Of a DNA stretch of 64,000 nucleotides, positions 1-64,000 are shown one piece after another (position 1 is the first letter of the stretch; every line of letters starts with the position of its first letter). The stretch is taken from positions 281,546 through 345,545 of the forward strand of contig CAVWGL010000009.1 in NCBI GenBank assembly GCA_963754565.1. The letters are read 5' to 3'. Both the position numbers and the translations under genes were made by a program. This DNA comes from Vulcanimicrobiota bacterium. GTDB taxonomy: Bacteria > Vulcanimicrobiota > Vulcanimicrobiia > Vulcanimicrobiales > Vulcanimicrobiaceae. The notes beneath the pieces were generated by a model. The model was not told the origin of the DNA. It ran no database searches and saw nothing but the letters and a program-made list of their open reading frames with translations.

Positions 1-198
1 CCATGATCCCAACGCGTAGTCGAGTTACATTCCCGGCTTTGGCCAGCATCCGGCGCAGCTCCTTCAGTTTCCCAAGGCAGCGCCTCGCTTCTTACCCCCC
101 GCTTAGCCGGGTGGCTCGTCCAGCCGTTCGAGGATCCGTTGGCGGGCTAGTTCGGGGAACCCCACCCCCCACCTCGGCGGCCGGGGCCTTCGGTCTGC

Positions 199-360
199 TC
201 ATTCGCCGAGGGGCAAGGCATGACGGCTCACCCGCCGGCGTCGGCCGACTTGGCGCAGCACGGACCAGGGCTGGCGAACGGCCTGGCCGGCGCGGCGGTC
301 CTTGTGGGGCTTGCACAGCCGGCACCCCTTCCACGCCACGTGCGGGCTCTGCTTAGCCAT
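199..360 (-). CDS. small hypothetical protein, 53 aa (MAKQSPHVAWKGCRLCKPHKDRRAGQAV...)
   Basis: Hand-translated from the minus strand; it is below the ORF-track size cutoff. The ATG at 360 overlaps the stop of the upstream ORF by 8 nt. It has a CxxC motif and a basic tail. Confidence 0.3.
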   Translation of the reverse strand: MAKQSPHVAWKGCRLCKPHKDRRAGQAVRQPWSVLRQVGRRRRVSRHALPLGE

Positions 361-640
361 CTCCCGGGTCCTCGTCTACGACCTCGCCGCAGGCCGGGCA
401 GCTGAACACCAGCCAGCAGCAGTACGGGTCCTCCTCTTCGGTGCAATGGCGCTCCAGCACGGGCGCCGGCTCGCCGCACCGGGGGCATTGCCACGCCCGG
501 GGTTGCTCAAGCAATCGGCGCATACGCTCGGGCCGGCCCCGGATCTTGGCCACGACCTCGTCCAGGGCCTCTTGGCGCTCGGCCTCATAGGCGGCCCGGA
601 ACTCGGGGGTATTAGGTAGGCCCTCCCGGACCTGTCCCAC
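353..640 (-). CDS. small zinc-ribbon-like hypothetical protein (95 aa)
   Basis: ORF-track protein with paired CPRCG...CPACG motifs and protein-like composition. It lies in the same-strand gene string as 650..1464. Confidence 0.45.
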   Translation of the reverse strand: MGQVREGLPNTPEFRAAYEAERQEALDEVVAKIRGRPERMRRLLEQPRAWQCPRCGEPAPVLERHCTEEEDPYCCWLVFSCPACGEVVDEDPGDG

Positions 641-649
641 GGCTTGGTC

Positions 650-1231
650 CTAGTCAGCGCTAACGACCCCTTCGGCCCGACGGCCCGGGCGGCGGTCCCA
701 GTCTTCCAAGAAGGCGTCGACGGCCGACCGCAACCACAACGGGGTAGCCGCCAACTGGATGACCGGCTCGGGGAACCGCCCGTCGGACCGCAGTTCGTGG
801 AACCGCTGGCGCGACACACCCAGCGCCTCGACGACCTCTTGCGAGCCGAGCAGCTGAGGCAGCGGGCTCTGGCGCTGTTCGGCTTCGACTAGCTCGTCCC
901 ACACCGCTTCGAGGCGGACGATTGGCCACTTGGGCAGGCCAGCGCGTGCCGCCGCCTTGGCCACGAGCTTCTGGGCCTCGGCCACGGCTTTGGCCGACGA
1001 CTCCGCCGGGACCGTCAGCTGTACCGACCACGAGCACTCGCCCGCCGCAGCAACGGCCCCGTAATCAGCGAGCTGGTCCATCAGCTCGTCGGCACGGTCG
1101 CGCACCTCGTCCAGGCCCGGGCCTGCACCGGTCACCTGCAGCTCAGTGGTGTAAGGCCCGGGCGCCATCAGGTTGAGGACCACACGCTGGGGTGCTTGCG
1201 CTTCGAAATACACAGCCCAGTCGGTCATCAC
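650..1231 (-). CDS. DNA-binding protein with a C-terminal excisionase/MerR-like HTH; candidate antitoxin partner of the upstream HicA-like ORF
   Basis: The C-terminus LLGSQEVVEALGVSRQRFHELRSDGRFPEPV...PLWLRSAVDAFL resembles AlpA/excisionase-type HTH domains. Its start overlaps the stop of 1228..1464 in an ATGA arrangement. Confidence 0.55.
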   Translation of the reverse strand: MMTDWAVYFEAQAPQRVVLNLMAPGPYTTELQVTGAGPGLDEVRDRADELMDQLADYGAVAAAGECSWSVQLTVPAESSAKAVAEAQKLVAKAAARAGLPKWPIVRLEAVWDELVEAEQRQSPLPQLLGSQEVVEALGVSRQRFHELRSDGRFPEPVIQLAATPLWLRSAVDAFLEDWDRRPGRRAEGVVSAD

Positions 1232-1464
1232 GAGCCCTGTCTTCCCGGCGGCCAGACGCCGCCCGCCCGTCTGACCTGGGAGATGAAGTTCCGGAGGCCG
1301 CGCTGGTCGCTCGGCGTTTTCGGCACCGCGATCTGGCGTGCCCCACCCGGTGGGAACAGCTTCGGGTAGCCCTTGCCGCTGTTGTCGTACCGCCAGCCCT
1401 GGTTGCTCACAAGTTCGTCCACGATGGCCCGGTACTCCTTAAGGATTTCATTGCCAGGCTTCAT
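1228..1464 (-). CDS. HicA-like (YcfA-family) small protein, putative toxin
   Basis: 78 aa. The pattern L..NQGW....SGKGYPKLF.....IAVP.....RGL.N..SQVRRAGG follows the HicA layout (GW..GSH.kf...vP.H...gtl..ilkqaG), but the usual His is Tyr. It is translationally coupled to the downstream HTH protein. Confidence 0.45.
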   Translation of the reverse strand: MKPGNEILKEYRAIVDELVSNQGWRYDNSGKGYPKLFPPGGARQIAVPKTPSDQRGLRNFISQVRRAGGVWPPGRQGS

Positions 1465-1476
1465 CGTACCCTTTCC

Positions 1477-1523
1477 CTTGACAATCTGTCAAGATTACTA
1501 ATAAAGGGTGACAGACGTCAAGC
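1477..1523. promoter_or_regulatory. two related palindromic operator-like sites in a divergent promoter region
   Basis: CTTGAC-AATCT-GTCAAG is a perfect 6-bp-arm palindrome at 1477..1493. A related TGACAGACGTCAAG lies at about 1509..1523. Both sit between the divergent genes starting at 1464 (minus) and 1546 (plus). Confidence 0.4.
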
Positions 1524-1545
1524 ATTGAGGCGGGCTCAGGCCACA

Positions 1546-1779
1546 ATGGGGCCGATGGCCAAGTTCGAAGGCAAGAAGATCGTTATCGCCCGCGCCGTCC
1601 AGGAGCGGGACAACGAGCTCGGCGCCCGGCTGCTCGGGCCGCTCAGCATCGCTGAAGTCGAGGCGATGAGCGACGAAGAGATCGCCGCCGCCATCGGCAT
1701 CACCCTCGACGAGTCGTGGACCGACGAGGACCGGTTCTACATCCGCGAGGGGGCCAAGTGCTACAGCAACGGGTACTAG
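1546..1779 (+). CDS. hypothetical protein (77 aa)
   Basis: The internal ATG at 1546 of track ORF 1192..1779 is used, because the upstream part overlaps the opposite-strand gene. The acidic, protein-like sequence reads MGPMAKFEGKKIVIARAVQERDNELG... Confidence 0.5.
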   Translation: MGPMAKFEGKKIVIARAVQERDNELGARLLGPLSIAEVEAMSDEEIAAAIGITLDESWTDEDRFYIREGAKCYSNGY

Positions 1780-1906
1780 GGGGTCTCCGACGACAATTAG
1801 TGGAACGCGGGATGCCCATTTTACAAAAGCCCTGGTGGGCGCGCACGTCCCTACATAGCCGGCCCCCTCTTCCAGAGGCCCTAAGGCAATGGGGGGGGGC
1901 CTGTCA

Positions 1907-2284
1907 TTAGCCCAGCTGGACCGCTCCAGCGCTAGGCGTACTGGCCGGGCGCAGGTCCGCCCATGGGCTCGGCACCGCCGCCGAGCCGTCCCACTGCCAG
2001 TCGATGTCGCCCCACGTCACGCCGGGGTCGCCCCACTGGGCCAGAGGGGGCCGGACCCACGGGAACACGATCACCGTCCGGCCCTGGCCGTACAGGGATC
2101 CGTCGGGGTTGCGGGCAATTACGTCGATCACATAGGTGGTGGGGACCTGGTAGTCGTGGGGGCCGGCGGTGGTGGAGTCGGCCATGATGTCGACCACCTC
2201 GGGCGGCGAGAAGTCGCCCCAGCGGAACTCGCACGTGCCGCCGATGGGCAGGTCGAAGAGGCGGATCCTGAACATCGTGGCCAC
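1907..2284 (-). CDS. hypothetical protein (125 aa)
   Basis: The ORF-track protein MATMFRIRLFDLPIGGTCEFRWGDFSPPEVVD... has a balanced composition, unlike the overlapping Arg/Pro-rich shadow ORFs. Confidence 0.5.
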   Translation of the reverse strand: MATMFRIRLFDLPIGGTCEFRWGDFSPPEVVDIMADSTTAGPHDYQVPTTYVIDVIARNPDGSLYGQGRTVIVFPWVRPPLAQWGDPGVTWGDIDWQWDGSAAVPSPWADLRPASTPSAGAVQLG

Positions 2285-2428
2285 TGGGCAACCCTAACCC
2301 CGGCGGAGGGACCACGGTCTGCCCACACCGGCGGGTCCCGACTGGGCCATGGAGACGGATTGGCTCGTCGACGTGGGCACGACCCGTAGTTGTGGCAGCG
2401 CTCTGCGCGGTGAGCCAAGATTGCGGGC

Positions 2429-2890
2429 ATGACAACCACCATCGCCAAAAAATCAGCGCTTTCGCTGCTTATAGCAGCGGCAGCGGTCACCAGCTCCATG
2501 GCCGGCGAGGTGCCCGCAAACGCTGCGCCGGCCCCCAGCATCGTCGCCGTCTACCAACCGATCTCCGGCTCGGGGGGCTATGTCCTGTACTCGAACGGCA
2601 TGCTGAACGCTCAGCTTGGCGCCCCGTTCTACGGCGACGCCCGCAAGTCCGGCCTCACCAACTTCTCGGCTATGGCCCAGACCTATGGAGGGTACTGGCT
2701 CATCAACCGCGTCGGGAAGGTGTACACGTACGGCAGCACGTGCTTCCTCGGCGCCGTCGTCGGGCCGAAGACCGTCACCGGCCCCATCGTCGGGGCTATC
2801 GGTTTCGGACAGAAGGACTACGTCGGCGGGTTCAACGAGGTCAACTCGGCCGGCAAGTTGTTCCGCTTCGCCTGTCAGTTCGCCGGCTAG
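2429..2890 (+). CDS. secreted hypothetical protein
   Basis: The N-terminal signal-peptide-like segment MTTTIAKKSALSLLIAAAAVTSSMAGEVPANAAP is followed by a Gly/Tyr-rich mature part. Confidence 0.6.
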   Translation: MTTTIAKKSALSLLIAAAAVTSSMAGEVPANAAPAPSIVAVYQPISGSGGYVLYSNGMLNAQLGAPFYGDARKSGLTNFSAMAQTYGGYWLINRVGKVYTYGSTCFLGAVVGPKTVTGPIVGAIGFGQKDYVGGFNEVNSAGKLFRFACQFAG

Positions 2891-3516
2891 GCCCCCATCG
2901 CAGCCGGCCCGGATTTGGCGTTTAGCGGTTCTGAAGGCCCGGCCGCCACGACAAAGTGACCGCATCGGCGGCCGCCTCGAGGCGCCACCCAACCGGGAGC
3001 GAACATGCCAGCTCTCGCAAAGAGGCGAGGTCGAAGGCGGCGCCGGCGTTGTTTGCGACGTGGGGCTCGGGGGCGGCAATTGCCGCACTCCCGTTGGTCC
3101 TCGAGGTCGGGCGCGGTGCTTGGCGGCGGCAGCGTGTCGGCGACGGGGTGGCCGTTCAGCGCACCCACGGAGGCCTCCGACGACGTCACCACCTCGGGTG
3201 CGGTCGGCTGCAGCGGGGCCGTCTCAAGCGGGACCGGGGCGTGGCCGATGCTGGCCGGGCGCTCGCGCTTCAAGCGAGCGTGACGGGTGATCCCGCACGC
3301 CGGAGAGCAGGTGAACCGCACCTGTCCCGGACGTGCCGGCGGGAGGGGTACCCCGCATTCGCTGCAAGTCTCGGCGCTCGGGGCCGCCGTCGAGGCCTCC
3401 AGGGCAGTCACTTCGTCCTCCTCGTCGTGGTCGAGGTCGTTCAGGCCAGCTAAAAGACGATGTTGCTCCCTGATTGGTTTGTTGCGCCACTCGACCGGGA
3501 TTTCCGTCGTCGGCAT
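2887..3516 (-). CDS. hypothetical protein with a CxxC...CxxC zinc-ribbon motif
   Basis: Track ORF 2887..3591, with the start moved to ATG 3516 (MPTTEIPVEW) because the upstream part overlaps the end of the 3557..3808 frame. Motif: CSECGVPLPP...FTCSPACG. Confidence 0.4.
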   Translation of the reverse strand: MPTTEIPVEWRNKPIREQHRLLAGLNDLDHDEEDEVTALEASTAAPSAETCSECGVPLPPARPGQVRFTCSPACGITRHARLKRERPASIGHAPVPLETAPLQPTAPEVVTSSEASVGALNGHPVADTLPPPSTAPDLEDQRECGNCRPRAPRRKQRRRRLRPRLFARAGMFAPGWVAPRGGRRCGHFVVAAGPSEPLNAKSGPAAMGA

Positions 3517-3556
3517 CAGCCCCCACTTTTGCGCTTCACCACTCAGAGTGCAACCG

Positions 3557-3808
3557 CTACTGCCGGCTGCCCCAGGGCGGGGGAGCACCACCGCCAGGAA
3601 CGGGCGCCAAGTATGGCTTCGCTTCGGCGAGCTCGTCGATCGCTTTGTTCGCCAGCTCCCGGTCCAGGCGCCCGTCGGGGCCGACCAGGTCGGCGACGTC
3701 TAAGAAACACACCGCGTCGTGCCCGTTGATCAACCTCTTGGCGGCCAGGAGCTCCAGCTGCGCCTTGGCCAGTTCGGCTCCCTTTACTCTCGGTGGTAGT
3801 GGGCGTTT
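3557..3808 (-). other. 83-codon open frame in phase with the XRE gene, separated from it only by a TAA
   Basis: Hand translation gives KRPLPPRVKGAELAKAQLELLAAKRLINGHDAVCFLDVADLVGPDGRLDRELANKAIDELAEAKPYLAPVPGGGAPPPWGSRQ*. There is no ATG/GTG/TTG near its 5-prime end. It is the same frame as 3809..4111. Confidence 0.4.
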
Positions 3809-4081
3809 TTAGGAGGCCCTTGTTCTGACGCCAGCGGCAAGCGCGTCAAGAGAGAGGTCATCAAGGGAGAGCCCGAGAACACGGGCGAGGGCAACGACCG
3901 TGAAGAACGCCGGCGTCGGGATCCTTCCGGTTTCGATCTTGCGGAGCGTCTCCACCGAGATGCCAGCCGCCGATGCCACTTCGCCGAGAGTTGCCGGCCC
4001 CCGTGCATCGCGCAGAACGGCACCGAGGCGTCGACCGCGTTCGATCTCCCAAGGCTTCAGCGGGTCTCGGACCATGCCCAT
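3809..4081 (-). CDS. XRE-family helix-turn-helix transcriptional regulator
   Basis: LGAVLRDARGPATLGEVASAAGISVETLRKIETGRIPTPAFFTVVALARVLGLSLDDL is a typical Cro/C1-type HTH. The start is placed at ATG 4081 (or 4075) rather than 4111. Confidence 0.8.
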   Translation of the reverse strand: MGMVRDPLKPWEIERGRRLGAVLRDARGPATLGEVASAAGISVETLRKIETGRIPTPAFFTVVALARVLGLSLDDLSLDALAAGVRTRAS

Positions 4082-4105
4082 ATGATAATACCGGTATGAT
4101 AATAC
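4081..4105. promoter_or_regulatory. direct repeat TATGATAATAC x2 (14-bp period) in the XRE/map divergent promoter region
   Basis: Copies at 4081..4091 and 4095..4105 are read directly from the sequence. Each contains a -10-like GATAAT/TATTAT on one strand or the other. Confidence 0.4.
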
Positions 4106-4137
4106 AGGCAAGGGCGCTGAGGAGGCCGAGGACGAGG

Positions 4138-4905
4138 ATGGTCAAACTGAAGACGCCACGAGATATCGCCGTCCTGCGTGAGGCCGGTCGAGTGGTCGCC
4201 GAGGCGCTCGCGGCGGTGCGGGAACGGTCCGAGGTCGGCATCACCTTGTCAGAACTGGACCGCGTGGCCGCGAAGGTCATCGACAAGGCTGCAGCCACCC
4301 CCGCTTTCCTCGGCTATCACCCCTCGTGGCGCCCGACCCCGTTCCCGGGAGTGATCTGCGCCAGTATCAACGACGCCGTTGTCCACGGCATCCCCGGCCA
4401 CACTCGCCTGGCCGAGGGCGACCTGGTGAGCATCGACTGCGGGGCCTTCGTGCGCGGTTGGTGCGGCGACGCGGCGATCAGCTTCATCGTCGGAGCGCAG
4501 CGCCCGGCCGATGTCGAGCTGATCGCGGCGACCGACGCCGCCTTTGCGCGGGGCATACAGGCAGCCCAACCCGGATGCCAACTCGGTGATGTCGGCAGCG
4601 CCATTGGCACGCGGGCCCGTCAGGCTGGCTATGGGCTCCTGGCCGATCACGGGGGACATGGTGTCGGCCGAGCTATGCACGAGGACCCCTTCGTGTACAA
4701 CGAAGGCCGGCCCGGCCACGGACACCGGGTTCGACCAGGGCTGGTGATAGCCATCGAACCCATGCTCATCGCGGACGGAACTGACGACTACGTGACCGAC
4801 GGTGATGGATGGACTATCCGCACGGCCACCGGGAGCCGGGCGGCACACAGCGAGCACACGATCGCCATCACCGAGGACGGGCCCGTGGTCCTCACCGACC
4901 TGTAA
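4138..4905 (+). CDS. map: type I methionine aminopeptidase
   Basis: The ATG at 4138 follows GAGGAGGCCGAGGACGAGG. Full-length MetAP pattern: ...ICASINDAVVHGIP...GDLVSIDCGA...GWCGDAA...HGGHGVGRAMHEDP...IAIEPM...HSEHTIAIT. Confidence 0.93.
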   Translation: MVKLKTPRDIAVLREAGRVVAEALAAVRERSEVGITLSELDRVAAKVIDKAAATPAFLGYHPSWRPTPFPGVICASINDAVVHGIPGHTRLAEGDLVSIDCGAFVRGWCGDAAISFIVGAQRPADVELIAATDAAFARGIQAAQPGCQLGDVGSAIGTRARQAGYGLLADHGGHGVGRAMHEDPFVYNEGRPGHGHRVRPGLVIAIEPMLIADGTDDYVTDGDGWTIRTATGSRAAHSEHTIAITEDGPVVLTDL

Positions 4906-5240
4906 GGCCTTTCTGGTTCAGGGCCGCATGGACGCCGGGGCCCGAGAGTTGTACGCACCCGCGCAGGCTGCGCGTGCAGATCAGTGCGTGCCCGGGCGCC
5001 CGCCAGCGAGCGTCGTGCCCCATTCGGCGATCACGGATTCCTGGCCTGAGCAAACGAGTTTTCTGCCGGTGTGCACATAATCCGCCCGAAGCTCAATGAC
5101 AATTCAGGTCGCTCGTCATGTTCGCGATCGCCCCGGTACGGCGCTTGTTTGATCACCCCGTATAAGCACAGTTCGGGGGCGCCGCTACCCGGCACTTCGA
5201 GCCGAGGTAGGATTCTGAAGAGAAGGTTGCAGGACTGAGA

Positions 5241-5870
5241 GTGATGCGAACCGCTCGAAGCAACAAGCTGTATGCCACCCGGGTCGGACTGGCGCTTATC
5301 GCCGCGGCCCTGCTCTTTACAGCCTGCGGAAGCGGTTCGGCGTCGCCGGGAGTCGCGAGCGTCGGCTCGACCACGACGACGACTCAGTCGGCCTCTGCCG
5401 GCGCTGGTGGCGGTGGTGGTGGGGGGGTGGCGGCGAACGCAGGCAATGGCGCTCCCGGCGGCGGTCCACAATCGGTCATGGTCATGAGCGGCAACGGTGC
5501 CGACATGCTCAAGTACGCCCAGTGCATGCGCTCCCATGGTGTAGTCGACTTCCCCGACCCAAGCTCCAATGGCACGATCTTGGTTGGCGGCACCGTCTCC
5601 CAGTCCCCGCAGTACCCGGCGGCAGACGAGACGTGCCATAAACTGCTCCCCAACGGCGGCGTGCCCACCGCCGCGCAGCAGGCACAGGGCATCGCCCAGT
5701 TGCTCAAGTTCTCAGTGTGCATGCGCGCCCACGGCATCAGCGACTACCCCGACCCCACTTCGAACGGGATCCGGATCCCGATCAGAAAGGGCATGCCGAG
5801 CGACTTGGACCCGAACAACCCCCGGCTCCAGTCCGCCGAGAAGGCCTGCCAGCACCTCGCGCCTGGGTAA
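5241..5870 (+). CDS. lipoprotein with a duplicated Cys-containing motif
   Basis: Lipobox LLFTAC, then a Gly/Ser/Thr linker. The motif C-M-R-x-H-G-[VI]-x-D-[FY]-P-DP occurs twice (YAQCMRSHGVVDFPDP and FSVCMRAHGISDYPDP). Confidence 0.7.
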   Translation: MMRTARSNKLYATRVGLALIAAALLFTACGSGSASPGVASVGSTTTTTQSASAGAGGGGGGGVAANAGNGAPGGGPQSVMVMSGNGADMLKYAQCMRSHGVVDFPDPSSNGTILVGGTVSQSPQYPAADETCHKLLPNGGVPTAAQQAQGIAQLLKFSVCMRAHGISDYPDPTSNGIRIPIRKGMPSDLDPNNPRLQSAEKACQHLAPG

Positions 5871-5979
5871 CCGCTCGGCCCTTGAGTGGAGTCAGGTAGG
5901 ACTCTGCCCGGCGGGTTGTCCCCAGTCGGCCGCGAACAGGCAGCCGAGCTTGGGCGCCGGCGAACAAGTGACGGCCTAG

Positions 5980-6400
5980 CCGCCATCTTCAGCTCCGACC
6001 TGGCCCCGGTCGCTCGAAACGGCCCAAATCGCGTTCGCTAGCTCGGTGCCCATCCTCGCCGATTGGAGGCTACGGGAGTGCGACTACCGACGGTTGAACG
6101 GCGCGCCAGTCGCCGAAGTCCTCACCGACCGCTCGTCGCGCCTGGATGAGCCTTACCCGGGTGGTGAGAGCTGGCGACAGGCAACGTCACCGCGTGGCAC
6201 GGCTCCTGTCCGACCTCCCCCTTCGGTGGGAGGGACGCCGGGTGCTGGTCCTTGGCCATGTGGCCACTTACTGGGACCTCGAGTGCGCCCTGAATGCTGC
6301 GGAGCTTCGGTTACTGGTGCAAGGCAATTTTGACTGGCAAGAAGGCTGGGAGTTCTTGTTCGACGACAGCGCCGAGCAGGACCCCAGAGTTGCCGACTGA
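5980..6400 (+). pseudogene. histidine phosphatase (phosphoglycerate-mutase-like) remnant, N-terminally truncated and frameshifted
   Basis: ...SLETAQIAFASSVPILADWRLRECDYRRLNG...PGGESWRQ is in one frame. It continues as ...RVARLLSDLPLRWEGRRVLVLGHVATYWDL in another, with the switch near 6175. The RHG catalytic N-terminus is absent, and an in-frame stop lies at 5977. Confidence 0.55.
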
Positions 6401-6526
6401 GCTCTCCAATTGCCGCGCCATAAGTGGATCGTCTGGACAACCATTTACGGCGCCTGACAATTTGGACTTGATTATGAATATTCGGCCACGGATCCCTAGC
6501 CTAACGCAGCGTTTTTTGGCCTCCCT

Positions 6527-6677
6527 GCACATAATGACCGAGAGTTCGGCGACGATCGAAGCGTAATTATGTAACGACTTTTCAGGGTGAACTCACCGGA
6601 CCTGGGCGATCGCGAGCCGTCGTTGCGGCGCGCCGCGGCCCGTGCTTTCGAGGCGAGTTCGGGGGTCATTATGTGCC
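6527..6677. repeat. 151-bp segment bounded by 13-bp perfect inverted repeats
   Basis: GCACATAATGACC at 6527..6539 and GGTCATTATGTGC at 6665..6677. GAGTTCGG flanks both on the inside. The segment sits in a locally AT-richer non-coding stretch. Confidence 0.4.
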
Positions 6678-6756
6678 CTATTGTCGTGGGTGAACGGCTC
6701 GGCGGCCCAAACCACCTTAGCGCTTGAAATGGTTGCCAGATCGGTACCGTCATCAC

Positions 6757-7182
6757 CTACCGGGCCGCAGCTTGGGTCCTCGCTATCGGCCCGCTGAACC
6801 TCTTGATGGCTTCCTCGGTGACGGGGGTAAAGAGATTGACGAGGTTGCCGTCGGGATCGCGGAACAGGATGGAGCGGTTCCCCCAGGGCATGGTTGTTGG
6901 CTCCTGCACCCACTCGCTGACGAGGGTCTTGAGCCGATCGAATTCTTTGTCCACGTCATCGACGAGGAACTCGATGATCACGGTGTGGTTGTCCGCTGGG
7001 CGGGCCGAGTTGTTGAACAGCTCCGCCGTCTGAGTGTGGCCAAAGGCGATGGTGCAAGACGGCAGGTGCACCTCGGCGAAGACAGGCGCCGGCCAGACGG
7101 CCGGGACCCCGGTGACCTGCTCGTAGAAGCGGACCACCGGCTCGAGGTCGTCGCTGATCATGCGGATAGAGGCGAAGTCCAT
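6757..7182 (-). CDS. VOC (glyoxalase/bleomycin-resistance/dioxygenase) family protein
   Basis: 141 aa. The typical pattern is ...VVRFYEQVTG....IAFGH....IIEFLVDDVDKEFDRL....PWGNRSILFRDPDGNLVNLF. Confidence 0.85.
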   Translation of the reverse strand: MDFASIRMISDDLEPVVRFYEQVTGVPAVWPAPVFAEVHLPSCTIAFGHTQTAELFNNSARPADNHTVIIEFLVDDVDKEFDRLKTLVSEWVQEPTTMPWGNRSILFRDPDGNLVNLFTPVTEEAIKRFSGPIARTQAAAR

Positions 7183-7223
7183 GGCGTCGCCCTCCTCTCG
7201 TGTGTGATATGTTGTCGTATCGC

Positions 7224-7240
7224 TACGCTACCGTAGCGTA
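7224..7240. promoter_or_regulatory. 17-bp perfect palindrome, candidate TetR operator
   Basis: TACGCTAC-C-GTAGCGTA lies between the divergent VOC gene (start 7182) and the TetR gene (start 7361). Confidence 0.5.
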
Positions 7241-7360
7241 TCGAAGTAGTAGTCAACCCGAAAGACGAGGTCTCCATGGCGAAGACGAGCTCCGTCGAAG
7301 GCCGAGCGGGCTTCAGCCGAAGAAGCCGTCGACCCCCGTGTCCTCGTTTCCCGCGAGCGG

Positions 7361-7924
7361 GTGCTGACGACAACGCTCGACCTGCTGACAGAGGCCGGCC
7401 TGGATGAGCTCACCATCGACGACATATCCCGACGTTCGGGGGTGGCGAAGACCACCATCTATCGGCACTGGCCCAACCGGTCTGCGCTCGTAATTGACGC
7501 CTGCTCGCGGATGACCGACGGTGACGAAGCGCCGCCTGACACCGGTTCGCTCGAAGGCGACGTCAGGGCAATCTTGACGAACATCGCCGAGCTGCTCGGT
7601 ACCGCGCGGTGGTCGTCGATCGTGCCCTCGATCGTCGATGTTGCCGAACACGATCCCGCGTTCGCCGACATCCACAGCAGGATCCAACGCGGACACGCCG
7701 CTCCGCTGAGAACGGCACTCGACCGAGCAGCCCGTAGAGGGGAGATCCCGTCAACAGCTGACCGCGACGCCATCGCCGCCGCCCTGCTTGGGCCGCTGTT
7801 TTACCGCCGCTGGTTCTCACGAGAACCGATCGACGCAAAATTCCTGGACATGGTCATTCGAACCACCGTCGAGGGGCTCCGGCAGGACACTCGCCATCAG
7901 AAGCGAGAGCAGAGCCGCCGATAG
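7361..7924 (+). CDS. TetR/AcrR-family transcriptional regulator
   Basis: ...LDLLTEAGLDELTIDDISRRSGVAKTTIYRHWPNRSALV is a TetR HTH. GTG 7361 is the first start codon in the frame, so the N-terminus is short. Confidence 0.85.
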   Translation: MLTTTLDLLTEAGLDELTIDDISRRSGVAKTTIYRHWPNRSALVIDACSRMTDGDEAPPDTGSLEGDVRAILTNIAELLGTARWSSIVPSIVDVAEHDPAFADIHSRIQRGHAAPLRTALDRAARRGEIPSTADRDAIAAALLGPLFYRRWFSREPIDAKFLDMVIRTTVEGLRQDTRHQKREQSRR

Positions 7925-8257
7925 GCGCCGGCCTTGGCCGATTGGAAACGTCGGCAGCAACGGCGCCGATCTGGGCGCTCGCTGGGGCCTGGTGCCGCGA
8001 TCCCTACCCGTCCTAGCCTGAGGATGAGCCATCGCCACCCGAAATCCTCAGCGGTCATAAGGAATGTGCTGTCCTGACTGGCCAAGTCCCTTCGCCCGCC
8101 ACATACACTCTCGTCGTTATTCGCTGCGTCGAGACCTGCTAAGCGAGTCCGCCAGCCGCCCGATGATGGGCGTTCTGGGCGCGGTCGTCAGCCGAACTGG
8201 TACGCCTTTGCAACTGCGTTTCGTGTTTGTTTATCGGCAACTTTTCTGGAAATGCAG

Positions 8258-9064
8258 TTAGGCTCTCAGTTGGACGGCGGCGGAGGGTCGGACGGGAATA
8301 GAGGGGTAGATGCCAGGGCCGCTGTCAGCCGCGCCGTTGTGGCCGCCGGTCTCAGCAAAGCGGTGGTGTCTTCCCATTGGTGTGGGGACGGCGTCGTGGG
8401 GGCCGGGCCGGGCGAGGGGACCGGCGGGCGCGCCGGTGGTCTCGTTTTCGATGACCTGTGCGAGAGCGTCAACGGATGTCCTGAGCGGCTCAGTGCTCTG
8501 AGCGGCGCGGCTGAGCAGTAGCGAGCCCTCGATCACCGACATGACCAGATCGGCGAGGACCACGGCGCGCTTGGGGGCGATACCCCAAGGTTCGAAGCGG
8601 GCTACCAGCGCGGCCCGCCAGCGGGCAAAGGCGTTGTCGAAGTCGGTACTGAGTTCCTCGTCATCGGGGGCCAACTCGAGGACCATGGTGGCGATGGCGC
8701 AGCCCCTCTGGTAAGCGGAGTGGTCGAGGCGCTGCGCCTCCACCTCGCCCAGCGCCCGAACGAGCGAGGCAGGATGGTTGGCGCGCTCTGCCGCCTTGGC
8801 CACCATTTCCTCACGCTCGTCGCCGGCGGCGGCGATTGCTTCCCGGGCCAGATCCCGCTTGCCGCCGGGGAAGTGATAATAGGTCGACCCCCGAGGCGCG
8901 CCGCTGTGCTCGATGACATCGGAGAAGGCGGTGGCGTAGTAGCTGCTCTTGCCGGATGCGCCCGCAGCTCTGGCGTCGTTGAAGTTGCTGTTCGTGCTCG
9001 ATGGCCCGGCCGAGCTCGGCCAGCCGTTGAGGGACGTCGGGGCGCTTGGCCAGGAAGGCTTCAC
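8258..9064 (-). CDS. TetR/AcrR-family regulator with atypical N- and C-terminal ends
   Basis: The core ...YYATAFSDVIEHSGAPRGSTYYHFPGGKRDLAREAI... plus the C-terminal ligand-domain helices looks TetR-like. The first ~30 aa are non-helical, while a more helical alternative exists in another frame (...RLAELGRAIEHE..., track ORF 8811..9068). The ~60-aa Pro/Gly-rich tail is atypical. A frame error is possible. Confidence 0.6.
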   Translation of the reverse strand: MKPSWPSAPTSLNGWPSSAGPSSTNSNFNDARAAGASGKSSYYATAFSDVIEHSGAPRGSTYYHFPGGKRDLAREAIAAAGDEREEMVAKAAERANHPASLVRALGEVEAQRLDHSAYQRGCAIATMVLELAPDDEELSTDFDNAFARWRAALVARFEPWGIAPKRAVVLADLVMSVIEGSLLLSRAAQSTEPLRTSVDALAQVIENETTGAPAGPLARPGPHDAVPTPMGRHHRFAETGGHNGAADSGPGIYPSIPVRPSAAVQLRA

Positions 9065-10074
9065 GCACTAACGGTTAAGACGGGAGCGAATTTCTGCAGT
9101 GAGTGGGTTCCATCCGGGACATGGCCGCGGGACACCCCCTCTGTCCACGTCACCTCGGCGACGTAGACGTTGCCCTTCGAGTCGACCGTGACGTCGTGCG
9201 GGGCAACGAAATTGCCCGGTGCACAGCGGTCCGGCCCGCCCCAGCGGGCGAGCACGTTGCCAGCCGGGTCGTAGACGCTCACCCGCCCTGCATAGTCCTG
9301 CGCTGCGGGACCGAGGCGAAACGACTCGTGCCCGGGACGACGCCAGAGCTCGGAGACAAATACCCTCCCCTCGGCGTCGAAGGCGACATTCGTCGGGCGC
9401 TGGACATCGGTCCATTCACTTAGGTAGTCGCCTTCGGGGCTGAACAGCTGGACCCGGTCGTTCTCCCGGTCGGCGACAAACACCGTACCGTCGGCGGCGA
9501 CGGCGACGCCGTGAACGAGGTGGAACTCACCAGGGCCGCCTCCTGGTGCGCCCCATGAGCGGACGAGCGTCCCCGACGAGCTGAAGCGGTGCACGCGGGC
9601 GTTGCCGTACCCGTCGCTCACATACAGGTCGCCGTTAGGCGCGACGGCGAGGTTTGTCGGCTTGTTGAACGGCGGCCCAGACCGCACTATCGATGCTACA
9701 GAGCTCCCGTCGTAGCCGGTATCGGAGGCCAGGCCGCGGGTGCCGATAGTCCTCAGTAACTTCCCAGTGGCCGTGAACTGGAACACCACCTCGTGACTGA
9801 CGTCGACGCAGTACAGTGTCCCGTCCGGGGCCACAGTGAGCCCGTGCGGCCGGTCCGAGAAGTAGCCCTCGCCCCAACCGTCCAGGAATTCGCCCTCGCT
9901 TGAGTACACGAGAACTCGTGCCTCTCTGCGGGTGAGGAGGAAGACGCGATCGTTGCTGTCGACGCCGACGCCCGCCACGTCGCCATGGTGTAACTCGGAG
10001 GGCAGGTCTTCCCACTCGTCGACGAGCGCGTACTGAAGCCGCGAAGGCGAAGTCGAAGTGAAACCCTCTAGCAT
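9061..10074 (-). CDS. NHL-repeat six-bladed beta-propeller protein (peptidyl-alpha-hydroxyglycine lyase-like)
   Basis: Repeated blade motifs: P.GLTVAPDGTLYCVD, PTNLAVAPNGDLYVSDGYGN.RV..F, HGVAVAADGTVFVADREN.RVQ.F, APHDVTVDSKGNVYVAE. The stop overlaps the downstream GTG (GTGA). Confidence 0.8.
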   Translation of the reverse strand: MLEGFTSTSPSRLQYALVDEWEDLPSELHHGDVAGVGVDSNDRVFLLTRREARVLVYSSEGEFLDGWGEGYFSDRPHGLTVAPDGTLYCVDVSHEVVFQFTATGKLLRTIGTRGLASDTGYDGSSVASIVRSGPPFNKPTNLAVAPNGDLYVSDGYGNARVHRFSSSGTLVRSWGAPGGGPGEFHLVHGVAVAADGTVFVADRENDRVQLFSPEGDYLSEWTDVQRPTNVAFDAEGRVFVSELWRRPGHESFRLGPAAQDYAGRVSVYDPAGNVLARWGGPDRCAPGNFVAPHDVTVDSKGNVYVAEVTWTEGVSRGHVPDGTHSLQKFAPVLTVSA

Positions 10075-10275
10075 CCTCGCTCCTTCCTCTCGTTCTCGTT
10101 ATCTACTTCGCTGCTGACCAGAAACTGTCCGCTCCACTTGCATGGTGGCGGCCCGTGCCCACGTGAGCACGTGGTCCTCGCGGGCAATCAGCAAGTTCAT
10201 GTCGCGGGCGACGTTTGAAGCCGCTCACCCTCGTTATGCCAGAAGGCGTCGTTGCTCATTGGCGGCGCGGCCCGA

Positions 10276-10467
10276 TCACGCCAGCGGCTTGGTAGCCGGT
10301 GGGAAGCGCCGCTTTAGCTCCTCAGTCAGCGGGTCTATTTCGTCCCAGAGCTGGCGCCGGCGGTCGGGGTCATACCCCATGAGCCCTTCGAGTTCAGCCG
10401 TGAACTGGCGGTAGCGACGGTAGAGCTCAGCGTCGGTCAGGTCGCTGACGTCGGACGGTTCAGCCAT
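10276..10467 (-). CDS. small hypothetical protein (63 aa)
   Basis: MAEPSDVSDLTDAELYRRYRQFTAELEGLMGYDPDRRRQLWDEIDPLTEELKRRF has a helical, protein-like composition. No family was recognised. Confidence 0.35.
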   Translation of the reverse strand: MAEPSDVSDLTDAELYRRYRQFTAELEGLMGYDPDRRRQLWDEIDPLTEELKRRFPPATKPLA

Positions 10468-10597
10468 TTGTGGCTCCTCTCACGCTCAATCTCTGGTCCG
10501 TAAGAATTCTTGGGGTGCCTTCTTGCATGAACACACAAGGACCGCCCAATGGCCACCCTAACGTGACCAGGTAGCTTGATCTGGCTTGAACCCCCGA

Positions 10598-11100
10598 CTA
10601 CTCAGAGGCAGTTGCCTCTGGGTCGACCAATGACCGCAAGTACTTCTCCACGTGGTCGAAGCTCGCTTCGAGCCCATCGGTCTTGGTCATGTGGTCACGG
10701 CCAGCCTTGTCGCGGAACGCTAGCGTCGTTCGTCAGCGTCGTCACGCCGTCAGCTCTCGTGCAGCTCCACCGTCTCGACGGCCTCCGCATCCGGCCAGCC
10801 TTCGAACAGCCACGTCTCGACGGTCCGGGTCGGCGGCTCGACCTCCAGGTAGGTTCCGCGGAACGAGCACTCGGTTCCGTCCTCGGTCACGAAGACGATG
10901 TGGTAGTTCCCTCCGACGCGCAGGTCGATCGAGCACACCTTCATCTCCTCCCCGAATGGAGCGAACCATTTGCTCACGTGCTCCGGCTTCGTCAATACGT
11001 CGAAGACGAGTGCGATCGGAGCGTCGAACTCTCGAGTGATGACGATCTCGAGATCGTTCGGGAACTCGATGACTGCCGACCCATGCCGATTAGGTGTCAC
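10598..11100 (-). pseudogene. SRPBCC/AHSA1-family protein, frame broken near its 3-prime third
   Basis: GTG 11100 overlaps the ArsR stop (GTGA). The N-terminal 116 aa are intact to the stop at 10750. The typical C-terminus continues in other frames (...DGVTTLTNDA.. then LAFRDKAGRDHMTKTDGLEASFDHVEKYLRSLV), which implies 2 frame changes. Confidence 0.7.
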
Positions 11101-11465
11101 TGCTGCTCTCCTTGTCGTTGTAGCTCCTTGAGGTAGTCGTCCACCCGATCCAGCCGGTCGTTCCACGCCTGCTCGTACTTGGCCAGCCACTCTTGCAACG
11201 GCCGAAGGCGCGCGGGCTCCAGGCGGTACAGCCGACGACGCCCCTCCGCCCGGCACCTGACAAGTCCCACCTCCCTGAGCACCCGTAGGTGCTTTGAAAC
11301 CTGGGGCTGGGACATCGAGAGGTCGTCCACGATCGCCCCGACCGCCTTCTCGCCTGTGGCCAGCGCGTCCAGGATCTCGCGACGGTGCGCCTCGGCGATT
11401 GCGTTGAAGACATCCGAGGTCGTGGAAGAGCGGGCCACCGTCCAAATATATTCCGTTATCGGCAT
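11097..11465 (-). CDS. ArsR/SmtB-family transcriptional regulator
   Basis: VFNAIAEAHRREILDALATGEKAVGAIVDDLSMSQPQVSKHLRVLREVGLVRCRAEGRRRLYRL is a canonical ArsR wHTH. The ArsR + AHSA1 pairing is common. Confidence 0.9.
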   Translation of the reverse strand: MPITEYIWTVARSSTTSDVFNAIAEAHRREILDALATGEKAVGAIVDDLSMSQPQVSKHLRVLREVGLVRCRAEGRRRLYRLEPARLRPLQEWLAKYEQAWNDRLDRVDDYLKELQRQGEQQ

Positions 11466-12239
11466 ATGTCAAGCCTCGCTGGATCAAGAACCACTGGTTG
11501 CCTCCGGCCACGTCCACGGGTTCAGAGTTCGCTTCCCGGCCCGAGCAGGGTCCGGCGAAGGAACGTCCTCCAGTTAGCGCCGAGAGCCGAGGACGGGCGC
11601 TCTTGGCCTTCTCTCAGGCCTCGTTCATGGCGGGCAAACAATCGGTTCCGACACAAAAGTCATGGACCGCCACCGCCAGGCTCACCCAAGCTCTGCGTCC
11701 ACTCGGCCGGCCGAAGTCGACCTCGATCTCGCCCTCCAGCGAGCTCATTTCCGCTTACTGGGCGAGCTGTACCGTCAACGGCGGCCGATGGCGAAGCGCC
11801 GGAGGTGGCCGGCCGTGCGTACCGCGGACGTGGTGGTACCGATCACCTCCGCCCGCAGATGGCGCGAGGCCAGTGCCGGAGCCTCCTGAGTGCAGGTCTG
11901 ACTCACGTTCGTCGCTGAAAAACCTCGTCTGGGACTTACCCCGTTCGTTTCCCTACAGGATTAGTGGCGCTAAGGATGGGTCGTAGTACGAGCGATCCTG
12001 GGGGGTTTGGGATGCGCAAACCTTCTGAACTACGGAATTGGCGCTTATTGCCCTGGCGTGGCGACAACCACCGTCGGTCCCGACCACCAGCACATGTTGT
12101 TGTCGCCCTGATCACGGCCGCCGCCCTGTAATCCTCAATCGTGTAGAAAGTCCTAAACGCACGCCTAATCGACGAGGTGGTGCGAAACGGTCCCAGGTCC
12201 CTGCCGTATGTGCCCTCACGCCACGGGGTTCATCCGTTG

Positions 12240-13203
12240 TTACGGAAGGACGCGACGCAGGCCGTCGTGTCCGGCAATGGTCTTCCCCCTGAAGCTCGGC
12301 TCGGCGCGGCGCACCCATTCCGCCTCGCCGATGGCGCCCGGCTCGGCCGGCAGGTAATGGGTGAGAATGAGCTCCTTCACGCCGGCTTGCTCGGCCACTC
12401 CTCCAACCTCTGTGACGTCGGTGTGCAATCCGGCCATCCGCTCCAACTCGGCGCCTGTCGTCCCGTGGCGTTCGAGGTAGCCGAGGTCTGCGACGCAGTG
12501 GACCAGAATGTCCGCTTCCCGGGCGAGGGCGATGAGGTCGGTGTTAACGGTGGTATCACCGGAGAAAACAACCGAACCTTCGGCAGTGTCGAAGCGGTAG
12601 GCCAAGGCCGGCTCGGCGTGGCCATGGGTAACGGCGATGGCGGTGACCCGTAAGCCTCCATCGTCCACCACGACAACGGGCTGGGGGGACTGACCATCGG
12701 CCGGCGCCAGGACAGCGATGTCAGTGGCCCGCACCAGCTCCCCGGGATCGGGCATCCGCGGCATCGAGCGGCATTACGTTCAGGTGGTACGCGTAGCCGG
12801 CCAGGATACCTTCCACCAAGTCCCTGGTCCCCGGGACCGGTCGTTCGGGGTGGATCGTCGTCTGTCTGTGGAACGCGCTGTCACCGCTGGGCAGCGTCGT
12901 CGGTGGCCCGGGGCCGTAAACCTGCACGGGTGGCAGTGGCCCGTTCGCATTCGTGCGGACGCCCCACGGGTACAGCACCATGCCGGGAAGATCACCGACG
13001 TGGTCGGCGTGGAGGTGGGTGACAAATACGGCGTCCAGGCACCGAAAATCGAGGCCGGCGTTAACAAACGCAGACGGTGCCCCGCGGCCGCAATCAATGA
13101 CAAAAATGCGGTTGCCGACAACGAGCGCCGACGCGATCCCTCCTCGGCCGGCGACCGGCATGGGCGCCGCCGCCGTGCCCAGGAGGACCAACTCAGTGGT
13201 CAT
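12240..13203 (-). pseudogene. MBL-fold metallo-hydrolase (RNase Z/BN-like) split by one frameshift
   Basis: The N-terminal half (12721..13203) carries HLHADHVGD. The C-terminal half (12240..12764) carries ...VTHGH...FSGDT...LTHY. The frames meet within GCCGCGGATGCCCGATCCCGG near 12745. Confidence 0.75.
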
Positions 13204-13248
13204 GCCCGCTCAGCCGTGACAGTGTCGAGCCGCATAGAGATTTGCCTT

Positions 13249-15782
13249 TCAAACGTACCCGCGGCGTTCAGCGACCCTCAGCGCAACCCAGCCCAGCGGG
13301 ATTGAAATCCAGAAAGTCAGCAACCGGAATATAAGTACCGCTGAGGCAGCCGCTCCCGTGGGCATGCCCAAACCGGACAGGCCGGCCACCAGAGCAGCCT
13401 CGAGGGCACCCAGGCCTCCCGGGGTCGGCGCCGCGCTGGCGAGCAGGTTGCCGCCCATGTATATGGCCGCGACCTGGACGAACGGGAGCGTGCCGCCAAC
13501 CGCCCTGACGCACAGGGCAAAGGCCACCACCTCCGTAAGGGGCCAGCACAGTGCACCTGCGAGCGTGAGGGTGACGTGACGAGGGCTCTTGGCCACTTCG
13601 GCGATAGTGACGCCGGCTGAGCGGATGAACCCCCAGATTTTGTCGTGGAAAAACCGGCGCCCCGGCGGCGTGAGGGCGACGAGCCCCAGTCCGGCCAGCA
13701 CCACGGCCACCACGATGAATACCCACTCGTGGCCGGCCAAGCTGAAGTGGATGGGCGACTTTCGCCCTGCAGAGGCGAAGAAGGCGGCCAGAAGTACCAG
13801 GTTGGCGCGCGATGCTCGTAACTTGCTGCAGGCCAACGGACCCCGTTGCCGCCCCCGAGGAGACACCTGCTTTTTGCAAATACCGGAAACTGAGGGCCAT
13901 TCCGCCGACGCCATTAGGCGTGACCTTGTTGAGAAAAGAGCCGCCGAATTCGACGATATAAGTCGGCCGGAACGGTAAGTCCGCCGGGATGGCCCCGATC
14001 TGGAGAAGGGTGGCGAACACCAACACCACGAAGATGGCCGGGGAGGCGGCCAAGACCCACCACCAATCTGCGTCTTTCAGGGCATTAATAGCGGCGCCCG
14101 CGTTGGATAGCTGTGGGATAAGGACATAGATAACGACAAAGGCGCTCAGCAACGCCAACGTCCTTTTCCAGGTGAACCTTGAGAGCGGCTCCAGCTTGGC
14201 CGGCGGGGTCCCGGTGGCCGTGGCCACCGCCGTCCGCACGTCGCGGATCAGGTCGGGTCGACCTCCCGGCCGGAGCGCTGATTTTGCTCGCCCGCTGGCC
14301 GATTGGACCGACTGCGCCTGGTCATGGTGGCGCGCCCTTGCCCGCGTAGGGCCGGACAGGGCCAACGGCTGGACGTACCCCTCGGCGGCCTCGACGGCAG
14401 GGGCGCCGAGACCGGCAATGGCTGAAGAGACGGCCTTGTCCGCGCCAACCTTTACGGCCACCGAGACAAGTAGCTCGGCCACGTCCAACGACAGGTGGCG
14501 GTCCGGAGCACCCAGCTCAGCCAGGCCCAGCCCGATCAGCCACGCTTGTTCGTGGTCGTCGAGGATGATGTTGTCCGCTCGCTTAGTTGGCGGTGGGCGA
14601 GCCTGTGTTTGTGGAGGACGGCGACACTGTGCCACAGGTCCGCCAGGGCGGCATCTGGGATCTCTTCAGGTTCGAGGCCGTCCAGGGCCCGTCCGCCTAC
14701 GTCGACCCAGGCGAGGAGGGCGCCGCGAGTACCGCCTCTAGCGGCCACAGGGTAGGCCAGTACGGGTTCTGGCACCCGGGCACCGGCCCGAGCGGCCGTC
14801 ACCATGGCCAGCACGGCATGCTCAGCTGTCGACTGCACCGTCGTAGCAGCGTGGTCGTCCTTGCGCGTGCCGCACCATGACCGAGTGGTAAAACCTGTTA
14901 AGCCGAGCCCGGTCACGGTCCTCATCGGCAAATACTTTGAGCATGAGCGACGCACCGTCGCTGGTAGTGGCACGGAACATGTCCGGGCCAGATACGGGCC
15001 ATGACAATTGCGTCAAGGTGCGCAGTTCGACGCCGCACTCGTGCAGCGCAGAGACGATCTGTTGGGCGCCGGGCCGGTCCGTAGGGCGCCCCGAAGGATA
15101 GCGAGACCAGCGACCCGATGGTTATCCCCAGCGCCGCAGCGACGAAGGCATCGAGGGGCAGGAAGCCACCGACTACGACCTCGATCAGGACCGCACCACC
15201 CGTCACCCACCACAGGCCTCGCCGCCAACGCGGCGACAGTCCCGGCGTGACCACCGTGAGCATCGCCGTGGCGCCTGAAAGCCACGCCACTGGCGGGAAC
15301 GTGACATTGAAGACCCCTCCTCGTCCCGCTAACAGCTCGGCCCACGTTGGTGGCCGGGAGGGGGCCAGCAAGAGGTGTGAAACCAGCAGCGCCACAGTCG
15401 TGGCGGCGACGGCTGCCAGCAAGAGCCGCCAGGCCAAGGCCAGGCGCCGGCCTCCGACGACGATGATGACGCAGGCTGCGGGGAACAGCACGGCGACTAG
15501 CTGGGCCAACGCACTGAGCCAGTCGCGTAGAACGGACGGTAGCGTCACGATGGAGTCGAGCAGGTACCGCTCGGTCAGCCGCACGTGCACATGGTCGAGC
15601 GCCGCCACCAGACCGGCACAGACCAGGACGGCCAGAGCGATGAGAAGGCGCATCAGGTCGGACGCCCGACGCACGCCAGCTGCCTCCGGCAAGGATTCGA
15701 TGACGACGTCGTCGGGTGGCGGCGGAGTTCCCTGCGTCTGGGTGCCAGCTGGCCCTGGGCCAACTTGCTCCGGCTCCGACAT
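13249..15782 (-). pseudogene. large membrane protein (N-terminal TM domain, kinase-like domain, C-terminal LPG_synthase_TM/flippase-like domain), at least 4 frame breaks
   Basis: Pieced together from track ORFs 14922..16142, 14822..15016, 14536..14973, 13268..14635 and 13249..13914. The kinase-like catalytic loop is split across frames (HRLAHRQL | RADNIILDD). The C-terminus ...APTPGGLGALEAALVAGL...LIFRLLTFWI is typical of LPG_synthase_TM. The start is taken at ATG 15782 (MSEPEQV). Confidence 0.6.
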
Positions 15783-15901
15783 CAACGTCGCGACTGTCAA
15801 TGGCTCTGCCGTCTGCGTGTCGCTGCCTTGAGGAGACGGTCTGTCGGGCGAATGGTCCGTAAACGACAACAATAATTCCGGGTATGCAAGGATCACGGCG
15901 T

Positions 15902-16774
15902 ATGACGACGCTCGGACTGATTTTCTTGCCCCAACTGGCGCCCGAGCGGTTGCGCGACGTGACGCACGCCGCGGACACGGCTGGTCTCGACGAGCTCTGG
16001 CTGTGGGAGGACTGTTTCTTCGAAAGCGGGATCGCGTCGGCGGCTGCCGCTCTCGTGTGGACTGAACGGGTTCGTGTCGGCATCGGGCTGCTCCCAGTGC
16101 CTCTGCGCAACGTAGCCCTGACGGCGATGGAGATGGCGACATTGCAGCGGCTGTTCCCGGGCCGGGCCAGGATCGGTGTCGGGCACGGGGTGCAGTCCTG
16201 GATGGGGCAGGTCGGGGCTCGGGCTGGTTCGCCCCTCACTTTGTTGCGCGAGCAGCTCACCGCCTTGAGGGCCCTGCTCGACGGCCACGAGGTGACCACA
16301 AAAGGGCGTTACGTCACACTGGACCGGGTCAAACTGGACTGGCCGCCCCTTTCGTCTCCCGAACTGCTCGTTGGCGCAACGGCCCCCCTTTCATTGCGCT
16401 TGTCCGGAGAGTTCGCTGACGGGACGATCCTGACGGGCGGCACGACGCCCGAGGGCGTGCGGCGGGCCCGCGAGGTAGTCGAAGAAAGCCGGGCCGCGAG
16501 CGGGCGTACCGGGCAACATCACATCGTCGTATATTTGCTAGCTGCTACCGGTGCTGATGCAAGGGAGCGGCTGGCGCGCCAACGCCAGAAGTGGGGCATG
16601 GATCCCGGTCAGGCGCAGGGAGTGGCCGGCGACGCTGACGACCTGGCCCGAGCGGTGGAGGAGTGGGCCAGGGCAGGGGCGGACACGGTCGTCGTACAGC
16701 CGCTGGAGGACGAGCCTGACATGGCCGGCTTCGCTCGCTTCATTGCGGAGGAGGTCCGCCCCCTCGTGAGGTAG
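15902..16774 (+). CDS. LLM-class F420-dependent oxidoreductase
   Basis: MTTLGLIFLPQLAPERL...DELWLWEDCFFESG...IGLLPVPLRNVALTAMEMATL...GVGHG shows the luciferase-like monooxygenase pattern. It is intact. Confidence 0.85.
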   Translation: MTTLGLIFLPQLAPERLRDVTHAADTAGLDELWLWEDCFFESGIASAAAALVWTERVRVGIGLLPVPLRNVALTAMEMATLQRLFPGRARIGVGHGVQSWMGQVGARAGSPLTLLREQLTALRALLDGHEVTTKGRYVTLDRVKLDWPPLSSPELLVGATAPLSLRLSGEFADGTILTGGTTPEGVRRAREVVEESRAASGRTGQHHIVVYLLAATGADARERLARQRQKWGMDPGQAQGVAGDADDLARAVEEWARAGADTVVVQPLEDEPDMAGFARFIAEEVRPLVR

Positions 16775-16818
16775 TCAATCTCCTTTATGTACAAAGCTCT
16801 GATCGCTTCGGCCCACCA

Positions 16819-18515
16819 TTAGTGCCTGGTGATTTTGGCGATGCTCCGGGCTCGGCTCAGCCAGGTACGCGACCGGCGCCGGGCGATTAGCCGTTGCCAC
16901 GTGACTAGGCCCACGCCGGCGACGACCAACCCCGGCACAGAAAACGGCCCCACCATTGGGCTGGTCCGCCTCGAGATGAGCTGTGCGCCGGCCATCAGCG
17001 ATGCGGCGGTGACCAGTCCGTCTACGACGCGGTCGACGGCGTGGTCGGCGTCATGGACCCTGAAGTCGACCCCCACGTTCCCCGTGCGGACCTGGTCGAG
17101 GACGGCCTGGAGGTCGTTGGGCAAACCCGCAATGAAATGGTCCCAATTGCGGAACGCCCGGCTCAGCTGCCTTGCGATCCGCTTCGGGTCGAAGCGCTCG
17201 GCCAGCATGCGGGTGACGTAAGGGCGGAGCAGCTCCGTGACCCGTACTTCCGCGCCGACTTCCCGGCCCAGGCCCTGCAGGCTGATCAGCACCTTGAAGA
17301 AAAGAGCCAGGTCGGCCGGCAGGACGAGCTTGTTCCTGTGCAGGACCTCCATGCCGCTGACCAAAATGGCGCTGATATCGAGATGAGAAAGGTCAGCCAG
17401 GAGGTAGCGGTCAAGCCATAGTTCGATACTGGCCCGGAGCTGGGCCATGTCCACACCAGGCGGCGGGGTGGTCATTTCCACGATGACGTCGACGACTGAA
17501 TCGTCGTCGCGAGTGCCGACTGCGATCACCAGGTTCTCGAGCTGCCGCCGCCGCTGGCTCGTTAGCCGGCCCACGTCGCCGAAGTCCAGGATGGCCATAT
17601 GGTCGCCGTCGGGGAGTAGGAAGTTCCCCGGGTGTGGGTCGGCATGGTACAGGCCGTCACGGAAGATCATCTCCAGGTAGATGTCGGCGGCGCGGTTTAC
17701 AAGCTCGTCGACCTCCCACCCCGCCGCCTCGATGCTGGCCCGGTCGGTGAACGGGAACCCTGAGATCATTGCCATGGTCAGCACCCTCTGGCCCGACAAG
17801 TCCGGGTAGGGCGTAGGGATAACAACATCCGGTTCATCGGCGAAATTGGCTTGGAACCGTTGCAGGTTGGACAGCTCTTGGCGCAAGTCGACGGCGGCGT
17901 CCATCATTGCCGCGAACTCACTCACGACGACCGTCGGGCGTAGTTGGGCCAGCTCCGGGTCCTCTTCTTCCATGTACTCGGCGAGGGCTCGCAACAGCTC
18001 GACGTCCTCCCGCACCTTGCTGTCCGCCCCCGCGTGGAGAACTTTGACGGCCACGGCGGTGCCATCTGCCAGTGCCGCCCGGTGTACCTGGGCGACCGAG
18101 CCGGACGCAAAAGGCTCGTCCTCGAATGAACCGAAGAGCTCGGAGACGGGCCGGCCCAACTGCGCCTCGACGGTGGCCCGGCCTACACCCGGCGGGTCGG
18201 CCGGCACCCTGGCCTGCAGCTTGGCCAGCTCTTTGGCCACATCGTCGCCAACGATATCGGGGCGCAAGCTCAGCATTTGTCCGAACTTGATGAACGTCGT
18301 CCCCAGTTCGGTCAACGCATGACGCAATCGCTCACCCGGTGTAGCCTCGGCTTCCTCCGGGATACGGCCCGGTGGACCATGCTTTCGATGGGCGCAACCG
18401 CCGCGATCCCCTGGCCACGCGCCGCCCATGACGCCAGGCCATGGCGGACGAGGACACTCACGATCTCGTTGAGGCGCCGGCGATGCTTTACGAGCGTGCT
18501 TGCAACATCAGTCAT
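16819..18515 (-). pseudogene. ABC1/UbiB-family atypical kinase, one frameshift near the N-terminus
   Basis: The main frame carries ...LRHALTELGTTFIKFGQMLSLRPDIVG...GSVAQVHRA...HADPHPGNF...LDFGDVG. The N-terminal 67 aa (MTDVASTLVKHRRRLNEIVSVLVRHGLASW...) lie in another frame, switching near 18400. Confidence 0.8.
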
Positions 18516-18717
18516 GACCGGGCCTCCAGTCGTCGCCGTGTTCGCACTTCAGGATAGACGGGCGCGTACGGCGGAGTCTCCGGCGGTCCCTGACCGGCCG
18601 CGAGCAGGCCGTGGTGGGCGAGTGGCCTCGCAACCGGCCTCCCAACTGGCGTCTCAACTGGTCGGCTGGCGCCCGGGCACCGTAAGCACCCGTCTTCAGC
18701 TCCCGCCGAACACCCAG

Positions 18718-18990
18718 TTACAGTTCTCGGCGCTCGAAGCTGAACACGCCGGCAGCGAGGATAGCCAGGAACCAAACTGCTACCCACAAAAGGTAGGCCC
18801 ACGACGGCGCCGACTGCGCAAAGAACGGGTTGCCCTTGTCCGACGATTCCGCCAACGCCCGGGCCAGGAATGATTGCGGTTCGAGATAATAAATGGCGCC
18901 ATGCCAGAGGGCATCGGTTGGGAATATGTAGCGGGACACCTGGCCGACGGTCTGCAATTCGCTGATGTTGAACGTGGTACCGAGCGCTCG
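18718..18990 (-). pseudogene. C-terminal fragment of an ABC-2-type transporter permease
   Basis: Only about 90 codons are open (...TTFNISELQTVGQVSRYIFPTDALWHGAIYYLEPQSFLA...NPFF...WFLAILAAGVFSFERREL). No upstream TM segments or credible start were found. Confidence 0.4.
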
Positions 18991-19031
18991 TGCACGAAGT
19001 GCTCAGCAGTTCGACAAATGCTTTCTCTACT

Positions 19032-19358
19032 TCACGGCTCCGGCACGCGGGGACTACGCTGCTTGTTCCGTTCGCCCCGGCGTTCGCGGCCGCGCACGGC
19101 GTTGAGCGCCAGGTGGGAGGCGGCTATGCTGGCCCATGCTGCAGCGTGGCCTGAAGAGTACGGCTCAGAGAAGCGTCGTTGGGCGGCGATGAGCACTTCC
19201 TGGGCCACATCTTCGGCCAAGTGGACGTCCCGGACGACGTTATAGGCGATCCGGACGACAACCGGGTACTGAGTTCGGAAGAACTGCTCGAAGCTGCCTG
19301 GCGCAGCGCTGGCCTCAGGCCGTCGGCTATGCGGCATCAAGCTGGTCCCCATCCTCAC
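19032..19358 (-). pseudogene. ECF sigma-70-family factor truncated after region 2
   Basis: FEQFFRTQYPVVVRIAYNVVRDVHLAEDVAQEVLIAAQRRF...WASIAASHLALNAVRGRERR is region 2. No region 4 follows, and the ORF stops about 70-80 aa short of typical ECF sigmas. Confidence 0.55.
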
Positions 19359-20055
19359 GGTCTATTAAGCACCGCCCGGGCCGTTTGTGACACTGCTCCA
19401 GCTCCGCCAGCCCGAGGTCACCCGGCGGCTGCCAGAATGGAGCGGTGAGCTCGCCCCGCCGGCCCCGCAAGGAGGCAGACCGCGCCCCTCGGGCGCCGGC
19501 CGCAAATCCTTCTCCGAAAGGCGACATGCCGGCGGGCCGTGGCGACGGGCGCCCGGGTCGCCTCACGAAACAGGTTGTTTTTTTGATGCTTATCGGGTGG
19601 CTCGTGGTCGTGATATTGGTCGTGGTGCTTATTTCGGCTACGTGAAGCGGTCGCCTTCGCCGCTCGACGACTGGCCGCCGCGAGACGACGTCGGTCCCGG
19701 TGGTCGCAACCTCGCCGTCATTACGGGCCCGTCAGCGATGGCTCTCCTCGGCGTGCTTTCGGCGGTGATGGATCTCCATCATCAAGAAGTGCCCCGCACA
19801 AAAGGCCGGCCACGAAACCGGATGCGCCCCACTCCAGCCGCAAGTCGACACCGCGGCTGAACACGATGGCCAGAACTACGACGACTATGACGATGAGGAC
19901 GATGACATGGGGGCGGAAGCGGTCCATTACGCGGCTCCTTCCAGGATTCGTCCGTTCTACACCCTGGGTAGCTTCCCCGGCCATCATTGGGTACTGTCGG
20001 CGTAGGCCGGGTGTTCTTTCCTTCTCCACCCGTCGTGGCATAGTCGCCTGTTAGA

Positions 20056-20697
20056 GTGGCGGCCTCGTGGCCAAAATCACCATTGTGGGCGGTGGCCTGC
20101 TTGGGCCTCGGGACGGGGCTATTGCTGTTGCAGCGTGGCCACGAGGTCACCGTACTGGAGCGTGACGGTTATGCTGCCGGGAAGGACAACTTTGTCCCGG
20201 AGGGCAGTCCGGTTGCTACCGGGGTGGTGGCTGTAGGAGACGCCTGGGCGTGTTCAAACCCGACCCTAGGACGTGGCGCTTCGATCGGGATGATGCACGC
20301 CCTTGCGTTGCGCGATGTACTCGATAGCGAGGGCCTGGACGACCACTGGGCGTTCGTCAACGCTTTTTGGCAGGCCACGGCGGAGCGCGTCGAGCCGTGG
20401 TACCGCGACGCCTTGGCCACCGACCGCGACCGGACGGCGGAGGTTGATGCCGGGATAAATGGAATTGAGTACCGGCCCAGCTCGCGCTTCGAGACCTGGC
20501 GGGCTTTGGCCGCGGCCGGCTCAGACCCGGGTTGCCTTCGTGGTCTTTTGGCCGTCAGCTGCGTGCTCGAGCGACGGGACGAGGTCCTAAGCCGGCCTGG
20601 CCTTCTGGACAAGGCCCTCGCCTATGGCGGCAATTGGCGGGACCGGCCACCAGCCGGCCCGACCAGGGACCAGCTGCTTTCGATCGTCGCCGGTTAG
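20056..20697 (+). pseudogene. FAD-dependent oxidoreductase remnant (frameshifted Rossmann motif plus a large internal deletion)
   Basis: The dinucleotide-binding motif is split between frames (VAKITIVGGGLLG | LGTGLLLLQRGHEVTVLERD). The sequence then jumps directly to the C-terminal ...VAVGDAWACSNPTLGRGASIGMMHALAL... region. About 200 aa of a typical enzyme are missing. Confidence 0.55.
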
Positions 20698-20738
20698 GTT
20701 GGGGCGAGCGCGTCCGGGCCGATGGACGAGGAGGCGGG

Positions 20739-21547
20739 ATGCGAGTAGACGTGGCCGGCGTCGGCATCGAGTACGAGGTCACGGGACGGGGCCGCCCCGT
20801 TGTTTTGTTGCACGGTTTCCCGGACACCGGGCGGCTCTGGCGTCACCAGGTGCCGGCGCTGGCCGAGGCCGGGTTCCGGGTGGTCGTGCCCGACCTTCGG
20901 GGCTATGGCCGTTCGGACAAGCCGGCCTCCGTGGACGCATATTCGTTCCTCATGCTGGTCGGGGACGTGGTGGCCGTTTTGGACGACGCCGGTATCGACA
21001 AAACGCATGTCGTTGGCCACGACTGGGGGGCGGCGCTGGCTTGGGTGCTGGCTTCAATGGCCCCCGAGCGGGTCGACCACCTGGTGGTGTTGTCGGTCGG
21101 CCACCCGGCGACCTTCCGGTCCAGCTTCCAGCAACTGGAAAAGTCGTGGTATATGTTGTTGTTCCAGTTCCCCGAGATTGCCGAGCAGTGGCTGGCCGGC
21201 AACAACTGGGCCAACTTTCGCGCCTGGGCCACCATCCCGACGCCGAAACCGTCATCAACGAACTCGAGGCGAACGGTTCGCTCACGCCCGGCCTCAACTA
21301 TTACCGGGCCAATGTCCCCCCGAGGTCGTGGTTGGGGCCGCCCGTACAGCTGCCTGCTGTGCAGGCACCCACGATGGGGATCTGGAGTACGGGTGACATC
21401 GCGCTGACCGAGCGGCAAATGACTGACTCGGCCAGGAGCGTGGCCGGGCCTTGGCGGTACGAGCGGATCGAGGGCGCTGGGCACTGGGTGCAGCTCGACG
21501 ACCCGGGCGCGGTCAACCGGCTGCTCCTGGACTTCTTGCCGACCTAA
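20739..21547 (+). pseudogene. alpha/beta hydrolase (epoxide-hydrolase-like), one frameshift
   Basis: The ATG at 20739 follows GGAGG. Pattern: VVLLHGFPDTGRLWRHQ...PDLRGYGRSDKP...VVGHDWGAALAW. The C-terminal third (...HHPDAETVINELEANGSLT...GAGHWVQLDDP) lies in another frame, switching near 21225. Confidence 0.8.
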
Positions 21548-21670
21548 TACCTTTTCAGCCGGGCGGGCACAGCGGCAACAACGCTAACTTTCCTCGACTA
21601 GATCCTCAGGTGTCCATCGCGCGCTCACCGGTTCGTCGTGGGTACAACCACTGCGACAAGGAGGGCAAAT

Positions 21671-22012
21671 ATGAAATACCTGATGCTGATCTGTGTCGAT
21701 GAGTCCAAGCGCCCCACTCCCGAGGAATCGAGGCGTCATCGAGACGATACGTATGCCTGGGCGACCGAGATGGACGGCCGAGGGGCTCGCCTGCAAGGCA
21801 ATGCCCTCAAACCCGTCCGTGACGGGAAGACTGTGCGCGTCCGGGACGGTGAAGTCTTAATCGCCGACGGCCCCTTTGCCGAGACAAAGGAGCAAATCGC
21901 CGGCTTCGACATCCTCGAGTGCGCCGATCTTGACGAGGCCGTCGAAGTGGCCTCGAAGCACCCCATGGCCGGATTTGGATCGATCGAGGTGCGACAGTTT
22001 TATGAGCCCTGA
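21671..22012 (+). CDS. YCII-related (DGPF-type) domain protein
   Basis: AAGGAGGG precedes the ATG at 21671. Pattern: MKYLMLIC...DGPFAETKEQIAGFDILECADLDEAVEVASKHP. Confidence 0.85.
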   Translation: MKYLMLICVDESKRPTPEESRRHRDDTYAWATEMDGRGARLQGNALKPVRDGKTVRVRDGEVLIADGPFAETKEQIAGFDILECADLDEAVEVASKHPMAGFGSIEVRQFYEP

Positions 22013-22289
22013 GGGGCTGGTAAGCCGCTACTTCAACCCATTTTGGCGTTGGCTGGTACCAGTTCGCCGTCGCCATGCGCCGCCTCAACCTTCTCCAGGT
22101 CGCTGAGCGCCACTACTAGGCCCGCCCGTCGCGGGTCAGCTCAGCCATTGTGGGCCCGCTCCGTCTAATGTTCTCACAAATAGGAATGTTAGCCCGGTCG
22201 CAGGCGACGCCTGGGCGGCGCTGTCGGGGACACCAGGGTGCGCGCCTTTTCTCTTTACATGGCTCATGGACCGCATCTGTAGAAGCGCT

Positions 22290-22337
22290 TGACAAGACTT
22301 CTTGTCACGCGTAGTCTTGTGACAAGAAGTCTTGTCA
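22290..22337. promoter_or_regulatory. array of TGACAAGA/TCTTGTCA half-sites (two 18-bp palindromes plus an overlapping third)
   Basis: TGACAAGA-CT-TCTTGTCA at 22290..22307 and TGACAAGA-AG-TCTTGTCA at 22320..22337. TCTTGT-G-ACAAGA bridges them. The array is 36 nt upstream of GTG 22373. Confidence 0.5.
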
Positions 22338-22372
22338 TAGAGGACGCCTAAAGATGCGATGGAGGAGCCACC

Positions 22373-22723
22373 GTGTACTCTCTCAATCCGACGATGACGG
22401 AAATGCTCACCAAACAGAGGGTGAGCGAGCTCGGTAGCCAAACCGCACTGTCCCGGCCACGCGGGCTGGCGGAGGGGGAACGGGTGGAGAGGGAGAGGCT
22501 GTACAGGCTACGCTCCGTTCGGAAAGCGACCGGCTGGGCCTTGGTCGAGCTCGGGTTGCGCCTGGCGGTCCCACATCGCAGCGCTGTCCCCGGCGCCCAC
22601 GCTCTCCCTGGTGCCAACGCTGTCCATGGTCGGAATACGGTCCCGGGCCGGGTTACTGTACGAAGCGGGGCCGCTGTCGCCGACGGCAGAGTAGGCCGGG
22701 TCAGGCAACCTTCAGGGTGGTGA
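22373..22723 (+). CDS. hypothetical protein (116 aa)
   Basis: GGAGGAG lies 5 nt upstream of GTG 22373. The stop abuts the start of the downstream regulator gene. The N-terminal half is protein-like (MLTKQRVSELGSQTA...GWALVELGLRLA); the C-terminal half is low-complexity. Confidence 0.35.
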   Translation: MYSLNPTMTEMLTKQRVSELGSQTALSRPRGLAEGERVERERLYRLRSVRKATGWALVELGLRLAVPHRSAVPGAHALPGANAVHGRNTVPGRVTVRSGAAVADGRVGRVRQPSGW

Positions 22724-22724
22724 T

Positions 22725-23366
22725 GTGACCATAAACCAGGAGAAGCCGGAGGCGAGGGCCGGTGGCGCGGCGGCTCCGCGCCACGGCCCGACTGAACGGC
22801 GGGACATCTCGGACCCGCGGGCGATGCGCGCCCTCGCTCACCCGATGCGCATTGCTCTGCTCGAAGCCATCATGCGGGAGGGTTCGCTGACAGCTACGCG
22901 CGCCGCTGAACTGCTTGACGACAGCCCTGGGAACATGTCATGGCACCTGCAGACCCTGGCCAAATACGGCTTCATCGAAGAAGCCGAGGGCGGGCGGGGC
23001 CGGAGCCGCCCATGGCGCATCGTGGATGTGACGTACAGCTTCGAATCCGCCACGGGCGACCCCGAATACGCCGCCGCGGCCGAGGCACTAGAGGCGACCC
23101 TGCACCAGAACATTGACCAGCACCTGCGGGCTTGGTGGTCCCAGCGCCGTTCGTACTCCGAGGAGTGGCGCCGGGCCGCTTTCTCGATTTTCACGACCAC
23201 GTACCTCACGGTCGATGAGATGCAACGTCTCAGCGACGATATAAATGAACTTGTCAAACCCTATAGCGGCCGTTCGGCTGACAAATCTCAGCGACCGAAG
23301 GAATCTGAACCAGTGCAGGTCGTCGCCCTGGGGCATCCTCTCCCGCCGATGCCGTCAGGCAACTAA
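22725..23366 (+). CDS. ArsR-like winged-helix transcriptional regulator (long form)
   Basis: RAMRALAHPMRIALLEAIMREGSLTATRAAELLDDSPGNMSWHLQTLAKYGFIEEAE is an HTH_20/ArsR-type motif, followed by a C-terminal extension. Confidence 0.75.
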   Translation: MTINQEKPEARAGGAAAPRHGPTERRDISDPRAMRALAHPMRIALLEAIMREGSLTATRAAELLDDSPGNMSWHLQTLAKYGFIEEAEGGRGRSRPWRIVDVTYSFESATGDPEYAAAAEALEATLHQNIDQHLRAWWSQRRSYSEEWRRAAFSIFTTTYLTVDEMQRLSDDINELVKPYSGRSADKSQRPKESEPVQVVALGHPLPPMPSGN

Positions 23367-23522
23367 CCGAAAGACGGGCGTGCCCGTGGGCTCGGCCGGC
23401 ACCTGCGCCCGGCCGGCACGTGGCCGCGCTGGGCACGGTGCCCTCATGAGTTTGATTTCTTGTAGGACTGCGTTAGCCCAGTAGTCGCGTTGAGTTAATA
23501 ACCAGCCGCGAGGCTGCGGGCC

Positions 23523-25241
23523 ATGACGCCAGAACCACGGGCTATTACGCCAGAACCAAAGGCCTTCTCCCGCCGGCAATTGCTGAAGGGTGCCGGTGCC
23601 GGAGGCATCGCCGCCGCCCTGGTCCCCGTTTTACGCCAAAGCCATGGGCCCTGGACCGCTTGGCCAGTTTCGAACCCGCCACTTCCACCAGCCCTGATGG
23701 CACTCCAGAGCAGGTCCATTTGACCTGGGGGGAAGACCCGACCGCCTCGGTGGTCGTTTCTTGGGCGTCGCCCGGACCGGCGACGGGGGCACGCGTCTTG
23801 CTGAACGCCGGCAAAGGTCGCACCAGGGCCGTCCCGGCCGTCCAGCGGACTTACACAGACGGGATAAATGGCGAAACCGTTTTTACTTACCACGCATTTG
23901 TAGCTGGCCTCGAGCCCGGTTCGCAGCATAGTTATGTCGTCACCGCCGAAAACGACGCCAACGCCGGGGCGCCATTTAGCGGGTCATTTCAGACGGCGCC
24001 TCGAGGTCGTGCGCCGTTCCGCTTCACAAGTTTTGGCGACCTGGCCACGCCCAACACTGAATGGGTGCTTTCGTACGGCCAGAGCACCTACGCCGTCGAT
24101 GCCGTCGAGTCGTTCCAGCCCTTGTTCCACCTGCTCAATGGCGACCTGTGCTATGCCAATTTAAACCCCGATTAGCCAACCCGAGGTTTGGCGCGATTTT
24201 GGCAACAATAACCAGCGCTCTGCCGCAAACAGGCCCTGGATGCCCTGTACGGGCAACCACGAGATCGAGTTCAACAACGGGGCGCAAGGGCTTACGTCCT
24301 ACCTGACTCGCTATATGTTGCCCTATAACGGGTCGGGAGCTTTCTACGGGCACTGGTACACGTTCAGAGTGGGGAACGTGTTATTTGTTTCCCTGGACGC
24401 CGACGACGTCATTTACCAGGACGGCGCCGCGTTCGTGGCCGGGCCGTCGGCACTGGTGCCCGCCTCGGCTACCGGCAACCCGCCTATACAGCCCGGCACC
24501 TCTTTCTACGTCCGGGGTTACAGCGGAGGGCTTGCAGACGGCGTGGCTCAGCGCGTGCTGTCGACGGCTCGCAACGACGAAACGATCGACTGGATAGTCG
24601 TCCAGATGCACCAGGATGCCTTGAGCTCGTCAATTACCGGGAACGGCTCGGACCTCGGTATCAGGGAAGCGTGGTTGCCACTGTTCGACCAGTACGGGGT
24701 CGACCTCGTCGTTTGCGGGCACGACCATGACTATGAGCGTTCGTTCCCGGTCCGCGGCTACGACAGCAATGTGGGTGTCGAAGCGGCCACCGGCCAGCCA
24801 GTCGACACGCGCCGTCCCCACCCCGTAACGACCACCGATACCGGCACCTTCGACACCAGTCAGGGCACCGTCTTCCTGGTATTGGGGGGTGGCGGGACCA
24901 ACGCCAACCTGGACGACTACGGTCTCGACCAGGCTGACGGGCTCCCGCAGGCCAAGGTCTTTACGCAACCAAACCGGCCCGTTGAGACCTCGACGCCCGG
25001 AGTGTGGCACGGGCCGCAGCCGACGCCCGCGAGGACGCCATCTGGTCTGCAAAGCGGGACCCGAGGCACCGGGTACGGTATCGGCGTGTTCGACCTGGAC
25101 CCCGGTTCGGTCCGGGGCGGAGAGACGTCGATCTCGGTCAGTTATTACCATGCGCCCGGAGCCGACCCGACCAACCCCAACACGGGCGCCACAGGCACCC
25201 GAACCCCAATTACTCCCAGTTCGAGCAGTTCACCCTGGTGA
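23523..25241 (+). pseudogene. purple-acid-phosphatase-like metallophosphoesterase with a Tat-type signal, 2 frame breaks
   Basis: SRRQLLKGAGAGGIAAA is a twin-arginine-like signal (frame of 23523). The N-terminal PAP domain plus GDLCYANLNP is in the frame of 23660. GNHE...GHDHDYER is in the frame of 24240. The second break lies at the run AAACCCC near 24165. Confidence 0.75.
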
Positions 25242-25344
25242 GGCCTCGCTCAGATCGAGGACGGGGCCGGCGCCCGTAGGGCCGGCCTCCGCTTCGGAGA
25301 TCACGGCCGAACGGGTCTCGGCGAGGAAGGGCCCGTTCGGCGGT

Positions 25345-28023
25345 TCACCCGCTGCGGGGCAACTGCTGGCGCTTGCTGAGGTTGCCGGCTGCTCGCTCCC
25401 CGAGCCTGGGCACCCTGAACGTGTTGTCCAAGGCGGACGATGCCGCTAATAGCCACGCTTCGCACTGAGGCGCCGGCAACGGACGGGCCAGGAAGAAACC
25501 CTGCACGGCGTGGCAGCCGAGGCTCTCGAGCCGTTGCAGCGTGGCCTGGTCTTCCACGCCCTCGGCCGTGACCGTACGCCCGAGGTTCCGGGCTAGCTCT
25601 ATGGTCGAGCGCACAATAGCTTCATCGCCCTTGTCTCGGATCATTTCCTTGACAAATGACCGGTCGATTTTCAGCTCGTGGAACGGCAAATGCTTCAAGC
25701 GGCTGAGGGACGAGAAGCCTGTGCCGTAATCGTCAATCGAGAGGTTGACCCCCAGCTCGCGCAACCCGTGCAGCACTCGTTCCGAAGTCTGGGGGTCCGC
25801 CATAGCCGACGATTCGGTCAGCTCGAGCGTCAGGGCGCTCGGTTCCAGCCCAATTTGCTTCAACACGCCGCCGAGACGCATCGATATGTCCATGCTCATG
25901 AGGCTGCGAGCCGATAGGTTCACGGCCACGTTCAAGTCGGGGATTATCTGACGCCAGACCTTGGCCTGGCCCAAGGCCGTCTCTATGACCCACCATGTGA
26001 GCTGGTCGATCAGGCCCGCGCTCTCGGCCACCGGGATGAACTCGGTGGGCGAGATAGGGCCGAACTGGTCGTGGCTCCAGCGCAAAAGAGCCTCGCAGCT
26101 GACTACAGCCCCCGTATCAAGCTGCACTACGGGCTGGTACCAGACATCGAGGTCCGCCTGCTCGATTGCCTGGCGCAGTTCGGTGGCCAGTCGGAGCCGG
26201 CGAAGGGTCGAACGGTCCTCGACGCGGTCGTAGAACCGGACCCCACCTCCCGACCCTTTGGCCGCGTACATGGCTATGTCGGCGTGGCGCAGCAGCCCCG
26301 TGGCGTCATGGCTGTTGGGCAGGGAAACGGCCACTCCCAGGCTGGCCCGCACGTCGAGCAGCAGGCCCTCGACTCCGAGGGGCTGGCAGATGGTGGCCAC
26401 AATCTGTTCCGCTTTATCGAAAATGGCCTCGTCCTCGAGGGTGCCGACGTGCAACACGGCAAACTCGTCCCCGCCCAAACGAGCCACCAGGTTGCCGTCC
26501 TGGTCGAGCGGCCCCAGGCGCTGGGCGACCTCTCGCAAAATGGCGTCGCCGGTGTGGTGGCCGAGGGTGTCGTTGACCTCCTTGAAGCCGTCCAGGTCGA
26601 TGAGCATGACGGTGACGCGGCTATCGGGCGGTGCCCCCTCAGTGGCCTCTTCGAGGCGCTCGGCGAACAGAGCACGGTTGGGTAGCCCGGTGAGAGCATC
26701 GTGCTGCGCTTGGTGCTGGCGGACCGAGGCCTCGCGGCGGAGTTGCTCGAGCAACTTGCTGCTTCGTAGCGCCACGCCCACGTTAGCGGCCAGAGCCTCG
26801 AAAAAACGAAGGTCGGTGCGTTTAAACCCCTCGTGCTTGAAGGCCCTGTCGGCAACGAGCAGGTAACCGGCACTCGAGTCATCGCGCTGGAGCGGTGCGA
26901 CCAGCACCTCTTTCAGCCCACCCTGGGCGATCGCTGCCGCCAGGGCTTCGTCGTCCTTCGAGCTGTCACTGGCGAGCAAGGCCCCGCGCTCGCGCACAAT
27001 ATTGTCGAGGGTAGAAAAAGGTGACCTATCGTCCAGGTGCGGCGGCCCCTCACCGCTCAATGCACAACGCAGAGCGAAGCCCAGCGAGGGTTCGTCGAGC
27101 GGTATGACCAGTTCAGCATGACCAGCCGAAAGAAGGCTGCGCGCCTCCTCGAGCACGGTCCCCATGACGTCTTGGGCTTCGACTAGTGACCCGAGCCGCC
27201 GAGTGAACTCGTAGAGCTTTTCCAGGTTGGCGTAACGCTGGCCCGAAAGGATCGTCCCTCGATAGGCGAAGTTGGCTGCGGCGGCAATCGCAATGAACAG
27301 CACGACGCCCCAGATGTTGACCCAGATCAGCGAGATAGCGACCAAAGCGCCGGCAGTGCATACGACGACATGAAGTGCCCCTTGCAGTGCGATGCCCCGC
27401 ATGGGCGGGCGCCGCCAGTTCGGGTTGACCACCGCGAGTGACACGAGCAAAAGTACGAGGTCGACCAGGTTGATCGTGGTTACGGCGCCCATGGTCACTA
27501 CCCAGCCCCGTGCGCTAATAGGGGTCGATGTCCCGATGGCCCAGTCGTAGAACAGGACCCCGATTGCCGCGCTGGCCGTGTAGACCAGCCAGTTAGTGAG
27601 TGCCTTTGTGGGCTGCCGTCGACGCTGGGCGTTGGCCGCGATTTGCCCAAACGAGATTGCGCTCAGCAGCAGCCACGGCGACAGGAAAACGATCCCCACC
27701 AGCGCTGGTATCTCGGTCAGCTGGATGGAAAGGCTCGACTGCCGGTTGCGGACGGCGACCGGTTGGGCGCATGCAGCCCAGATCCCCAATGCCACGAACA
27801 GCCATAAGGCGGGGCGGTTGCCGCCAGCAGGCTTGAGGTCAGATAGTCGGGTGAAATAGAGGACGGCGGTCCCACCTGCCAGGACCGCCGCCAAGAGAAG
27901 GGCGCGCCCTACGGCGACTTGTCCTTTGCGTACGTCGGGGATTGGTTGAGTGTTCGCTGGCTTGTCCAAAGACCGGGCTCCGAAGACTCGCGTCAGGTCA
28001 CCCCGGATCTCGACCGGTGGCAT
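25345..28023 (-). CDS. membrane-anchored GAF-GGDEF-EAL signalling protein (c-di-GMP turnover)
   Basis: Intact 892-aa ORF with an N-terminal multi-TM region, a GAF-like segment, RLGGDEFAVL (GGDEF), and CEALLRW...DDYGTG...KIDRSF (EAL). Confidence 0.9.
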   Translation of the reverse strand: MPPVEIRGDLTRVFGARSLDKPANTQPIPDVRKGQVAVGRALLLAAVLAGGTAVLYFTRLSDLKPAGGNRPALWLFVALGIWAACAQPVAVRNRQSSLSIQLTEIPALVGIVFLSPWLLLSAISFGQIAANAQRRRQPTKALTNWLVYTASAAIGVLFYDWAIGTSTPISARGWVVTMGAVTTINLVDLVLLLVSLAVVNPNWRRPPMRGIALQGALHVVVCTAGALVAISLIWVNIWGVVLFIAIAAAANFAYRGTILSGQRYANLEKLYEFTRRLGSLVEAQDVMGTVLEEARSLLSAGHAELVIPLDEPSLGFALRCALSGEGPPHLDDRSPFSTLDNIVRERGALLASDSSKDDEALAAAIAQGGLKEVLVAPLQRDDSSAGYLLVADRAFKHEGFKRTDLRFFEALAANVGVALRSSKLLEQLRREASVRQHQAQHDALTGLPNRALFAERLEEATEGAPPDSRVTVMLIDLDGFKEVNDTLGHHTGDAILREVAQRLGPLDQDGNLVARLGGDEFAVLHVGTLEDEAIFDKAEQIVATICQPLGVEGLLLDVRASLGVAVSLPNSHDATGLLRHADIAMYAAKGSGGGVRFYDRVEDRSTLRRLRLATELRQAIEQADLDVWYQPVVQLDTGAVVSCEALLRWSHDQFGPISPTEFIPVAESAGLIDQLTWWVIETALGQAKVWRQIIPDLNVAVNLSARSLMSMDISMRLGGVLKQIGLEPSALTLELTESSAMADPQTSERVLHGLRELGVNLSIDDYGTGFSSLSRLKHLPFHELKIDRSFVKEMIRDKGDEAIVRSTIELARNLGRTVTAEGVEDQATLQRLESLGCHAVQGFFLARPLPAPQCEAWLLAASSALDNTFRVPRLGERAAGNLSKRQQLPRSG

Positions 28024-28370
28024 TCAAACTGTAGATGTTCCGACCGGCGCGTGTACCTCGCCAGTCGGACGTGGGCATGCCACATCAGCAGCGTGGTCGC
28101 CATCGTACCTGTGAAAAGTTTCTCTAGACAGGGATCCGAATATCAGGAAGAATCGGAAGGTGGCCAATGTGGGGCCTGGCGCAAGGGCCACCTGGCCTGC
28201 GGTTATTCTCTTAGGGGTGCCCCATCTACTTCTACCGTGCTTTTTTGCCGGCTGGCACCTAAACGGTGTTGGGAGGGCTTCGCCGAGTAGGTCTTCGGGC
28301 TGAAGGGTCGAATGCGGGCCCGACATGAGGGGACTCAAGTCAATGTCGAAAAACACGAAGGAGGAGAGAA

Positions 28371-28394
28371 ATGCGCAGCTTCGCGGTCGATTGA
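28371..28394 (+). CDS. mini-ORF copy 1, MRSFAVD
   Basis: ATGCGCAGCTTCGCGGTCGATTGA, with GAAGGAGGAGAGAA immediately upstream. Confidence 0.4.
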   Translation: MRSFAVD

Positions 28395-28439
28395 AGCCAG
28401 ACGTCACCGGACCGGACAAGAGCAAGAAGGAGGAGAGAT

Positions 28440-28463
28440 ATGCGTAGCTTCGCCGTTGATTGA
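28440..28463 (+). CDS. mini-ORF copy 2, MRSFAVD
   Basis: ATGCGTAGCTTCGCCGTTGATTGA, with GAAGGAGGAGAGAT upstream. It differs from copy 1 only at three synonymous third positions. Confidence 0.4.
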   Translation: MRSFAVD

Positions 28464-28508
28464 AGCCAGCCGTCACTGGACCGGACAAGAGCAAGAAGGA
28501 GGAGAGAT

Positions 28509-28532
28509 ATGCGCAGCTTCGCCGTTGATTGA
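28509..28532 (+). CDS. mini-ORF copy 3, MRSFAVD
   Basis: ATGCGCAGCTTCGCCGTTGATTGA, with GAAGGAGGAGAGAT upstream. Confidence 0.4.
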   Translation: MRSFAVD

Positions 28533-28582
28533 ACCGTCAAGACCAGACGAAATAACGGAAGAAAGGTGAAGGAGGGAGAGAC

Positions 28583-28606
28583 ATGCGCAGCTTCGCCGTT
28601 GATTGA
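28583..28606 (+). CDS. mini-ORF copy 4, MRSFAVD
   Basis: ATGCGCAGCTTCGCCGTTGATTGA, with GAAGGAGGGAGAGAC upstream. Confidence 0.4.
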   Translation: MRSFAVD

Positions 28607-28790
28607 TCAACGCCGCTTAAGACCAGGACTTGAGTTGTTCCGACGCGGCTCGGGCTCAGACACCGAAGCGCCACTTGAGCGCGGTGCGAGCCTGGTCTCC
28701 TTGTCGTGTGAGGCTCTGGTACCCTCGGGTCGGCCCCCGGCGCCCTTTTGTGTAGGGGCCAGGTTCGGGCGTCCAGTGTTTTGGGAGGTA

Positions 28791-30203
28791 GTGCGGTTGG
28801 CGTCCGTCGAGCGGGCGGCATCTGGTTCATCGGGCACGGTTGGCGCGCCCAGTAGCCCTACGGCGGCTCCCGCCGGACGGCGGTCACTGGGTGCGACGTT
28901 CAGGCGGCTTTGGTGGGCGACGGGCATATCGGCAAGTGGCGATGGCTTATTGGCCGTTGCGGTGCCTTTATTGGCCTTGACTCTAACGCGAAACCCTTTG
29001 ATCATCGCGGGCCTGACCGGAGCTAATAGGGCCTCGGCGGCGATCGCCGCACTGCCAGGTGGGCTCGTGGCCGACCGCTGGGACAGGCGCAACGTGATGG
29101 TCGCTTGCAATGTCGTGGCCGGTGTGACCCTGCTGGCCCTGGTTGGTGCTTTGACCATCGGGTCGGGCGAGCTCGTGATGTTGTACATAGTGGCGACGGT
29201 CCTCGCTGCCTGCGATGTGACCTATACCCTGGCCGTCCAGGCCTCGTTGCCCGATGTCATCTCGCAGGACCGGCTCGCGGTTGCCAATGGCCGGCTTATC
29301 GCGGTCGAGGGGGCCGGCGAGCAGCTCATAGGGCCAGCAATCGGCGGTGTCCTTTTTTCCCTCGCCCGCAGGGTGCCGTTCTTTGCTGACGGCATCAGCT
29401 TCTTTGTGTCAGCGTCGCTTGTAGCAATCGGCCTGCCGCGCCGTGCCCGTCCTGCCTGGCGACCGGCTGGCCACGGTGCCGGAACCTCGAACGGCGCCCG
29501 CCCTCATGTCCGGGCCACAGAGCAGATCACTACGCCAGCCGGTACTCGTGGCCCCGAGGAGGGCAGGCTTCGACGCGCCGAGGACCGGTCCCGCTGGACG
29601 GTCGATTTCCGGCAAGGGCTAAGCGTGTTCAGGAGCGACCGGGCACTCAAGCTGCTGGCCGCGGTGGCGGCGGCAGGTGCCCTGTGCCAAACGATGGTCC
29701 TTGCCATCCTGGTGTTGTACGGCGAGCAAACGTTGCACCTGACCTCGACTGGCTATGGGCTGTTCCTTGCTTTTGCGGCCGCCATCGGCGTGGCCGGAGC
29801 TCATTTCGCCGGATATTTGCAGGAGCGCTGGGGGTCCGGCCAGCTGGTCCTCGGTGGTCTGACGCTGGCCGCGGTTAGCTACATTGGCCTCGCCTTCACG
29901 CACTCGGTTGTGCCCGCGGTGTTCGTGTTCGGCTTGCAAGAGATCGGTACCGTGGCCGCCAATGTCGGCTCGGTGACAGCTCGCCAGCACATCATCCCGC
30001 GTCGCCTCTACGGCCGGGTCGGCAGCGTGCACAGGCTGGCCGTGTTGAGCGCCAGTGCTGTTGGCGCGCTGTTAGGGGGGTTCATCGCGTCGGCGTCTTC
30101 GGTGGAGGCCACCATGCTCGTGGCCGGCGCATCGTGCGTTGTGACAATGGCGCTGTTCGCTCCGTGGTTGCTTCGAGCGCTGGCCCCGGCAGGCCATCGC
30201 TAA
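28791..30203 (+). CDS. MFS transporter
   Basis: Start placed at GTG 28791 (GGGAGG 5 nt upstream) within track ORF 28566..30203. The N-terminus ...FRRLWWATGISASGDGLLAVAVPLLAL and multiple TM segments are typical of MFS_3-like pumps. A long basic central loop is present. Confidence 0.85.
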   Translation: MRLASVERAASGSSGTVGAPSSPTAAPAGRRSLGATFRRLWWATGISASGDGLLAVAVPLLALTLTRNPLIIAGLTGANRASAAIAALPGGLVADRWDRRNVMVACNVVAGVTLLALVGALTIGSGELVMLYIVATVLAACDVTYTLAVQASLPDVISQDRLAVANGRLIAVEGAGEQLIGPAIGGVLFSLARRVPFFADGISFFVSASLVAIGLPRRARPAWRPAGHGAGTSNGARPHVRATEQITTPAGTRGPEEGRLRRAEDRSRWTVDFRQGLSVFRSDRALKLLAAVAAAGALCQTMVLAILVLYGEQTLHLTSTGYGLFLAFAAAIGVAGAHFAGYLQERWGSGQLVLGGLTLAAVSYIGLAFTHSVVPAVFVFGLQEIGTVAANVGSVTARQHIIPRRLYGRVGSVHRLAVLSASAVGALLGGFIASASSVEATMLVAGASCVVTMALFAPWLLRALAPAGHR

Positions 30204-30446
30204 ACGCTGGCTCCTGTCAATCTGGACCACAAGGGTTCAACTGGGACCTCACGATGTTGTCCGGCAAAAGCCGGGCGACCCAAGTCTTCGGTTCGGTCCC
30301 AGTTCACGGTGCAAACCCGGACTTTTTCCTATCGACGGCGGCAGGAGAGCACGAAACAAGCGATGCCATCTGCAAAACGCGTGGCGCGGCTGCCGGCCAC
30401 AATTCGTTGTCATAAAAATGGCCGACCGCAATTGTCAAGGTCGAGC

Positions 30447-30475
30447 CTGGACACGTGCGCTGCGCACGTGTCCAG
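30447..30475. repeat. 29-nt perfect palindrome
   Basis: CTGGACACGTGCG-CTG-CGCACGTGTCCAG has 13-bp arms. It lies in a ~700-bp stretch with no credible ORF. An adjacent 6-bp hairpin, CCCGGA..TCCGGG, is at 30481..30500. Confidence 0.7.
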
Positions 30476-30672
30476 CAAATCCCGGACAGCCATTTCCGGG
30501 ACGCTGTCGCGACCTGGTTTGCTCACGCCAACGCAGTTTCCTATATCCCGCCCGAATATTGCTGGAGGCCTATGCATAACTACTGAGGGGGGCGGCGAAC
30601 ACATCGATCAAGTTCCCGCGCCACCCCTTCACGGCCGCGTCTACGGTACGCCCTACCCGCGTGCAGACGTGC

Positions 30673-30756
30673 GGGTCCCCGGGGGAAAAGTAGGGGACCC
30701 TGGTGGTAGGGGGCCCATCGGCCAGGGGGGAGGACCGCAGGCCTCATCCCACCACC
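30673..30756 (-). ncRNA. candidate structured small RNA (C-rich loops if transcribed from the minus strand)
   Basis: Hairpin GGGTCCCC/GGGGACCC at 30673..30700. A 9-bp outer stem, GGTGGT(A)GGG/CCCACCACC (30702..30711 with 30748..30756), encloses GGCC/GGCC and GAGG/CCTC stems. On the minus strand the loops read CCUCCCCCC and UACUUUUCCCCC. No promoter or terminator was identified. Confidence 0.2.
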
Positions 30757-30909
30757 TGATTAAAAGGGTACCAGCGCTTCTGTGGCACTCGTGTGACTTC
30801 GAAGTGACAATTTTGTAAACGTCTGTAAACGCGTGTGAAAAAACGTTAACAAATCACCCCATCCGGGTCATCCATCTCCGGCCACGACGCGCGCCTAGTG
30901 TCTTAGGGC

Positions 30910-31407
30910 GTGCTACGAGTCTCTGCCGTCCAAGAGGTTACTGACGACCTGATGAAGGCCGTCCAGCACCTGGTACCCCAGCTGTCGAGCTCGGCCGGCC
31001 CTCCCAGCCGACGAGAAGTAGAAGAGATCGTCAGCTCGCCGGGTACGACGTTGCTCGTGGCTCGAGACGACACGCTCGACGAGACCGATGGCGTGGCCGG
31101 CCAGGACGCCGCGGCCAACTCCGACGAGCCCCGCGGCCCGATTGTGGGGATGCTTACGCTCGTGACTTTCCGGATACCGACCGGGGTCCGTACCCGCATC
31201 GAAGACGTGGTCGTCGACAGTGCCGGCCGGGGCCGAGGCGTCGCTACAGAACTTACCCGGGCCGCCCTCGAGATCGCAGCAGCCAGGGGTGGCCACACTG
31301 TTGACCTGACGTCGCGACCGTCTCGAGAGGCAGCCAACCGCCTATACCAACACCTCGGCTTCGTCCAGAGGGAGACGGTCGTCTACCGCTACGAACTGCC
31401 TTCTTAG
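30910..31407 (+). CDS. GNAT-family N-acetyltransferase
   Basis: ...RIEDVVVDSAGRGRGVATELTRAALEIAAARGGHTVDLTS...ANRLYQHLGF is the acetyl-CoA-binding motif A region. GTG start at 30910. Confidence 0.85.
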   Translation: MLRVSAVQEVTDDLMKAVQHLVPQLSSSAGPPSRREVEEIVSSPGTTLLVARDDTLDETDGVAGQDAAANSDEPRGPIVGMLTLVTFRIPTGVRTRIEDVVVDSAGRGRGVATELTRAALEIAAARGGHTVDLTSRPSREAANRLYQHLGFVQRETVVYRYELPS

Positions 31408-31435
31408 CGGCTGGTGCTGGCCTCTTGGTGCTGGC

Positions 31436-32854
31436 TCAGTAGGCGCGCGCCACCACCGCATCGAGCTCGGCCACGTCGTCACCAGGCCCGGGGAGAGATC
31501 CGTCCCGGCGTTGCAGCAGGCGGACCGTGATACCCCCGGCATTGAGCCGCCCTTCCCCATCGCCCGCCACGAGCGCTTCTCCAGGCACAACAGCAAAGCC
31601 CGATTGAGCACCCTCCTCCGCCTCCTCCAGGGTGGAGGCGCGGACGGTGTTCTCCTCCCGCCGGCGCAGGGCTTCGGCGAACATGGCGGCCTGGCTCGAC
31701 TCGAGCACCGCGGTAACGGCCGCCACTACCCCCTCCAGCGGCAGCGAGGACTTGGTCTTGTCGTCGCGCCGCGAAATCACGACAGTGCCTGCGGCCAGGT
31801 CGCGAGGCCCGAGTTCCACGCGGACCGGGACACCCTTCAGCTCCCAATTGACCACTCTGCGGCCGAAAGATAGATCCGTTCTTACGTCCAGCTCCACCCT
31901 GACCCCGGCGGCTCGCAATTGCTCGGCCAGCGCCGAGGCGGCTTCGCCGGCACCTTCTTCGGTCCGCACCGCGAGCACCACCACCTGCACCGGTGCCAAT
32001 TGGGGTGGGATCCTGAGGCCGGCGTCATCGCCATGCACCATGATGAGAGCGCCCATCAGTCGTGAAGAGGCGCCCCACGAGGTCTGCCAGGCGAAGCTTT
32101 GCTGGCCACTTTCGTCCAGGAACGTTATGCCGAAGACCTTGGCGAAAGATTGGCCCAGCTCGTGGCTCGTCCCCATCTGCAGCGCTTTGCCATCGCGCAT
32201 CATGGCTTCGGTCGTCCAGGTCGTATTCGCCCCGGCAAAACGCTCACGGTCTGTTTTGCGCCCCACCAGGACAGGGGAAGCCAGGACATTGACCATGAAG
32301 TCCTCGTAAACGTCCCGCAGTATGCGCAAGGCGTAGCGGTGGGCGTCCTCCTCGTCGGCGTGAGCGGTGTGGCCCTCCTGCCACAGGAACTCCGTCGTCC
32401 GCAGGAACAACCGGGGACGCAGTTCCCAGCGGACGACGTTGGCCCACTGGTTGACAAGTAAGGGAAGGTCCCGGTAGCTCTGGATCCACTTGGCCAGGAA
32501 CGAGTCGATGATCGTCTCGCTGGTCGGGCGCACGACTGCGGGCTCCTCCAGTTTCTTCCCGCCCCCGTGGGTCACGACCGCCAGTTCCGGGCTGAAGCCC
32601 TCGACATGCTCCGCTTCCTTGTGGAAATAGCTCTCCGGGATTAGCAGCGGGAAGTAGGCGTTTTGCGCCCCCGCCGCCTTGATGCGGGTGTCGAGCTCCA
32701 TCTGCATCCGCTCCCAGATGGCATAACCATAAGGCCGGATGACCATCGTGCCGCGTACGGGGCCACCCTCTGCCAGCTCGGCTTTGGCCAGTACGTCCTG
32801 GTACCACTGAGGGAAGTCGTCAGCTTGAGGGGTGAGGACGTCGGCTTTGGGCAT
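31436..32854 (-). CDS. proS: proline--tRNA ligase (short, archaeal/eukaryote-like type)
   Basis: Intact 472 aa. FPQWYQDVLAKAEL...VRGTMVIRPYGYAIWE...PTSETII...RWE.RPRLFLRTTEFLWQEGHTAH...SWG.S.R matches class II ProRS. Confidence 0.93.
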   Translation of the reverse strand: MPKADVLTPQADDFPQWYQDVLAKAELAEGGPVRGTMVIRPYGYAIWERMQMELDTRIKAAGAQNAYFPLLIPESYFHKEAEHVEGFSPELAVVTHGGGKKLEEPAVVRPTSETIIDSFLAKWIQSYRDLPLLVNQWANVVRWELRPRLFLRTTEFLWQEGHTAHADEEDAHRYALRILRDVYEDFMVNVLASPVLVGRKTDRERFAGANTTWTTEAMMRDGKALQMGTSHELGQSFAKVFGITFLDESGQQSFAWQTSWGASSRLMGALIMVHGDDAGLRIPPQLAPVQVVVLAVRTEEGAGEAASALAEQLRAAGVRVELDVRTDLSFGRRVVNWELKGVPVRVELGPRDLAAGTVVISRRDDKTKSSLPLEGVVAAVTAVLESSQAAMFAEALRRREENTVRASTLEEAEEGAQSGFAVVPGEALVAGDGEGRLNAGGITVRLLQRRDGSLPGPGDDVAELDAVVARAY

Positions 32855-32955
32855 GGCACGACGATGCTAGAGGAAGCTCCGCCCCGACCCGGAAAAATTG
32901 CTCCGTTGGGCCGCGACCCGAGCCGGCGGGCGAAGTAGGGATAGGCCTCCCTCCC

Positions 32956-33693
32956 ATGGGTAGAATGGCCGGGGTGGCTTCTAACGAGGATTTTTCCGTG
33001 GGCAGGCGCCAGAGGACCTCACTGTACGAACGCATGACGCGGTCGAGCCTCGTCCGGCGGGTGCTGGACACACGGCTTGTCGACCGGTGCCTGCAGCCGG
33101 CTCGGGGCGACGGATCGTTTCATAAGTTTGTCCGGTACTCACTTGTTTCCGCCGTTGCCATCGTCATCAGCCAGGCCACCATCCTCATATGTACGTGGTT
33201 GCTCGGCCTCTCAGGCATTGCCGCCAACACGATTGGTGCGCTGGTGGCCACCCCCGCTTCTTACGAGCTCAACCGCAAATGGGCGTGGCGCAAGGGGGGC
33301 AAAAGCCACTTGTGGAAGGAGGTCGTGCCTTTTTGGGCGCTCACCCTCGTTGGCTTTCTGGCCTCAACGGGCACGGTCCAGATCGCTGACAGCCTGTGCC
33401 AGTCGCACGGGGTAACGGGGTTGGCCCGATCTCTCGCCATCATGGGCGCTTCTCTATTTGCGTACGGGGTTATTTGGATCGGCAAGTTCTTCTTGTTCAA
33501 CCGGCTCATTTTCGCCACGGACAATGGCGCCGCCGCCTCTGCCGGTGTCATCGAAAATGCGGGTGCCGCCGTCGAGCCGGTCACGGCCGGTGCGAACGGC
33601 ACTGAGGTCGAGGGCGCTCAGACCAACAGCGTCCCTGCCGTCGCCGTGCCGACGACGGCGGTTTTCGAGGGCAACGCCGGCGCCGGTCGCTAG
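32956..33693 (+). CDS. GtrA-family membrane protein
   Basis: FVRYSLVSAVAIVISQATILICTWLLG...ANTIGALVATPASYELNRKWAW...GKFFLFNRLIF shows the GtrA-like pattern. The exact start is uncertain. Confidence 0.8.
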   Translation: MGRMAGVASNEDFSVGRRQRTSLYERMTRSSLVRRVLDTRLVDRCLQPARGDGSFHKFVRYSLVSAVAIVISQATILICTWLLGLSGIAANTIGALVATPASYELNRKWAWRKGGKSHLWKEVVPFWALTLVGFLASTGTVQIADSLCQSHGVTGLARSLAIMGASLFAYGVIWIGKFFLFNRLIFATDNGAAASAGVIENAGAAVEPVTAGANGTEVEGAQTNSVPAVAVPTTAVFEGNAGAGR

Positions 33694-33725
33694 CGCGCCC
33701 AACCCCTGGTGAGCTCATTCAACAA

Positions 33726-34376
33726 TTGAGCGAACAGCTTCCAGCCTGGCTGGCCGTGGCTCGTGCGGCCAAAGGCTTTATGCCCGACGACGAGGGCATG
33801 GCGCTTCACGTGGCCGGGATGGAGGCCGGCCGCAGCGGTCTCGGCCCGCTGCTCGAGATCGGTACGTACTGCGGAAAATCGGCCGTGTACATCGGGGCCG
33901 CCGCCCGCGCAACAGGGGCGGTACTGTTCAGCGTTGACCACCACCGGGGCTCGGAGGAAATGCAGTCGGGGTGGCCCCACCATGACCCCGAGGTCGTCGA
34001 CGGCCGGACCGGGTTGATGGACACCCTCCCCTGGGCGCGCCGGACCATCCACGATGCGGGCCTTGACAACGAGGTCGTCCTGATAGTGGGGGAGTCGCTG
34101 ACGGCCGCCCGGGGCTGGCCGGGACCTCTGTCCTTGCTCTTCATTGATGGCGGCCACGGCGAGGATGTGGCGTGGGCCGATTACCGTTCCTGGGCGCCCA
34201 GGGTGGCCGTGGGTGGCACGCTGGCCATCCACGACGTCTTCGCCGACCCCGGGGACGGCGGTCAGGCGCCCAACGACTTGTACCGCGCGGCGCTCCACTC
34301 GCGGGAGTTCGAGGACTCGGGGGCGGCCGGCTCGCTGCGTCTGCTACGCCGGTGCAGGCAATTCGAGCCAGTTTGA
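33726..34376 (+). CDS. class I SAM-dependent methyltransferase (Methyltransf_24-like)
   Basis: LLEIGTYCGKSAVYIGAAA...LLFIDGGHGEDVAWADYRSWAPRVAVGGTLAIHDVF. TTG start at 33726. Confidence 0.75.
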   Translation: MSEQLPAWLAVARAAKGFMPDDEGMALHVAGMEAGRSGLGPLLEIGTYCGKSAVYIGAAARATGAVLFSVDHHRGSEEMQSGWPHHDPEVVDGRTGLMDTLPWARRTIHDAGLDNEVVLIVGESLTAARGWPGPLSLLFIDGGHGEDVAWADYRSWAPRVAVGGTLAIHDVFADPGDGGQAPNDLYRAALHSREFEDSGAAGSLRLLRRCRQFEPV

Positions 34377-34400
34377 CCCGCCGGCCCGGCGCGGCAACGC

Positions 34401-35782
34401 TTGACGCTCACATGTCTGCCGGCGCCGTCATCCTGTTCGACCACTCGTGAGCCCCGCCAGGGCCCGGTCTCCGGACCACGGCGAGAGACGCTGCGAGTAG
34501 CGCTGCTCTCGTACCGGGGCAACCCCCGTTCGGGAGGTCAGGGCGTCTACGTGCGCTTTTTGTCACGCGAACTGGCCCGGCTGGGCCACTCGGTAACGGT
34601 CTTTTCCGGCCCACCCTGGCCTCTCCTCGACGCCAGCGACCGAATCGATTTCGTGAAAGTCCCCAGCCTGGACCTGTACCGAGAACCAGACCCTTTTCGG
34701 GTCCCGAAGCTGGCCGAGTTCCGTTCCCCGGTCGACGCGCTCGAGTTCGCCACCGTCCTGACGGGCGGGTTCCCCGAGCCCTTAACCTTCAGCTTGAGGG
34801 TTAGAGAGCTGCTTTCGCACCGGCGGGGTGAGTTCGACATCGTCCACGACAACCAGTCCTTCGGTAGCGGGCTCCTCGGCCTGATGCACGACGGCTGGCC
34901 GCTCATCGGTACTTGCCACCACCCGGTGACCGTCGACCGGCTGGTCGATTTCGCTCACGCCCCAAGCCGGTGGCGAGAGCTTTCGTTGCGCCGTTGGTAC
35001 GGGTTCGTGGGCATGCAAAACCGTGTGGCTCGCCAGCTGCCCCGTATCATCACGGTTTCGTCCTCGTCTCGTCGCGACATCGTCGAGCAGATGGGGGTGG
35101 CCCCCGAACGCCTGGCCATAGTGCCTGCAGGTGCCGACCACGAGCTCTTCCGGCCGTTGCCGGGAGTGAGAAGAGTTCCCGGGCGCATCATGACCACAGC
35201 CAGCGCCGATGTCCCGATGAAGGGCCTCGCTTACCTCCTGGAGGCGCTGGCCAAGTTGCGGACGACTACGCCCGAGGCCCATCTCGTGGTCGTCGGAGAA
35301 CCCCGCCAGGAGAGCGCCGCCTCCCAGGTGATGGACCGCCTGGGGCTCGATGGCGCCGTCACATTCCGGCCCGGGGTGAGCGACCGGGAACTCGTGGAGT
35401 TGTACGCAGAAGCGGCGGTCGTAGCTGTGCCGTCTCTCTACGAGGGTTTCTCCCTGCCGGCCGTGGAGGCCATGGCGTGCGAGGCGCCCGTGGTAGCCAG
35501 CGCCGGCGGCGCCCTGCCCGAGGTAGTCGGCCTGACGGACGGGCCGCGTTGCTCGTCCCTCCGGCCGACCCGGGCGCATTGGCGTCGGCGTTGGGGCGGG
35601 TGCTCTCGTCTTGGGGCTCCTGGAACGGCGGTTCGGCGGGGCTAGGCCTTCGTTTGGGCCAGTCCGGCCGGCGTCGCGTGCTCGAGCGTTTCACCTGGGC
35701 GAAGTGTGCGACGGGGGCCGTGGAGCAGTACCGCTCGGTCATGGCCGAGCGCGACGGGCCGGACCACGCAGTTCCATGCTGA
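34401..35782 (+). pseudogene. GT4-family (group 1) glycosyltransferase, at least 1 frame break near the C-terminus
   Basis: RVALLSYRGNPRSGGQGVYVRFLSRELARLGHSV...VPSLYEGFSLPAVEAMACEAPVVASAGGALPEVVG, then the frame changes near 35540 to ...RAALLVPPADPGALASALGRVL...RRRVLERFTW. The start is uncertain. Confidence 0.8.
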
Positions 35783-36511
35783 CCGTCCGCTATGACTGGC
35801 TGGGCCTCCGGCCAGGCGAGAGAGTGCTCGATTTCGGTTGCGGAGGTGGTCGCCACAGTTTCGAGGCGATGAGGCGCGGGGCCGTAACTATCGCCCTCGA
35901 CTCTGACCGGGAGGCGCTGGCCGGAGCGGCCGCTTGGGTGCGGGCCTTGCTGGAACAGGACAAGGAGACGGCGGAAGCAGGTGGGCACGGCGACCTGGTG
36001 GCCGGGAACGGGTCATCGCTCCCGTTCCCCGATGGCTGTTTCGACCGGGTGATCGCCGCAGAAGTGCTCGAGCATGTGCCCGACGACAGCGCCGTGCTGG
36101 CCGAGTTGGCCCGGGTGCTACGCCCCGGAGGCGTGATCGCGGTCACCGTCCCCCGCTGGTACCCGGAGGCGGCCAACTGGGCGCTCTCGAGTGAGTACCA
36201 CAACGTCCCCGGTGGTCACGTCCGCATCTACCGGCACCGCCAGATAGGCCTACGCCTCCACCGTGCCGGGCTCACGCCGTTATCGCTTCCATCACGCCCA
36301 CGCGTTGCACAGCCCGTATTGGTGGCTTCGCTGCGCGCTCGGCCCGGACAGCGAGTCCAACGCCGTCGTGAAGGCATACCACCGCCTTCTGGTGTGGGAC
36401 ATCACGGCCAAGACTCCATTGACGCGATGGCCCGAAGCCGTGCTCAACCCGGTGCTGGGCAAGAGCCTGGTCGTTTATGCCCGCAAACCCCTGGACCGGG
36501 CGGCGGCATGA
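35776..36511 (+). pseudogene. class I SAM-dependent methyltransferase (Methyltransf_11-like), one frameshift
   Basis: The ATG at 35776 overlaps the GT4 stop. RVLDFGCGGGRHSFEAM...FDRVIAAEVLEHVPDD...LRPGGVIAVTVP is followed, after a switch near 36275, by ...RYRFHHAHALHSPYWWLRCAL... Confidence 0.75.
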
Positions 36512-37737
36512 GCGCCCTGACGCCGGCCGAGATCCGTCAGACGGCCGACTGGATTGCCTCAGTGCAAATGGCTGACGGCATGGTCCCTTGGTATGCCGGG
36601 GCCCACGCTGACCCGTGGAACCATGTCGAGGCGGCCATGGCCCTCGCCACGGGCGGGTGCTGGCCCGAAGCCCAGCGGGCGTTCGAATGGCTGGCCGCCA
36701 AGCAGTTGCCGGAAGGGAGCTGGTGCGCGGCTTATGTGCCCGACGGCGTCACCGAGCCGCGGAGGGACCCCAACACGTGCGCGTATGTGGCCACCGGCGT
36801 GTGGTGGTGCGCCCAACTGAGCCAGAGCACTCATCTGCTGGAGGCGACATGGCCGATGGTGAAAAGGGCCATCGGCTGGTGCTTGCGTTACCAGCGGCCC
36901 GGCGGGGAGATCACGTGGTCGGTCGACCCGGATGGCGTGGCTGCGAAGTTCGCCCTCTTGGCCGCCAGCTCGTCGCTCCAGCACTCTCTGGCCTGCGGGG
37001 CCTCGGTGGCCGAGGCCCTCGGTCATTACGAGGACGCCGCTACCTGGCGCAGGGCGTCCGCATTGCTGGCGCGTGCCGTGGTGACCAGGCCCGAAGCCTT
37101 CGCTCCAAAATCCCGTTGGGCCATGGACTGGTACTACCCCGTACTGACGGGTGCTCTGGCGGGGGACGAAGCGTACCGAAGGATGGAGTCACGCTGGGCA
37201 GAGATGCTGGTGGCCGGAGTCGGCACCCGCTGTGTGGCGGACAAGTCGTGGGTGACGGCGGCCGAGTCGGCCGAATGCGCCATGGCGGCGGCCAGGGCGG
37301 GGCTGCCGGCGCCGGCTACCGAACTCTTGGCCTGGACACGGCATTTCCGAGCCGGTGATGGTGGCTACTGGACTGGGTGCGTCCACCCCGATTGCGTTCG
37401 GTTCCCGTCCGGCCAAAAAAGCACATACTCGGCCGCCGCCGTCATCATCGCTGACCATGTGCTGCACGAGCGGTCCCCGGCGGCGGCCATTTTCTCGATG
37501 CCGGGGGCCATTAACGGCGAGTCATCGGGCCACCCAGCCGAAGAAAGGGGGCCTTCGGACGGCTGGCCGTCGAGAGGTGGCCCTACGACGTTGGCAGCCC
37601 GAGCGACTCCACTGCGGACAGCACTTCTCGGGCCGCCCGCCGGCCAGAGCCAATGCACGCCGGTACGCCGACCCCGTTGTAGCTGGCGCCGGCCAAGCTC
37701 ACCGTGGGGGCGTGGCGAGCCAGCATGGCTCTTGTAG
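36508..37737 (+). CDS. prenyltransferase/squalene-cyclase-repeat-like protein (terpenoid-cyclase fold)
   Basis: The ATG at 36508 overlaps the upstream stop (ATGA). The Trp-rich sequence has repeated ...GSW / GGW-type segments (DGMVPWYAG, PEGSWCAAYVP, RPGGEITWSV, GDGGYWTG). The 3-prime end is uncertain: the ORF runs ~150 nt into the convergent hemY. Confidence 0.55.
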   Translation: MSALTPAEIRQTADWIASVQMADGMVPWYAGAHADPWNHVEAAMALATGGCWPEAQRAFEWLAAKQLPEGSWCAAYVPDGVTEPRRDPNTCAYVATGVWWCAQLSQSTHLLEATWPMVKRAIGWCLRYQRPGGEITWSVDPDGVAAKFALLAASSSLQHSLACGASVAEALGHYEDAATWRRASALLARAVVTRPEAFAPKSRWAMDWYYPVLTGALAGDEAYRRMESRWAEMLVAGVGTRCVADKSWVTAAESAECAMAAARAGLPAPATELLAWTRHFRAGDGGYWTGCVHPDCVRFPSGQKSTYSAAAVIIADHVLHERSPAAAIFSMPGAINGESSGHPAEERGPSDGWPSRGGPTTLAARATPLRTALLGPPAGQSQCTPVRRPRCSWRRPSSPWGRGEPAWLL

Positions 37738-39069
37738 AGGCCACCCGGTCCAGGTGCCCGACCGTGTATTGAGGCATCGACCCGGGCCAGCGGCTTACCC
37801 GCCAGGCCAAAGGCGGCGGCAGGCCCGGCCCACCTCCTGCTCCGGGGCGCCCGACGACGACGGTCTCCAGTTCTCTGCAGGACCGCTCGGCCAGGCCCTC
37901 GTCGTCGAGGCGGGCCCAGTACTGCTCGTTCGCCCTGCCGGCCGAAACCCGCACGACGGTCGTCCCCGGAGCGGCCCAGTGTGGCCATTTGTGGGAACCG
38001 AAGGAACACGCTGTCATTACCATCCCGCTCCCGGGAGCCACCAGGATGCCGCTTATGTCGTTCAGCTTCTCCGGCCCGCCTCCGAAAGCCTTGACTGCCC
38101 CGGAAAGGGCACTTTGCGGTGCCAGATCTGCGAACGCCGTAGCGGCGAACGCCAGCGTGGTGACCGCCACCGAGACGAACTCCATGCCCGCCAGCGGTGG
38201 GGCCGCCGACTCGCCGAAAACCGCCCCGAGCAATGAGAAAGCCACCGGCGCCGGTACGGCCAATATCGCTCCGTCGAACCGCCCGCCGTCGGGCTCGACC
38301 ACGACCCCGCCTCGATCCTGGCGCACCATTGCCGCCTCGGCCGGGACGAACGTAGTGCCGGCGGCCCCCAACCGGTCGACGAGCCGATCGGCCAGGGCTT
38401 GCATCCCTTGGCGGGGGGCTACGAAAAGCGGGCTGGGTGCGGAGGAAGGCTGGCGGGCCGGGGTGGCCCGCCGTAACCCCCTGATGAGGCTCCGGTTGGC
38501 CTGCGCCGCAGCCAGTAGCTGAGGGGCGGTGGCGGCGGCGCTCAGTTGCCTGGTCGACCCGGCGTGGATGCTGCCCAGGAGGGGTTCGACCAAGCGCTCG
38601 GCCACCTGCCGGCCGAGGCGCGATGCGACCAGGTTGTACACGCTTACGTCGCTCTCTTGCCGGAAACGCGGACGAACCAGGTCGAACGACGCCTGGGCTA
38701 TCCCACCGGCCGAGAGGATCCCTGACCGGACCAAGGGCACCAGCTTGGCCGGAGCGCCCAGGACGAGGCCGTCCGGAAGAGGCCGCAGTTTCCCGCCGGA
38801 GAACAGCAGCGCCCGGTTCGCCCGGGTGGCCTCGAGCGACTCATCGAGACCGAGTTCTGAGCAAAGGGCGAGCCCCTCCGGCACCCTCGTAAGCAACGAG
38901 TCGGGGCCTTCGTCCACCGCCCGGCCGAGGAACGGCGTGGTCCGTCAGTTTCCCGCCCAGCTGACTGGGCTCGTACAAGGTGATCTCGGCCCGGTCCCCG
39001 GTGCGCGGCGGCCAGTTCCCACGCCGCTGACAACCCGGCGATCCCACCCCCGATTACGGCGAACTTCAC
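37583..39069 (-). pseudogene. hemY: protoporphyrinogen/coproporphyrinogen III oxidase (HemY/CgoX type), at least 2 frame breaks near the N-terminus
   Basis: GTG 39069 gives MKFAVIGGGIAGLSAAWELAAA. The text then continues ...AEITLYEPSQLGGKL in a second frame and ...DEGPDSLLTRVPEGLALCSELGL... (444 aa) in a third. The start overlaps the hemE stop. Confidence 0.8.
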
Positions 39070-40057
39070 TATCTGGCCGTTTCGGTGTGGACGAGGTCAA
39101 CCAGGCGGGCCAGCTGGTCGGGGTCGGTGGCCGGCAGGACGCCATGGCCGAGGTTGAACACATGGCCCTTGTCCCCGGCTACAGCTAGCACCGCCCTGGC
39201 CTGGTCGGCCAGCACGGGCCAGGGGGCGAGGCAGGCAGTGGGGTCCAGGTTGCCCTGGACGGCGACGCCCGGGCCGACCCTCGAGCGAGCCACGTCGAGT
39301 GGTACTCGCCAATCCACCCCTACCACGTCGGCCCCCGCCTCTGCGAAGGTGCTCAGCAACTCGCCCGCACCCACACCGAAGACGACCCGCGGCACACCAA
39401 GCGGCGCCAGGCCGTCGAGGATCGTCCTCAGGGCGGGCAGTACGTGGCGGCGGTAGTCCGCCGGTGATAGGGCGCCACCCCAGCTCTCGAAGATCTGCAC
39501 TGCGGCCGCCCCGGCGTTCACTTGGTCACGCAGGCTGGCCAGCGCAATGGTGGCCAGGCGACTAACCAGTGCCTCCCACAGCCCGGGCTCAGACCACATG
39601 AGGCTCTTGGTCAAGGCGTAACCCTGCGATGGGCCGCCCTCGACGAGATAGCTAGCCAGCGTAAAGGGGCCGCCGGCAAATCCGATCAGAGGCACGCGCG
39701 AGCTCACGGATGAGCAGGTGGACAGCGTCCACCACGTAGGGGACCGGCGACACCTGTAGACGGTCAAGATCCGCTTGCTCGCGGAAGGGTTTTTCGACCA
39801 CGGGGCCCGTGCCGGGAGCGACGTCCACACCGAAATCCGACGAGTGGTACGACGATGTCCGAGAAAAGGACGGCGGCGTCGACCTCATAGCGGCGCAGTG
39901 GCTGCAAAGTCAGTTCGGCGGCGAGGGCGGGGTCGCGGACCGCGTCCAGGATGCTCCCTGGCCCGCGCCGGGCTCTGTACTCAGGCAGCGAGCGGCCCGC
40001 CTGGCGCATGAACCAGATCGGGGTATAGGGCACAGCTTCGCCCCGGCAGGCGGCCAA
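39069..40057 (-). pseudogene. hemE: uroporphyrinogen decarboxylase, 2 frame breaks
   Basis: [16 protein letters not shown]...LFSDIVVPL is in frame 1. [18 protein letters not shown] is in frame 2. [21 protein letters not shown]...IFESWGG...NLGHGVLP is in frame 3. Confidence 0.85.
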
Positions 40058-40147
40058 GAAAGGGGTGGGGCTAAGGATGGTGAGGCGGAGGATAGGGAGT
40101 TGGCGTCCACTTCGCCTACCGTAACGGCTTGGCCCACTTCCGTAAGC

Positions 40148-40200
40148 GGTCAGGCTCGAGCGGTCAGGCTCAAAATGGTCAGGCTCAAGTGGTCAGGTTC
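40148..40200. repeat. GGTCAGGCTC direct repeat x4 (spacing 14/15/14 nt)
   Basis: Copies at 40148, 40162, 40177 and 40191; the last is GGTCAGGTTC. The array lies in the divergent hemE/helD intergenic region. Confidence 0.8.
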
Positions 40201-40292
40201 CTCAAGCCTCCGAGGCCGCCACGTTAGCCGGCCCTGGCGCCATCCCGCCTTGCAGGATGCGGGTGTGGCGAGCAAAGTGGAAGGTTCGGGCT

Positions 40293-42679
40293 ATGGCGCA
40301 CCCTGACGTGCCTGCTGAGCAGGCCTACCTCGACCGTGCTTACGAACGCCTCGAGGTTGTCCGGGGCGAGACCCAGGCTCGCCTGCGGGAGGCGTTCAGG
40401 GAACGCGGGGGTACGTTCCAGTCCTATACCGAACGCGATATCAGGGTGCGTAACAGCCTAAACCGCCTCGAGAAACTGCAGCTGGGACGAGAGGCCCTCA
40501 TCTTCGGCCGCATTGACCGGGCTGGTCACCATGACGGTGAGGGTGCTGGCGCTAGTGAAGCCGACGCCGTAGGTGGCGGGCGAAGCGAGCGGGGCAGCGG
40601 CGAGGACGAAAGCTTCCATATAGGGCGGCTGGCGCTCTCGGACGCCGAGCACGAACCCCTGGTGGTGGACTGGAGGGCGCCGGTGGCCGAGCCCTTTTAC
40701 CGGGCGACGGGGGCGCGCCCTATGGGGTTGCGCCGGCGGCGCCATTTCCTGACAGAAGGCCGGCGGGTCGTCGACCTCGAGGATGAGCTGTTCGCCCCGG
40801 ACGGGACGGAGGTGTCGGCCGAAGTGCTCGGCCTGTCCGGGCCTGGTGTGTTGAGGGCGGCCCTCGAACCGCGCCCACACCGGCCGGATGCGCGACATCG
40901 TCGCCACCGTCCAGGCTGAGCAGGACGAGATCATCCGCTCCCCCCTGCCCGGGGCGCTGGTCGTGCAGGGCGGCCCTGGCACCGGGAAGACGGCCGTAGC
41001 TCTTCACCGGGCCGCCTACCTCCTCTACACGCACCGCTTCCCGCTCGAGGTCCAGGGAGTGCTCGTAGTCGCCAATCCCACCTTCCTGCGCTACATAGAC
41101 CAGGTGCTGCCGTCGCTCGGAGAAACAGGGGCCGAACTTTCAACCGCCAGCGGGCTGTACAAAGGGGCCAAGCCGGTGGCGACCGAGCCGGTACCGCGTG
41201 GCCCGCCTGAAGGGCGACCCCAGGATGGCCAGGTTCATCCGGCGGGCCGTCCGCCAACGGGAACGACCGCTGCGCAGGACGGCCGAGATCCCCTACGGCC
41301 GCCTGGTGCTAACTCTCACACCTCAGGCCTCGGCCGAGATCGTGAGTACGGCCAAGAGACGTTCTGGCCCGCACAACGCCCGTCGCCGGCTAGTCGAGCG
41401 CTTGCTATGGGAGCACTTTGCCGCCCAGTTCGAACGGCGCGGAGACGGCCCCGACGGCCGTCCGGGCGAACAGGGACGGGCCGGAACAGGACGTGGCCAG
41501 ACCGCCTCGGGGCCAGTGGCACCTGGCTCCGACGAGATCTCGGCCAGCGAGCTCGGGGCGGAGCTGCGCCACCGGCCCGAAGTAGTGGAACTTCTCGAGC
41601 GGATCTGGCCCAGGATGACGGCCGAAGCTTTTCTGCACGACCTCTTTGGAGCGAGGCCGCTGATCGCGCTGGCTGGCAACGGCGTGCTCAGTGCGACAGA
41701 ACTCGACCTCCTGTTCCGCCCTAGAAGCGCAAACCTCAATGACGTCCCGTGGTCTCCAGCCGACGTCGCCTTGTTGGACGAGGCGAGCTGGCTGCTCGGC
41801 CCGGTGCGCTCTGAGCCAGCTACCGAGCACCGGTCCTACGGCCACATCGTGGTCGACGAAGTGCAGGATCTCTCGCCCATGGAGCTCAGGATGGTCGGCA
41901 GACGGTCGCTGTCTGGCTCCATGACGCTGGTCGGCGACATCGCTCAGGCGACGGGTTATTGGGCGCCGAGCTCCTGGGACGACCTGATGGCGCACCTGCC
42001 GGCCCGCAGAGGCTGGCGCCTGGCCAGCCTGTCCGTGAGCTATCGCGCCCCTGCCGAAGTGATGGAGCTGGCGGCGCACGTCCTCGCCGCGGCCCTGCCC
42101 GGGGCCAGGCCGCCTGAGCCCGTGCGCCGGACAGAACGGCGCCCGAGGGTGCTTACGCCGAGCACGAACGCCGGTCAAGACGGGACGGCGGTCTGGCACG
42201 CGCTCATTTCCCGCACCGTCAAAGACGAGCTTCAGGCCGTTTCCGCCATCGAGGCCGGCGAGGACGGCAGCGTGGGCGTCCTGGTCCCGTCAGAGCTCTT
42301 GGCTGACACGAGGTCGGCTCTCGAAGAAGGAGGTGTGGCCTTCGGCGAAGTCGGTTCGGGTGCCCTAGACACGCCGGTGAGCCTCCTCGCGCTGGGCGAC
42401 GCCAAGGGCCTGGAGTTCGACTCCGTGGTGGTCGTGGAGCCGGCACGTATCGTTGCGCAACCGCCCGAAGGGATGCGCGCCCTCTATGTGGCTGTAACCC
42501 GCTGTACCCGGCGGTTGGCCATACTGCACCGGGAGCCACTGCCGGCACCTCTGCGGGGGGCGGACCGTGGCCCAGGACAAGAAGACGGCTCAAGTGATGG
42601 GCCGGATGCGAGAGACGCCGGCACAAACCTAGAAGGCGTCGGGCATCCAGGGGACGGGGCCGGCGAAGAGGGCCGTTAG
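40293..42679 (+). pseudogene. helD: HelD-type UvrD-like helicase (RNA-polymerase-associated), 2 frame breaks
   Basis: EQAYLDRAYERLEV...HIGRLALSD...LVVDWRAPVAEPFYRAT, then GGPGTGKTAVALHRAAYLLY, then ...HIVVDEVQDLSPMELRMV...VSYRAP...KGLEFDSVVVV...LYVAVTRCTRRL. The frame switches near 40870 and 41200. The 3-prime end overlaps the convergent gene. Confidence 0.8.
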
Positions 42680-43898
42680 GAACCCCAGGCTGGGGTCGTC
42701 CTCGTCCAGGGCGCCGAGCAACACCAGGTCGGACGGCGTAGCCAGGCCGGTGTACAGCGCGGAGAACAGGCCGATGGGCAGCGTTTTTGCCGGCGCCGGT
42801 TTGGATCGTCTGGTTCCGGCCGGCACGGTTTCGGGCGACACGGTTTCGGCGCCTTCCTCGGGCCGCGGCTCGGTCGGGGTCACAGCGACCCTGCCCCCGC
42901 TGGCGCGGACCACCCATGACCCTGAGTTCCCCGGAAAGAGGGGGTCGTGGATACTGAGGACGGTTTCGCCTTCGACGGCCGGGTAACCCCGGGCTTCGAG
43001 CGCCCCGGGCACGTCCAGCACCCGCAACATCCACCTGGTCCATGAAGGGGACAGGGCGAACCCGTTGGTCTGGAGGACTAGGCCCAGCGGCCCTGCGCTC
43101 ACTGGCCCAACCACACCAGGTCCTTGGCCGCGTTCTCGAACCGCCTGAAGTACCGGATGAGAGAGTTGAACGCGGCCGCGCTCGTGGCGACCAGGTGCTT
43201 ACAGAACAACGCGTAACTCCCTCCCCGCCTTTCTTCCAGGAAGTAGCTGGCATAGCCGGCGATGCCGTCGTTGCCCGCGACGACCGCGGTGCGCTGGTAG
43301 GTGCCCTCGCCGGCGTGGGCGAGGGAACGGTCCACCCAGAAAGCAGGGTCTGCGGTCTCGACGGGCCCGTTGAACCGGCGAGCAAACTTAGAGAAGCAGG
43401 TCATGACCTCGCCGATCTCGTTCTTGTCCATCTCCCTCACCGATAGCTCACTGACCTGGGCGTTTGTGGTGCTGCCCCCCGGTAAGCCGGCCGCCGGCAG
43501 ATCGGCGATCGCCACTCGGAAGTGCGGCCGGAAACCCGCGAACTCGTAACCCAGCTTCCTGTACAAGGTGGCCGTCGAGGGGTAGAGAGCGCTCACGAGC
43601 CGGCCCTCTGCTCGGCCCTTTCGCAACAGCTCGCTCACCAGCGCGGCCGCCGTCCCACGCCCGCGGTCCTCTGGCTGGACGACGACTCCCTCGATGCCTG
43701 CGCAGGGCACCGGGCCCCGCCGAACCACTGGTCGAAGTCGATCGAGCGGGCGGAGGCGGCCACACGGGCCCCGTCGTAGACGCAGAGACGGCCGGTCAGG
43801 GAGATCCTCTCTGGCCGGGCCGGGGAATTGAACGCCAGACCGGACAATAAAGCGATTGCTTCCCTGTCCGTCTCGTCGGGGGGGCGGATGTCGGGCAT
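42629..43898 (-). pseudogene. Eis-like GNAT acetyltransferase with a C-terminal SCP2-like domain, 2 frame breaks
   Basis: Pieced from 43635..43898, 43099..43728 and 42629..43114. GIEGVVVQPEDRGRGTAAALVSELL is the GNAT motif. The C-terminus ...IHDPLFPGNSGSWVVRASGGRVAV...LFSALYTG...FAGPVPWMPDAF matches the Eis family layout. Confidence 0.75.
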
Positions 43899-43946
43899 GG
43901 GCCGAAAATACTAGGCTCCCCCCATCGCCCAGGGAAGGAGCGAGCA

Positions 43947-44243
43947 GTGCTGGTACTGACGAGGCATGTCCACCAGAGCATCGTGATAGGCCAGGACGTC
44001 GTGATTACGGTTCTGGAGGTCCGGGGGGACCAGGTCCGGCTGGGGATCACAGCACCGAAGGACGTCCAGGTCCATCGCGAGGAGGTCTTTGCCGCCCTGT
44101 CGGCCGCCGAGCGCCAAGACAGTTTGCCCGAACCGGGTGCATCTGAAAGGGTGCCTCACGGCGTTGTCCGCCAGGGCGTTGTGCCCGAGGACGTTGCGGC
44201 CCAGAACATCGGAACGGCCACGGACCAGAGCCCTAGGGCCTGA
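43947..44243 (+). CDS. csrA: carbon storage regulator CsrA/RsmA-family RNA-binding protein with a C-terminal extension
   Basis: GGAAGGAG lies 6 nt upstream of GTG 43947. MLVLTRHVHQSIVIGQDVVITVLEVRGDQVRLGITAPKDVQVHREEVF aligns position by position with canonical CsrA ([48 protein letters not shown]). Confidence 0.8.
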   Translation: MLVLTRHVHQSIVIGQDVVITVLEVRGDQVRLGITAPKDVQVHREEVFAALSAAERQDSLPEPGASERVPHGVVRQGVVPEDVAAQNIGTATDQSPRA

Positions 44244-44440
44244 GTTCCCGTGCGGGGCCGCAGAGGTAGCCGACAAGTCGCGCCCCGCCCGGTATCATTC
44301 TTAGACGAGGCCACGGTGATCAGGTCTGGCGCAGGGGCTACACAGCAGCCGGTGCCGCTCGGTAACTGGCTATGTGGTGGCCGCTGCAGACTGGTAGGGG
44401 AGCGCCTGTGAGTGCCCTTCGCGTGAGGACAAGGGACTAA

Positions 44441-45376
44441 GTGCCAAACAACCATGCCGCTCAGCCCGAGGAGGACTTGGTCCGCCTATATCTGAACGAC
44501 ATCGGCAAGCATTCGCTGCTGACGAAGGACGATGAGGCAAGGTTGGCGCAAGCCATCGAGGCCGGGCGAGCTGCCCGAGCTGAGATGGGGGCGAGCCGCC
44601 AACTGACGGTCCCCCGCAAGCGCGAGTTGCGGCGAGCCATCAGAGAAGGCGACGAAGCGGCGGAGACGTTCGTAAAGGCCAACCTGCGGCTCGTCGTCTC
44701 CATCGCCAAGAAGTACCAGGCCGCAGAGCTACCGCTGCTCGACCTGGTGCAAGAGGGGAACCTCGGGCTGATGCACGCGGTCGAGAAGTTCGATTGGCGC
44801 AAAGGCTTCAAGTTCTCGACGTATGCCACCTGGTGGATCCGTCAGGCGATAACCCGCGGCATCGCCAATACGGGCCGGACAGTTCGTCTCCCTGTCCATG
44901 CCGGCGACCTTTTGACCCGTGTCACCAAGGCTCGCGGCCGTCTCGAGGGCCAACTCGGGCGCCGTCCGACCTCGGCTGAGCTAGCCAACGACCTCGAGCT
45001 CGAAGAGGAAAAGGTGATCGAGATCCTGCGTCACGCGGCGGAGCCGCTGTCGCTCTCGGAGCCGCTTCGGGAGGACGGTGACGCCGAGCTGGGCGACGTG
45101 GTCGAGGACCGTTCGGCGGTGTCGCCGTTCGAGGCCGCCGCCGCATCGTTGTTATCCGGTGAGGTCAGCAAGATGCTCGTCGCCCTGGACGAGCGCGAAC
45201 GGGAGATCCTCCGGCTCCGCTTTGGCCTGGACCGGGGAGAGCCCCGGACGCTGGACGAGGTGGGCGAGCACTTCAACCTGACAAGGGAGAGGATCCGCCA
45301 GATCGAGGCCAGGGCGATGTCGAAGCTGCGTCACCCGTCCACCGACCGGGGGGCGCGAGAGCTGCTGACCACCTAG
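44441..45376 (+). CDS. sigma-70-family RNA polymerase sigma factor (group 1/2, principal-like)
   Basis: DLVRLYLNDIGKHSLLT, ANLRLVVSIAKKY, LDLVQEGNLGLMHAVEKFDWRKGFKFSTYATWWIRQAITR, and EREILRLRFGLD...TLDEVGEHFNLTRERIRQIEARAMSKLRH cover regions 1.2 to 4.2. It is intact. Confidence 0.9.
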   Translation: MPNNHAAQPEEDLVRLYLNDIGKHSLLTKDDEARLAQAIEAGRAARAEMGASRQLTVPRKRELRRAIREGDEAAETFVKANLRLVVSIAKKYQAAELPLLDLVQEGNLGLMHAVEKFDWRKGFKFSTYATWWIRQAITRGIANTGRTVRLPVHAGDLLTRVTKARGRLEGQLGRRPTSAELANDLELEEEKVIEILRHAAEPLSLSEPLREDGDAELGDVVEDRSAVSPFEAAAASLLSGEVSKMLVALDEREREILRLRFGLDRGEPRTLDEVGEHFNLTRERIRQIEARAMSKLRHPSTDRGARELLTT

Positions 45377-45511
45377 CCCATCTGGCCGGCCTCGGTGCCG
45401 GCGTACTGGGCGCCACCGGCGGTTGAACACGGCTGTCCCGCGGCCGATTTGGCCCGTTGTGGCCCGGGACGCTGTCGGCGGGGGACCGGTTTGCTTGGGT
45501 TCGGGGGCGGC

Positions 45512-45967
45512 TTAGGCGCCCGTAAATGGCCGGCTGAAGTCTTCGGGCAACTTGGCCAATACGAAGCTGAACAGAAGCTTGTGGTCTGTCGTCACCAACA
45601 CGATGGCGGCCTTCCCAGAGTCGTTAGTCGGCGAGCCAGCAACCTGGCCGGCGGGGAAGTTACCCGTGAAGGCGAAAGCACACACGCTCTTGCCCCGTCC
45701 CACAGGGGGGACCGGGAGGTTTTTATGTGCCCGCTGATTTACCAGGCGTTCCATGGCGCGGGGGCGGACGAGGATAACCCCGTGGAAGTCGTAAGCGGTG
45801 CGAGGGAGGTTGAGGGCAGCCTCGGCTATGGGAAGGCTCTCATAGCAGTCCGACAACCCCACCGGGGGGCTCGGATGGGCACACGCGGCGACGGCGCCGC
45901 TGAGACCGCCGGCCACAACCGCGGCCATGGCCAGCCGTGAGAGCGAGCGGAAGAAAGTGGTCATCAT
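45512..45967 (-). CDS. hypothetical lipoprotein
   Basis: The signal plus lipobox-like sequence is MMTTFFRSLSRLAMAAVVAGGLSGAVAAC. GAAGGA lies upstream of the ATG. Confidence 0.6.
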   Translation of the reverse strand: MMTTFFRSLSRLAMAAVVAGGLSGAVAACAHPSPPVGLSDCYESLPIAEAALNLPRTAYDFHGVILVRPRAMERLVNQRAHKNLPVPPVGRGKSVCAFAFTGNFPAGQVAGSPTNDSGKAAIVLVTTDHKLLFSFVLAKLPEDFSRPFTGA

Positions 45968-45990
45968 GGCTTGTTCAGTCGTCCTTCGTT

Positions 45991-46116
45991 GCCGTCACTG
46001 GCTCCCTTGCCGTCACTGGCTCCCTTGCCGTCACTGGCTCCCTTGCCGTCACTGGCTCCCTTGCCGTCACTGGCTCCCTTGCCGTCACTGGCTCCCTTGC
46101 TGGCACTGGCGCTCGT
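45991..46116. repeat. 18-bp tandem repeat GCCGTCACTGGCTCCCTT, 6 perfect copies plus 1 degenerate
   Basis: Read directly from the sequence. Perfect copies start at 45991, 46009, 46027, 46045, 46063 and 46081. The degenerate copy is at 46099..46116. Confidence 0.9.
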
Positions 46117-46121
46117 AGCGT

Positions 46122-47405
46122 TCACTTGTCCTCCGTCCCGGCTCGAGAGCCGAGGTTCTTGGCCGCAGCAGCCCTGCCGGCCGCGCCGGCGCTGCCGGCG
46201 CTTTCCCCACGCGCACTACCGCCACGTGCACCGTCCCCAACCGCACCGTCGTCACTCGTTGCGTCGTCACTCGTTCCGGCCCCATAAGTTCCGGCCCGAC
46301 TCGCTCTTCCCATCCCGCCCGAGGCCAGCGCCGTCGGCGCTGCGGTGGCTGCGGCCGCCCGTGCCGCCCGTTCTCTCCGCCGCCGACCACGGGCCAGTAC
46401 CAGGTAGCAGCCGGCACCAGTGGGGAGCGGGATCCAGAAACTGATCACCCTGTAGAGGAGGACGGCGGCCACTGTTGGTGCCCGGCCGCCGCCGAACGCG
46501 ACCAGGGCGACCGTCAGACTGCCCTCCACTACTCCGAGGCCGCCTGGAGTTATGGGGAGGTTAACGGCCAGCTGAGCGGCGCAATAGGCCAGCAGGAGGC
46601 CCTGCCAGGGAACAGGGGAACCGACGGCCAAGAAAGCGAACGCCAGGCAACCACAGTCCGCTATCCAGTACGCCGACCCGGCCAGCACCGCCGTCAACCA
46701 CTGGTTGCGGGCGGGGGCGACGCTGCTCATCCGCTGGAGAGCGCGGGCCATGGGGCCGGTGAACTGCCCCGGCTTACGGTGCAGCCGTCGTTCGAGCCCT
46801 CCCGCCGCCCTCGACAGGAGGTCGTACGCCTTGGCCCGCTTAACCCAGACGACCACCACCAGGCCGGCGCAGACGAGCACCCCCAGGATGGCTCCCACCA
46901 GGTCGAACGTGCTGCCCGTGGACGCCGCAAAGGCCAGCCCGACCCCGGCCAGAGTGGCCAGGGTGGCAAAAGCGACTGTAAACGCGGCAACCACGACCCA
47001 GCCGGCGAGCACTTCGTCTGCGCCGGCGAACTCGTACTGGCGAAAGACGTATAGACCGGCAAAGGCGGCGCCGACGGGCAAGGCCGCCTGTATCGAGCTG
47101 CCGGCGAAGGTGATGGCCGTCAACCGGCTCAGTCGGGCTCTGATACCGCCGGCTCGCAACAAGAGACGCTGTACGGAGGCCAGAGCCATGAACGAGCCCA
47201 ATTCGGCCAGGCCGCCCATGACCAGCCAGTACCAACGCAGCTGAGTGAGGAAGGCCGAGGCGCCTGATAGCTCGCTTGTCTTACCGGTGATGACCCAGGC
47301 GGCTACTCCCACCAAAGCGAAGCCGGCGACGACGCGGAAGGGCCGCCACCAGCGGCGAAGTTGTCCCTTACTCGGCCATCCCATTTGGGCACATTTTCGT
47401 GCCAA
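46122..47405 (-). CDS. LPG_synthase_TM (flippase-like) family membrane protein
   Basis: It has multiple TM segments and the signature ...NLPITPGGLGVVEGSLTVALVAFGG...LLYRVISFWIPLP, plus a long Ala/Gly/Ser/Asp-rich tail. The C-terminal boundary is questionable (see findings). Confidence 0.75.
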   Translation of the reverse strand: MARKCAQMGWPSKGQLRRWWRPFRVVAGFALVGVAAWVITGKTSELSGASAFLTQLRWYWLVMGGLAELGSFMALASVQRLLLRAGGIRARLSRLTAITFAGSSIQAALPVGAAFAGLYVFRQYEFAGADEVLAGWVVVAAFTVAFATLATLAGVGLAFAASTGSTFDLVGAILGVLVCAGLVVVVWVKRAKAYDLLSRAAGGLERRLHRKPGQFTGPMARALQRMSSVAPARNQWLTAVLAGSAYWIADCGCLAFAFLAVGSPVPWQGLLLAYCAAQLAVNLPITPGGLGVVEGSLTVALVAFGGGRAPTVAAVLLYRVISFWIPLPTGAGCYLVLARGRRRRERAARAAAATAAPTALASGGMGRASRAGTYGAGTSDDATSDDGAVGDGARGGSARGESAGSAGAAGRAAAAKNLGSRAGTEDK

Positions 47406-47442
47406 GCCCGCTTATAGCCCGGGCACGCGAGGCAAAGGCACC

Positions 47443-50141
47443 TCATGCCAGGTGAGGGCGCTCCTTTTCGGAGCCGGGCGAACTCGAGGCCCCCGGCCCG
47501 CAAACCGGCTCAACACCACGGCGGCCGGCGATGTTGCTGTGCGTTAGCTCGGCCGCCCTGGTGGCCATTTCGTGAGCATCTCTTCTCTCGTTGGCCGTTC
47601 TTTCGTTGAACAGGCCGAGATCGCGGCGCATAGCGCAGGAAACGACAACCTCAGCCCATTGCCGGCGCCTGGCCAGCGCCAATGGTCGAGGGCCGGCCAG
47701 ATCCAGCATTTCGTGGTCCGGCCAGCTGGTCGCCAACTCGGTGAGGGCAGCTCGGCGGCGGGCAAACAGCCCGCTCGGCCCGAACGCGGGGAACCCTGGG
47801 CCTGGCACCGTGACCCACGCGGCGCCCGCCTGCGCTGACCGACCGCCGAGCTCGAGGGGATCGCCCAGGACGATCAACCGTTGAGCGCCCGGGTCGAGCG
47901 ACCTGAGGTACGGGACCGTCGTGGCGTAACCGTAGCCCAGCGAACGGGCGTGCTCGGGGCCGACATCGCCTCTCCAAGTCCCCGCCCGCCCATGCCACTC
48001 CACGGTTAGCGAACGGGCGCCGAGCGAGACCACAGACCCGAAGGTTGCGCTCGGAGCGCGGTCGATCACGACGAAGGGCCACCACGCGGTCGCCGACCGC
48101 ATACCGGCGCTCGCCCAACATGACCTCCCGCCTCGGCTCCGCCGTCAACTTTGCCGGCGCCGGGGGCATCCCCGAGGGCCGTAGAGGCGCCGGTCGAGCA
48201 CCGTTGTCGTGGGGCTGTAGCCACACAGAACGGGCGGCCAGGTTGAGGGCCTCGGCTTCGGCAGGCCCGAAAGCCACCAGAAGCGGCGGAGACGCTTCGG
48301 CCCGGGCCACTTGTGCCCAAGCTTCCGCGACATGCGCCCCGGCGTCGGTGCCGGTCAGCGACCCATGGACGGCGATGCCCGGCAAAGAGACGGCCGCGTT
48401 AGCCGTCCCAAACGTGCCCCGCCCCCACGTTGGGCCCGATGCAACGGCGGCGTTGTTAGCCAGGTCCTCGGCCAGGTGGTCCAAAGAGCGAGCCACGCTG
48501 GGGCCGTACCCAGGTACGGTACCGCCCAAGACCAGGACCACCTTGGTCCTGCTGGACGCGGCCCGGTCGAGGAGTGTCGCCAGGCTAACTGGGCTCAAGT
48601 GGTCGGCGGCGTCGACGACCAGCACGCGGCCCTCGGCTGACCCGCGCTGACGTTACCTGCCCGGCGCCACGGGCACCGGTGGCCTGCAGTGAAGTGAGAG
48701 ATCGCCAACGCCGAGCCGACAACTCCGACGGACAGGTCAGCTGCACGGTCACGCCTGCCGCTTGCCATGCCGCGCGAGCCGCGTCGATGCAGGCCGCTTG
48801 GGCTAACCACGGGCCTCGTGGCATGAGGACGACACCGTCGGGGCCGCAAGCGAGGCGGACCGCTTCAGAGACCACGTCTGAGGGGGTGCGTAGGTCTTCC
48901 AACTCGGCCCTAGCCAGCGCCGGCATCACCTCGGCCATGTGGGCGAAGCGGGCTTCTGTCGCCCGGTCGACCACTCGCCGGTCGAGCTGCGTGGCGAGGG
49001 CGGTCGTCCAGAGTTTTGATGCCCGGCGGCGGGGATGGCCGTCATTTGCCTCACCACCTGGTGCAGAGGCGGTTGGTTGCGGTGGAAGGGGACGGCTGGC
49101 GTCGCACCACCTCCGCGCCCAATCCGTGGCCTGACGCAGGTTGCATCCTGAGGGCATGGTTTCTGCCAACGCTACGAGGACGTCGGGCTCTGCAAACGCC
49201 GAACCGCGGGCGGCCAATGCCCCCGCCACCGCGGTCATCGCTGGAGGCGCAGAGGGCAGCGCCGGGTAACCCTTTGCGCGCTGTAATACTTCCACCGCCG
49301 AACCCGTTCCCCATCCCACCCCAGCGAGCTCAGCGGCGGGCGCCCGGCGCGTGCCCTGAGAGGCCTGTCGGCTCCTCACCTGAGCGGCCCGCTCTGTCGA
49401 TGTGGACGCAGACCCAAACGTACGGGACGCCGCATGTACCACCCGGGACCGCGAACTGGCGGCCAGGCGCGCCCGTGACGGGACGGAGACGATCTCGCCG
49501 AACCCGCCAGGCGAAATCTCCCAATTGAAACCAAGCCCGGCCTCAGTCAGTCGCGAGCGCAGTGCTAAATGGAAGCCGGCGCCAATGCCCTCGCGCCAGC
49601 GCCAGAGCTCTGCGCTGATAAGGCAGCCCCATTGGCCGCCCTCTTTGGCGCCCAGGTTGGCCAGGACGAGATGAGTGTGAAGGTGAGGATGGCCGGCATC
49701 GTTGGCCACGTGCTCGAAGCCGGCGGCCACTACTCCGTCGGCTGCCGCTCGGGCGCCTCCTACACGCACGCACGCCGCTCGTTCCTCGAGCGTGCAGACA
49801 GCGTCATAGACCGCCGATCGGTAGGCCTCGCGCAATTCCAGAGCTGCCGGGTGCGAGCCTGCCTCTGTCAGCAGGGAGACGGACTTTGGTGCGGCGAAGA
49901 TCAGGTCCCAGCCGTGACGCCGGCGCAGTCCGGGACGGGACGTGAGCGCCTGTGGGCTTGCCTCTGAGAAGGCACCCCCCGCCCGTGGCCGTTGACCGAG
50001 CAAGACCGAGCGCAGGTCGGCGGTATCGACCTCGCCGGAGAGGCCAAGGAGGACGGCGCCATGTCCCAACCATCGGGTGTGAACCGCCGAGCGACGCCAG
50101 TAGGCGGCACCGGCCGCTGAGGCGGGATTGAGCACCAACAT
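47443..50141 (-). pseudogene. TrwC/TraA (MobF) family relaxase with a degenerate C-terminal helicase-like region, 2 frame breaks
   Basis: The N-terminal 518-aa frame carries ...GWDLIFAAPKSVSLL... and the histidine triad region FEHVANDAGHPHLHTHLVLANL. It continues in 47651..48625 (...VLVVDAADHL...KVVLVLGG) and 47443..48102 (...GYGYATTVPYLRSL...). Confidence 0.7.
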
Positions 50142-50249
50142 GAGTTGAAACTATACAGGATCTATGAAACAATATGAAATATCTCCGGCCGTTCTGGCCT
50201 CCCGGACCTCGCTGGCTCGGGCCAGCCTCTCGGCGCCGGCCGCCTCCAT

Positions 50250-50304
50250 CGTCATCGACCTCTGTCGTCATCGACCTCTGTCGTCATCGACCTCTGTCGT
50301 CATC
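50250..50304. repeat. 16-bp tandem repeat CGTCATCGACCTCTGT x3.4
   Basis: Copies at 50250, 50266 and 50282, with a partial copy at 50298..50304. The array is immediately upstream of AAGGAG and the ATG at 50324. An AT-rich segment with ATGAAA x2 at 50164 and 50174 lies beside the relaxase start. Confidence 0.85.
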
Positions 50305-50323
50305 CAATAGGCAAGGAGCCACC

Positions 50324-50650
50324 ATGTACGCGGTCTTTCTGCTTGCTGCTTCAAGTACCAACAACAACAGCACGGGCCTGGACGTCAACCCCGCCGACGG
50401 TTCCGGCCTCCCGGGCGAAGGGACGCTCTCGGACCTAGCCAGCGGGTTGGGCCACTGGGCCTTGCTGGCTGCCATCGTCGGCGTGATCATTGGTGGCGTA
50501 CTGTGGGCATTCGGGCATTTCTCCCACAATTACCAACAGTCTTATAACGGCCGCAAAGGAGTAATCGTTTCCGGCGTGGCCGCATTGCTCATTGGTGCCT
50601 CGCAGGAGCTAATAAGTTTCTTCTTTAGCGCCGGGTTGAAGCTGCACTGA
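50324..50650 (+). CDS. small two-TM membrane protein, VirB2/TrbC-pilin-like (putative)
   Basis: AAGGAG is upstream of the ATG at 50324. A signal-like N-terminus is followed by ...LASGLGHWALLAAIVGVIIGGVLWAFG... and a second hydrophobic helix. The stop overlaps the next start (TGATG). Confidence 0.45.
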   Translation: MYAVFLLAASSTNNNSTGLDVNPADGSGLPGEGTLSDLASGLGHWALLAAIVGVIIGGVLWAFGHFSHNYQQSYNGRKGVIVSGVAALLIGASQELISFFFSAGLKLH

Positions 50651-51726
50651 TGTCATTGCTCAGCCTGCCTATTTCTATTGGCACTAACGCTCTCTTTTCA
50701 GCTCTGGTCCATTGGGGGGCGGACGGAGCACAATTAGCCGTCAGGGACGTGATAGGCAGCGCCATCATCGGCACCACCACGGTCGACCTCGGCCGCTCCA
50801 GCTGGCTGAGCTCCGTGACGAGGAACATGTTCGGTGTCGAAGAACTCATTATGGCTCCGCTGCTTTTTGCCGCCACTATCGGTGCCATCCTGCGCCAGGA
50901 TATGCGCCGGTTGGCCCGGTCATGGGGGGTTTACCTGCCAATTTCCATGCTGGCCGGGTACGCCGTGGTCGAGCTGACGAAAATAGGCCTGGACATAACT
51001 GATGCTGTCTCGTCCACGGTCCAGTACGAGGTTATGCCCAACCTGGGGGCCGTGTTGGTCAAAGCAATAAGCCTCGGTATTGTTGCCAGCGTCAACGACG
51101 GCATTCTCAGTGTCGTGCTGAGCCTGCTCATAATCGGGGGTTGTCTGGCCGTGTGGCTCGAATTAGCCGTGCGGGCCGCTGCTATCGAGGTCGCCGTCTT
51201 TTTCATGCCTCTGGCCCTTGCCGGCCTCGTGTGGCCAGCTACCGCCCACTGGGCTAAGCGGCTGATCGAGGTCCTGGTGGCGCTATTGCTCATGAAGCCG
51301 GTAATTGTCGGAGCCCTCTGCCTCGGCGCTGGGGCGGTCGTCGACGTCGGCGACCCGAGCACGGCGGTGACCGGTCTGGCCATTCTTTTGATAGCCGCCT
51401 TCGCGCCGTACGCCCTCCTCAAGCTCGTGCCCATGGTCGGTGTGTCGGCCATTGCCCATCTAGAAGGGCTGTCACGCCAGCCCCTCCGGGCCGCCGAGCA
51501 AACCGTGCAGCGCGCCCTCACATACTTCGCTCAAGCGGGTGCTGCTTCGAGCGTTGTGGCCGAAAGCGGGGGCTTACCCGCTGGCGCCGGGCAAATGATG
51601 GCCCAGCTGGGCACGGGGGGCGCCGGCGGGCTGGAAAATGATCGGCCCGTCGCCAACCCCTACGGCCCCGCGGGGGATCCGGCTCTGTTCAGGGCGACGA
51701 GAGAGAGGGACGCCGGTCATGAATGA
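50650..51726 (+). CDS. polytopic membrane protein, TrbL/VirB6-like (putative)
   Basis: 358 aa with about 6-7 hydrophobic segments and a Gly/Ala-rich C-terminal tail. It is translationally coupled on both sides. Confidence 0.5.
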   Translation: MSLLSLPISIGTNALFSALVHWGADGAQLAVRDVIGSAIIGTTTVDLGRSSWLSSVTRNMFGVEELIMAPLLFAATIGAILRQDMRRLARSWGVYLPISMLAGYAVVELTKIGLDITDAVSSTVQYEVMPNLGAVLVKAISLGIVASVNDGILSVVLSLLIIGGCLAVWLELAVRAAAIEVAVFFMPLALAGLVWPATAHWAKRLIEVLVALLLMKPVIVGALCLGAGAVVDVGDPSTAVTGLAILLIAAFAPYALLKLVPMVGVSAIAHLEGLSRQPLRAAEQTVQRALTYFAQAGAASSVVAESGGLPAGAGQMMAQLGTGGAGGLENDRPVANPYGPAGDPALFRATRERDAGHE

Positions 51727-53119
51727 ACAGTCGTCCTACCGCTTCGAGCCGTTGGAGCGGCGAGGCTTGTTGCTCGGTCTTGGCCTCGGGCAATTGGTCG
51801 TGCTCGGGGTGGCACTCGTCCTTGCCATTGGCCTGGCGAAAACCTGGTCCGGGGCGGGTGGTTTCCTGGCCGCCGCCGCTGTCTTCGTCGTGGGTGGGCT
51901 GCTTGTTCGTCCGCTATCGGGGCGGCCCCCGGCCCAGTGGATTTCAGTGGCGGTCTCGTTCGCTTCGCGGCGACGGAGGGTGGCCCAGCTCCCACCATCG
52001 ATAGCGCCAGGGCCTACTCTGCGCCTCCCGGCAAGGACTTTTGCGCCAGGTCTGTACCTGTGCGAGCTGCCCCCGATCAGCGGCCAAGCCGGCGTCGGCG
52101 TCCTCCTCGATGAAAGAGCGGGCACCGCAGCCGCGCTCTTGCGAGCCAGAGGCGGCCCCTTCTGTCTCCTCGACGAAAAAGACAAGGAGCACATGTTGGC
52201 CGCTTGGGCCGCGGTGCTCGAGTCAGTTTCCGCTCACCGCACCTCCTTGGCCCGACTGCAGTGGTGCCAGCGCGCGCTGCCAGCTGAAAGTGACGCACTT
52301 CTGGCCCACCTCCGCTCTGCGGGCGACCCGAGCAGCCCGGGCTTCGACGGCCACACCGCATTGCTGGAGCGGGCCGGGAAAAGGTCATGGCGTCACGAGA
52401 CTTTGCTGGTTGTCTCCGTTCGCTGCCGCGGCCGCCACGGTCATCGCGGCCCGACCAGTGAGGGAGCTGATGCCCTGCGCAACGAGGTGCGGGCTGTCCG
52501 GGCGCAAATGCGCAGCGCCGGCTTTATCTGCGACGGAGTCCTCGATGGCGCCGGCGCGGCCACAGCTATAGGGAATTTTCTGGTGGCGGGGCTCGGCCGC
52601 AACCCAGGCGCCTTCCCGTGGCCTCTGGTCGCCGAAGAGCATTGGTCAGAGGTCCACGCGGAAGGGTCCTGGCATCGGACGTTCTGGGTGGCCGAATGGC
52701 CTCGCAACCGCGTAGGCCCCGATTTTCTCAGCCCCTTATTGGTTGGTACGGCCAGGCGGTCATTCTCTGTGGTAATGGCGCCCGTGCCACCCGAACGGGC
52801 GGCTCGAGACGCCGAATCTTCCCGGACGGCTCAAGCCGCCGACGCGCAACTGAGGGCGCAGGGCGGGTTCCTGGAAACAGCGAGGCAGCGCAGGCAGTCT
52901 GAGGCGCTGGAGGGCAGGGAGACCGAGTTGGCCGATGGCCGGGGCTCGTTTGAGCTAGCCGGTTACATTACCGTTTCGGCCCCTGACAAAGCCGGCCTGG
53001 AGGAAGCCGCTGCGCAACTCGAAAGGGCGGCAGGGGCGGCCAAGCTGAGCCTCCGGCCCCTCTATGGACAACAGAAGGAAGCCCTTGTCTGGGCGCTGCC
53101 TTTTGGACGGGGCGTTTGA
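51719..53119 (+). CDS. membrane-anchored conjugation-associated protein (SCO6880/PrgI-like N-terminus, putative)
   Basis: The ATG at 51719 overlaps the upstream stop by 8 nt. YRFEPLERRGLLLGLGLGQLVVLGVALVLAIGL is followed by a second TM helix and then a ~380-aa soluble domain. The assignment comes from remembered family pattern only. Confidence 0.4.
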   Translation: MNEQSSYRFEPLERRGLLLGLGLGQLVVLGVALVLAIGLAKTWSGAGGFLAAAAVFVVGGLLVRPLSGRPPAQWISVAVSFASRRRRVAQLPPSIAPGPTLRLPARTFAPGLYLCELPPISGQAGVGVLLDERAGTAAALLRARGGPFCLLDEKDKEHMLAAWAAVLESVSAHRTSLARLQWCQRALPAESDALLAHLRSAGDPSSPGFDGHTALLERAGKRSWRHETLLVVSVRCRGRHGHRGPTSEGADALRNEVRAVRAQMRSAGFICDGVLDGAGAATAIGNFLVAGLGRNPGAFPWPLVAEEHWSEVHAEGSWHRTFWVAEWPRNRVGPDFLSPLLVGTARRSFSVVMAPVPPERAARDAESSRTAQAADAQLRAQGGFLETARQRRQSEALEGRETELADGRGSFELAGYITVSAPDKAGLEEAAAQLERAAGAAKLSLRPLYGQQKEALVWALPFGRGV

Positions 53120-53279
53120 CCAATCTCTTCGAGCCGTAGCTGAAAGGCGTGGCCCCCCCGGCGTCTTCTCTTCTCCTGGAACCGTTGCCGCACGGCCGGC
53201 GTTAACGGGTCGTTAGGGGCGATCACCGCTCCCGGATAATGGCCGTTACAGTTTTCTAACCAGAGCACGCAGGGGCGCA

Positions 53280-54313
53280 GTGATGAAAATGTTGGTACAA
53301 CGTAGGTTTGCCGTCCTGGTCTCGTTGGCTATTTGCGCCTTTTCATGGTCCGCCCTGGGGGCGCCGAGCGGAGCCGAGCCGCTGGCCGTCGCCCCCACTG
53401 CCGCCGCCACTGCCCATGGCGCACCAGCTCGATCGGAGCGAGCGCTCAATATTGGGGCCGCCGCCAGCGCCGGCTACGAGTGTGCCCCGTCCGCCAGCCT
53501 GGTGACGGCCAAACCAGGCGTGCAGGGGACGATCGCGGTCCATCTGGGCGGGTTCGTCGTGACCTACAGGGGGAAAGAAGCGCACCTGGCCACAGGATTG
53601 TTCGCCTACCCTGGCGCCGTCACCGTTACCGAGGCCACCAGGACCTGGCCTCTGCCGCAACCGGCCAATCCCAGGGACCAGTATTTCCAACTGGGGGCGC
53701 TCTGTGCCATCCAGTTCGTCGCACGTACCCCTCCCGACGTCCTGGCCGAGGGTTACTGGGGAGGGGCACACTGCTGCTATGGCCCTACCCTGTACCGGTA
53801 CTCGGGGGGTGCGTACCGCGTCCTGGAGGACCTGACCAAGCCTGGAGTGGGAAAAGGCTTGCACTGGAACCTAAATTCGGGTTTCGAGCCTAGAAGGTTT
53901 GGGGCGCGGTCGTCCTCGAGAGCTCCGACGGGGCGTTCCCGTACACCTTCGGTTGTTATGCATGCACGCCGGCGCCGACGCGACTGTTCGTGGCCGGGAG
54001 CACTGGCCTCGTAGACGTGACCGCCCGGTACCCGGCACTAATCCTGTCTGAGGCGTCGGCCGCTTGGGCCTCTGCCAACCAATCAATGCGCTCGAGCGCA
54101 GACGCCGGTCAGGTCGAGGGCCCTTTGGCCGAGTGGGCGGCGGACAAGTGCGAGCTAAATGAAGGCGCCCAGATGTGGCGCACGCTCGAGCAATTACAGG
54201 CAGGGGGAAAACTGGCCGCGGCCGAGCAACAGTCGTTCAACAACAAGGAACCTTTCCCGGCGCAGCTGAAGACGTTCCTGCTCGGGCACGGCTACTGTCA
54301 GAGCCAGTTGTAG
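53280..54313 (+). pseudogene. secreted hypothetical protein, one frameshift
   Basis: Signal peptide MMKMLVQRRFAVLVSLAICAFSWSALGAPS. After ...HWNLNSGFEP the text continues in another frame (VWGAVVLESSDGAFPYTFGCYACTPAPTRLFVAGSTGLVDVTARYP...), switching near 53885. Confidence 0.5.
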
Positions 54314-54781
54314 TCAGGCGGGCGATGGCGGTCCGCCTCGCTCGTCCATCGGAGCCGCTTCGCCGGTCGAACCGGCCCAGCCGGACCACCGCTGGACGTC
54401 GACCGCCAGCACGGCCCCCGAAGGGGGCCTCTCGACGTAGGGGAGGTAACGGCTGCGTAGCAGGGAGACCGCGTGCGCCCGCTCGTCAGATCCCTCTGCC
54501 ACCAGACGGGCAGTACCGTCGGCCCGGGCCCACCACAGCCGGTCCCAGTCATCGTCTTCGTAGTAGTCGACGAGCACTGCGACAACCGGGTTCTCGGCAA
54601 TATTCGCTAACCTCCGCAGCGCGGTTGTCCGCTTTGGCTTGTGGTCGACGGCGCTGTAGACGACGTCCCCGTCGACGGCGAACACGATCGGTACCAGATG
54701 CGGTCGGCCGCCGGCGTCTGCGGTTGCCAGACGGGCGACCCGGGCCGACGCGAAGCGCCGGCGGGCCTCAGCCGGCGTCAT
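54314..54781 (-). CDS. PPOX-class (pyridoxamine 5-prime-phosphate oxidase-like) probable F420-dependent enzyme
   Basis: MTPAEARRRFASARVARLATADAGGRPHLVPIVFAVDGDVVYSAVDHKPK...WWARADG. The start is set at ATG 54781; ATG 54829 is an alternative. Confidence 0.8.
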   Translation of the reverse strand: MTPAEARRRFASARVARLATADAGGRPHLVPIVFAVDGDVVYSAVDHKPKRTTALRRLANIAENPVVAVLVDYYEDDDWDRLWWARADGTARLVAEGSDERAHAVSLLRSRYLPYVERPPSGAVLAVDVQRWSGWAGSTGEAAPMDERGGPPSPA

Positions 54782-54854
54782 TCCCCCCGCCGTCCCTGCC
54801 TTCCCCGCTGTCCCTGCCAACCGGGCCATCCCCGTCCGGCCATAAGGCCGTTGG

Positions 54855-55856
54855 TCATGCCGAGGCCCCGACTCGCCCCACGCCGGCGAAATCAGGCCAT
54901 GCGAACGATGTGCGCATGGGGAGTTCCTCCACGACGGCACCCGTATAAGGGGCGTCGATCATCAGGCCCGCCCCCGCGTAGAGGGCAACGTGTTCGACCT
55001 CTCCCGTCCCGTGCGGGCCAGCGAAGAAGAGAAGGTCACCCGGCCGGGCCTGGCTAAGCGGGACGGGGATGGTAGCCCGCTTCTGGTCCGCCGCGTTGCG
55101 CGGGAGCATAATGCCGTAGCGGGCGAAGACCGAATAGACAAGGCCTGAGCAGTCGTAACCGAAACCGCTTGTCCCGCCCCAAAGATAGGCGAGCCCGATG
55201 AAAAGCCGCGCCTGGGCCACGATGGCGCTACCGGTTACGGTCCCCGAATGCACGGGGGCGGCGGCGTTTTCGGCGATGGCGCCCTCGCTCCCGCCGGGAA
55301 GGCCGACAAAGACATAACCATTGGCCACCGACAACTCGGGTAGCTCGGTGGCATAACTGAGGAGCAGCTGGCGATTTCCGACGATCCCGTCTTTCTCGGT
55401 GTACAGCCAAGCCGACGGCACCGAAATGATGACCGCCCGGCGCGCCTCCGGCGGCGGTACGGCGTTCAGCTGCGCGGTCGGCACCCAGCCGATGACGCCG
55501 TTCGGGAAGTGGTTGCCGGTTTGGCTCGGGATTTCCACCCGGCTCCATTTGCCGCTCTCAGACAAGACGACGACTTTGCGGCCGTACACCATCTGAGTAT
55601 CGATGCGGCCGTGCAAACCCAGCCGGCCGACGACGTTCATCGAGTCGAGCCATTTCCCGATGTGGGCGGGCTCCGCCAGCGCTGGCCCATCGAGTGGGCG
55701 AGGGCTAGTGGGGTGGATCCAAACAGTGGCCACGGAGACCTGGACCCAGGCCAGCGGTCCTTGGTCGGGCGCAGATGCCACCGCGGGGACAGTCCCGATG
55801 GCCATCAATAGGGGGGCGAGCGCCCCGGCCAGGACGAGTTTCAGGACGCGGATGAC
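54855..55856 (-). CDS. secreted NlpC/P60 (C40) peptidoglycan endopeptidase with SH3-like N-terminal domains
   Basis: The C-terminus ...LAYLWGGTSGFGYDCSGLVYSVFARYGIMLPRNAADQ...GDLLFF...HVALYAG is the canonical C40 catalytic region. A signal-like VIRVLKLVLAGALAPLLMAIGTVPAVASA is present. The true start codon is unresolved. Confidence 0.8.
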   Translation of the reverse strand, partial: VIRVLKLVLAGALAPLLMAIGTVPAVASAPDQGPLAWVQVSVATVWIHPTSPRPLDGPALAEPAHIGKWLDSMNVVGRLGLHGRIDTQMVYGRKVVVLSESGKWSRVEIPSQTGNHFPNGVIGWVPTAQLNAVPPPEARRAVIISVPSAWLYTEKDGIVGNRQLLLSYATELPELSVANGYVFVGLPGGSEGAIAENAAAPVHSGTVTGSAIVAQARLFIGLAYLWGGTSGFGYDCSGLVYSVFARYGIMLPRNAADQKRATIPVPLSQARPGDLLFFAGPHGTGEVEHVALYAGAGLMIDAPYTGAVVEELPMRTSFAWPDFAGVGRVGASA

Positions 55857-55932
55857 CCAAGTGTCGCGCGTCCGGTTCTCCCAATGGTGCCTTCGGTGGC
55901 GGCGGTCGCAGCGAGACGAGGAGTTGGCCCTC

Positions 55933-57092
55933 TCAGGGCTGCCAGCGGTAACACCGCAGCGGCTCGCCCAGCAACGCCTCGTCCACTTCGATGCCGAGCC
56001 CGGGGCCGGTGCCAACACTGCCCCAGCCGTCCTTCGAGCGTGGTTCGTGCCCGGCCAGGTGCTCGAGAGTCCAGTCGTTCATGAACGACGCCGCGTAAAA
56101 CGCCTCTGGAGAAGTACTGGCCGCCAGCTGGCTGACGGCGGCGGTCGTGAGGTCCCCGCCCCAGGTGTCTTCGATGGTCAGGCGCAGGCCAAGGACCTCA
56201 GCCAGCTCACGAATGGTGCGGGCCTCGGCCAGGCCCCCGACTCTGCTGATCTTCAAGTTGACGGCGTCCATCACGCCGGCCTGATGGCAACGCAGAAGGG
56301 AGGCGACGTCAGTGATGACCTCGTCCAGGACGAACGGCATCGACGTCCGCTCGCGCAGCACAACGCACTCCTCGATCGTCGGGCACGGTTGTTCCATCCG
56401 CACTCGAGGTAAGTCCTCGAGCATCCTCACCGCCAACGTGGCGTCCTGGAGCCGCCAGCCACCATTGGCGTCGGCGACGATCACGTCCTCGTCCCCTGTC
56501 GCCTCTACTACGGCTCGCACGCGAGCGACATCGTCACCCGGGGCCCCGCCGATCTTCAACTGGAAGCGGTGGATGCCGGACGCTCGCGCCCGGGCGGTGA
56601 ACTCGGCCATCTCCCGCGGAGGGCCGAAGGGACAGCGACATAGAGGGGGAAGCGTTCCTGGCGCAACCCCCCGAGGAGCACATGGCACGGGACGTCAATG
56701 ACCTTCCCGAGCAGGTCCCAGCAGGCCACCTCGAGCACACTTTTGGCATATCCGTGGCCGCGCAGGGCGAGCTCCATTGCGTCAGCGATCGCCGACAGGC
56801 TGGTCACGTCGACACCGAGCACTGCCGGCCCGATCTCCTCCAGAGCGGCGATCACGCCGCCGGCAAAACCGGGGAGGTAAGTAGGGCCTAGCGGGCACAC
56901 CTCGGCGTACCCGGTGACACCGCTTCTGGTCGTCGCGCTCACGACGACGCTGGTCAGAGTGGAGATCTCCCGGCCCTGGGACATGACGTAGGTGCCATGC
57001 GCGTAAGTCAGGTGGTAGGAGTGCACCCGTACCTCGGCGATCCGGCTGCCTTCGTCGCTCTCTATCACGGATCCCCTCCTGGTCCAGCTCAC
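55933..57092 (-). pseudogene. mandelate racemase/muconate-lactonizing (enolase superfamily) enzyme, one frameshift
   Basis: The N-terminal capping domain (56556..57092: ...AKSVLEVACWDLLGKVIDVPCHVLLGG) is in one frame. The barrel domain (55933..56688: ...FQLKIGG...VADANGGW...MEQPC...DE...) is in another, switching near 56640. Confidence 0.75.
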
Positions 57093-57316
57093 CGACCCGT
57101 TGTCGACGGGCCACTCAAAGACACGCTTTGCGGAACTTGTCTAATCATTACATAACTCGTGAGGCAACGTCCCGTCCACTGAGCTCCATCGGTCGACGGG
57201 GCCGGCGGCGGCGACGGTGCGCCGTACTAAGATTCCTGTGGTCATTCCACAACTATCCGACAGAGCCGGACCTTACCGGCTGACCGTCTTGCTGTGGCAT
57301 CAGCCGTAATCGACTG

Positions 57317-57346
57317 TTGACAATGTACTGACTTGACTGATAACTT
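57317..57346 (+). promoter_or_regulatory. sigma-70-like promoter candidate
   Basis: TTGACA at 57317..57322, then a 17-18 nt spacer, then ATAACT/TAACTT. It lies in an AT-richer region ~35 nt upstream of the 57378 uORF. Confidence 0.3.
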
Positions 57347-57377
57347 ACTCGTGATTGTTCGGACGAAGGGGGGACCC

Positions 57378-57482
57378 ATGAGATCTCACGTGCGGGGGGA
57401 GGCTTCAGTAACGTCTCTCCAAGCGTGGTCCGGGGTCGGAAACTGCCCGCCGAGGTCGAAGACGCCGTCCTCTAGCCGATGA
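57378..57482 (+). CDS. 34-codon upstream ORF overlapping the sulfatase start (ATGA)
   Basis: GAAGGGGGG precedes the ATG at 57378. The peptide is MRSHVRGEASVTSLQAWSGVGNCPPRSKTPSSSR. Its TGA at 57480..57482 overlaps the sulfatase ATG at 57479..57481. Confidence 0.25.
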   Translation: MRSHVRGEASVTSLQAWSGVGNCPPRSKTPSSSR

Positions 57483-58867
57483 GCAAGCTCAATTGCGTCC
57501 TCGTTATTGCTGATGACATGGGTTATGGCGACCTCGGCTTGTTCAACGAGGGCCGGTCCCGGACGCCGAACCTCGACGCTCTCGCCCACGAGGGCATATG
57601 CCTGACCCAGCATTATTCGGGCTCGCCCGTGTGCGCGCCGGCCCGAGCCTGTCTTCTGACCGGCAAGTACCCCCACCGAACAGGTGCCATCGACACTCTT
57701 CAGGGCCGAGGGCTTGACCGTATCGGTCTTGGCGAACGAACAATTGGGGACATCTTTTCTGCCGGGGGGTACCGTACGGGCCTGATCGGGAAATGGCACA
57801 ATGGGGCGCTCGACCCTCGCTTCCACCCTAACGCCCGCGGGTTCGAGGAGTTCATTGGTTTCTGCGGGGGCTACTCCGACTATTACGATTATTATCTGGA
57901 CATAAATGGGACGGAGAAAAAAGGTGATGGCCGCTATCTAACCGACGTACTGACGGACCACGCCATCGAGTTCGTACGTAAGCACCGAAGCGAAGCATTT
58001 TTGCTGGTACTCGCCTACAATGCTCCGCATTTTCCGATGCAGGCGCCAGAAGCTGTTGTGCAGCGGTATATGGAAATGGGCCATACGCGGGGTGCCTCTC
58101 TGACCTACGCCATGATCGAGGTCATGGACGCCGGCATCGGCCGGTTGCTGACCGAGTTACACGACTTGGCGCTGGCCGACGACACTGTTTTCCTTTTCAC
58201 CAGCGACAATGGCCCATACCTGGGTGAGGTGGCTGGCGTGAGCCTGGACCGCTTCAACTTCGGGCTGCGCGGCGCCAAGCATTACGTGTTCGAAGGTGGC
58301 GTCCGGGTCCCGACAATAGTCCGTTGGCCCGCCGAATGGCCGGGAGGCATAGCGGTGGACCACGTGCTCCATTTCGCCGACTGGCTTCCCACGCTGTCCC
58401 GCCTCGCCTCCGTACCGTTGCCCGGCGAGGGCGACCTCGATGGTCAAGACGTTGGCAGTGCGTTGGCGGGCGGGCCGATGCAGACCTATCCCCGGCGGTT
58501 CTGGCAGAACAACCGCTATGCTCCGCACGTCGAGGGTAACGCCGCGGTCCGCCATGGCGATTGGAAATTGGTGAGGCCCCCGATCCCCGAGTTCATGAAG
58601 GTCACGGGTTCTGACCGAATTATCGACCGTGCCCTCAACCTGCACCAGGAAGGGCGAATACTGGAGGTCGACGCCTCTCCTCTGCCCGAGTTCGAGGAGG
58701 CACGCCTGCCACCGCCCATGCTGTTCGATATCGCCGTCGACCCGCTCGAACAAAACGATTTAGCCTCGGCCCATCCGGAAAGGGTGGCAGCCATGACCGC
58801 CGACCTCGAGCGATGGTTCGAGGAGGTGGAACACGACCGCCAGCACAGCTTCTTAGCTTCGGGCTAA
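57479..58867 (+). CDS. Cys-type (formylglycine-dependent) sulfatase
   Basis: VLVIADDMGYGDLG...SPVCAPARACLLTGKYPHRTG carries the C-x-P-x-R signature, followed by GKWHNG. Intact, 462 aa. Confidence 0.9.
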   Translation: MSKLNCVLVIADDMGYGDLGLFNEGRSRTPNLDALAHEGICLTQHYSGSPVCAPARACLLTGKYPHRTGAIDTLQGRGLDRIGLGERTIGDIFSAGGYRTGLIGKWHNGALDPRFHPNARGFEEFIGFCGGYSDYYDYYLDINGTEKKGDGRYLTDVLTDHAIEFVRKHRSEAFLLVLAYNAPHFPMQAPEAVVQRYMEMGHTRGASLTYAMIEVMDAGIGRLLTELHDLALADDTVFLFTSDNGPYLGEVAGVSLDRFNFGLRGAKHYVFEGGVRVPTIVRWPAEWPGGIAVDHVLHFADWLPTLSRLASVPLPGEGDLDGQDVGSALAGGPMQTYPRRFWQNNRYAPHVEGNAAVRHGDWKLVRPPIPEFMKVTGSDRIIDRALNLHQEGRILEVDASPLPEFEEARLPPPMLFDIAVDPLEQNDLASAHPERVAAMTADLERWFEEVEHDRQHSFLASG

Positions 58868-58955
58868 GAGGAGCCCCCAAACCAAGTCCCGCTTCCGGGA
58901 ACCAAGGTCAACCCGCAATATCCAGGAAAAATCCCCTAAAGGAAGGAGTAATACT

Positions 58956-60616
58956 GTGTACAACAGGCAGAAGCGCTCAACAGCGGTACCGCCCGCCCGA
59001 CGGCCACGGCCGGCCCGAAGGTGTGTGGCACTGATAGCGTGCGCCACGACCGCGTTCGGCGTTGCCGGGCTGGGAGGGGTCGCCAGTGCCACACCCTCGC
59101 GGGTGGCGGCGCAAAGCAGTTCCGGCCCCGTGCTGACCTGGGGCCAGGCCGCTGACCCGGGCTCGCTCTGGAACGCCACTGATTTCAATGCCACCGACGG
59201 CGCCCCTATCATGTCCCTCGTCAACCAGGGCCTGCTGACCTTCACGGCCAATAACCAACTCGCACCGGCGCTGGCGTCCTCGTGGAAACAGGTGACGCCG
59301 ACCGATTATGTGTACACCATACGTAAGGGCGTCCGCTTCTCCGACGGCGACCCGCTGACACCCCAGGACGTTGTCTACTCCTTCGACGTGCAGCGCAACC
59401 CGGCGGTGGCCTCGGACGAGTCGACCTTCTTCGCCGACATCAAGAGCGTCACCGCGTCGGGGGACAATGTCACCGTACTGCTCAACAAACCGGACGCCAT
59501 CTGGACCGATATCCCCGCTCACGAGGGTGGCTACATATACGAGCAGAAGAGCCTGCAGGGGCACCTGAAAAACTACGGGACGCCGACGGTGCTGCCGGTC
59601 GGGACCGGACCGTACATGGTCCAGAGTTACACCACCGGGTCCAACATAACGTTGGTCCGGAACCCGTACTACTGGGGACCGAAGCCTTACTATAGCGAAA
59701 TAGTCTTCGACATAATCCCGGACCCGCAGACCCTTTTCCTGGCGCTTGAAGCGGGCAAGGTCGACGGGACGTTCGATGTGCCTACGGGCAACCTGAAGAC
59801 CTGGCAGTCCGTTTCGTCCATACATATAACCAAGTACCCCGCCGACGGGTTCTTCGGGCTGACGTTGGACCAAACGGAAGCTCCCTTCAACAATATCCAC
59901 GTGCGCAAGGCGATCGCTTATGCGACCAACCGGGCCGGGATCGCAGCCGCCGTCTTTGGTAACACGGCCGTCGTGGCCAAGACACTGGACGACCCGCGGA
60001 CGTTCAAGGGCATCCTGTCTGCCACCGAGGTGAACAAGTTGTTCGGCCCATCCCGGCTTATTCGTACAATATCGCCGCGGCCAAGGCGCAAATGGCCGAA
60101 TCGCCGGTACCCAAGGGGTTCACCACGACGCTCAACGTTGCCGGAGATTGCGAGCAGTGCGCTACGATCTCGGAGGCGATGCAGCAGACGCTGGCCCAAA
60201 TCGGTATAAAACTAAATTTGAAGACAATGCCTGGCCCAGCGCGTTTCCAGCTTATCTTGAAGCACGGCCCGGACCTGGGTATCCAGTTGATTGGTAACCT
60301 CGCAGACGTACCAAACCCGATCGAGCTGCCCTGGCTCTATTACGCCAGCGACCAGGCCGTCAAAGGTGGGAACAATTCGTCGAACTTCGACAATGCGACG
60401 GTTGACAAGATCATAAATAACGGGATCGTCGGCACCAATGTTGCCCTGGTGGCGAAAGACGCCCTAGCGGCCGAGACGATCGCCGCTAAGGACGCCGCCA
60501 TGGACCCGATGGTGTACCTCGACGACGTAGCAGCGACCCAGGGCAATCTGACGCTCTCCAACCCGGGTGCGTTCTTCATGGACTACCAGTGGATCAACCA
60601 GCTCCACCGGTCCTGA
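58956..60616 (+). pseudogene. ABC transporter substrate-binding protein, family 5 (peptide/nickel type), one frameshift
   Basis: A signal-like N-terminus is followed by ...LVNQGLLTF...YTIRKGVRFSDGDPLTPQDVVYSF... The C-terminal 174 aa are in another frame, switching near 60048 at GGCCCATCCCGG. Confidence 0.8.
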
Positions 60617-60651
60617 TATAACTCCTATAGATGTTCCGGGAACAAAGTGAA

Positions 60652-60747
60652 GGAGAGACGGCGGCCGCTCGCTCCAGGAGCTTCAGAAAGGTGCCCGCGT
60701 GCATGGCTTTCGTGGCGATAACAGGAGCGAGCGGCCGCCGTCTCTCT
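60652..60747. repeat. long inverted repeat (23-bp GC-rich arms, 48-nt spacer) between the SBP and permease genes
   Basis: GAGAGACGGCGGCCGCTCGCTCC (60653..60675) is the exact reverse complement of GGAGCGAGCGGCCGCCGTCTCTC (60724..60746), with G/T closing positions at 60652 and 60747. Confidence 0.85.
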
Positions 60748-60902
60748 CACGTAGTTCCCGAAGCCTCTGTAATGCGGGGTAGGTCTGGAGGTAGTAGTAG
60801 GTGGGGAAGCCGGGGCGCCGGGATGCCGCCAGTGCCCCGCCTCCGTCGGTCCCTGGCCCACCTCGAGGGGCGTGGTTGAGCCACGGCCCTGGAGGGTGAC
60901 CT

Positions 60903-61901
60903 GTGGGCCGTAGCCGGTTCTGGCGTTACTTCGCCCATCGGCTGCTGCTACTTGTGCCGTTGGCCTTCTTTGTGTCGCTCTTCGTCTTTTTGTTGTCGTC
61001 GATGGTGCCAGGAGGGCCGGTGGCGGCGATTGTAGGGAGCCATCCACTCAGTGAGACGACGATCCAGGAGCTGCGCCAGAAGCTGGGCCTGAACCTCCCG
61101 TTATATGAGCAGTACTGGCACTGGCTGCGCAACGTCTTGTTCCATTTCAACCTCGGCCAGTCGTACATCACGGGCCAGTCGGTCTCGCGAGCTATTGGGT
61201 CGAGAGTCGGCATAACGCTCACGGAGAACATTGGCGGTATCGTCTTCGCCTTGCTCCTGGGCATCCCGCTGGGTGTCCTGGCCGCGCTGCGCCGCGGCGG
61301 CAGGTTGGACCGCCTGGCCGTTGGTTTCACTATCTTCGCGGGCAATTCCCCCTCGTACGTCCTCGCTCTGCTTATGTTGTTCGTCTTCGGTCTGAAACTA
61401 GGGTGGTTCCCCTTGTTCGGAGCGGGCTCCAGCTCGATAGGCGACAGGCTCCATCACCTGGCCCTGCCGATCATCGTCCTGGGCATCGGGGGCATGGCAC
61501 TCATGATGCGCATCACCCGGGCGGCCATGTTGGAGCATCTAGACCAGGATTACGTCCTCTTTGCTCGGGCGCGCGGGTTGTCGAGCTGGAGGGTGATAGT
61601 AGAGTACGCCTTCCGCAATTCCCTCATCCCCATACTTACGGCGTTCGGGTTGCTGCTGATAGGCGTGCTCACCGGTTCGGCCTTCGTAGAGACGGTCTTC
61701 GGGTTGCCCGGACTGGGGGCGCTACTGGTTAATGCCGTCGAACAGGTGGACATCCCGATGATCCAGGGCCTCGTGTTGGTGGTGGCTATCTGGATCGTGA
61801 TCGCCAACATAATCGTCGACCTGATCTATGCATTGGTCGACCCGCGCGTTGGCTTTGGCCGGGCGGCGCGGTCTGATGTCAGTCGTGGCCGCTACCGTTA
61901 G
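60903..61901 (+). CDS. ABC transporter permease (DppB/OppB-like)
   Basis: RYFAHRLLLLVPLAFFVSLFVFLL...DQDYVLFARARGLS...IVDLIYALVDPRV. Intact, 332 aa. Confidence 0.9.
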   Translation: MGRSRFWRYFAHRLLLLVPLAFFVSLFVFLLSSMVPGGPVAAIVGSHPLSETTIQELRQKLGLNLPLYEQYWHWLRNVLFHFNLGQSYITGQSVSRAIGSRVGITLTENIGGIVFALLLGIPLGVLAALRRGGRLDRLAVGFTIFAGNSPSYVLALLMLFVFGLKLGWFPLFGAGSSSIGDRLHHLALPIIVLGIGGMALMMRITRAAMLEHLDQDYVLFARARGLSSWRVIVEYAFRNSLIPILTAFGLLLIGVLTGSAFVETVFGLPGLGALLVNAVEQVDIPMIQGLVLVVAIWIVIANIIVDLIYALVDPRVGFGRAARSDVSRGRYR

Positions 61902-61942
61902 GCCGAAAGCGCGGTACGCGATGGCTCCCCACGGCGCCGTTC

Positions 61943-62743
61943 ATGGTGTACCTGGCGTTTGGGTTCCTGCTTTTCATCCTCGTTTTGGCCCTGTTCGGCA
62001 GCGTCATTTTCCCCGGGTCGCCCAAGACGCAAAACCTGTTCCTCACCTCCCAGCCCCCGAGCGCGAAGTACTGGTTTGGCACGGACGACCTCGGGCGCAA
62101 CGTCTTTGTGCGTGTCGTTGCCGGTTCCCGGACCGCCCTTATTGGCCCGACGTTTATCGCCGTTACTGGCCTGATCGGCTCCAGCATCTTTGGCATTGCC
62201 GCCGGCTACATCGGCGGGGCCGTGGACATGACCATCTCCCGGGCGGTCGATTTCATGTTCTCGCTGCCCGGTCTGTTGATCGCCATCGTCGTCGTGTCGG
62301 TGGTGGGAGGCGGTTACGTCATCGCCGTGTTGGTACTGAGCATCCTCAATGTCCAGGGGGACATCAGGATCGTCCGGAGTGCGGCGGTGAAGCAGCGCAG
62401 CCTGGCCTACATCGAGTCCGCTCGGACACTGGGCGTGCCGCCCAGCCGGATCATGTACCGGCACATTTTCTTGAACATCTTGCCCATCCTGGTGGCTGAC
62501 CTCGCCCTGGACTTTGGCGGGGCGCTGGTAGCCCTGGCGGGCCTGGCCTTCCTCGGTCTAGGTGCGCCCGCCGGGAGCACCGAGTGGGGTTCGATGCTGG
62601 CGGACGGCCAGTCCCTCCTGTTCCAAAACCCGGCCGCGGCTCTCGGCCCCGGCCTGGCGATTGTCTTGTTGGCTGTGAGCTTCAGCCTGATCGGCGACTG
62701 GGTCTACGAACGATTCGCGAAGTCGGTCCGTGGTGACCGATAG
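61943..62743 (+). CDS. ABC transporter permease (DppC/OppC-like)
   Basis: ...YWFGTDDLGRNVFVRVVAGSR...YIESARTLGVPPSRIMYRHIFLNILP... Intact; the start could lie further upstream. Confidence 0.85.
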   Translation: MVYLAFGFLLFILVLALFGSVIFPGSPKTQNLFLTSQPPSAKYWFGTDDLGRNVFVRVVAGSRTALIGPTFIAVTGLIGSSIFGIAAGYIGGAVDMTISRAVDFMFSLPGLLIAIVVVSVVGGGYVIAVLVLSILNVQGDIRIVRSAAVKQRSLAYIESARTLGVPPSRIMYRHIFLNILPILVADLALDFGGALVALAGLAFLGLGAPAGSTEWGSMLADGQSLLFQNPAAALGPGLAIVLLAVSFSLIGDWVYERFAKSVRGDR

Positions 62744-64000
62744 CCCCAATACGCCGCCCGCAGGAAATTTGCTGAGCGTCCGCAACCTGGTTGTGGAGTA
62801 CCAGGGGGCCGGCGGCGTGAAGCCGATCGTGACCGGCATCGACCTCGACGTGAACAACGCCGAGACGGTCGGGATCGTGGGTGAGTCGGGCAGTGGGAAA
62901 TCGCTAAGCGCCCGTGCCATCATGCGGCTGCTGCCCTCGGGCGTACGGTCCTCGGGTTCAGCCATGTTCCGCGGCAGGGACATCTTCTCCTGTCCTCGAG
63001 GCAGATGACGCAACTGCGGGGTTCACAGGTGTCCATGCTGTTCCAGGACCCCTTTACCATGCTGAACCCGGTGTTTCGCGCCGGCCGCCACATTGAAGAG
63101 GTGCTGCGCTCCCGGAGCCGTGATCGCCCCTCCAGGTCAGCCGCCCGGGTCGAGGCCCAACATCGCCTGGACGAGGTTGGCATCACAGATCCCGATGCCA
63201 GCCTGCGCTACCCCTTCCAGCTCTCGGGTGGCATGCGCCAACGTGTCGCTCTAGCCGCCGCTCTCGCCGGCGACCCGGAGCTATTGATCGCCGACGAGCC
63301 GACAACTGCGCTGGATGTAACGACCGAAGCGGAGATCCTGAAGCTGCTCAAGCAAGTCCAGGAACAGCGGGGGATGGGGCTCGTACTGATCACGCACGAC
63401 CTGCGGATCGCCTTCAGTGTGTGTGAGCGCATCTATGTCCTGTACGCCGGCTCGTTGGTCGAGATGGCGCCGTCGTCCCGGCTGCAACAGGAGCCATTGC
63501 ACCCGTATTCGCTGGGTCTGATGCTTTCTGAGCCCGCGGCTGACCGCCGTCAGGCCACCCTTACAAATATCCAGGGTTCGGTGCCATCTCCATCTGAGGT
63601 GAGCGGGATGTGCGCCTTCGCCCCCCGTTGTCGCTGGGCCAATGAGGCATGCCGGTCCGCCAAGCCCGCTCTCACCCAGCTACGTCCAGGAAGGTACTCC
63701 GCTTGCATTCGTGTTGACCAGATCGGCGCCGAGATGGCGGGGATGCGGGTATCGCTTCTCCGGGGCGCCCCGGCGGTGGCGCCCTCGAGCACCGCTGACC
63801 CACTGCTCAGAGTCGATGATGTCTACAAGGTCTTCAACGACAAGACACGACGGGCGGTAAAGGCTCTGTCGGGAGTGACCATCGAGGTCGGGCACAATGA
63901 GAGCGTCGGCTTGGTCGGGGAGTCCGGTTCCGGTAAGTCGACGTTAGGGCGGTGTATCGTCGGCCTCGAGACGGCAAGTACCGGGCGGATAGTGCTTGAC
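62730..64000 (+). pseudogene. ABC transporter ATP-binding protein with two fused ATPase domains (DppD/DppF-like), one frameshift, 3-prime partial
   Basis: Walker A GESGSGKS at about 62880. The frame changes near 62983 (FRGRDI | LLLSSRQMTQLRG...). Then come LSGGMRQRVALA, LLIADEPTTALD and the Cys-rich oligopeptide C-terminal motif. A second Walker A (GESGSGKST) lies near 63920. The ORF continues past the window end. Confidence 0.85.

Follow-up and report, generated by a model that had tools for sequence, protein, structure and literature searches.

The window analysed here, a 64,000-nt stretch of contig C9, carries a series of conserved genes whose reading frames are repeatedly interrupted. Between 10.7 and 63 kb we curated 31 frameshifting indels of 1–2 nt (19 insertions and 12 deletions) in ~18 genes, using Viterbi frame tracking, Pfam matches and conspecific alignment; this agrees well with the roughly 30 breaks in about 20 genes counted in an earlier, sequence-only reading. 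Frames were followed with a codon-usage Viterbi tracker trained on this genome, which recovers almost all of the junctions listed in that reading. Exact sites come from nucleotide alignment of the window to conspecific contigs, an insertion (+) being a base that the window has in excess and a deletion (-) one that it lacks. Seven of the listed frame changes (20694, 33687, 35773, 36496, 39080, 54896 and 62727) were rejected as breaks, since they are ordinary gene boundaries.

Interrupted genes of the window, with indel sites in window coordinates and the state of the corresponding conspecific sequence
Feature	Position	Strand	Frame change	Conspecific sequence
SRPBCC/AHSA1 gene	10312..11100	-	two 1-nt insertions, 10727 and 10753	both bases missing in L127, L128, L130
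MBL-fold hydrolase	12243..13209	-	1-nt insertion, 12760	extra G not in L127/L128; ORF whole, 328 aa
LPG_synthase_TM and kinase-like region	13252..15900	-	insertions 13807, 14405, 14579 (two bases), 14859, 15082	no inserted base in L127/L128/L130; 14859 and 15082 bases missing in L129 too
UbiB/ABC1 kinase	16822..18548	-	1-nt deletion, 18358 (G4 to G3); N-terminus in other frame	extra G and whole 565-aa ORF in four contigs
alpha/beta hydrolase	20737..21544	+	1-nt deletion, 21227	base present in L127/L128/L130; ORF intact, 269 aa
purple acid phosphatase	23660..25241	+	deletion ~23645; insertion within 24164-24172 (AAACCCC)	sole reference L130, a poor contig
GT4 glycosyltransferase	34401..35779	+	1-nt deletions, 34462 (C4 to C3) and 35528 (G3 to G2)	both bases kept in short-read L043 (whole, 445 aa) and in L045; long-read L044 lacks both
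methyltransferase	35770..36508	+	1-nt insertion, 36280	base not in L043, L044, L045; ORF whole, 244 aa
hemY (protoporphyrinogen/coproporphyrinogen oxidase)	37586..39080	-	1-nt insertions, 38946 and 39003	both bases missing in 5/5 contigs
hemE (uroporphyrinogen decarboxylase)	39069..40100	-	insertions 39700, 39837; deletion 40063	5/5 contigs unlike the window at all three sites; whole proteins of 98% identity in JGI metagenomes
HelD-like helicase	40257..42679	+	1-nt insertions, 40869 and 41196	neither base in L043, L046, L044, L045; ORF whole in short-read L046 (792 aa) and in L042 (864 aa)
Eis-like GNAT acetyltransferase	42632..43910	-	1-nt deletions, 43101 and 43710	whole in short-read L046, 418 aa; 43101 deletion common only to long-read L044, L045
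TrwC-type relaxase	47443..50141	-	1-nt insertions, 48066 and 48633; also 47472 near gene end	single reference L044 lacks the inserted bases; ORF open >908 aa
secreted protein	53280..54313	+	frame change ~53891 (deletion)	no close reference
enolase-superfamily enzyme	55936..57092	-	1-nt deletion, 56622	short-read L131 has the extra base; whole, 378 aa
SBP_bac_5 solute-binding protein	58956..60616	+	1-nt deletion, 60044 (G3 to G2)	L131 reads GGG; whole, 553 aa
junction of two ABC permeases	61860..61920	+	+2 at 61871, +1 at 61913	aligned to L131
ABC ATPase	62730..63750	+	frame change ~62942 (deletion)	no close nucleotide reference

In stitched translations Pfam domains run uninterrupted over the junctions: the MBL fold (Lactamase_B) at 12753, LPG_synthase_TM at 13806, Abhydrolase_1 at 21235, Metallophos at 24164, Glycos_transf_1 at 35542, Amino_oxidase over both junctions of hemY, URO-D (4–345 of 346) over two in hemE, Acetyltransf_9 and Acetyltransf_17 over one each in the Eis-type gene, SBP_bac_5 at 60046 and ABC_tran (2–137 of 137) at 62942. 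MR_MLE_N and MR_MLE_C lie in separate frames and adjoin across 56611; the AHSA1 domain of the SRPBCC gene is cut off at the frame end. In the purple acid phosphatase, stop codons narrow the second indel to 9 nt. The secreted protein is the weakest call of the set, made from the codon-model switch and a 120-nt ORF overlap, with no Pfam match. The breaks previously counted in GT4 (at least one) and hemE (two) prove to be two and three respectively. The LPG_synthase_TM and kinase-like parts, earlier taken as one gene, form a single 880-aa ORF in one conspecific contig and two ORFs (546+332 aa) in two others. At the 15082 insertion in this region, the gap in L130 sits 5 nt off, at 15087.

Some indels are concealed. 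Both ABC permeases had been considered intact; however, the +2/+1 pair at their junction changes the end of permease 1 and masks the true start of permease 2. The sulfatase, also described as completely intact, may carry a compensating pair at 58695/58707, and the enolase N-terminus a second one (57073/57096); both show up solely in the alignment to L131 (92% identity).

Comparison with orthologues, suggested earlier as a check, proved informative. Genes broken in the window are intact in same-species contigs from short-read metagenomes, at 92–96% nucleotide identity (JGI contigs L039, L043 and L046 at 94–96%, L131 at 92%), and at each junction the window and these contigs are exactly one base apart. 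Two of them, L043 and L046, are only 93.4% identical, more diverged from each other than either is from the window, yet their coding DNA has no net frameshift. In L044, L045 and L130, which are other long 'contig_N' assemblies of the species from ENA, the breaks lie at different sites. L040 and L041 represent one related population in two assemblies; at 99.66% identity they show only 15 mismatches but 25 gap openings, and the genes that are split differ between the two. Several genomes of the genus in 1–6 contigs have completeness of 50–70% and rpoC in 3–8 frame pieces. The deletions at 34462, 35528 and 43101 are common to other long-read contigs and could be either systematic errors or real shared variants. 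All references are 3–8% off the window in sequence; one from the identical strain was not found. The contiguity, contig naming and indel-rich differences of our assembly (G000) and of the ENA contigs point to a long-read platform. A Flye pipeline with one round of Medaka has been described for soil metagenomes (PMC12313526), and an origin of G000 or the ENA contigs in that project is only a lead.

Judged from its sequence affinities, the whole window (1..64000) lies inside a terminal Acidimicrobiales-like segment of C9 that is alien to the rest of the MAG. This segment comprises the last 70–80 kb or more of the contig, from ~C9:277–287 kb to its end at 356.8 kb. Orthologues in the complete relative G081 are absent past C9:260 kb, DNA matches to five relatives end at C9:277.1 kb, and positions 1–10000 of the window match none of the five. 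A second ProS, encoded at 31436–32854, is 52–55% identical to the genus orthologue. Conspecific contigs of Acidimicrobiales type are collinear with the window over positions 5237–62764, and L132, a related contig at a greater distance (79% identity), can be matched as far as C9:348.8 kb. Neither GC content nor tetranucleotide composition sets the segment clearly apart, and contamination by markers is 0.06% despite the duplicated ProS.

The density of breaks in the window, 31 events in 52.4 kb (0.59/kb), compares with no more than 68 candidates over 1.586 Mb of aligned native coding DNA (at most 0.043/kb), a 13.8-fold excess (binomial p = 2e-22). The uneven spread remarked on earlier is real, but gene function is no guide to it: the breaks are probably dense because the window lies in the Acidimicrobiales-derived stretch, within which clean and dirty blocks alternate. 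A suspected link to homopolymers holds weakly. Deletions adjoin G/C runs of 2–4 nt, whereas 13 of the 19 insertions fall outside any run; most insertions are a single G, C or T at a non-repetitive site. Insertions and deletions are also grouped by direction into multi-kb blocks (10 runs, with 15.7 expected; p = 0.014), as expected where few reads dominate the local consensus.

We conclude, with a probability of about 0.88, that the breaks are consensus indel errors of long-read metagenome assembly, dense in the foreign terminal segment of C9. A low-abundance Acidimicrobiales fragment would have been joined chimerically to the native contig; read depth over it may have been low and/or its reads drawn from mixed strains, and polishing would then have left ~0.6 indels per kb because of that low depth or mixture. 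In Nanopore MAGs, frameshifts inflate pseudogene counts, more so at low coverage (PMC8103633), and such inflation is also documented in a second report (PMC9262707).

A variant of the artefact would replace low depth by a mosaic consensus, in which reads of at least two strains, 95–97% identical, were merged and polished as one. Conspecific populations of 92–98% identity, at least five of them, occur in related samples, and many indels adjoin a mismatch (for example 36280, 35528, 39700 and 43101). Many others do not (for example 12760, 13807, 39837 and 40869). We regard this variant as possible, though less likely than not.

Real pseudogenisation, in which the host of this DNA would be in genome decay with ~18 genes inactivated by true frameshifts, appears very improbable. 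The breaks are certainly present in the deposited sequence, several genes having 2–5 while some neighbours are intact, and the three shared deletions recur in other contigs of the species. Nearly all of the indels are nevertheless unique to this assembly, the genes are intact in three independent short-read samples, and the other long-read assemblies are broken elsewhere. Premature stop codons are absent from the broken genes and from ~5,000 aligned codons. Pairwise dN/dS is 0.09–0.28 in broken genes and 0.14–0.26 in most intact neighbours (full range 0–0.44). Substitutions private to the window number 28 synonymous and 10 nonsynonymous in broken genes (pN/pS 0.133), compared with 33 and 13 in intact genes (0.139). 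The broken genes so scored carry 8 private frameshifts; because their pN/pS matches that of intact genes, there was no neutral phase in which these could have gathered. Neutral time sufficient for 8 indels would predict at least 29 nonsynonymous changes, against the 10 observed (P(≤10) = 4e-5). The genes hemE, hemY and ubiB each have one copy in the assembly, and hemE is hit three times and hemY twice. The same type of lesion occurs in the single-copy rpoB of this assembly: near codon 120 of ~1,300, at C2:51325, it contains one additional A that four relatives lack, and a frameshift here is an impossible lesion. The sequence-only reading had not committed itself between assembly error and decay; intact short-read alleles, differing long-read breaks, a broken rpoB and the lack of nonsense codons or relaxed selection favour the former and speak against the latter.

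Equally improbable is a recent cross-phylum transfer, by which an Acidimicrobiales block of ~70–100 kb with the TrwC relaxase and T4SS-like genes integrated and, being of no use, is now decaying. The segment is indeed foreign yet on one contig with native DNA, contains both the relaxase and the T4SS-like genes, and duplicates a housekeeping ProS. Against this, C9 never goes back to native sequence, and the 277–287 kb junction revealed no integrase, transposase or tRNA and no repeat or mobile element. Several Acidimicrobiales contigs of 225–330 kb preserve this gene order, relaxase included, as part of the chromosome. Finally, on the branch private to the window every gene is under purifying selection and stops are absent, so that no room remains for a neutral phase after transfer. 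Programmed frameshifting or transcriptional slippage, which would rescue the proteins in vivo and has the frame changes themselves as its sole support, is refuted by same-species orthologues that have no frameshift at these sites; the break sites share no slippery motif, and ~30 unrelated genes would need recoding.

Since the breaks are most probably consensus errors, no gene in the window should be labelled a pseudogene; if that explanation is true, the affected genes are functional in the living organism.

Comparisons with known systems place the window among assembly artefacts. As in chimeric or contaminated MAG contigs, C9 seems to join DNA of two unrelated organisms, doubling ProS while marker contamination stays low, but unlike in those contigs the putative join showed no repeat or mobile element. 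The window resembles decay of the Mycobacterium leprae type in having many adjacent genes interrupted, some with several lesions. Such decay, however, mixes frameshifts with deletions and nonsense mutations, bears the mark of relaxed selection, leaves essential genes intact and recurs in close relatives; the window shows none of these features. The textbook Nanopore error pattern consists of indels in homopolymers, which most of the window's insertions do not fit, and the errors here are concentrated ~14-fold in one foreign segment rather than spread genome-wide. In other respects the likeness to Nanopore-type MAG artefacts is close: as described in PMC8103633 and PMC9262707, indels of 1–2 nt split conserved ORFs and lower marker completeness, and are cured by short-read or frameshift-aware correction.

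A codon-usage model trained on the long ORFs of G000, the metagenome-assembled genome under study (3.07 Mb in 11 contigs, 63% G+C, completeness 93.9%, contamination 0.06%), was used in a seven-state Viterbi frame tracker over the window, which spans C9:281546-345545. The sequence-only reading had claimed some 30 frame breaks in about 20 genes, and nearly all of its junctions were recovered. Frames were stitched at the Viterbi switches and the products scanned against Pfam; the analysis as a whole rests on sequence comparison and statistics. A single Pfam domain crosses the junction in the MBL hydrolase, LPG_synthase_TM, alpha/beta hydrolase, GT4, SBP_bac_5 and ABC_tran cases, and the Metallophos domain of the purple acid phosphatase is likewise continuous. 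URO-D is matched over positions 4-345 of 346 through two junctions, the Amino_oxidase domain of hemY bridges two junctions, both GNAT domains of the Eis-like protein bridge junctions, and MR_MLE_N and MR_MLE_C of the enolase-family enzyme lie in different frames. The breaks are thus present in the deposited sequence, with some recounting needed: several candidates proved to be plain gene boundaries (Table), and the lesions number 31 events, each of 1-2 nt, longer indels being multiples of three or intergenic. How far the old frame runs before its next stop is an imperfect classifier of the Viterbi switches, which misses 24164 and 43100, and it was used for density maps only.

A search with the stitched HemE product returned an intact 353-aa protein of 98% identity from a JGI metagenome, in a 90%-identity cluster of 27 members. 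Conspecific contigs were fetched through HemE, UbiB and enolase matches; a UbiB scan of metagenome contigs gave relatives of at most 79% identity and no conspecific contigs. In the JGI contigs (L039, L043, L046 and L131), presumed to derive from short reads and 92-96% identical to the window at the nucleotide level, all genes are intact. The long 'contig_N' ENA assemblies (L044, L128 and L239, which are one 327-kb contig, with L045, L127, L130 and L238; 93-99% identity) are broken elsewhere, L044, L045 and L130 at sites other than those of the window. L130 is too error-ridden to serve as sole reference, and events seen against it alone at 24.1-25 kb were discarded.

Nucleotide alignment of the window with the conspecific contigs shows exactly one base of difference per junction. 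Nine of the 12 events at 34-44 kb occur in the window only, against three to five conspecific contigs, rather than as the shared or fixed lesions expected of decay. Between the short-read contigs L043 and L046 identity is 93.4% and coding DNA shows no net frameshift, their indels being multiples of three or intergenic. L040 and L041, assembled from two samples of one related population, share 99.66% identity; their alignment contains 25 gap openings against 15 mismatches, and the genes that are split differ between them. Together, the window-only indels, the intact short-read contigs and the differing long-read breaks indicate that the breaks track assembly type, not lineage. We consider, with a probability of about 0.88, that they are assembly errors in a segment alien to G000 and that the underlying biology is ordinary.

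Coordinates of features in the window (plain positions), on contigs of G000 (C1-C11) and on related sequences
Feature	Position	Observation
1-nt indels in the window only	36280, 38946, 39003, 39700, 39837, 40063, 40869, 41196, 43710	Nine within 36-44 kb, against all 3-5 covering contigs
Indels common to the window and other long-read contigs only	34462, 35528, 43101	
Rejected breaks	20694, 33687, 35773, 36496, 39080, 54896, 62727	Different domains on either side
FAD-dependent oxidoreductase fragment	20119-20640	About 520 nt, missing from L127 and L128; encodes only a C-terminal fragment
Purple acid phosphatase gene	23592-25050	Missing from L127 and L128; present in L130
69-bp tandem repeat	28357-28533	2.6 copies, 93% matches, directly upstream of the MFS gene (28566); each copy repeats Shine-Dalgarno-like GAAGGAGG and the first MFS-gene codons (ATGCGCAGCTTCGCC...)
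ProS, window copy	31436-32854	52-55% identical to ProS of five relatives
ProS, second copy	C6:212911-214116	80-92% identical to the relatives' ProS
TrwC relaxase, DUF6112/TrbC-like protein, two large T4SS-like ORFs	46000-53100	Position conserved (L040, L044, L132)
Kinase-like and LPG_synthase_TM parts	L238 2389-5031 compared with L239 2408-5046	One 880-aa ORF, or two ORFs of 546 and 332 aa meeting at a single base
Phytoene/squalene-synthase-like, amine-oxidase-like and squalene-hopene-cyclase-like ORFs	C2:31600-36000	Identified by eye; broken up by arrays of short in-frame repeats; recurring peptides ACHPERSAAESKDES (about 14 copies) and VILSEAERRPTG
Short matches to many places in relatives' genomes	C9:275-277 kb	
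Junction	C9:277.1-286.8 kb	
Acidimicrobiales-like DNA	C9:277100-356829	Terminal 70-80 kb
Regions almost without G081 orthologues	C3 (whole, 53 kb), C11 (most), C8:400-480 kb, C1:320-400 kb	
Extra A in rpoB	C2:51325	ATTCTC[A]GAGTTC
rpoB / rpoC	G000 C2:51165-54850 / C6:86090-89563; G081 C1:455 kb / 864 kb; G030 C1:3.02 Mb / 0.29 Mb	

The absence of the purple acid phosphatase gene from some conspecific contigs and its presence in another mark it as strain-variable content within the species. In contrast to the remaining broken genes, the FAD-dependent oxidoreductase fragment may represent a true remnant of a gene. One conspecific contig encodes the kinase-like and LPG_synthase_TM parts as a single 880-aa ORF, and two others encode them as two ORFs. 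Several Acidimicrobiales contigs of 225-330 kb keep the TrwC and T4SS-like module in place beside LPG_synthase_TM, a sigma factor, csrA, the Eis-like gene, helD and hemEY; this conjugation-like module seems to be permanently established in the chromosome of the lineage.

The sequence context of the events is mixed. In 13 of the 19 insertions the added base matches neither neighbour and stands in no run; most of these added bases are G or C and adjoin CG or GC. Short stretches of G or C, 2-4 nt long, flank the 12 deletions: ubiB, for instance, goes from G4 to G3, and the GT4 and SBP genes each go from G3 to G2. Runs of at least 3 nt cover 16% of window positions. The suggested link to homopolymers therefore holds for part of the events at most.

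An essential gene elsewhere in G000 serves as an independent control. The rpoB gene of G000, on C2, is split near model position 66, where an extra A outside homopolymers interrupts an ORF that runs on for ∼1,300 aa without a break in each of the four relatives compared. Since a real rpoB frameshift would be lethal, G000 demonstrably contains errors of exactly this kind. The rpoB and rpoC genes also lie apart in this genus, by hundreds of kb in the complete relatives, a separation that is unusual among bacteria.

The density of breaks differs sharply between the window and the rest of the genome. ORFs of the complete relative G081 (2.4 of 2.48 Mb fetched) were aligned to G000 by tblastn, which placed 15-25 orthologues on every 20 kb of native contig. 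The 1.586 Mb of native coding DNA that aligned yields at most 68 candidate frameshifts, or 0.043 per kb, an upper bound; the rate is uniform across contigs. In the window, curated events number 31 over 52.4 kb, or 0.59 per kb, a 13.8-fold excess (binomial p = 2e-22). Frameshift-like switches correlate weakly with GC (Spearman 0.11) and are ∼2-fold higher near contig ends; neither effect accounts for the 14-fold contrast.

Contig C9 is native by its orthologues from 0 to ∼260 kb, and DNA matches to five relatives run to 277.1 kb, beyond which there are no matches to the relatives compared. The near absence of a blastn match between G010, the closest relative in the genus, and the window, first taken as a variable region, is accounted for by foreign origin. 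The closest database relatives of the window are Acidimicrobiales MAG proteins; conspecific Acidimicrobiales-type contigs are collinear with it from 5237 to 62764, and similarity to the more distant related contig L132 (79% identity) extends as far as C9:348.8 kb. The end of the relatives' matches and the start of Acidimicrobiales collinearity together bracket the junction. ProS is present in duplicate despite the marker-based contamination of 0.06%; RpoB and RpoC of G000 are 93-98% identical to those of the same five relatives whose ProS the window copy matches at 52-55%, and the C6 ProS is the native copy. In contrast, a TonB-dependent receptor with a CarboxypepD_reg domain in G081 has its orthologue (77% identity) on C8 of G000. 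GC (0.637 vs 0.638) and tetranucleotide PCA do not cleanly separate the foreign segment. The end of C9 is Acidimicrobiales-like DNA fused to the contig of an unrelated organism, and C9 is probably chimeric.

A low-abundance Acidimicrobiales fragment would then have been joined chimerically to native C9, and low depth or mixed strains could have produced its error load. In the foreign segment, blocks free of events (25-34 kb; none in 7.6 kb of coding sequence, P ∼0.01) alternate with dirty blocks, and events of one direction, insertion or deletion, tend to fall together (10 runs where 15.7 are expected, p = 0.014); both observations fit a locally thin consensus. A strain-mosaic consensus, a variant of the same artefact alongside low depth, is a tentative possibility that we hold somewhat doubtful. 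Elsewhere in G000, the regions almost without G081 orthologues may be accessory, mobile or further foreign DNA, and C3 has a raised density of frameshift-like switches.

The sequence-only reading had left a choice between assembly indels and real genome decay. Its first branch is upheld by the intact short-read alleles and the assembly-specific breaks; its second, that decay in situ produced the frameshifts, finds the breaks themselves in its favour and is very improbable on the remaining evidence. Read in the frames of intact references, ∼5,000 codons of the window contain no premature stop, and the nonsense mutations and mixed lesion types expected of decay are absent from the aligned codons; the in-frame stop count in tblastn HSPs is uninformative because the stop-to-stop query ORFs extend past gene ends. 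Changes on the window branch, defined as positions at which the window departs from a base common to all conspecific contigs, comprise 28 synonymous and 10 nonsynonymous changes with no stops in broken genes (pN/pS 0.133), and 33, 13 and none in intact genes (pN/pS 0.139). Pairwise dN/dS is 0.09-0.28 for broken genes against 0.14-0.26 for most intact neighbours (full range 0-0.44), and neither measure reveals relaxed selection (dN/dS towards 1) in the broken genes. For bacterial pseudogenes, five neutral substitutions per indel are assumed here, a generous ratio. Eight private frameshifts lie in the broken genes used for pN/pS, and at 5:1 a neutral phase giving eight indels predicts at least 29 nonsynonymous changes where 10 were seen (P(≤10 | 29) = 4e-5). 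These 10 are no excess over what selection alone accounts for. Three of the genes, hemE, hemY and ubiB, are single-copy in G000.

Also very improbable is that a foreign stretch of 70-100 kb was acquired very recently across phyla and that at least some frameshifts are genuine early decay; an unrelated soil bacterium would then have received an Acidimicrobiales chromosomal block mobilised by the TrwC relaxase and T4SS-like genes of that block. Decay after transfer, like decay in situ, is opposed by the absence of a neutral phase and of stops and by breaks that differ from assembly to assembly. An integrated element or genomic island would have host DNA on both sides, an integrase and an attachment site, often a tRNA, whereas C9 ends inside foreign DNA with a native flank on one side only. 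A search of C9:276-287 kb for a tRNA, integrase or transposase came up empty, and a Pfam scan of the junction ORFs gave neither an integrase nor a transposase. Programmed ribosomal frameshifting, to which genes continuing in a second frame might point, can be set aside, given intact orthologous alleles in a single frame and indel contexts without a common motif.

If the breaks are assembly errors, all pseudogene calls in the window would be wrong, and the affected genes, among them hemE and hemY (heme synthesis), UbiB, HelD, the Eis-like enzyme and the ABC importer, should be regarded as intact. G000 is the single genome for its species in the collection searched, and it carries at least 70 kb from another phylum-level lineage inside one of its contigs, escaping marker-based contamination estimates (0.06%); any inference on gene content, HGT or metabolism made from this genome would be contaminated. 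The chief use of the result is a practical warning on G000 as a reference genome. The combination of conspecific short-read contigs, branch-private pN/pS, nonsense codons and essential genes also offers a recipe for separating error from decay without reads.

The same signature is seen in other genomes of the genus, several of which, in 1-6 contigs, combine 50-70% completeness with an rpoC in 3-8 pieces. G047, G084, G051, G036, G064 and G078 consist of 1-20 contigs yet have 50-70% completeness, and rpoC lies in 3-8 frame pieces in G047, G084 and G051; we conclude that the six are uncorrected long-read assemblies, each standing as its species' genome in the collection. One lead is that G000 or the ENA assemblies may belong to the project of PMC12313526. 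Indels have required correction by polishing with short reads (PMC9262707), and Nanopore MAGs show a surplus of 'pseudogenes' from indel errors that is worse at low coverage and is cured by frameshift-aware correction (PMC8103633).

Follow-up and report, generated by a model that had tools for sequence, protein, structure and literature searches.

What does a row of four seven-codon open reading frames for the same peptide do in front of a transporter gene? The locus lies in the genome of an uncultured Acidimicrobiaceae bacterium and was examined within a window of 64 kb, the whole stretch of DNA analysed. Four units, each consisting of a strong Shine-Dalgarno (SD) site and a mini-ORF for the peptide MRSFAVD, precede a drug-pump-like MFS transporter gene. 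Relatives keep one to five copies with only silent changes in sense codons within a genome. On this pattern the peptide is almost certainly translated, although translation in vivo is inferred from sequence alone, and it most likely acts inside the ribosome to sense or counter a compound that the pump would export. This last reading is tentative.

The mini-ORF units and their relatives

The units described by the first-pass annotation are real. Each unit reads GGAGG, 7–8 nt, then ATG CGN AGC TTC GCN GTN GAT TGA, and the periods are 69, 69 and 74 nt. The four ORFs differ only at three third positions (CGC/CGT, GCG/GCC, GTC/GTT). The units are as follows.

28357..28394 (+): unit 1, SD GAAGGAGGAGAGA (28357–28369) and mini-ORF 28371–28394, with CGC, GCG and GTC at the variable codons, MRSFAVD.
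28426..28463 (+): unit 2, SD (28426–28438) and mini-ORF 28440–28463, with CGT, GCC and GTT, MRSFAVD.
28495..28532 (+): unit 3, SD (28495–28507) and mini-ORF 28509–28532, with CGC, GCC and GTT, MRSFAVD.
28568..28606 (+): unit 4, SD GAAGGAGGGAGAGAC (28568–28582) and mini-ORF 28583–28606, MRSFAVD; this copy is homologous to the last (or only) copy in every relative.
28783..30203 (+): MFS transporter gene, SD GGGAGG 28783–28788, conserved TTG start 28797, stop 30201–30203.

Tandem Repeats Finder reports a 69-nt period with a score of 312, and a second repeat search reports 4 copies. A degenerate peptide pattern with up to 3 mismatches hits exactly these 4 sites in 64 kb, against 0.01 expected from shuffles. 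Each start is preceded by GGAG ending 7–8 nt upstream. The SD and ORF block is 90% identical among copies on average, while the 24 nt after the stop are 69% identical. Three points of the first-pass annotation needed correction. The SD block of copy 4 has one extra base and does not fit the proposed SD formula exactly. The transporter start had been placed at GTG 28791, however, this codon is not conserved and is out of frame in relatives, and the conserved start is TTG 28797 in the same frame. Additionally, four copies is not a fixed feature, as relatives have 1, 2, 3 or 5.

The array is not a one-off repeat. Seven related lineages with the same gene order (GGDEF/EAL, leader, MFS, GNAT, ProRS) carry 1–5 copies of M-R-S-F-(A/T/V/I)-(V/I)-D-TGA at the same place (class 1). 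These are MRSFAVD ×4 (the window and locus L009, from the same species), MRSFTID ×5 (orthologous loci L010 and L016), MRSFVID ×2 (L011), MRSFAID ×3 (L017), MRSFIID ×1 (L018) and MRSFIVD ×1 (L029). A more distant clade (L013–15, L019 and L022; class 2) carries two ORFs, MSLRGYGAD and MGMRGYGAD, that both end in RGYGAD-TGA. All end in TGA and all have GGAG ending 5–8 nt before the start. All sequences come from uncultured MAGs of one family-level group. A relaxed motif search over the window and all related loci, on both strands, finds only these sites.

Wider searches returned little else. An exact-peptide scan of one genome per GTDB species matched only the same species (L009, 97% identical over 8 kb); the other 8 hits are single matches without an SD, about the number expected by chance. 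A JGI metagenome scan with an SD plus MRSFx(V/I)D gave two unrelated low-GC chance hits, in a collection that evidently lacks the relevant contigs, although JGI-derived orthologs exist. A plasmid BLAST search gave no match, and the N-terminal extensions of homologous MFS predictions gave no further leader sequences apart from the same species. The first-pass annotation had named a dispersed generic repeat among the outcomes that would refute it, and these searches do not show one. No Rfam covariance model matched at E<=1 in 27000–30000 on either strand. In the limited literature searched, none of six peptide strings appears in any relevant paper (a single RGYGAD hit is an unrelated ecology paper), and no description of tandem identical leader ORFs was found. 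An 85-aa ORF at 28312–28569 and a 545-aa extended MFS ORF are artefacts of the 69-nt (23-codon) period, since periods in relatives are not multiples of 3. Gene callers swallow the last mini-ORF into a falsely extended MFS N-terminus, so that elements of this kind are invisible in standard annotation.

The interpretation offered in the first-pass annotation is partly supported. Its core inference, that selection acts on a translated peptide and its ribosome-binding site and that the array is not a neutral duplication, is strongly supported. Within genomes, class 1 shows 9 synonymous third-position differences, one ATG/GTG swap and no non-synonymous change, and class 2 shows 4 synonymous and 0 non-synonymous differences, so that all 13 differences in sense codons are synonymous. 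Rough neutral probabilities are 2e-7 and 5e-3. Between lineages, R, S, F and D are kept through synonymous codon changes, while spacers are only 54–69% identical. Copy number varies between lineages and some spacers within an array are near-identical (window copies 1–2; L010 copies 2–4), therefore duplication is ongoing. A recent duplication without function of its own is nevertheless very unlikely and largely refuted, as the mini-ORF is conserved across lineages whose MFS proteins are only 61–72% identical, and synonymous-only change persists even where spacers have diverged beyond easy alignment (L017). The suggestion that the minus strand carries CUCCUCCUU anti-SD-like repeats is equally unlikely and nothing supports it. 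No ORF or motif on the minus strand is conserved beyond the complement of the SDs, and the conserved promoter-like block and the MFS gene are on the plus strand.

The first-pass annotation also proposed that the GGA motifs bind CsrA. A CsrA gene is present at 43947–44243 (PF02599, E = 4e-24), and there are 13 GGA in 270 nt against 4.1 on average in the window. This reading, in which the repeats would titrate CsrA or another RNA-binding factor and the mini-ORFs would be incidental, is not supported as the main function and is considered very unlikely. Every GGA lies in an SD at canonical spacing from a start codon, and protein binding to GGA does not explain constraint with free wobble positions and fixed amino acids. 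In contrast to CsrB/RsmZ-type RNAs, which are non-coding and present many GGA motifs in hairpin loops, the array is predicted to be unstructured, and L018 and L029 have a single unit.

The leader RNA and its link to the transporter

The link to the MFS gene is supported. Synteny is strict, and the last ATG lies 199–213 nt from the MFS SD in every lineage. The RNA between them is conserved and has modest covariation support. The remaining features of the leader are as follows.

28119..28153 (+): conserved promoter-like block TTTCTCTAGACAG-N17-AAGAAT (TAGACA 28125–28130, AAGAAT 28148–28153), the probable distal promoter of the mini-ORF transcript.
28160..28225 (+): conserved 5′ module, a G+C-rich hairpin (GGTGGCC...GGCCACC) followed by CCTGCGGTTATTCTC(TTAGG), the latter containing a TANNNT-like hexamer (TATTCT, TATCGT or TATCCT in relatives).
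28607..28782 (+): conserved, structured 3′ leader RNA between the last mini-ORF and the MFS ribosome-binding site.
28611..28616 (+): 5′ arm (CGCCGC) of predicted helix P1.
28681..28686 (+): 3′ arm (GCGGTG) of predicted helix P1.
28714..28729 (+): invariant block CTCTGGTACCCTCGGG (TGNTA(C/G)CC(T/G)TC), inferred to be either an extended −10 promoter for the MFS gene or an anti-SD segment.
28732..28770 (+): predicted terminal hairpin (helix 7) just upstream of the MFS SD.

The promoter-like block was found by a consensus scan. It is near-invariant in all lineages that have mini-ORFs and absent from MFS orthologs that lack them. The 5′ module also co-occurs strictly with mini-ORFs, and the window and L009 differ by 1-nt indels on both stem sides, however, its predicted folds were inconsistent and their z-scores were not significant. 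The block at 28714–28729, about 50 nt before the MFS SD, has related blocks in MFS orthologs without mini-ORFs (L023 TGGTAGCCTC, L025 TGATAGCCTC). It could be the pump's own promoter, which would make the mini-ORFs a separate upstream unit.

In the alignments of the 3′ leader, 86% of cells are paired against 29–41% in slid controls, and the covariation score is 0.200 against 0.152 in shuffles, a value reached by 1 of 500 shuffles. The P1 arm starts exactly 4 nt after the last stop codon in 7 of 7 class-1 lineages. It lies within the roughly +17 nt that a ribosome protects when the Asp codon is in its P site (PMC6238534). Alignment columns 8/91 show C-G in three lineages and U-A in four, and columns 9/90 show G-U versus G-C; this is probably a single evolutionary event, so that the support is modest. 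An alternative partner for the arm, GCGGC at 28645–28649, was also predicted. The terminal hairpin varies in sequence but keeps its pairing, and 4 of 11 pairs show changes on both sides. A hairpin between the 3′ codons of the last ORF and the 4–9 nt after the stop is strong in the window, L010, L011 and L029 but weak in L016, L017 and L018, and is only a hint.

No consistent switch could be modelled. The MFS SD is mostly paired in predicted ensembles, with an unpaired probability of 0.08–0.20 in 7 of 8 orthologs. Masking the footprint of a ribosome at the stop raises predicted SD accessibility in the window/L010/L016 clade (0.08 to 0.32, 0.20 to 0.53 and 0.18 to 0.46), but not in five other orthologs. 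RNAalifold predicted long-range pairing of the last mini-ORF with the MFS SD and start. This was rejected as a general mechanism because most pairs are G-U or change on one side only, and masking the ORF frees the SD only in the same clade. No conserved intrinsic terminator was found; one weak terminator-like hit in the window (28729–28741) is not conserved in relatives.

The transporter is DHA3-like (TIGR00900 2A0121, MFS_3), below the family cut-offs. Its best family hits are DHA3 2A0121, Tet(V) and EntS, the family that contains MefA.

Candidate functions of the peptide

The first-pass annotation suggested a stalling or attenuation sensor or, alternatively, a tiny exported or bioactive peptide. 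The data do not say which function applies, however, a sensor remains the best fit and the second remains possible. In the preferred model the leader would be long, about 640 nt if transcription starts at the distal promoter-like block. The peptide fits R-(S/G)-(F/Y)-x-(V/I/A)-D-stop and is conserved at the amino-acid level, counted from the stop codon. The nascent peptide would act at the peptidyl-transferase centre (PTC) and exit tunnel and, in response to a tunnel- or PTC-binding compound, would slow or arrest the ribosome at the Asp or UGA codon. Natural macrolide-like or other ribosome-targeting drugs are the obvious candidate ligands. A ribosome held at the end of the last mini-ORF would cover the P1 arm, re-fold the conserved 180-nt RNA downstream and change expression of the pump. 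Extra copies, arising by lineage-specific tandem duplication, would multiply the sensing or ribosome-holding sites and give more signal, mRNA protection or denial of a Rho loading site.

The analysis itself establishes the units with their strong SDs, purifying selection on the peptide in every copy, the strict linkage to and spacing from the MFS gene, and a conserved structured RNA with one helix arm inside the footprint of a terminating ribosome. Translation in vivo, ribosome arrest, the ligand with inducibility of the pump, the direction of the switch and the choice between transcriptional and translational control are inferred only. The model as a whole is held tentatively. A further point against it is that one copy would suffice for a sensor, yet every copy of 2–5 is under purifying selection.

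The closest precedents are short antibiotic-sensing leader peptides of resistance genes, including ErmBL, ErmCL, ErmAL and the Cat86 and CmlA leaders. The 8-residue MefAL (MTASMRLR) controls the DHA3 pump gene mefA by ribosome-mediated attenuation, and the 6-residue MsrDL (MYLIFM), which precedes msrD, arrests at its stop codon (PMC10314930). ErmBL arrests with GAU-Asp in the P site. The present units likewise have a tiny ORF with its own strong SD on the same strand as a resistance-type gene, a conserved peptide rather than nucleotide sequence, an ORF end next to an RNA helix arm, and a pump of the broad family that includes MefA. They differ in a new peptide family without a +x+ motif (no R/K-x-R/K), in the iteration of identical copies each under selection, in about 200 nt of conserved RNA before the gene, and in the absence of an identified conserved terminator or clear SD-sequestering switch. 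The peptide matches no established arrest motif (+x+, IFVI, IAVV and others); only partial resemblances are seen, FVI in L011 as in ErmCL and V-D as in ErmBL. Amino-acid biosynthesis attenuators do not fit, as the peptide has no repeated codon and the downstream gene is a transporter. In the tnaC-tnaA leader, arrest at a UGA stop blocks Rho and is thought to control events in a spacer of about 200 nt before the structural gene. TnaC, however, has 24 residues and a single copy and senses tryptophan, and here no rut-like C-rich unstructured region is evident and the spacer is structured.

An unlikely but live alternative is that the units are natural resistance mini-genes. The peptide would act in cis and eject a tunnel-bound antibiotic at termination, the bottle-brush mechanism of the E-peptide (encoded in 23S rRNA) and of selected pentapeptides such as MRLFV, and the adjacent pump would then remove the drug. 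Many strongly translated copies would raise the rate at which ribosomes are cleaned. This would explain features that a pure sensor does not need, namely optimal SDs, 1–5 copies each under purifying selection, and an unusually unstructured, purine-rich array RNA (z = +2.26, with all 200 shuffles folding at least as well). The peptide register is fixed relative to the stop codon, and drug ejection occurs at termination (PMC2928234); the neighbouring pump is DHA3-like. The known peptides also begin M-R with an aromatic or hydrophobic core and need high translation flux. Tenson and co-workers regard resistance peptides and Erm leader peptides as mechanistically related, with the position of the stop codon deciding between ejection and stalling. 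However, known erythromycin-resistance peptides must be 4–6 residues long (PMC2928234), and these are 7 residues in class 1, 7–9 in class 2, end in Asp, and are physically coupled to a conserved leader RNA and a pump gene. The consensus of Leu/Ile at position 3 and a C-terminal Val is not matched. The exact 4-nt spacing to P1 and the conserved 180-nt RNA are not explained, and two lineages have a single copy. The known peptides were found by over-expression or selection, and no natural, dedicated gene of this kind is known to us, so that the prior is low.

A second alternative, also unlikely, is that the heptapeptide itself is the product, a directly encoded and probably formylated signal or bioactive peptide made in high amounts from iterated mini-genes and exported by the adjacent MFS. 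The closest model is microcin C, with a short abundant mini-gene transcript whose 3′ structure is controlled by the ribosome, where mccA encodes MRTGNAN, MccC is an MFS exporter and the MccE C-terminal domain is a GNAT (PMC4010828). ORFs of 7 codons support reiterative translation without ribosome release (PMC6495379), ribosome binding to mccA controls a downstream RNA structure (PMC4231749), and mccA is tandemly duplicated in Synechococcus. Here 7-codon ORFs with an efficient RBS are followed by a structured RNA, positioned so that it could respond to the ribosome, an MFS (28797–30203) and a GNAT (30910–31407); both protein types are common, so this is weak evidence. All copies are constrained, and each of the six class-1 lineages has its own variant at positions 5–6, which resembles pherotypes. 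However, two defining features of microcin C fail. All copies in all lineages end in Asp, not the Asn that MccB adenylates (PMC4010828). No ThiF/MccB-like adenylyltransferase, MccD, MccF or any peptide-modifying enzyme was found among the genes called and scanned within about 15 kb on either side, from a crude gene list that may have missed some, or among syntenic neighbours in relatives. The GNAT lies about 700 nt beyond the MFS gene and is generic (weak RimI-like hit). The locus is chromosomal with housekeeping-type synteny (ProRS, GtrA, methyltransferase), not a mobile biosynthetic cluster. No bacterial signal peptide is known to be translated directly as a 7-mer, and anchoring of the motif to the stop codon while the N-terminus varies (M, MSL, MGM) suits a nascent-chain effect better than a mature ligand.

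What iterated, constrained copies would mean

The evidence leaves room for an unlikely view that the array is not, or not only, a sensor but a dedicated natural effector, whose only product is a 7-residue peptide that works where it is made or after export. It would either sweep an antibiotic out of the ribosomal tunnel at termination, with the pump then expelling the drug, or be exported unmodified as a signal with lineage-specific pherotypes. Either would be the first natural system of its kind, with copy number acting as the dosage control.

The iteration of identical, individually constrained copies is unusual for leader peptides and raises the question of what a cell gains from several stalling sites in one leader. 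Candidate answers are signal gain, mRNA protection, blocking of Rho, or drug ejection. Peptides that act in the ribosomal tunnel have repeatedly revealed how small molecules and nascent chains jointly silence the ribosome, and they make compact biosensors. If the main reading holds, these mini-ORFs represent a new family of ribosome-tunnel-acting heptapeptides, with the clean signature R-S/G-F/Y-x-V/I/A-D-stop, from a poorly studied, uncultured actinobacterial lineage.

The mini-ORF array and its neighbourhood
The stretch 28357-28606 holds four head-to-tail units in the leader of an MFS transporter gene. Each unit features a purine-rich Shine-Dalgarno (SD) block (GAAGGAGGAGAGA; in copy 4 it is GAAGGAGGGAGAGAC), followed by 1 nt (none in copy 4) and then by ATG CGN AGC TTC GCN GTN GAT TGA. 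The starts are located at 28371, 28440, 28509 and 28583. All four ORFs encode MRSFAVD, and their only differences are three third-position changes. Tandem Repeats Finder gives a 69-nt period with a score of 312, and a degenerate peptide pattern allowing up to 3 mismatches hits only these four sites in the 64-kb window, against 0.01 expected. GGAG ends 7-8 nt before every start. The four repeated units described in the first-pass annotation are confirmed, with minor corrections.

The window comes from an uncultured Acidimicrobiaceae bacterium. A GTDB representative contig (L009, MAG MFD03399.bin.2.46) is 97.0% identical over 8 kb and carries the same four ORFs, and the stretch 28200-28790 differs from that contig at only 6 positions, about 99% identity. 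The only differences between the two strains inside the array (28440-28487) are three substitutions in unit 2, namely CGC/CGT plus two spacer bases. In L009 the spacer after unit 2 is identical to the spacer after unit 1, which is consistent with recent gene conversion or very recent mutation. The neighbouring genes are as follows.

Genes surrounding the mini-ORF array.
25345-28023, minus strand, GAF-GGDEF-EAL protein
ends at 30203, plus strand, MFS transporter
30910-31407, plus strand, GNAT acetyltransferase
31436-32854, minus strand, ProRS

The MFS protein hits MFS_1 and MFS_3. Its best NCBIfam models are TIGR00900 (2A0121, an H+ antiporter subfamily, the DHA3 family), EntS and Tet(V), all below their cut-offs, and no solved relative was detectable by sequence. 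The conserved start of the transporter is TTG 28797, 9 nt after GGGAGG, whereas the GTG at 28791, given as the probable start in the first-pass annotation, is not conserved and is out of frame in relatives. Automatic gene callers start the gene at GTG 28566 (protein P0001, 545 aa, N-terminus VKEGETCAASPLID...) and read through mini-ORF 4 in another frame, so that the mini-ORFs are hidden in standard annotation. The 85-aa ORF at 28312-28569 is likewise an artefact of the 69-nt (23-codon) period. The central cytoplasmic loop of this MFS family (about 29440-29620 in the window; also seen in MFS proteins P0015, P0037 and P0011) is long, low-complexity and hypervariable, and some relatives carry runs of GNP or GAT repeats in it.

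On the other side of the leader, the GGDEF/EAL gene has no SD site at its minus-strand start (28023-28045). On its own strand a TACAGT -10-like hexamer ends 4 nt before the ATG, and the block CAAACTGTAGATGTTC is invariant or nearly so (at most 2 mismatches) in every related locus that has mini-ORFs, which suggests a leaderless mRNA. Further away, two adjacent minus-strand ORFs at 42629-43728 together carry GNAT (Acetyltransf_9, Acetyltransf_17) and SCP2_2 domains, which is the domain set of Eis-type acetyltransferases; the split may be a frameshift or an artefact of the crude ORF calling used here.

Related loci and constraint on the peptide
The key result comes from contigs that encode orthologs of the MFS protein. 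The same gene order recurs in these contigs, and the intergenic leader carries mini-ORFs of the same family, with MRSF-type peptides forming class 1 and RGYGAD-type peptides forming class 2.

Mini-ORF peptides and copy numbers at the window and at the related loci (L numbers denote contigs that carry the locus).
Window and L009: MRSFAVD, 4 copies
L010 and L016: MRSFTID, 5 copies
L011: MRSFVID, 2 copies, one copy with a GTG start
L017: MRSFAID, 3 copies
L018: MRSFIID, 1 copy
L029: MRSFIVD, 1 copy
L013-15, L019 and L022: MSLRGYGAD + MGMRGYGAD, 2 copies; MFS about 62% identical, and the second ORF has an internal ATG that would give MRGYGAD

All stops are TGA, and the common motif, counted back from the stop, is R-(S/G)-(F/Y)-x-(V/I/A)-D. 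MFS homologs at 47-48% identity (L023, L025-28) have no such ORF. Within genomes, class 1 shows 9 synonymous third-position differences, one ATG/GTG swap and no amino-acid change, and the two class-2 ORFs differ by 4 synonymous changes in their 6 shared codons. Crude neutral expectations for these patterns are 2e-7 and 5e-3, respectively. Between lineages, Arg, Ser and Asp are kept through CGC/CGT, AGC/AGT and GAT/GAC, and only positions 5 and 6 change residue. Spacers within arrays are 54-69% identical, against 82-90% for the SD+ORF block, and a relaxed motif search over the window and all related loci, on both strands, returned these sites and nothing else.

These results show that the peptide and its RBS are under purifying selection in every copy, and that copy number (1-5) is a lineage-specific variable produced by tandem duplication. 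A neutral duplication, and likewise the minus-strand element considered in the first-pass annotation, are contradicted by the comparative data. All sequences come from metagenome-assembled genomes of one group, with about eight independent lineages. There is also a hint of an extra RNA-level constraint on the last copy (codon 6 of the last copy at 28598-28600 in the window, 3798-3800 in L010, 3801-3803 in L011 and 3798-3800 in L016). In L010, L016 and L011 the last copy has T at the wobble position of codon 6 (ATT) where the upstream copies have C (ATC), whereas in the window only copy 1 has C (GTC) and copies 2-4 all have GTT. In the window, L010, L011 and L029 the last codons can pair with the 4-9 nt after the stop.

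Conserved parts of the leader outside the mini-ORFs
Three further conserved parts travel with the mini-ORFs.

28119-28225, plus strand, 5' module
last stop to the MFS SD, plus strand, conserved RNA of about 180 nt
28717-28726 (within 28714-28729), plus strand, invariant block TGNTA(C/G)CCTC, followed by a variable-sequence hairpin before the SD

The 5' module begins with a promoter-like TAGACA-17-AAGAAT (TTTCTCTAGACAG-N17-AAGAAT). This is followed by a putative G+C-rich hairpin, with compensating 1-nt indels between the window and L009, and then by CCTGCGGTTATTCTC, which has a TANNNT-like core. The module lies 248-256 nt before the first ATG in class 1, and it is present in every lineage with mini-ORFs and absent from those without. 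It could be a promoter plus operator, or a small structured RNA domain.

The distance from the last ATG to the MFS SD is 199-213 nt everywhere. RNAalifold and pair counting give modest support for a structure in the intervening RNA: 86% of cells are paired against 29-41% when partners are slid, and the covariation score is 0.200 against 0.152, reached by 1 of 500 shuffles, although the covariation events are few and phylogenetically clustered. The most informative helix is P1. The 5' arm of P1, (C/T)GCCGC, begins exactly 4 nt after the stop in all seven class-1 lineages and pairs with GCGG(T/C)(G/A) about 70 nt downstream, with C-G in one clade and U-A in the other. An alternative nearer partner (GCGGC) also exists. 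A ribosome protects about 17 nt 3' of the first P-site nucleotide (PMC6238534), and a ribosome with Asp in the P site and UGA in the A site would therefore cover this arm.

The TGNTA(C/G)CCTC block lies about 30-60 nt before the MFS SD, and related blocks occur in the MFS orthologs that lack mini-ORFs, L023 (about position 3875) and L025 (about 3925). This block belongs to the pump gene itself and, as inferred from sequence, it is either an extended -10 promoter (TGNTANNNT) or an anti-SD segment; its CCTC could also pair with the SD.

The array itself is purine-rich (65%), lower in G+C (53% against 65%), and predicted to be less structured than every shuffle in the window (z = +2.26), however, the L010 array is not significantly unstructured (z = +0.94). 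An open RNA, strong SDs and several constrained copies would be explained if the units were resistance mini-genes. Specific 4-6-residue peptides expel macrolides from the ribosome at termination and are thought to be mechanistically related to Erm leaders (PMC2928234). However, the peptides described here are 7-9 residues long, and this reading, which is considered unlikely, does not explain the coupling to the leader RNA. The array is also enriched in GGA, and a CsrA homolog (PF02599, E = 4e-24), unusual for Actinobacteria, is encoded at 43947-44243 next to a sigma-70 family gene (44441-45376). Titration of CsrA, whose binding was suggested in the first-pass annotation, is nevertheless argued against by the codon-level constraint, by the absence of hairpin-loop presentation and by the single-copy lineages.

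Proposed mechanism and relation to described systems
The best-supported reading, which remains tentative, is a cis-acting nascent-peptide element in the leader of an efflux-type pump. The peptide would make the ribosome dwell at the Asp or UGA position in response to some tunnel- or PTC-binding compound, and occupancy of the end of the last ORF would decide how the downstream RNA folds. The units with their SDs, the selection on the peptide in every copy, and the fixed linkage of a conserved leader RNA to the MFS gene are findings of the sequence comparison, whereas the promoters, transcripts, translation, stalling and the ligand are all inferred. The interpretation in the first-pass annotation was partly supported, as selection on a translated peptide and its ribosome-binding site is strongly supported and, of its proposed functions, a stalling or attenuation sensor remains the best fit.

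Precedents for such a mechanism exist. MefAL (8 residues) controls the pump gene mefA by ribosome-mediated attenuation, and MsrDL (6 residues) arrests at its stop codon by blocking release factors (PMC10314930). ErmBL arrests with GAU-Asp in the P site. The switch proposed here is hypothetical, as no conserved terminator was found in the leader alignments, and masking the footprint of a terminating ribosome frees the MFS SD in predicted folds only in the window/L010/L016 clade. If the TGNTA block is a promoter, the mini-ORFs lie upstream of it. Additionally, a single copy would do for a sensor, whereas all copies are constrained. Possible uses of extra copies, which are inferences, are more sensing sites, protection of the mRNA, or ribosomes spaced every 70-80 nt so that Rho has no loading platform.

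There is also the possibility, likewise unlikely, that the peptide is itself the product. The microcin C system shows that a 7-codon gene can encode a product (MRTGNAN), and it features an MFS exporter, GNAT immunity, ribosome-controlled RNA folding after the mini-gene, reiterative translation favoured by the 7-codon length, and even tandem precursor genes. In the locus described here the C-terminus is Asp, not Asn, and no MccB/ThiF-like or other modifying enzyme was found within about 15 kb or in the conserved synteny. Only an unmodified exported peptide remains possible.

No match to the leader was found in Rfam. None of six peptide strings searched appears in any relevant paper of the literature collection used, and no description of tandem identical leader ORFs was found there, though the collection is limited. 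A natural effector mini-gene that either ejects a drug or is an exported heptapeptide would depart furthest from described systems; it is not excluded, but it is considered unlikely. In the favoured view the element would work most like the short antibiotic-sensing leader peptides. It is not a member of any described motif class, and it adds the unusual feature of 1-5 identical, individually constrained copies.
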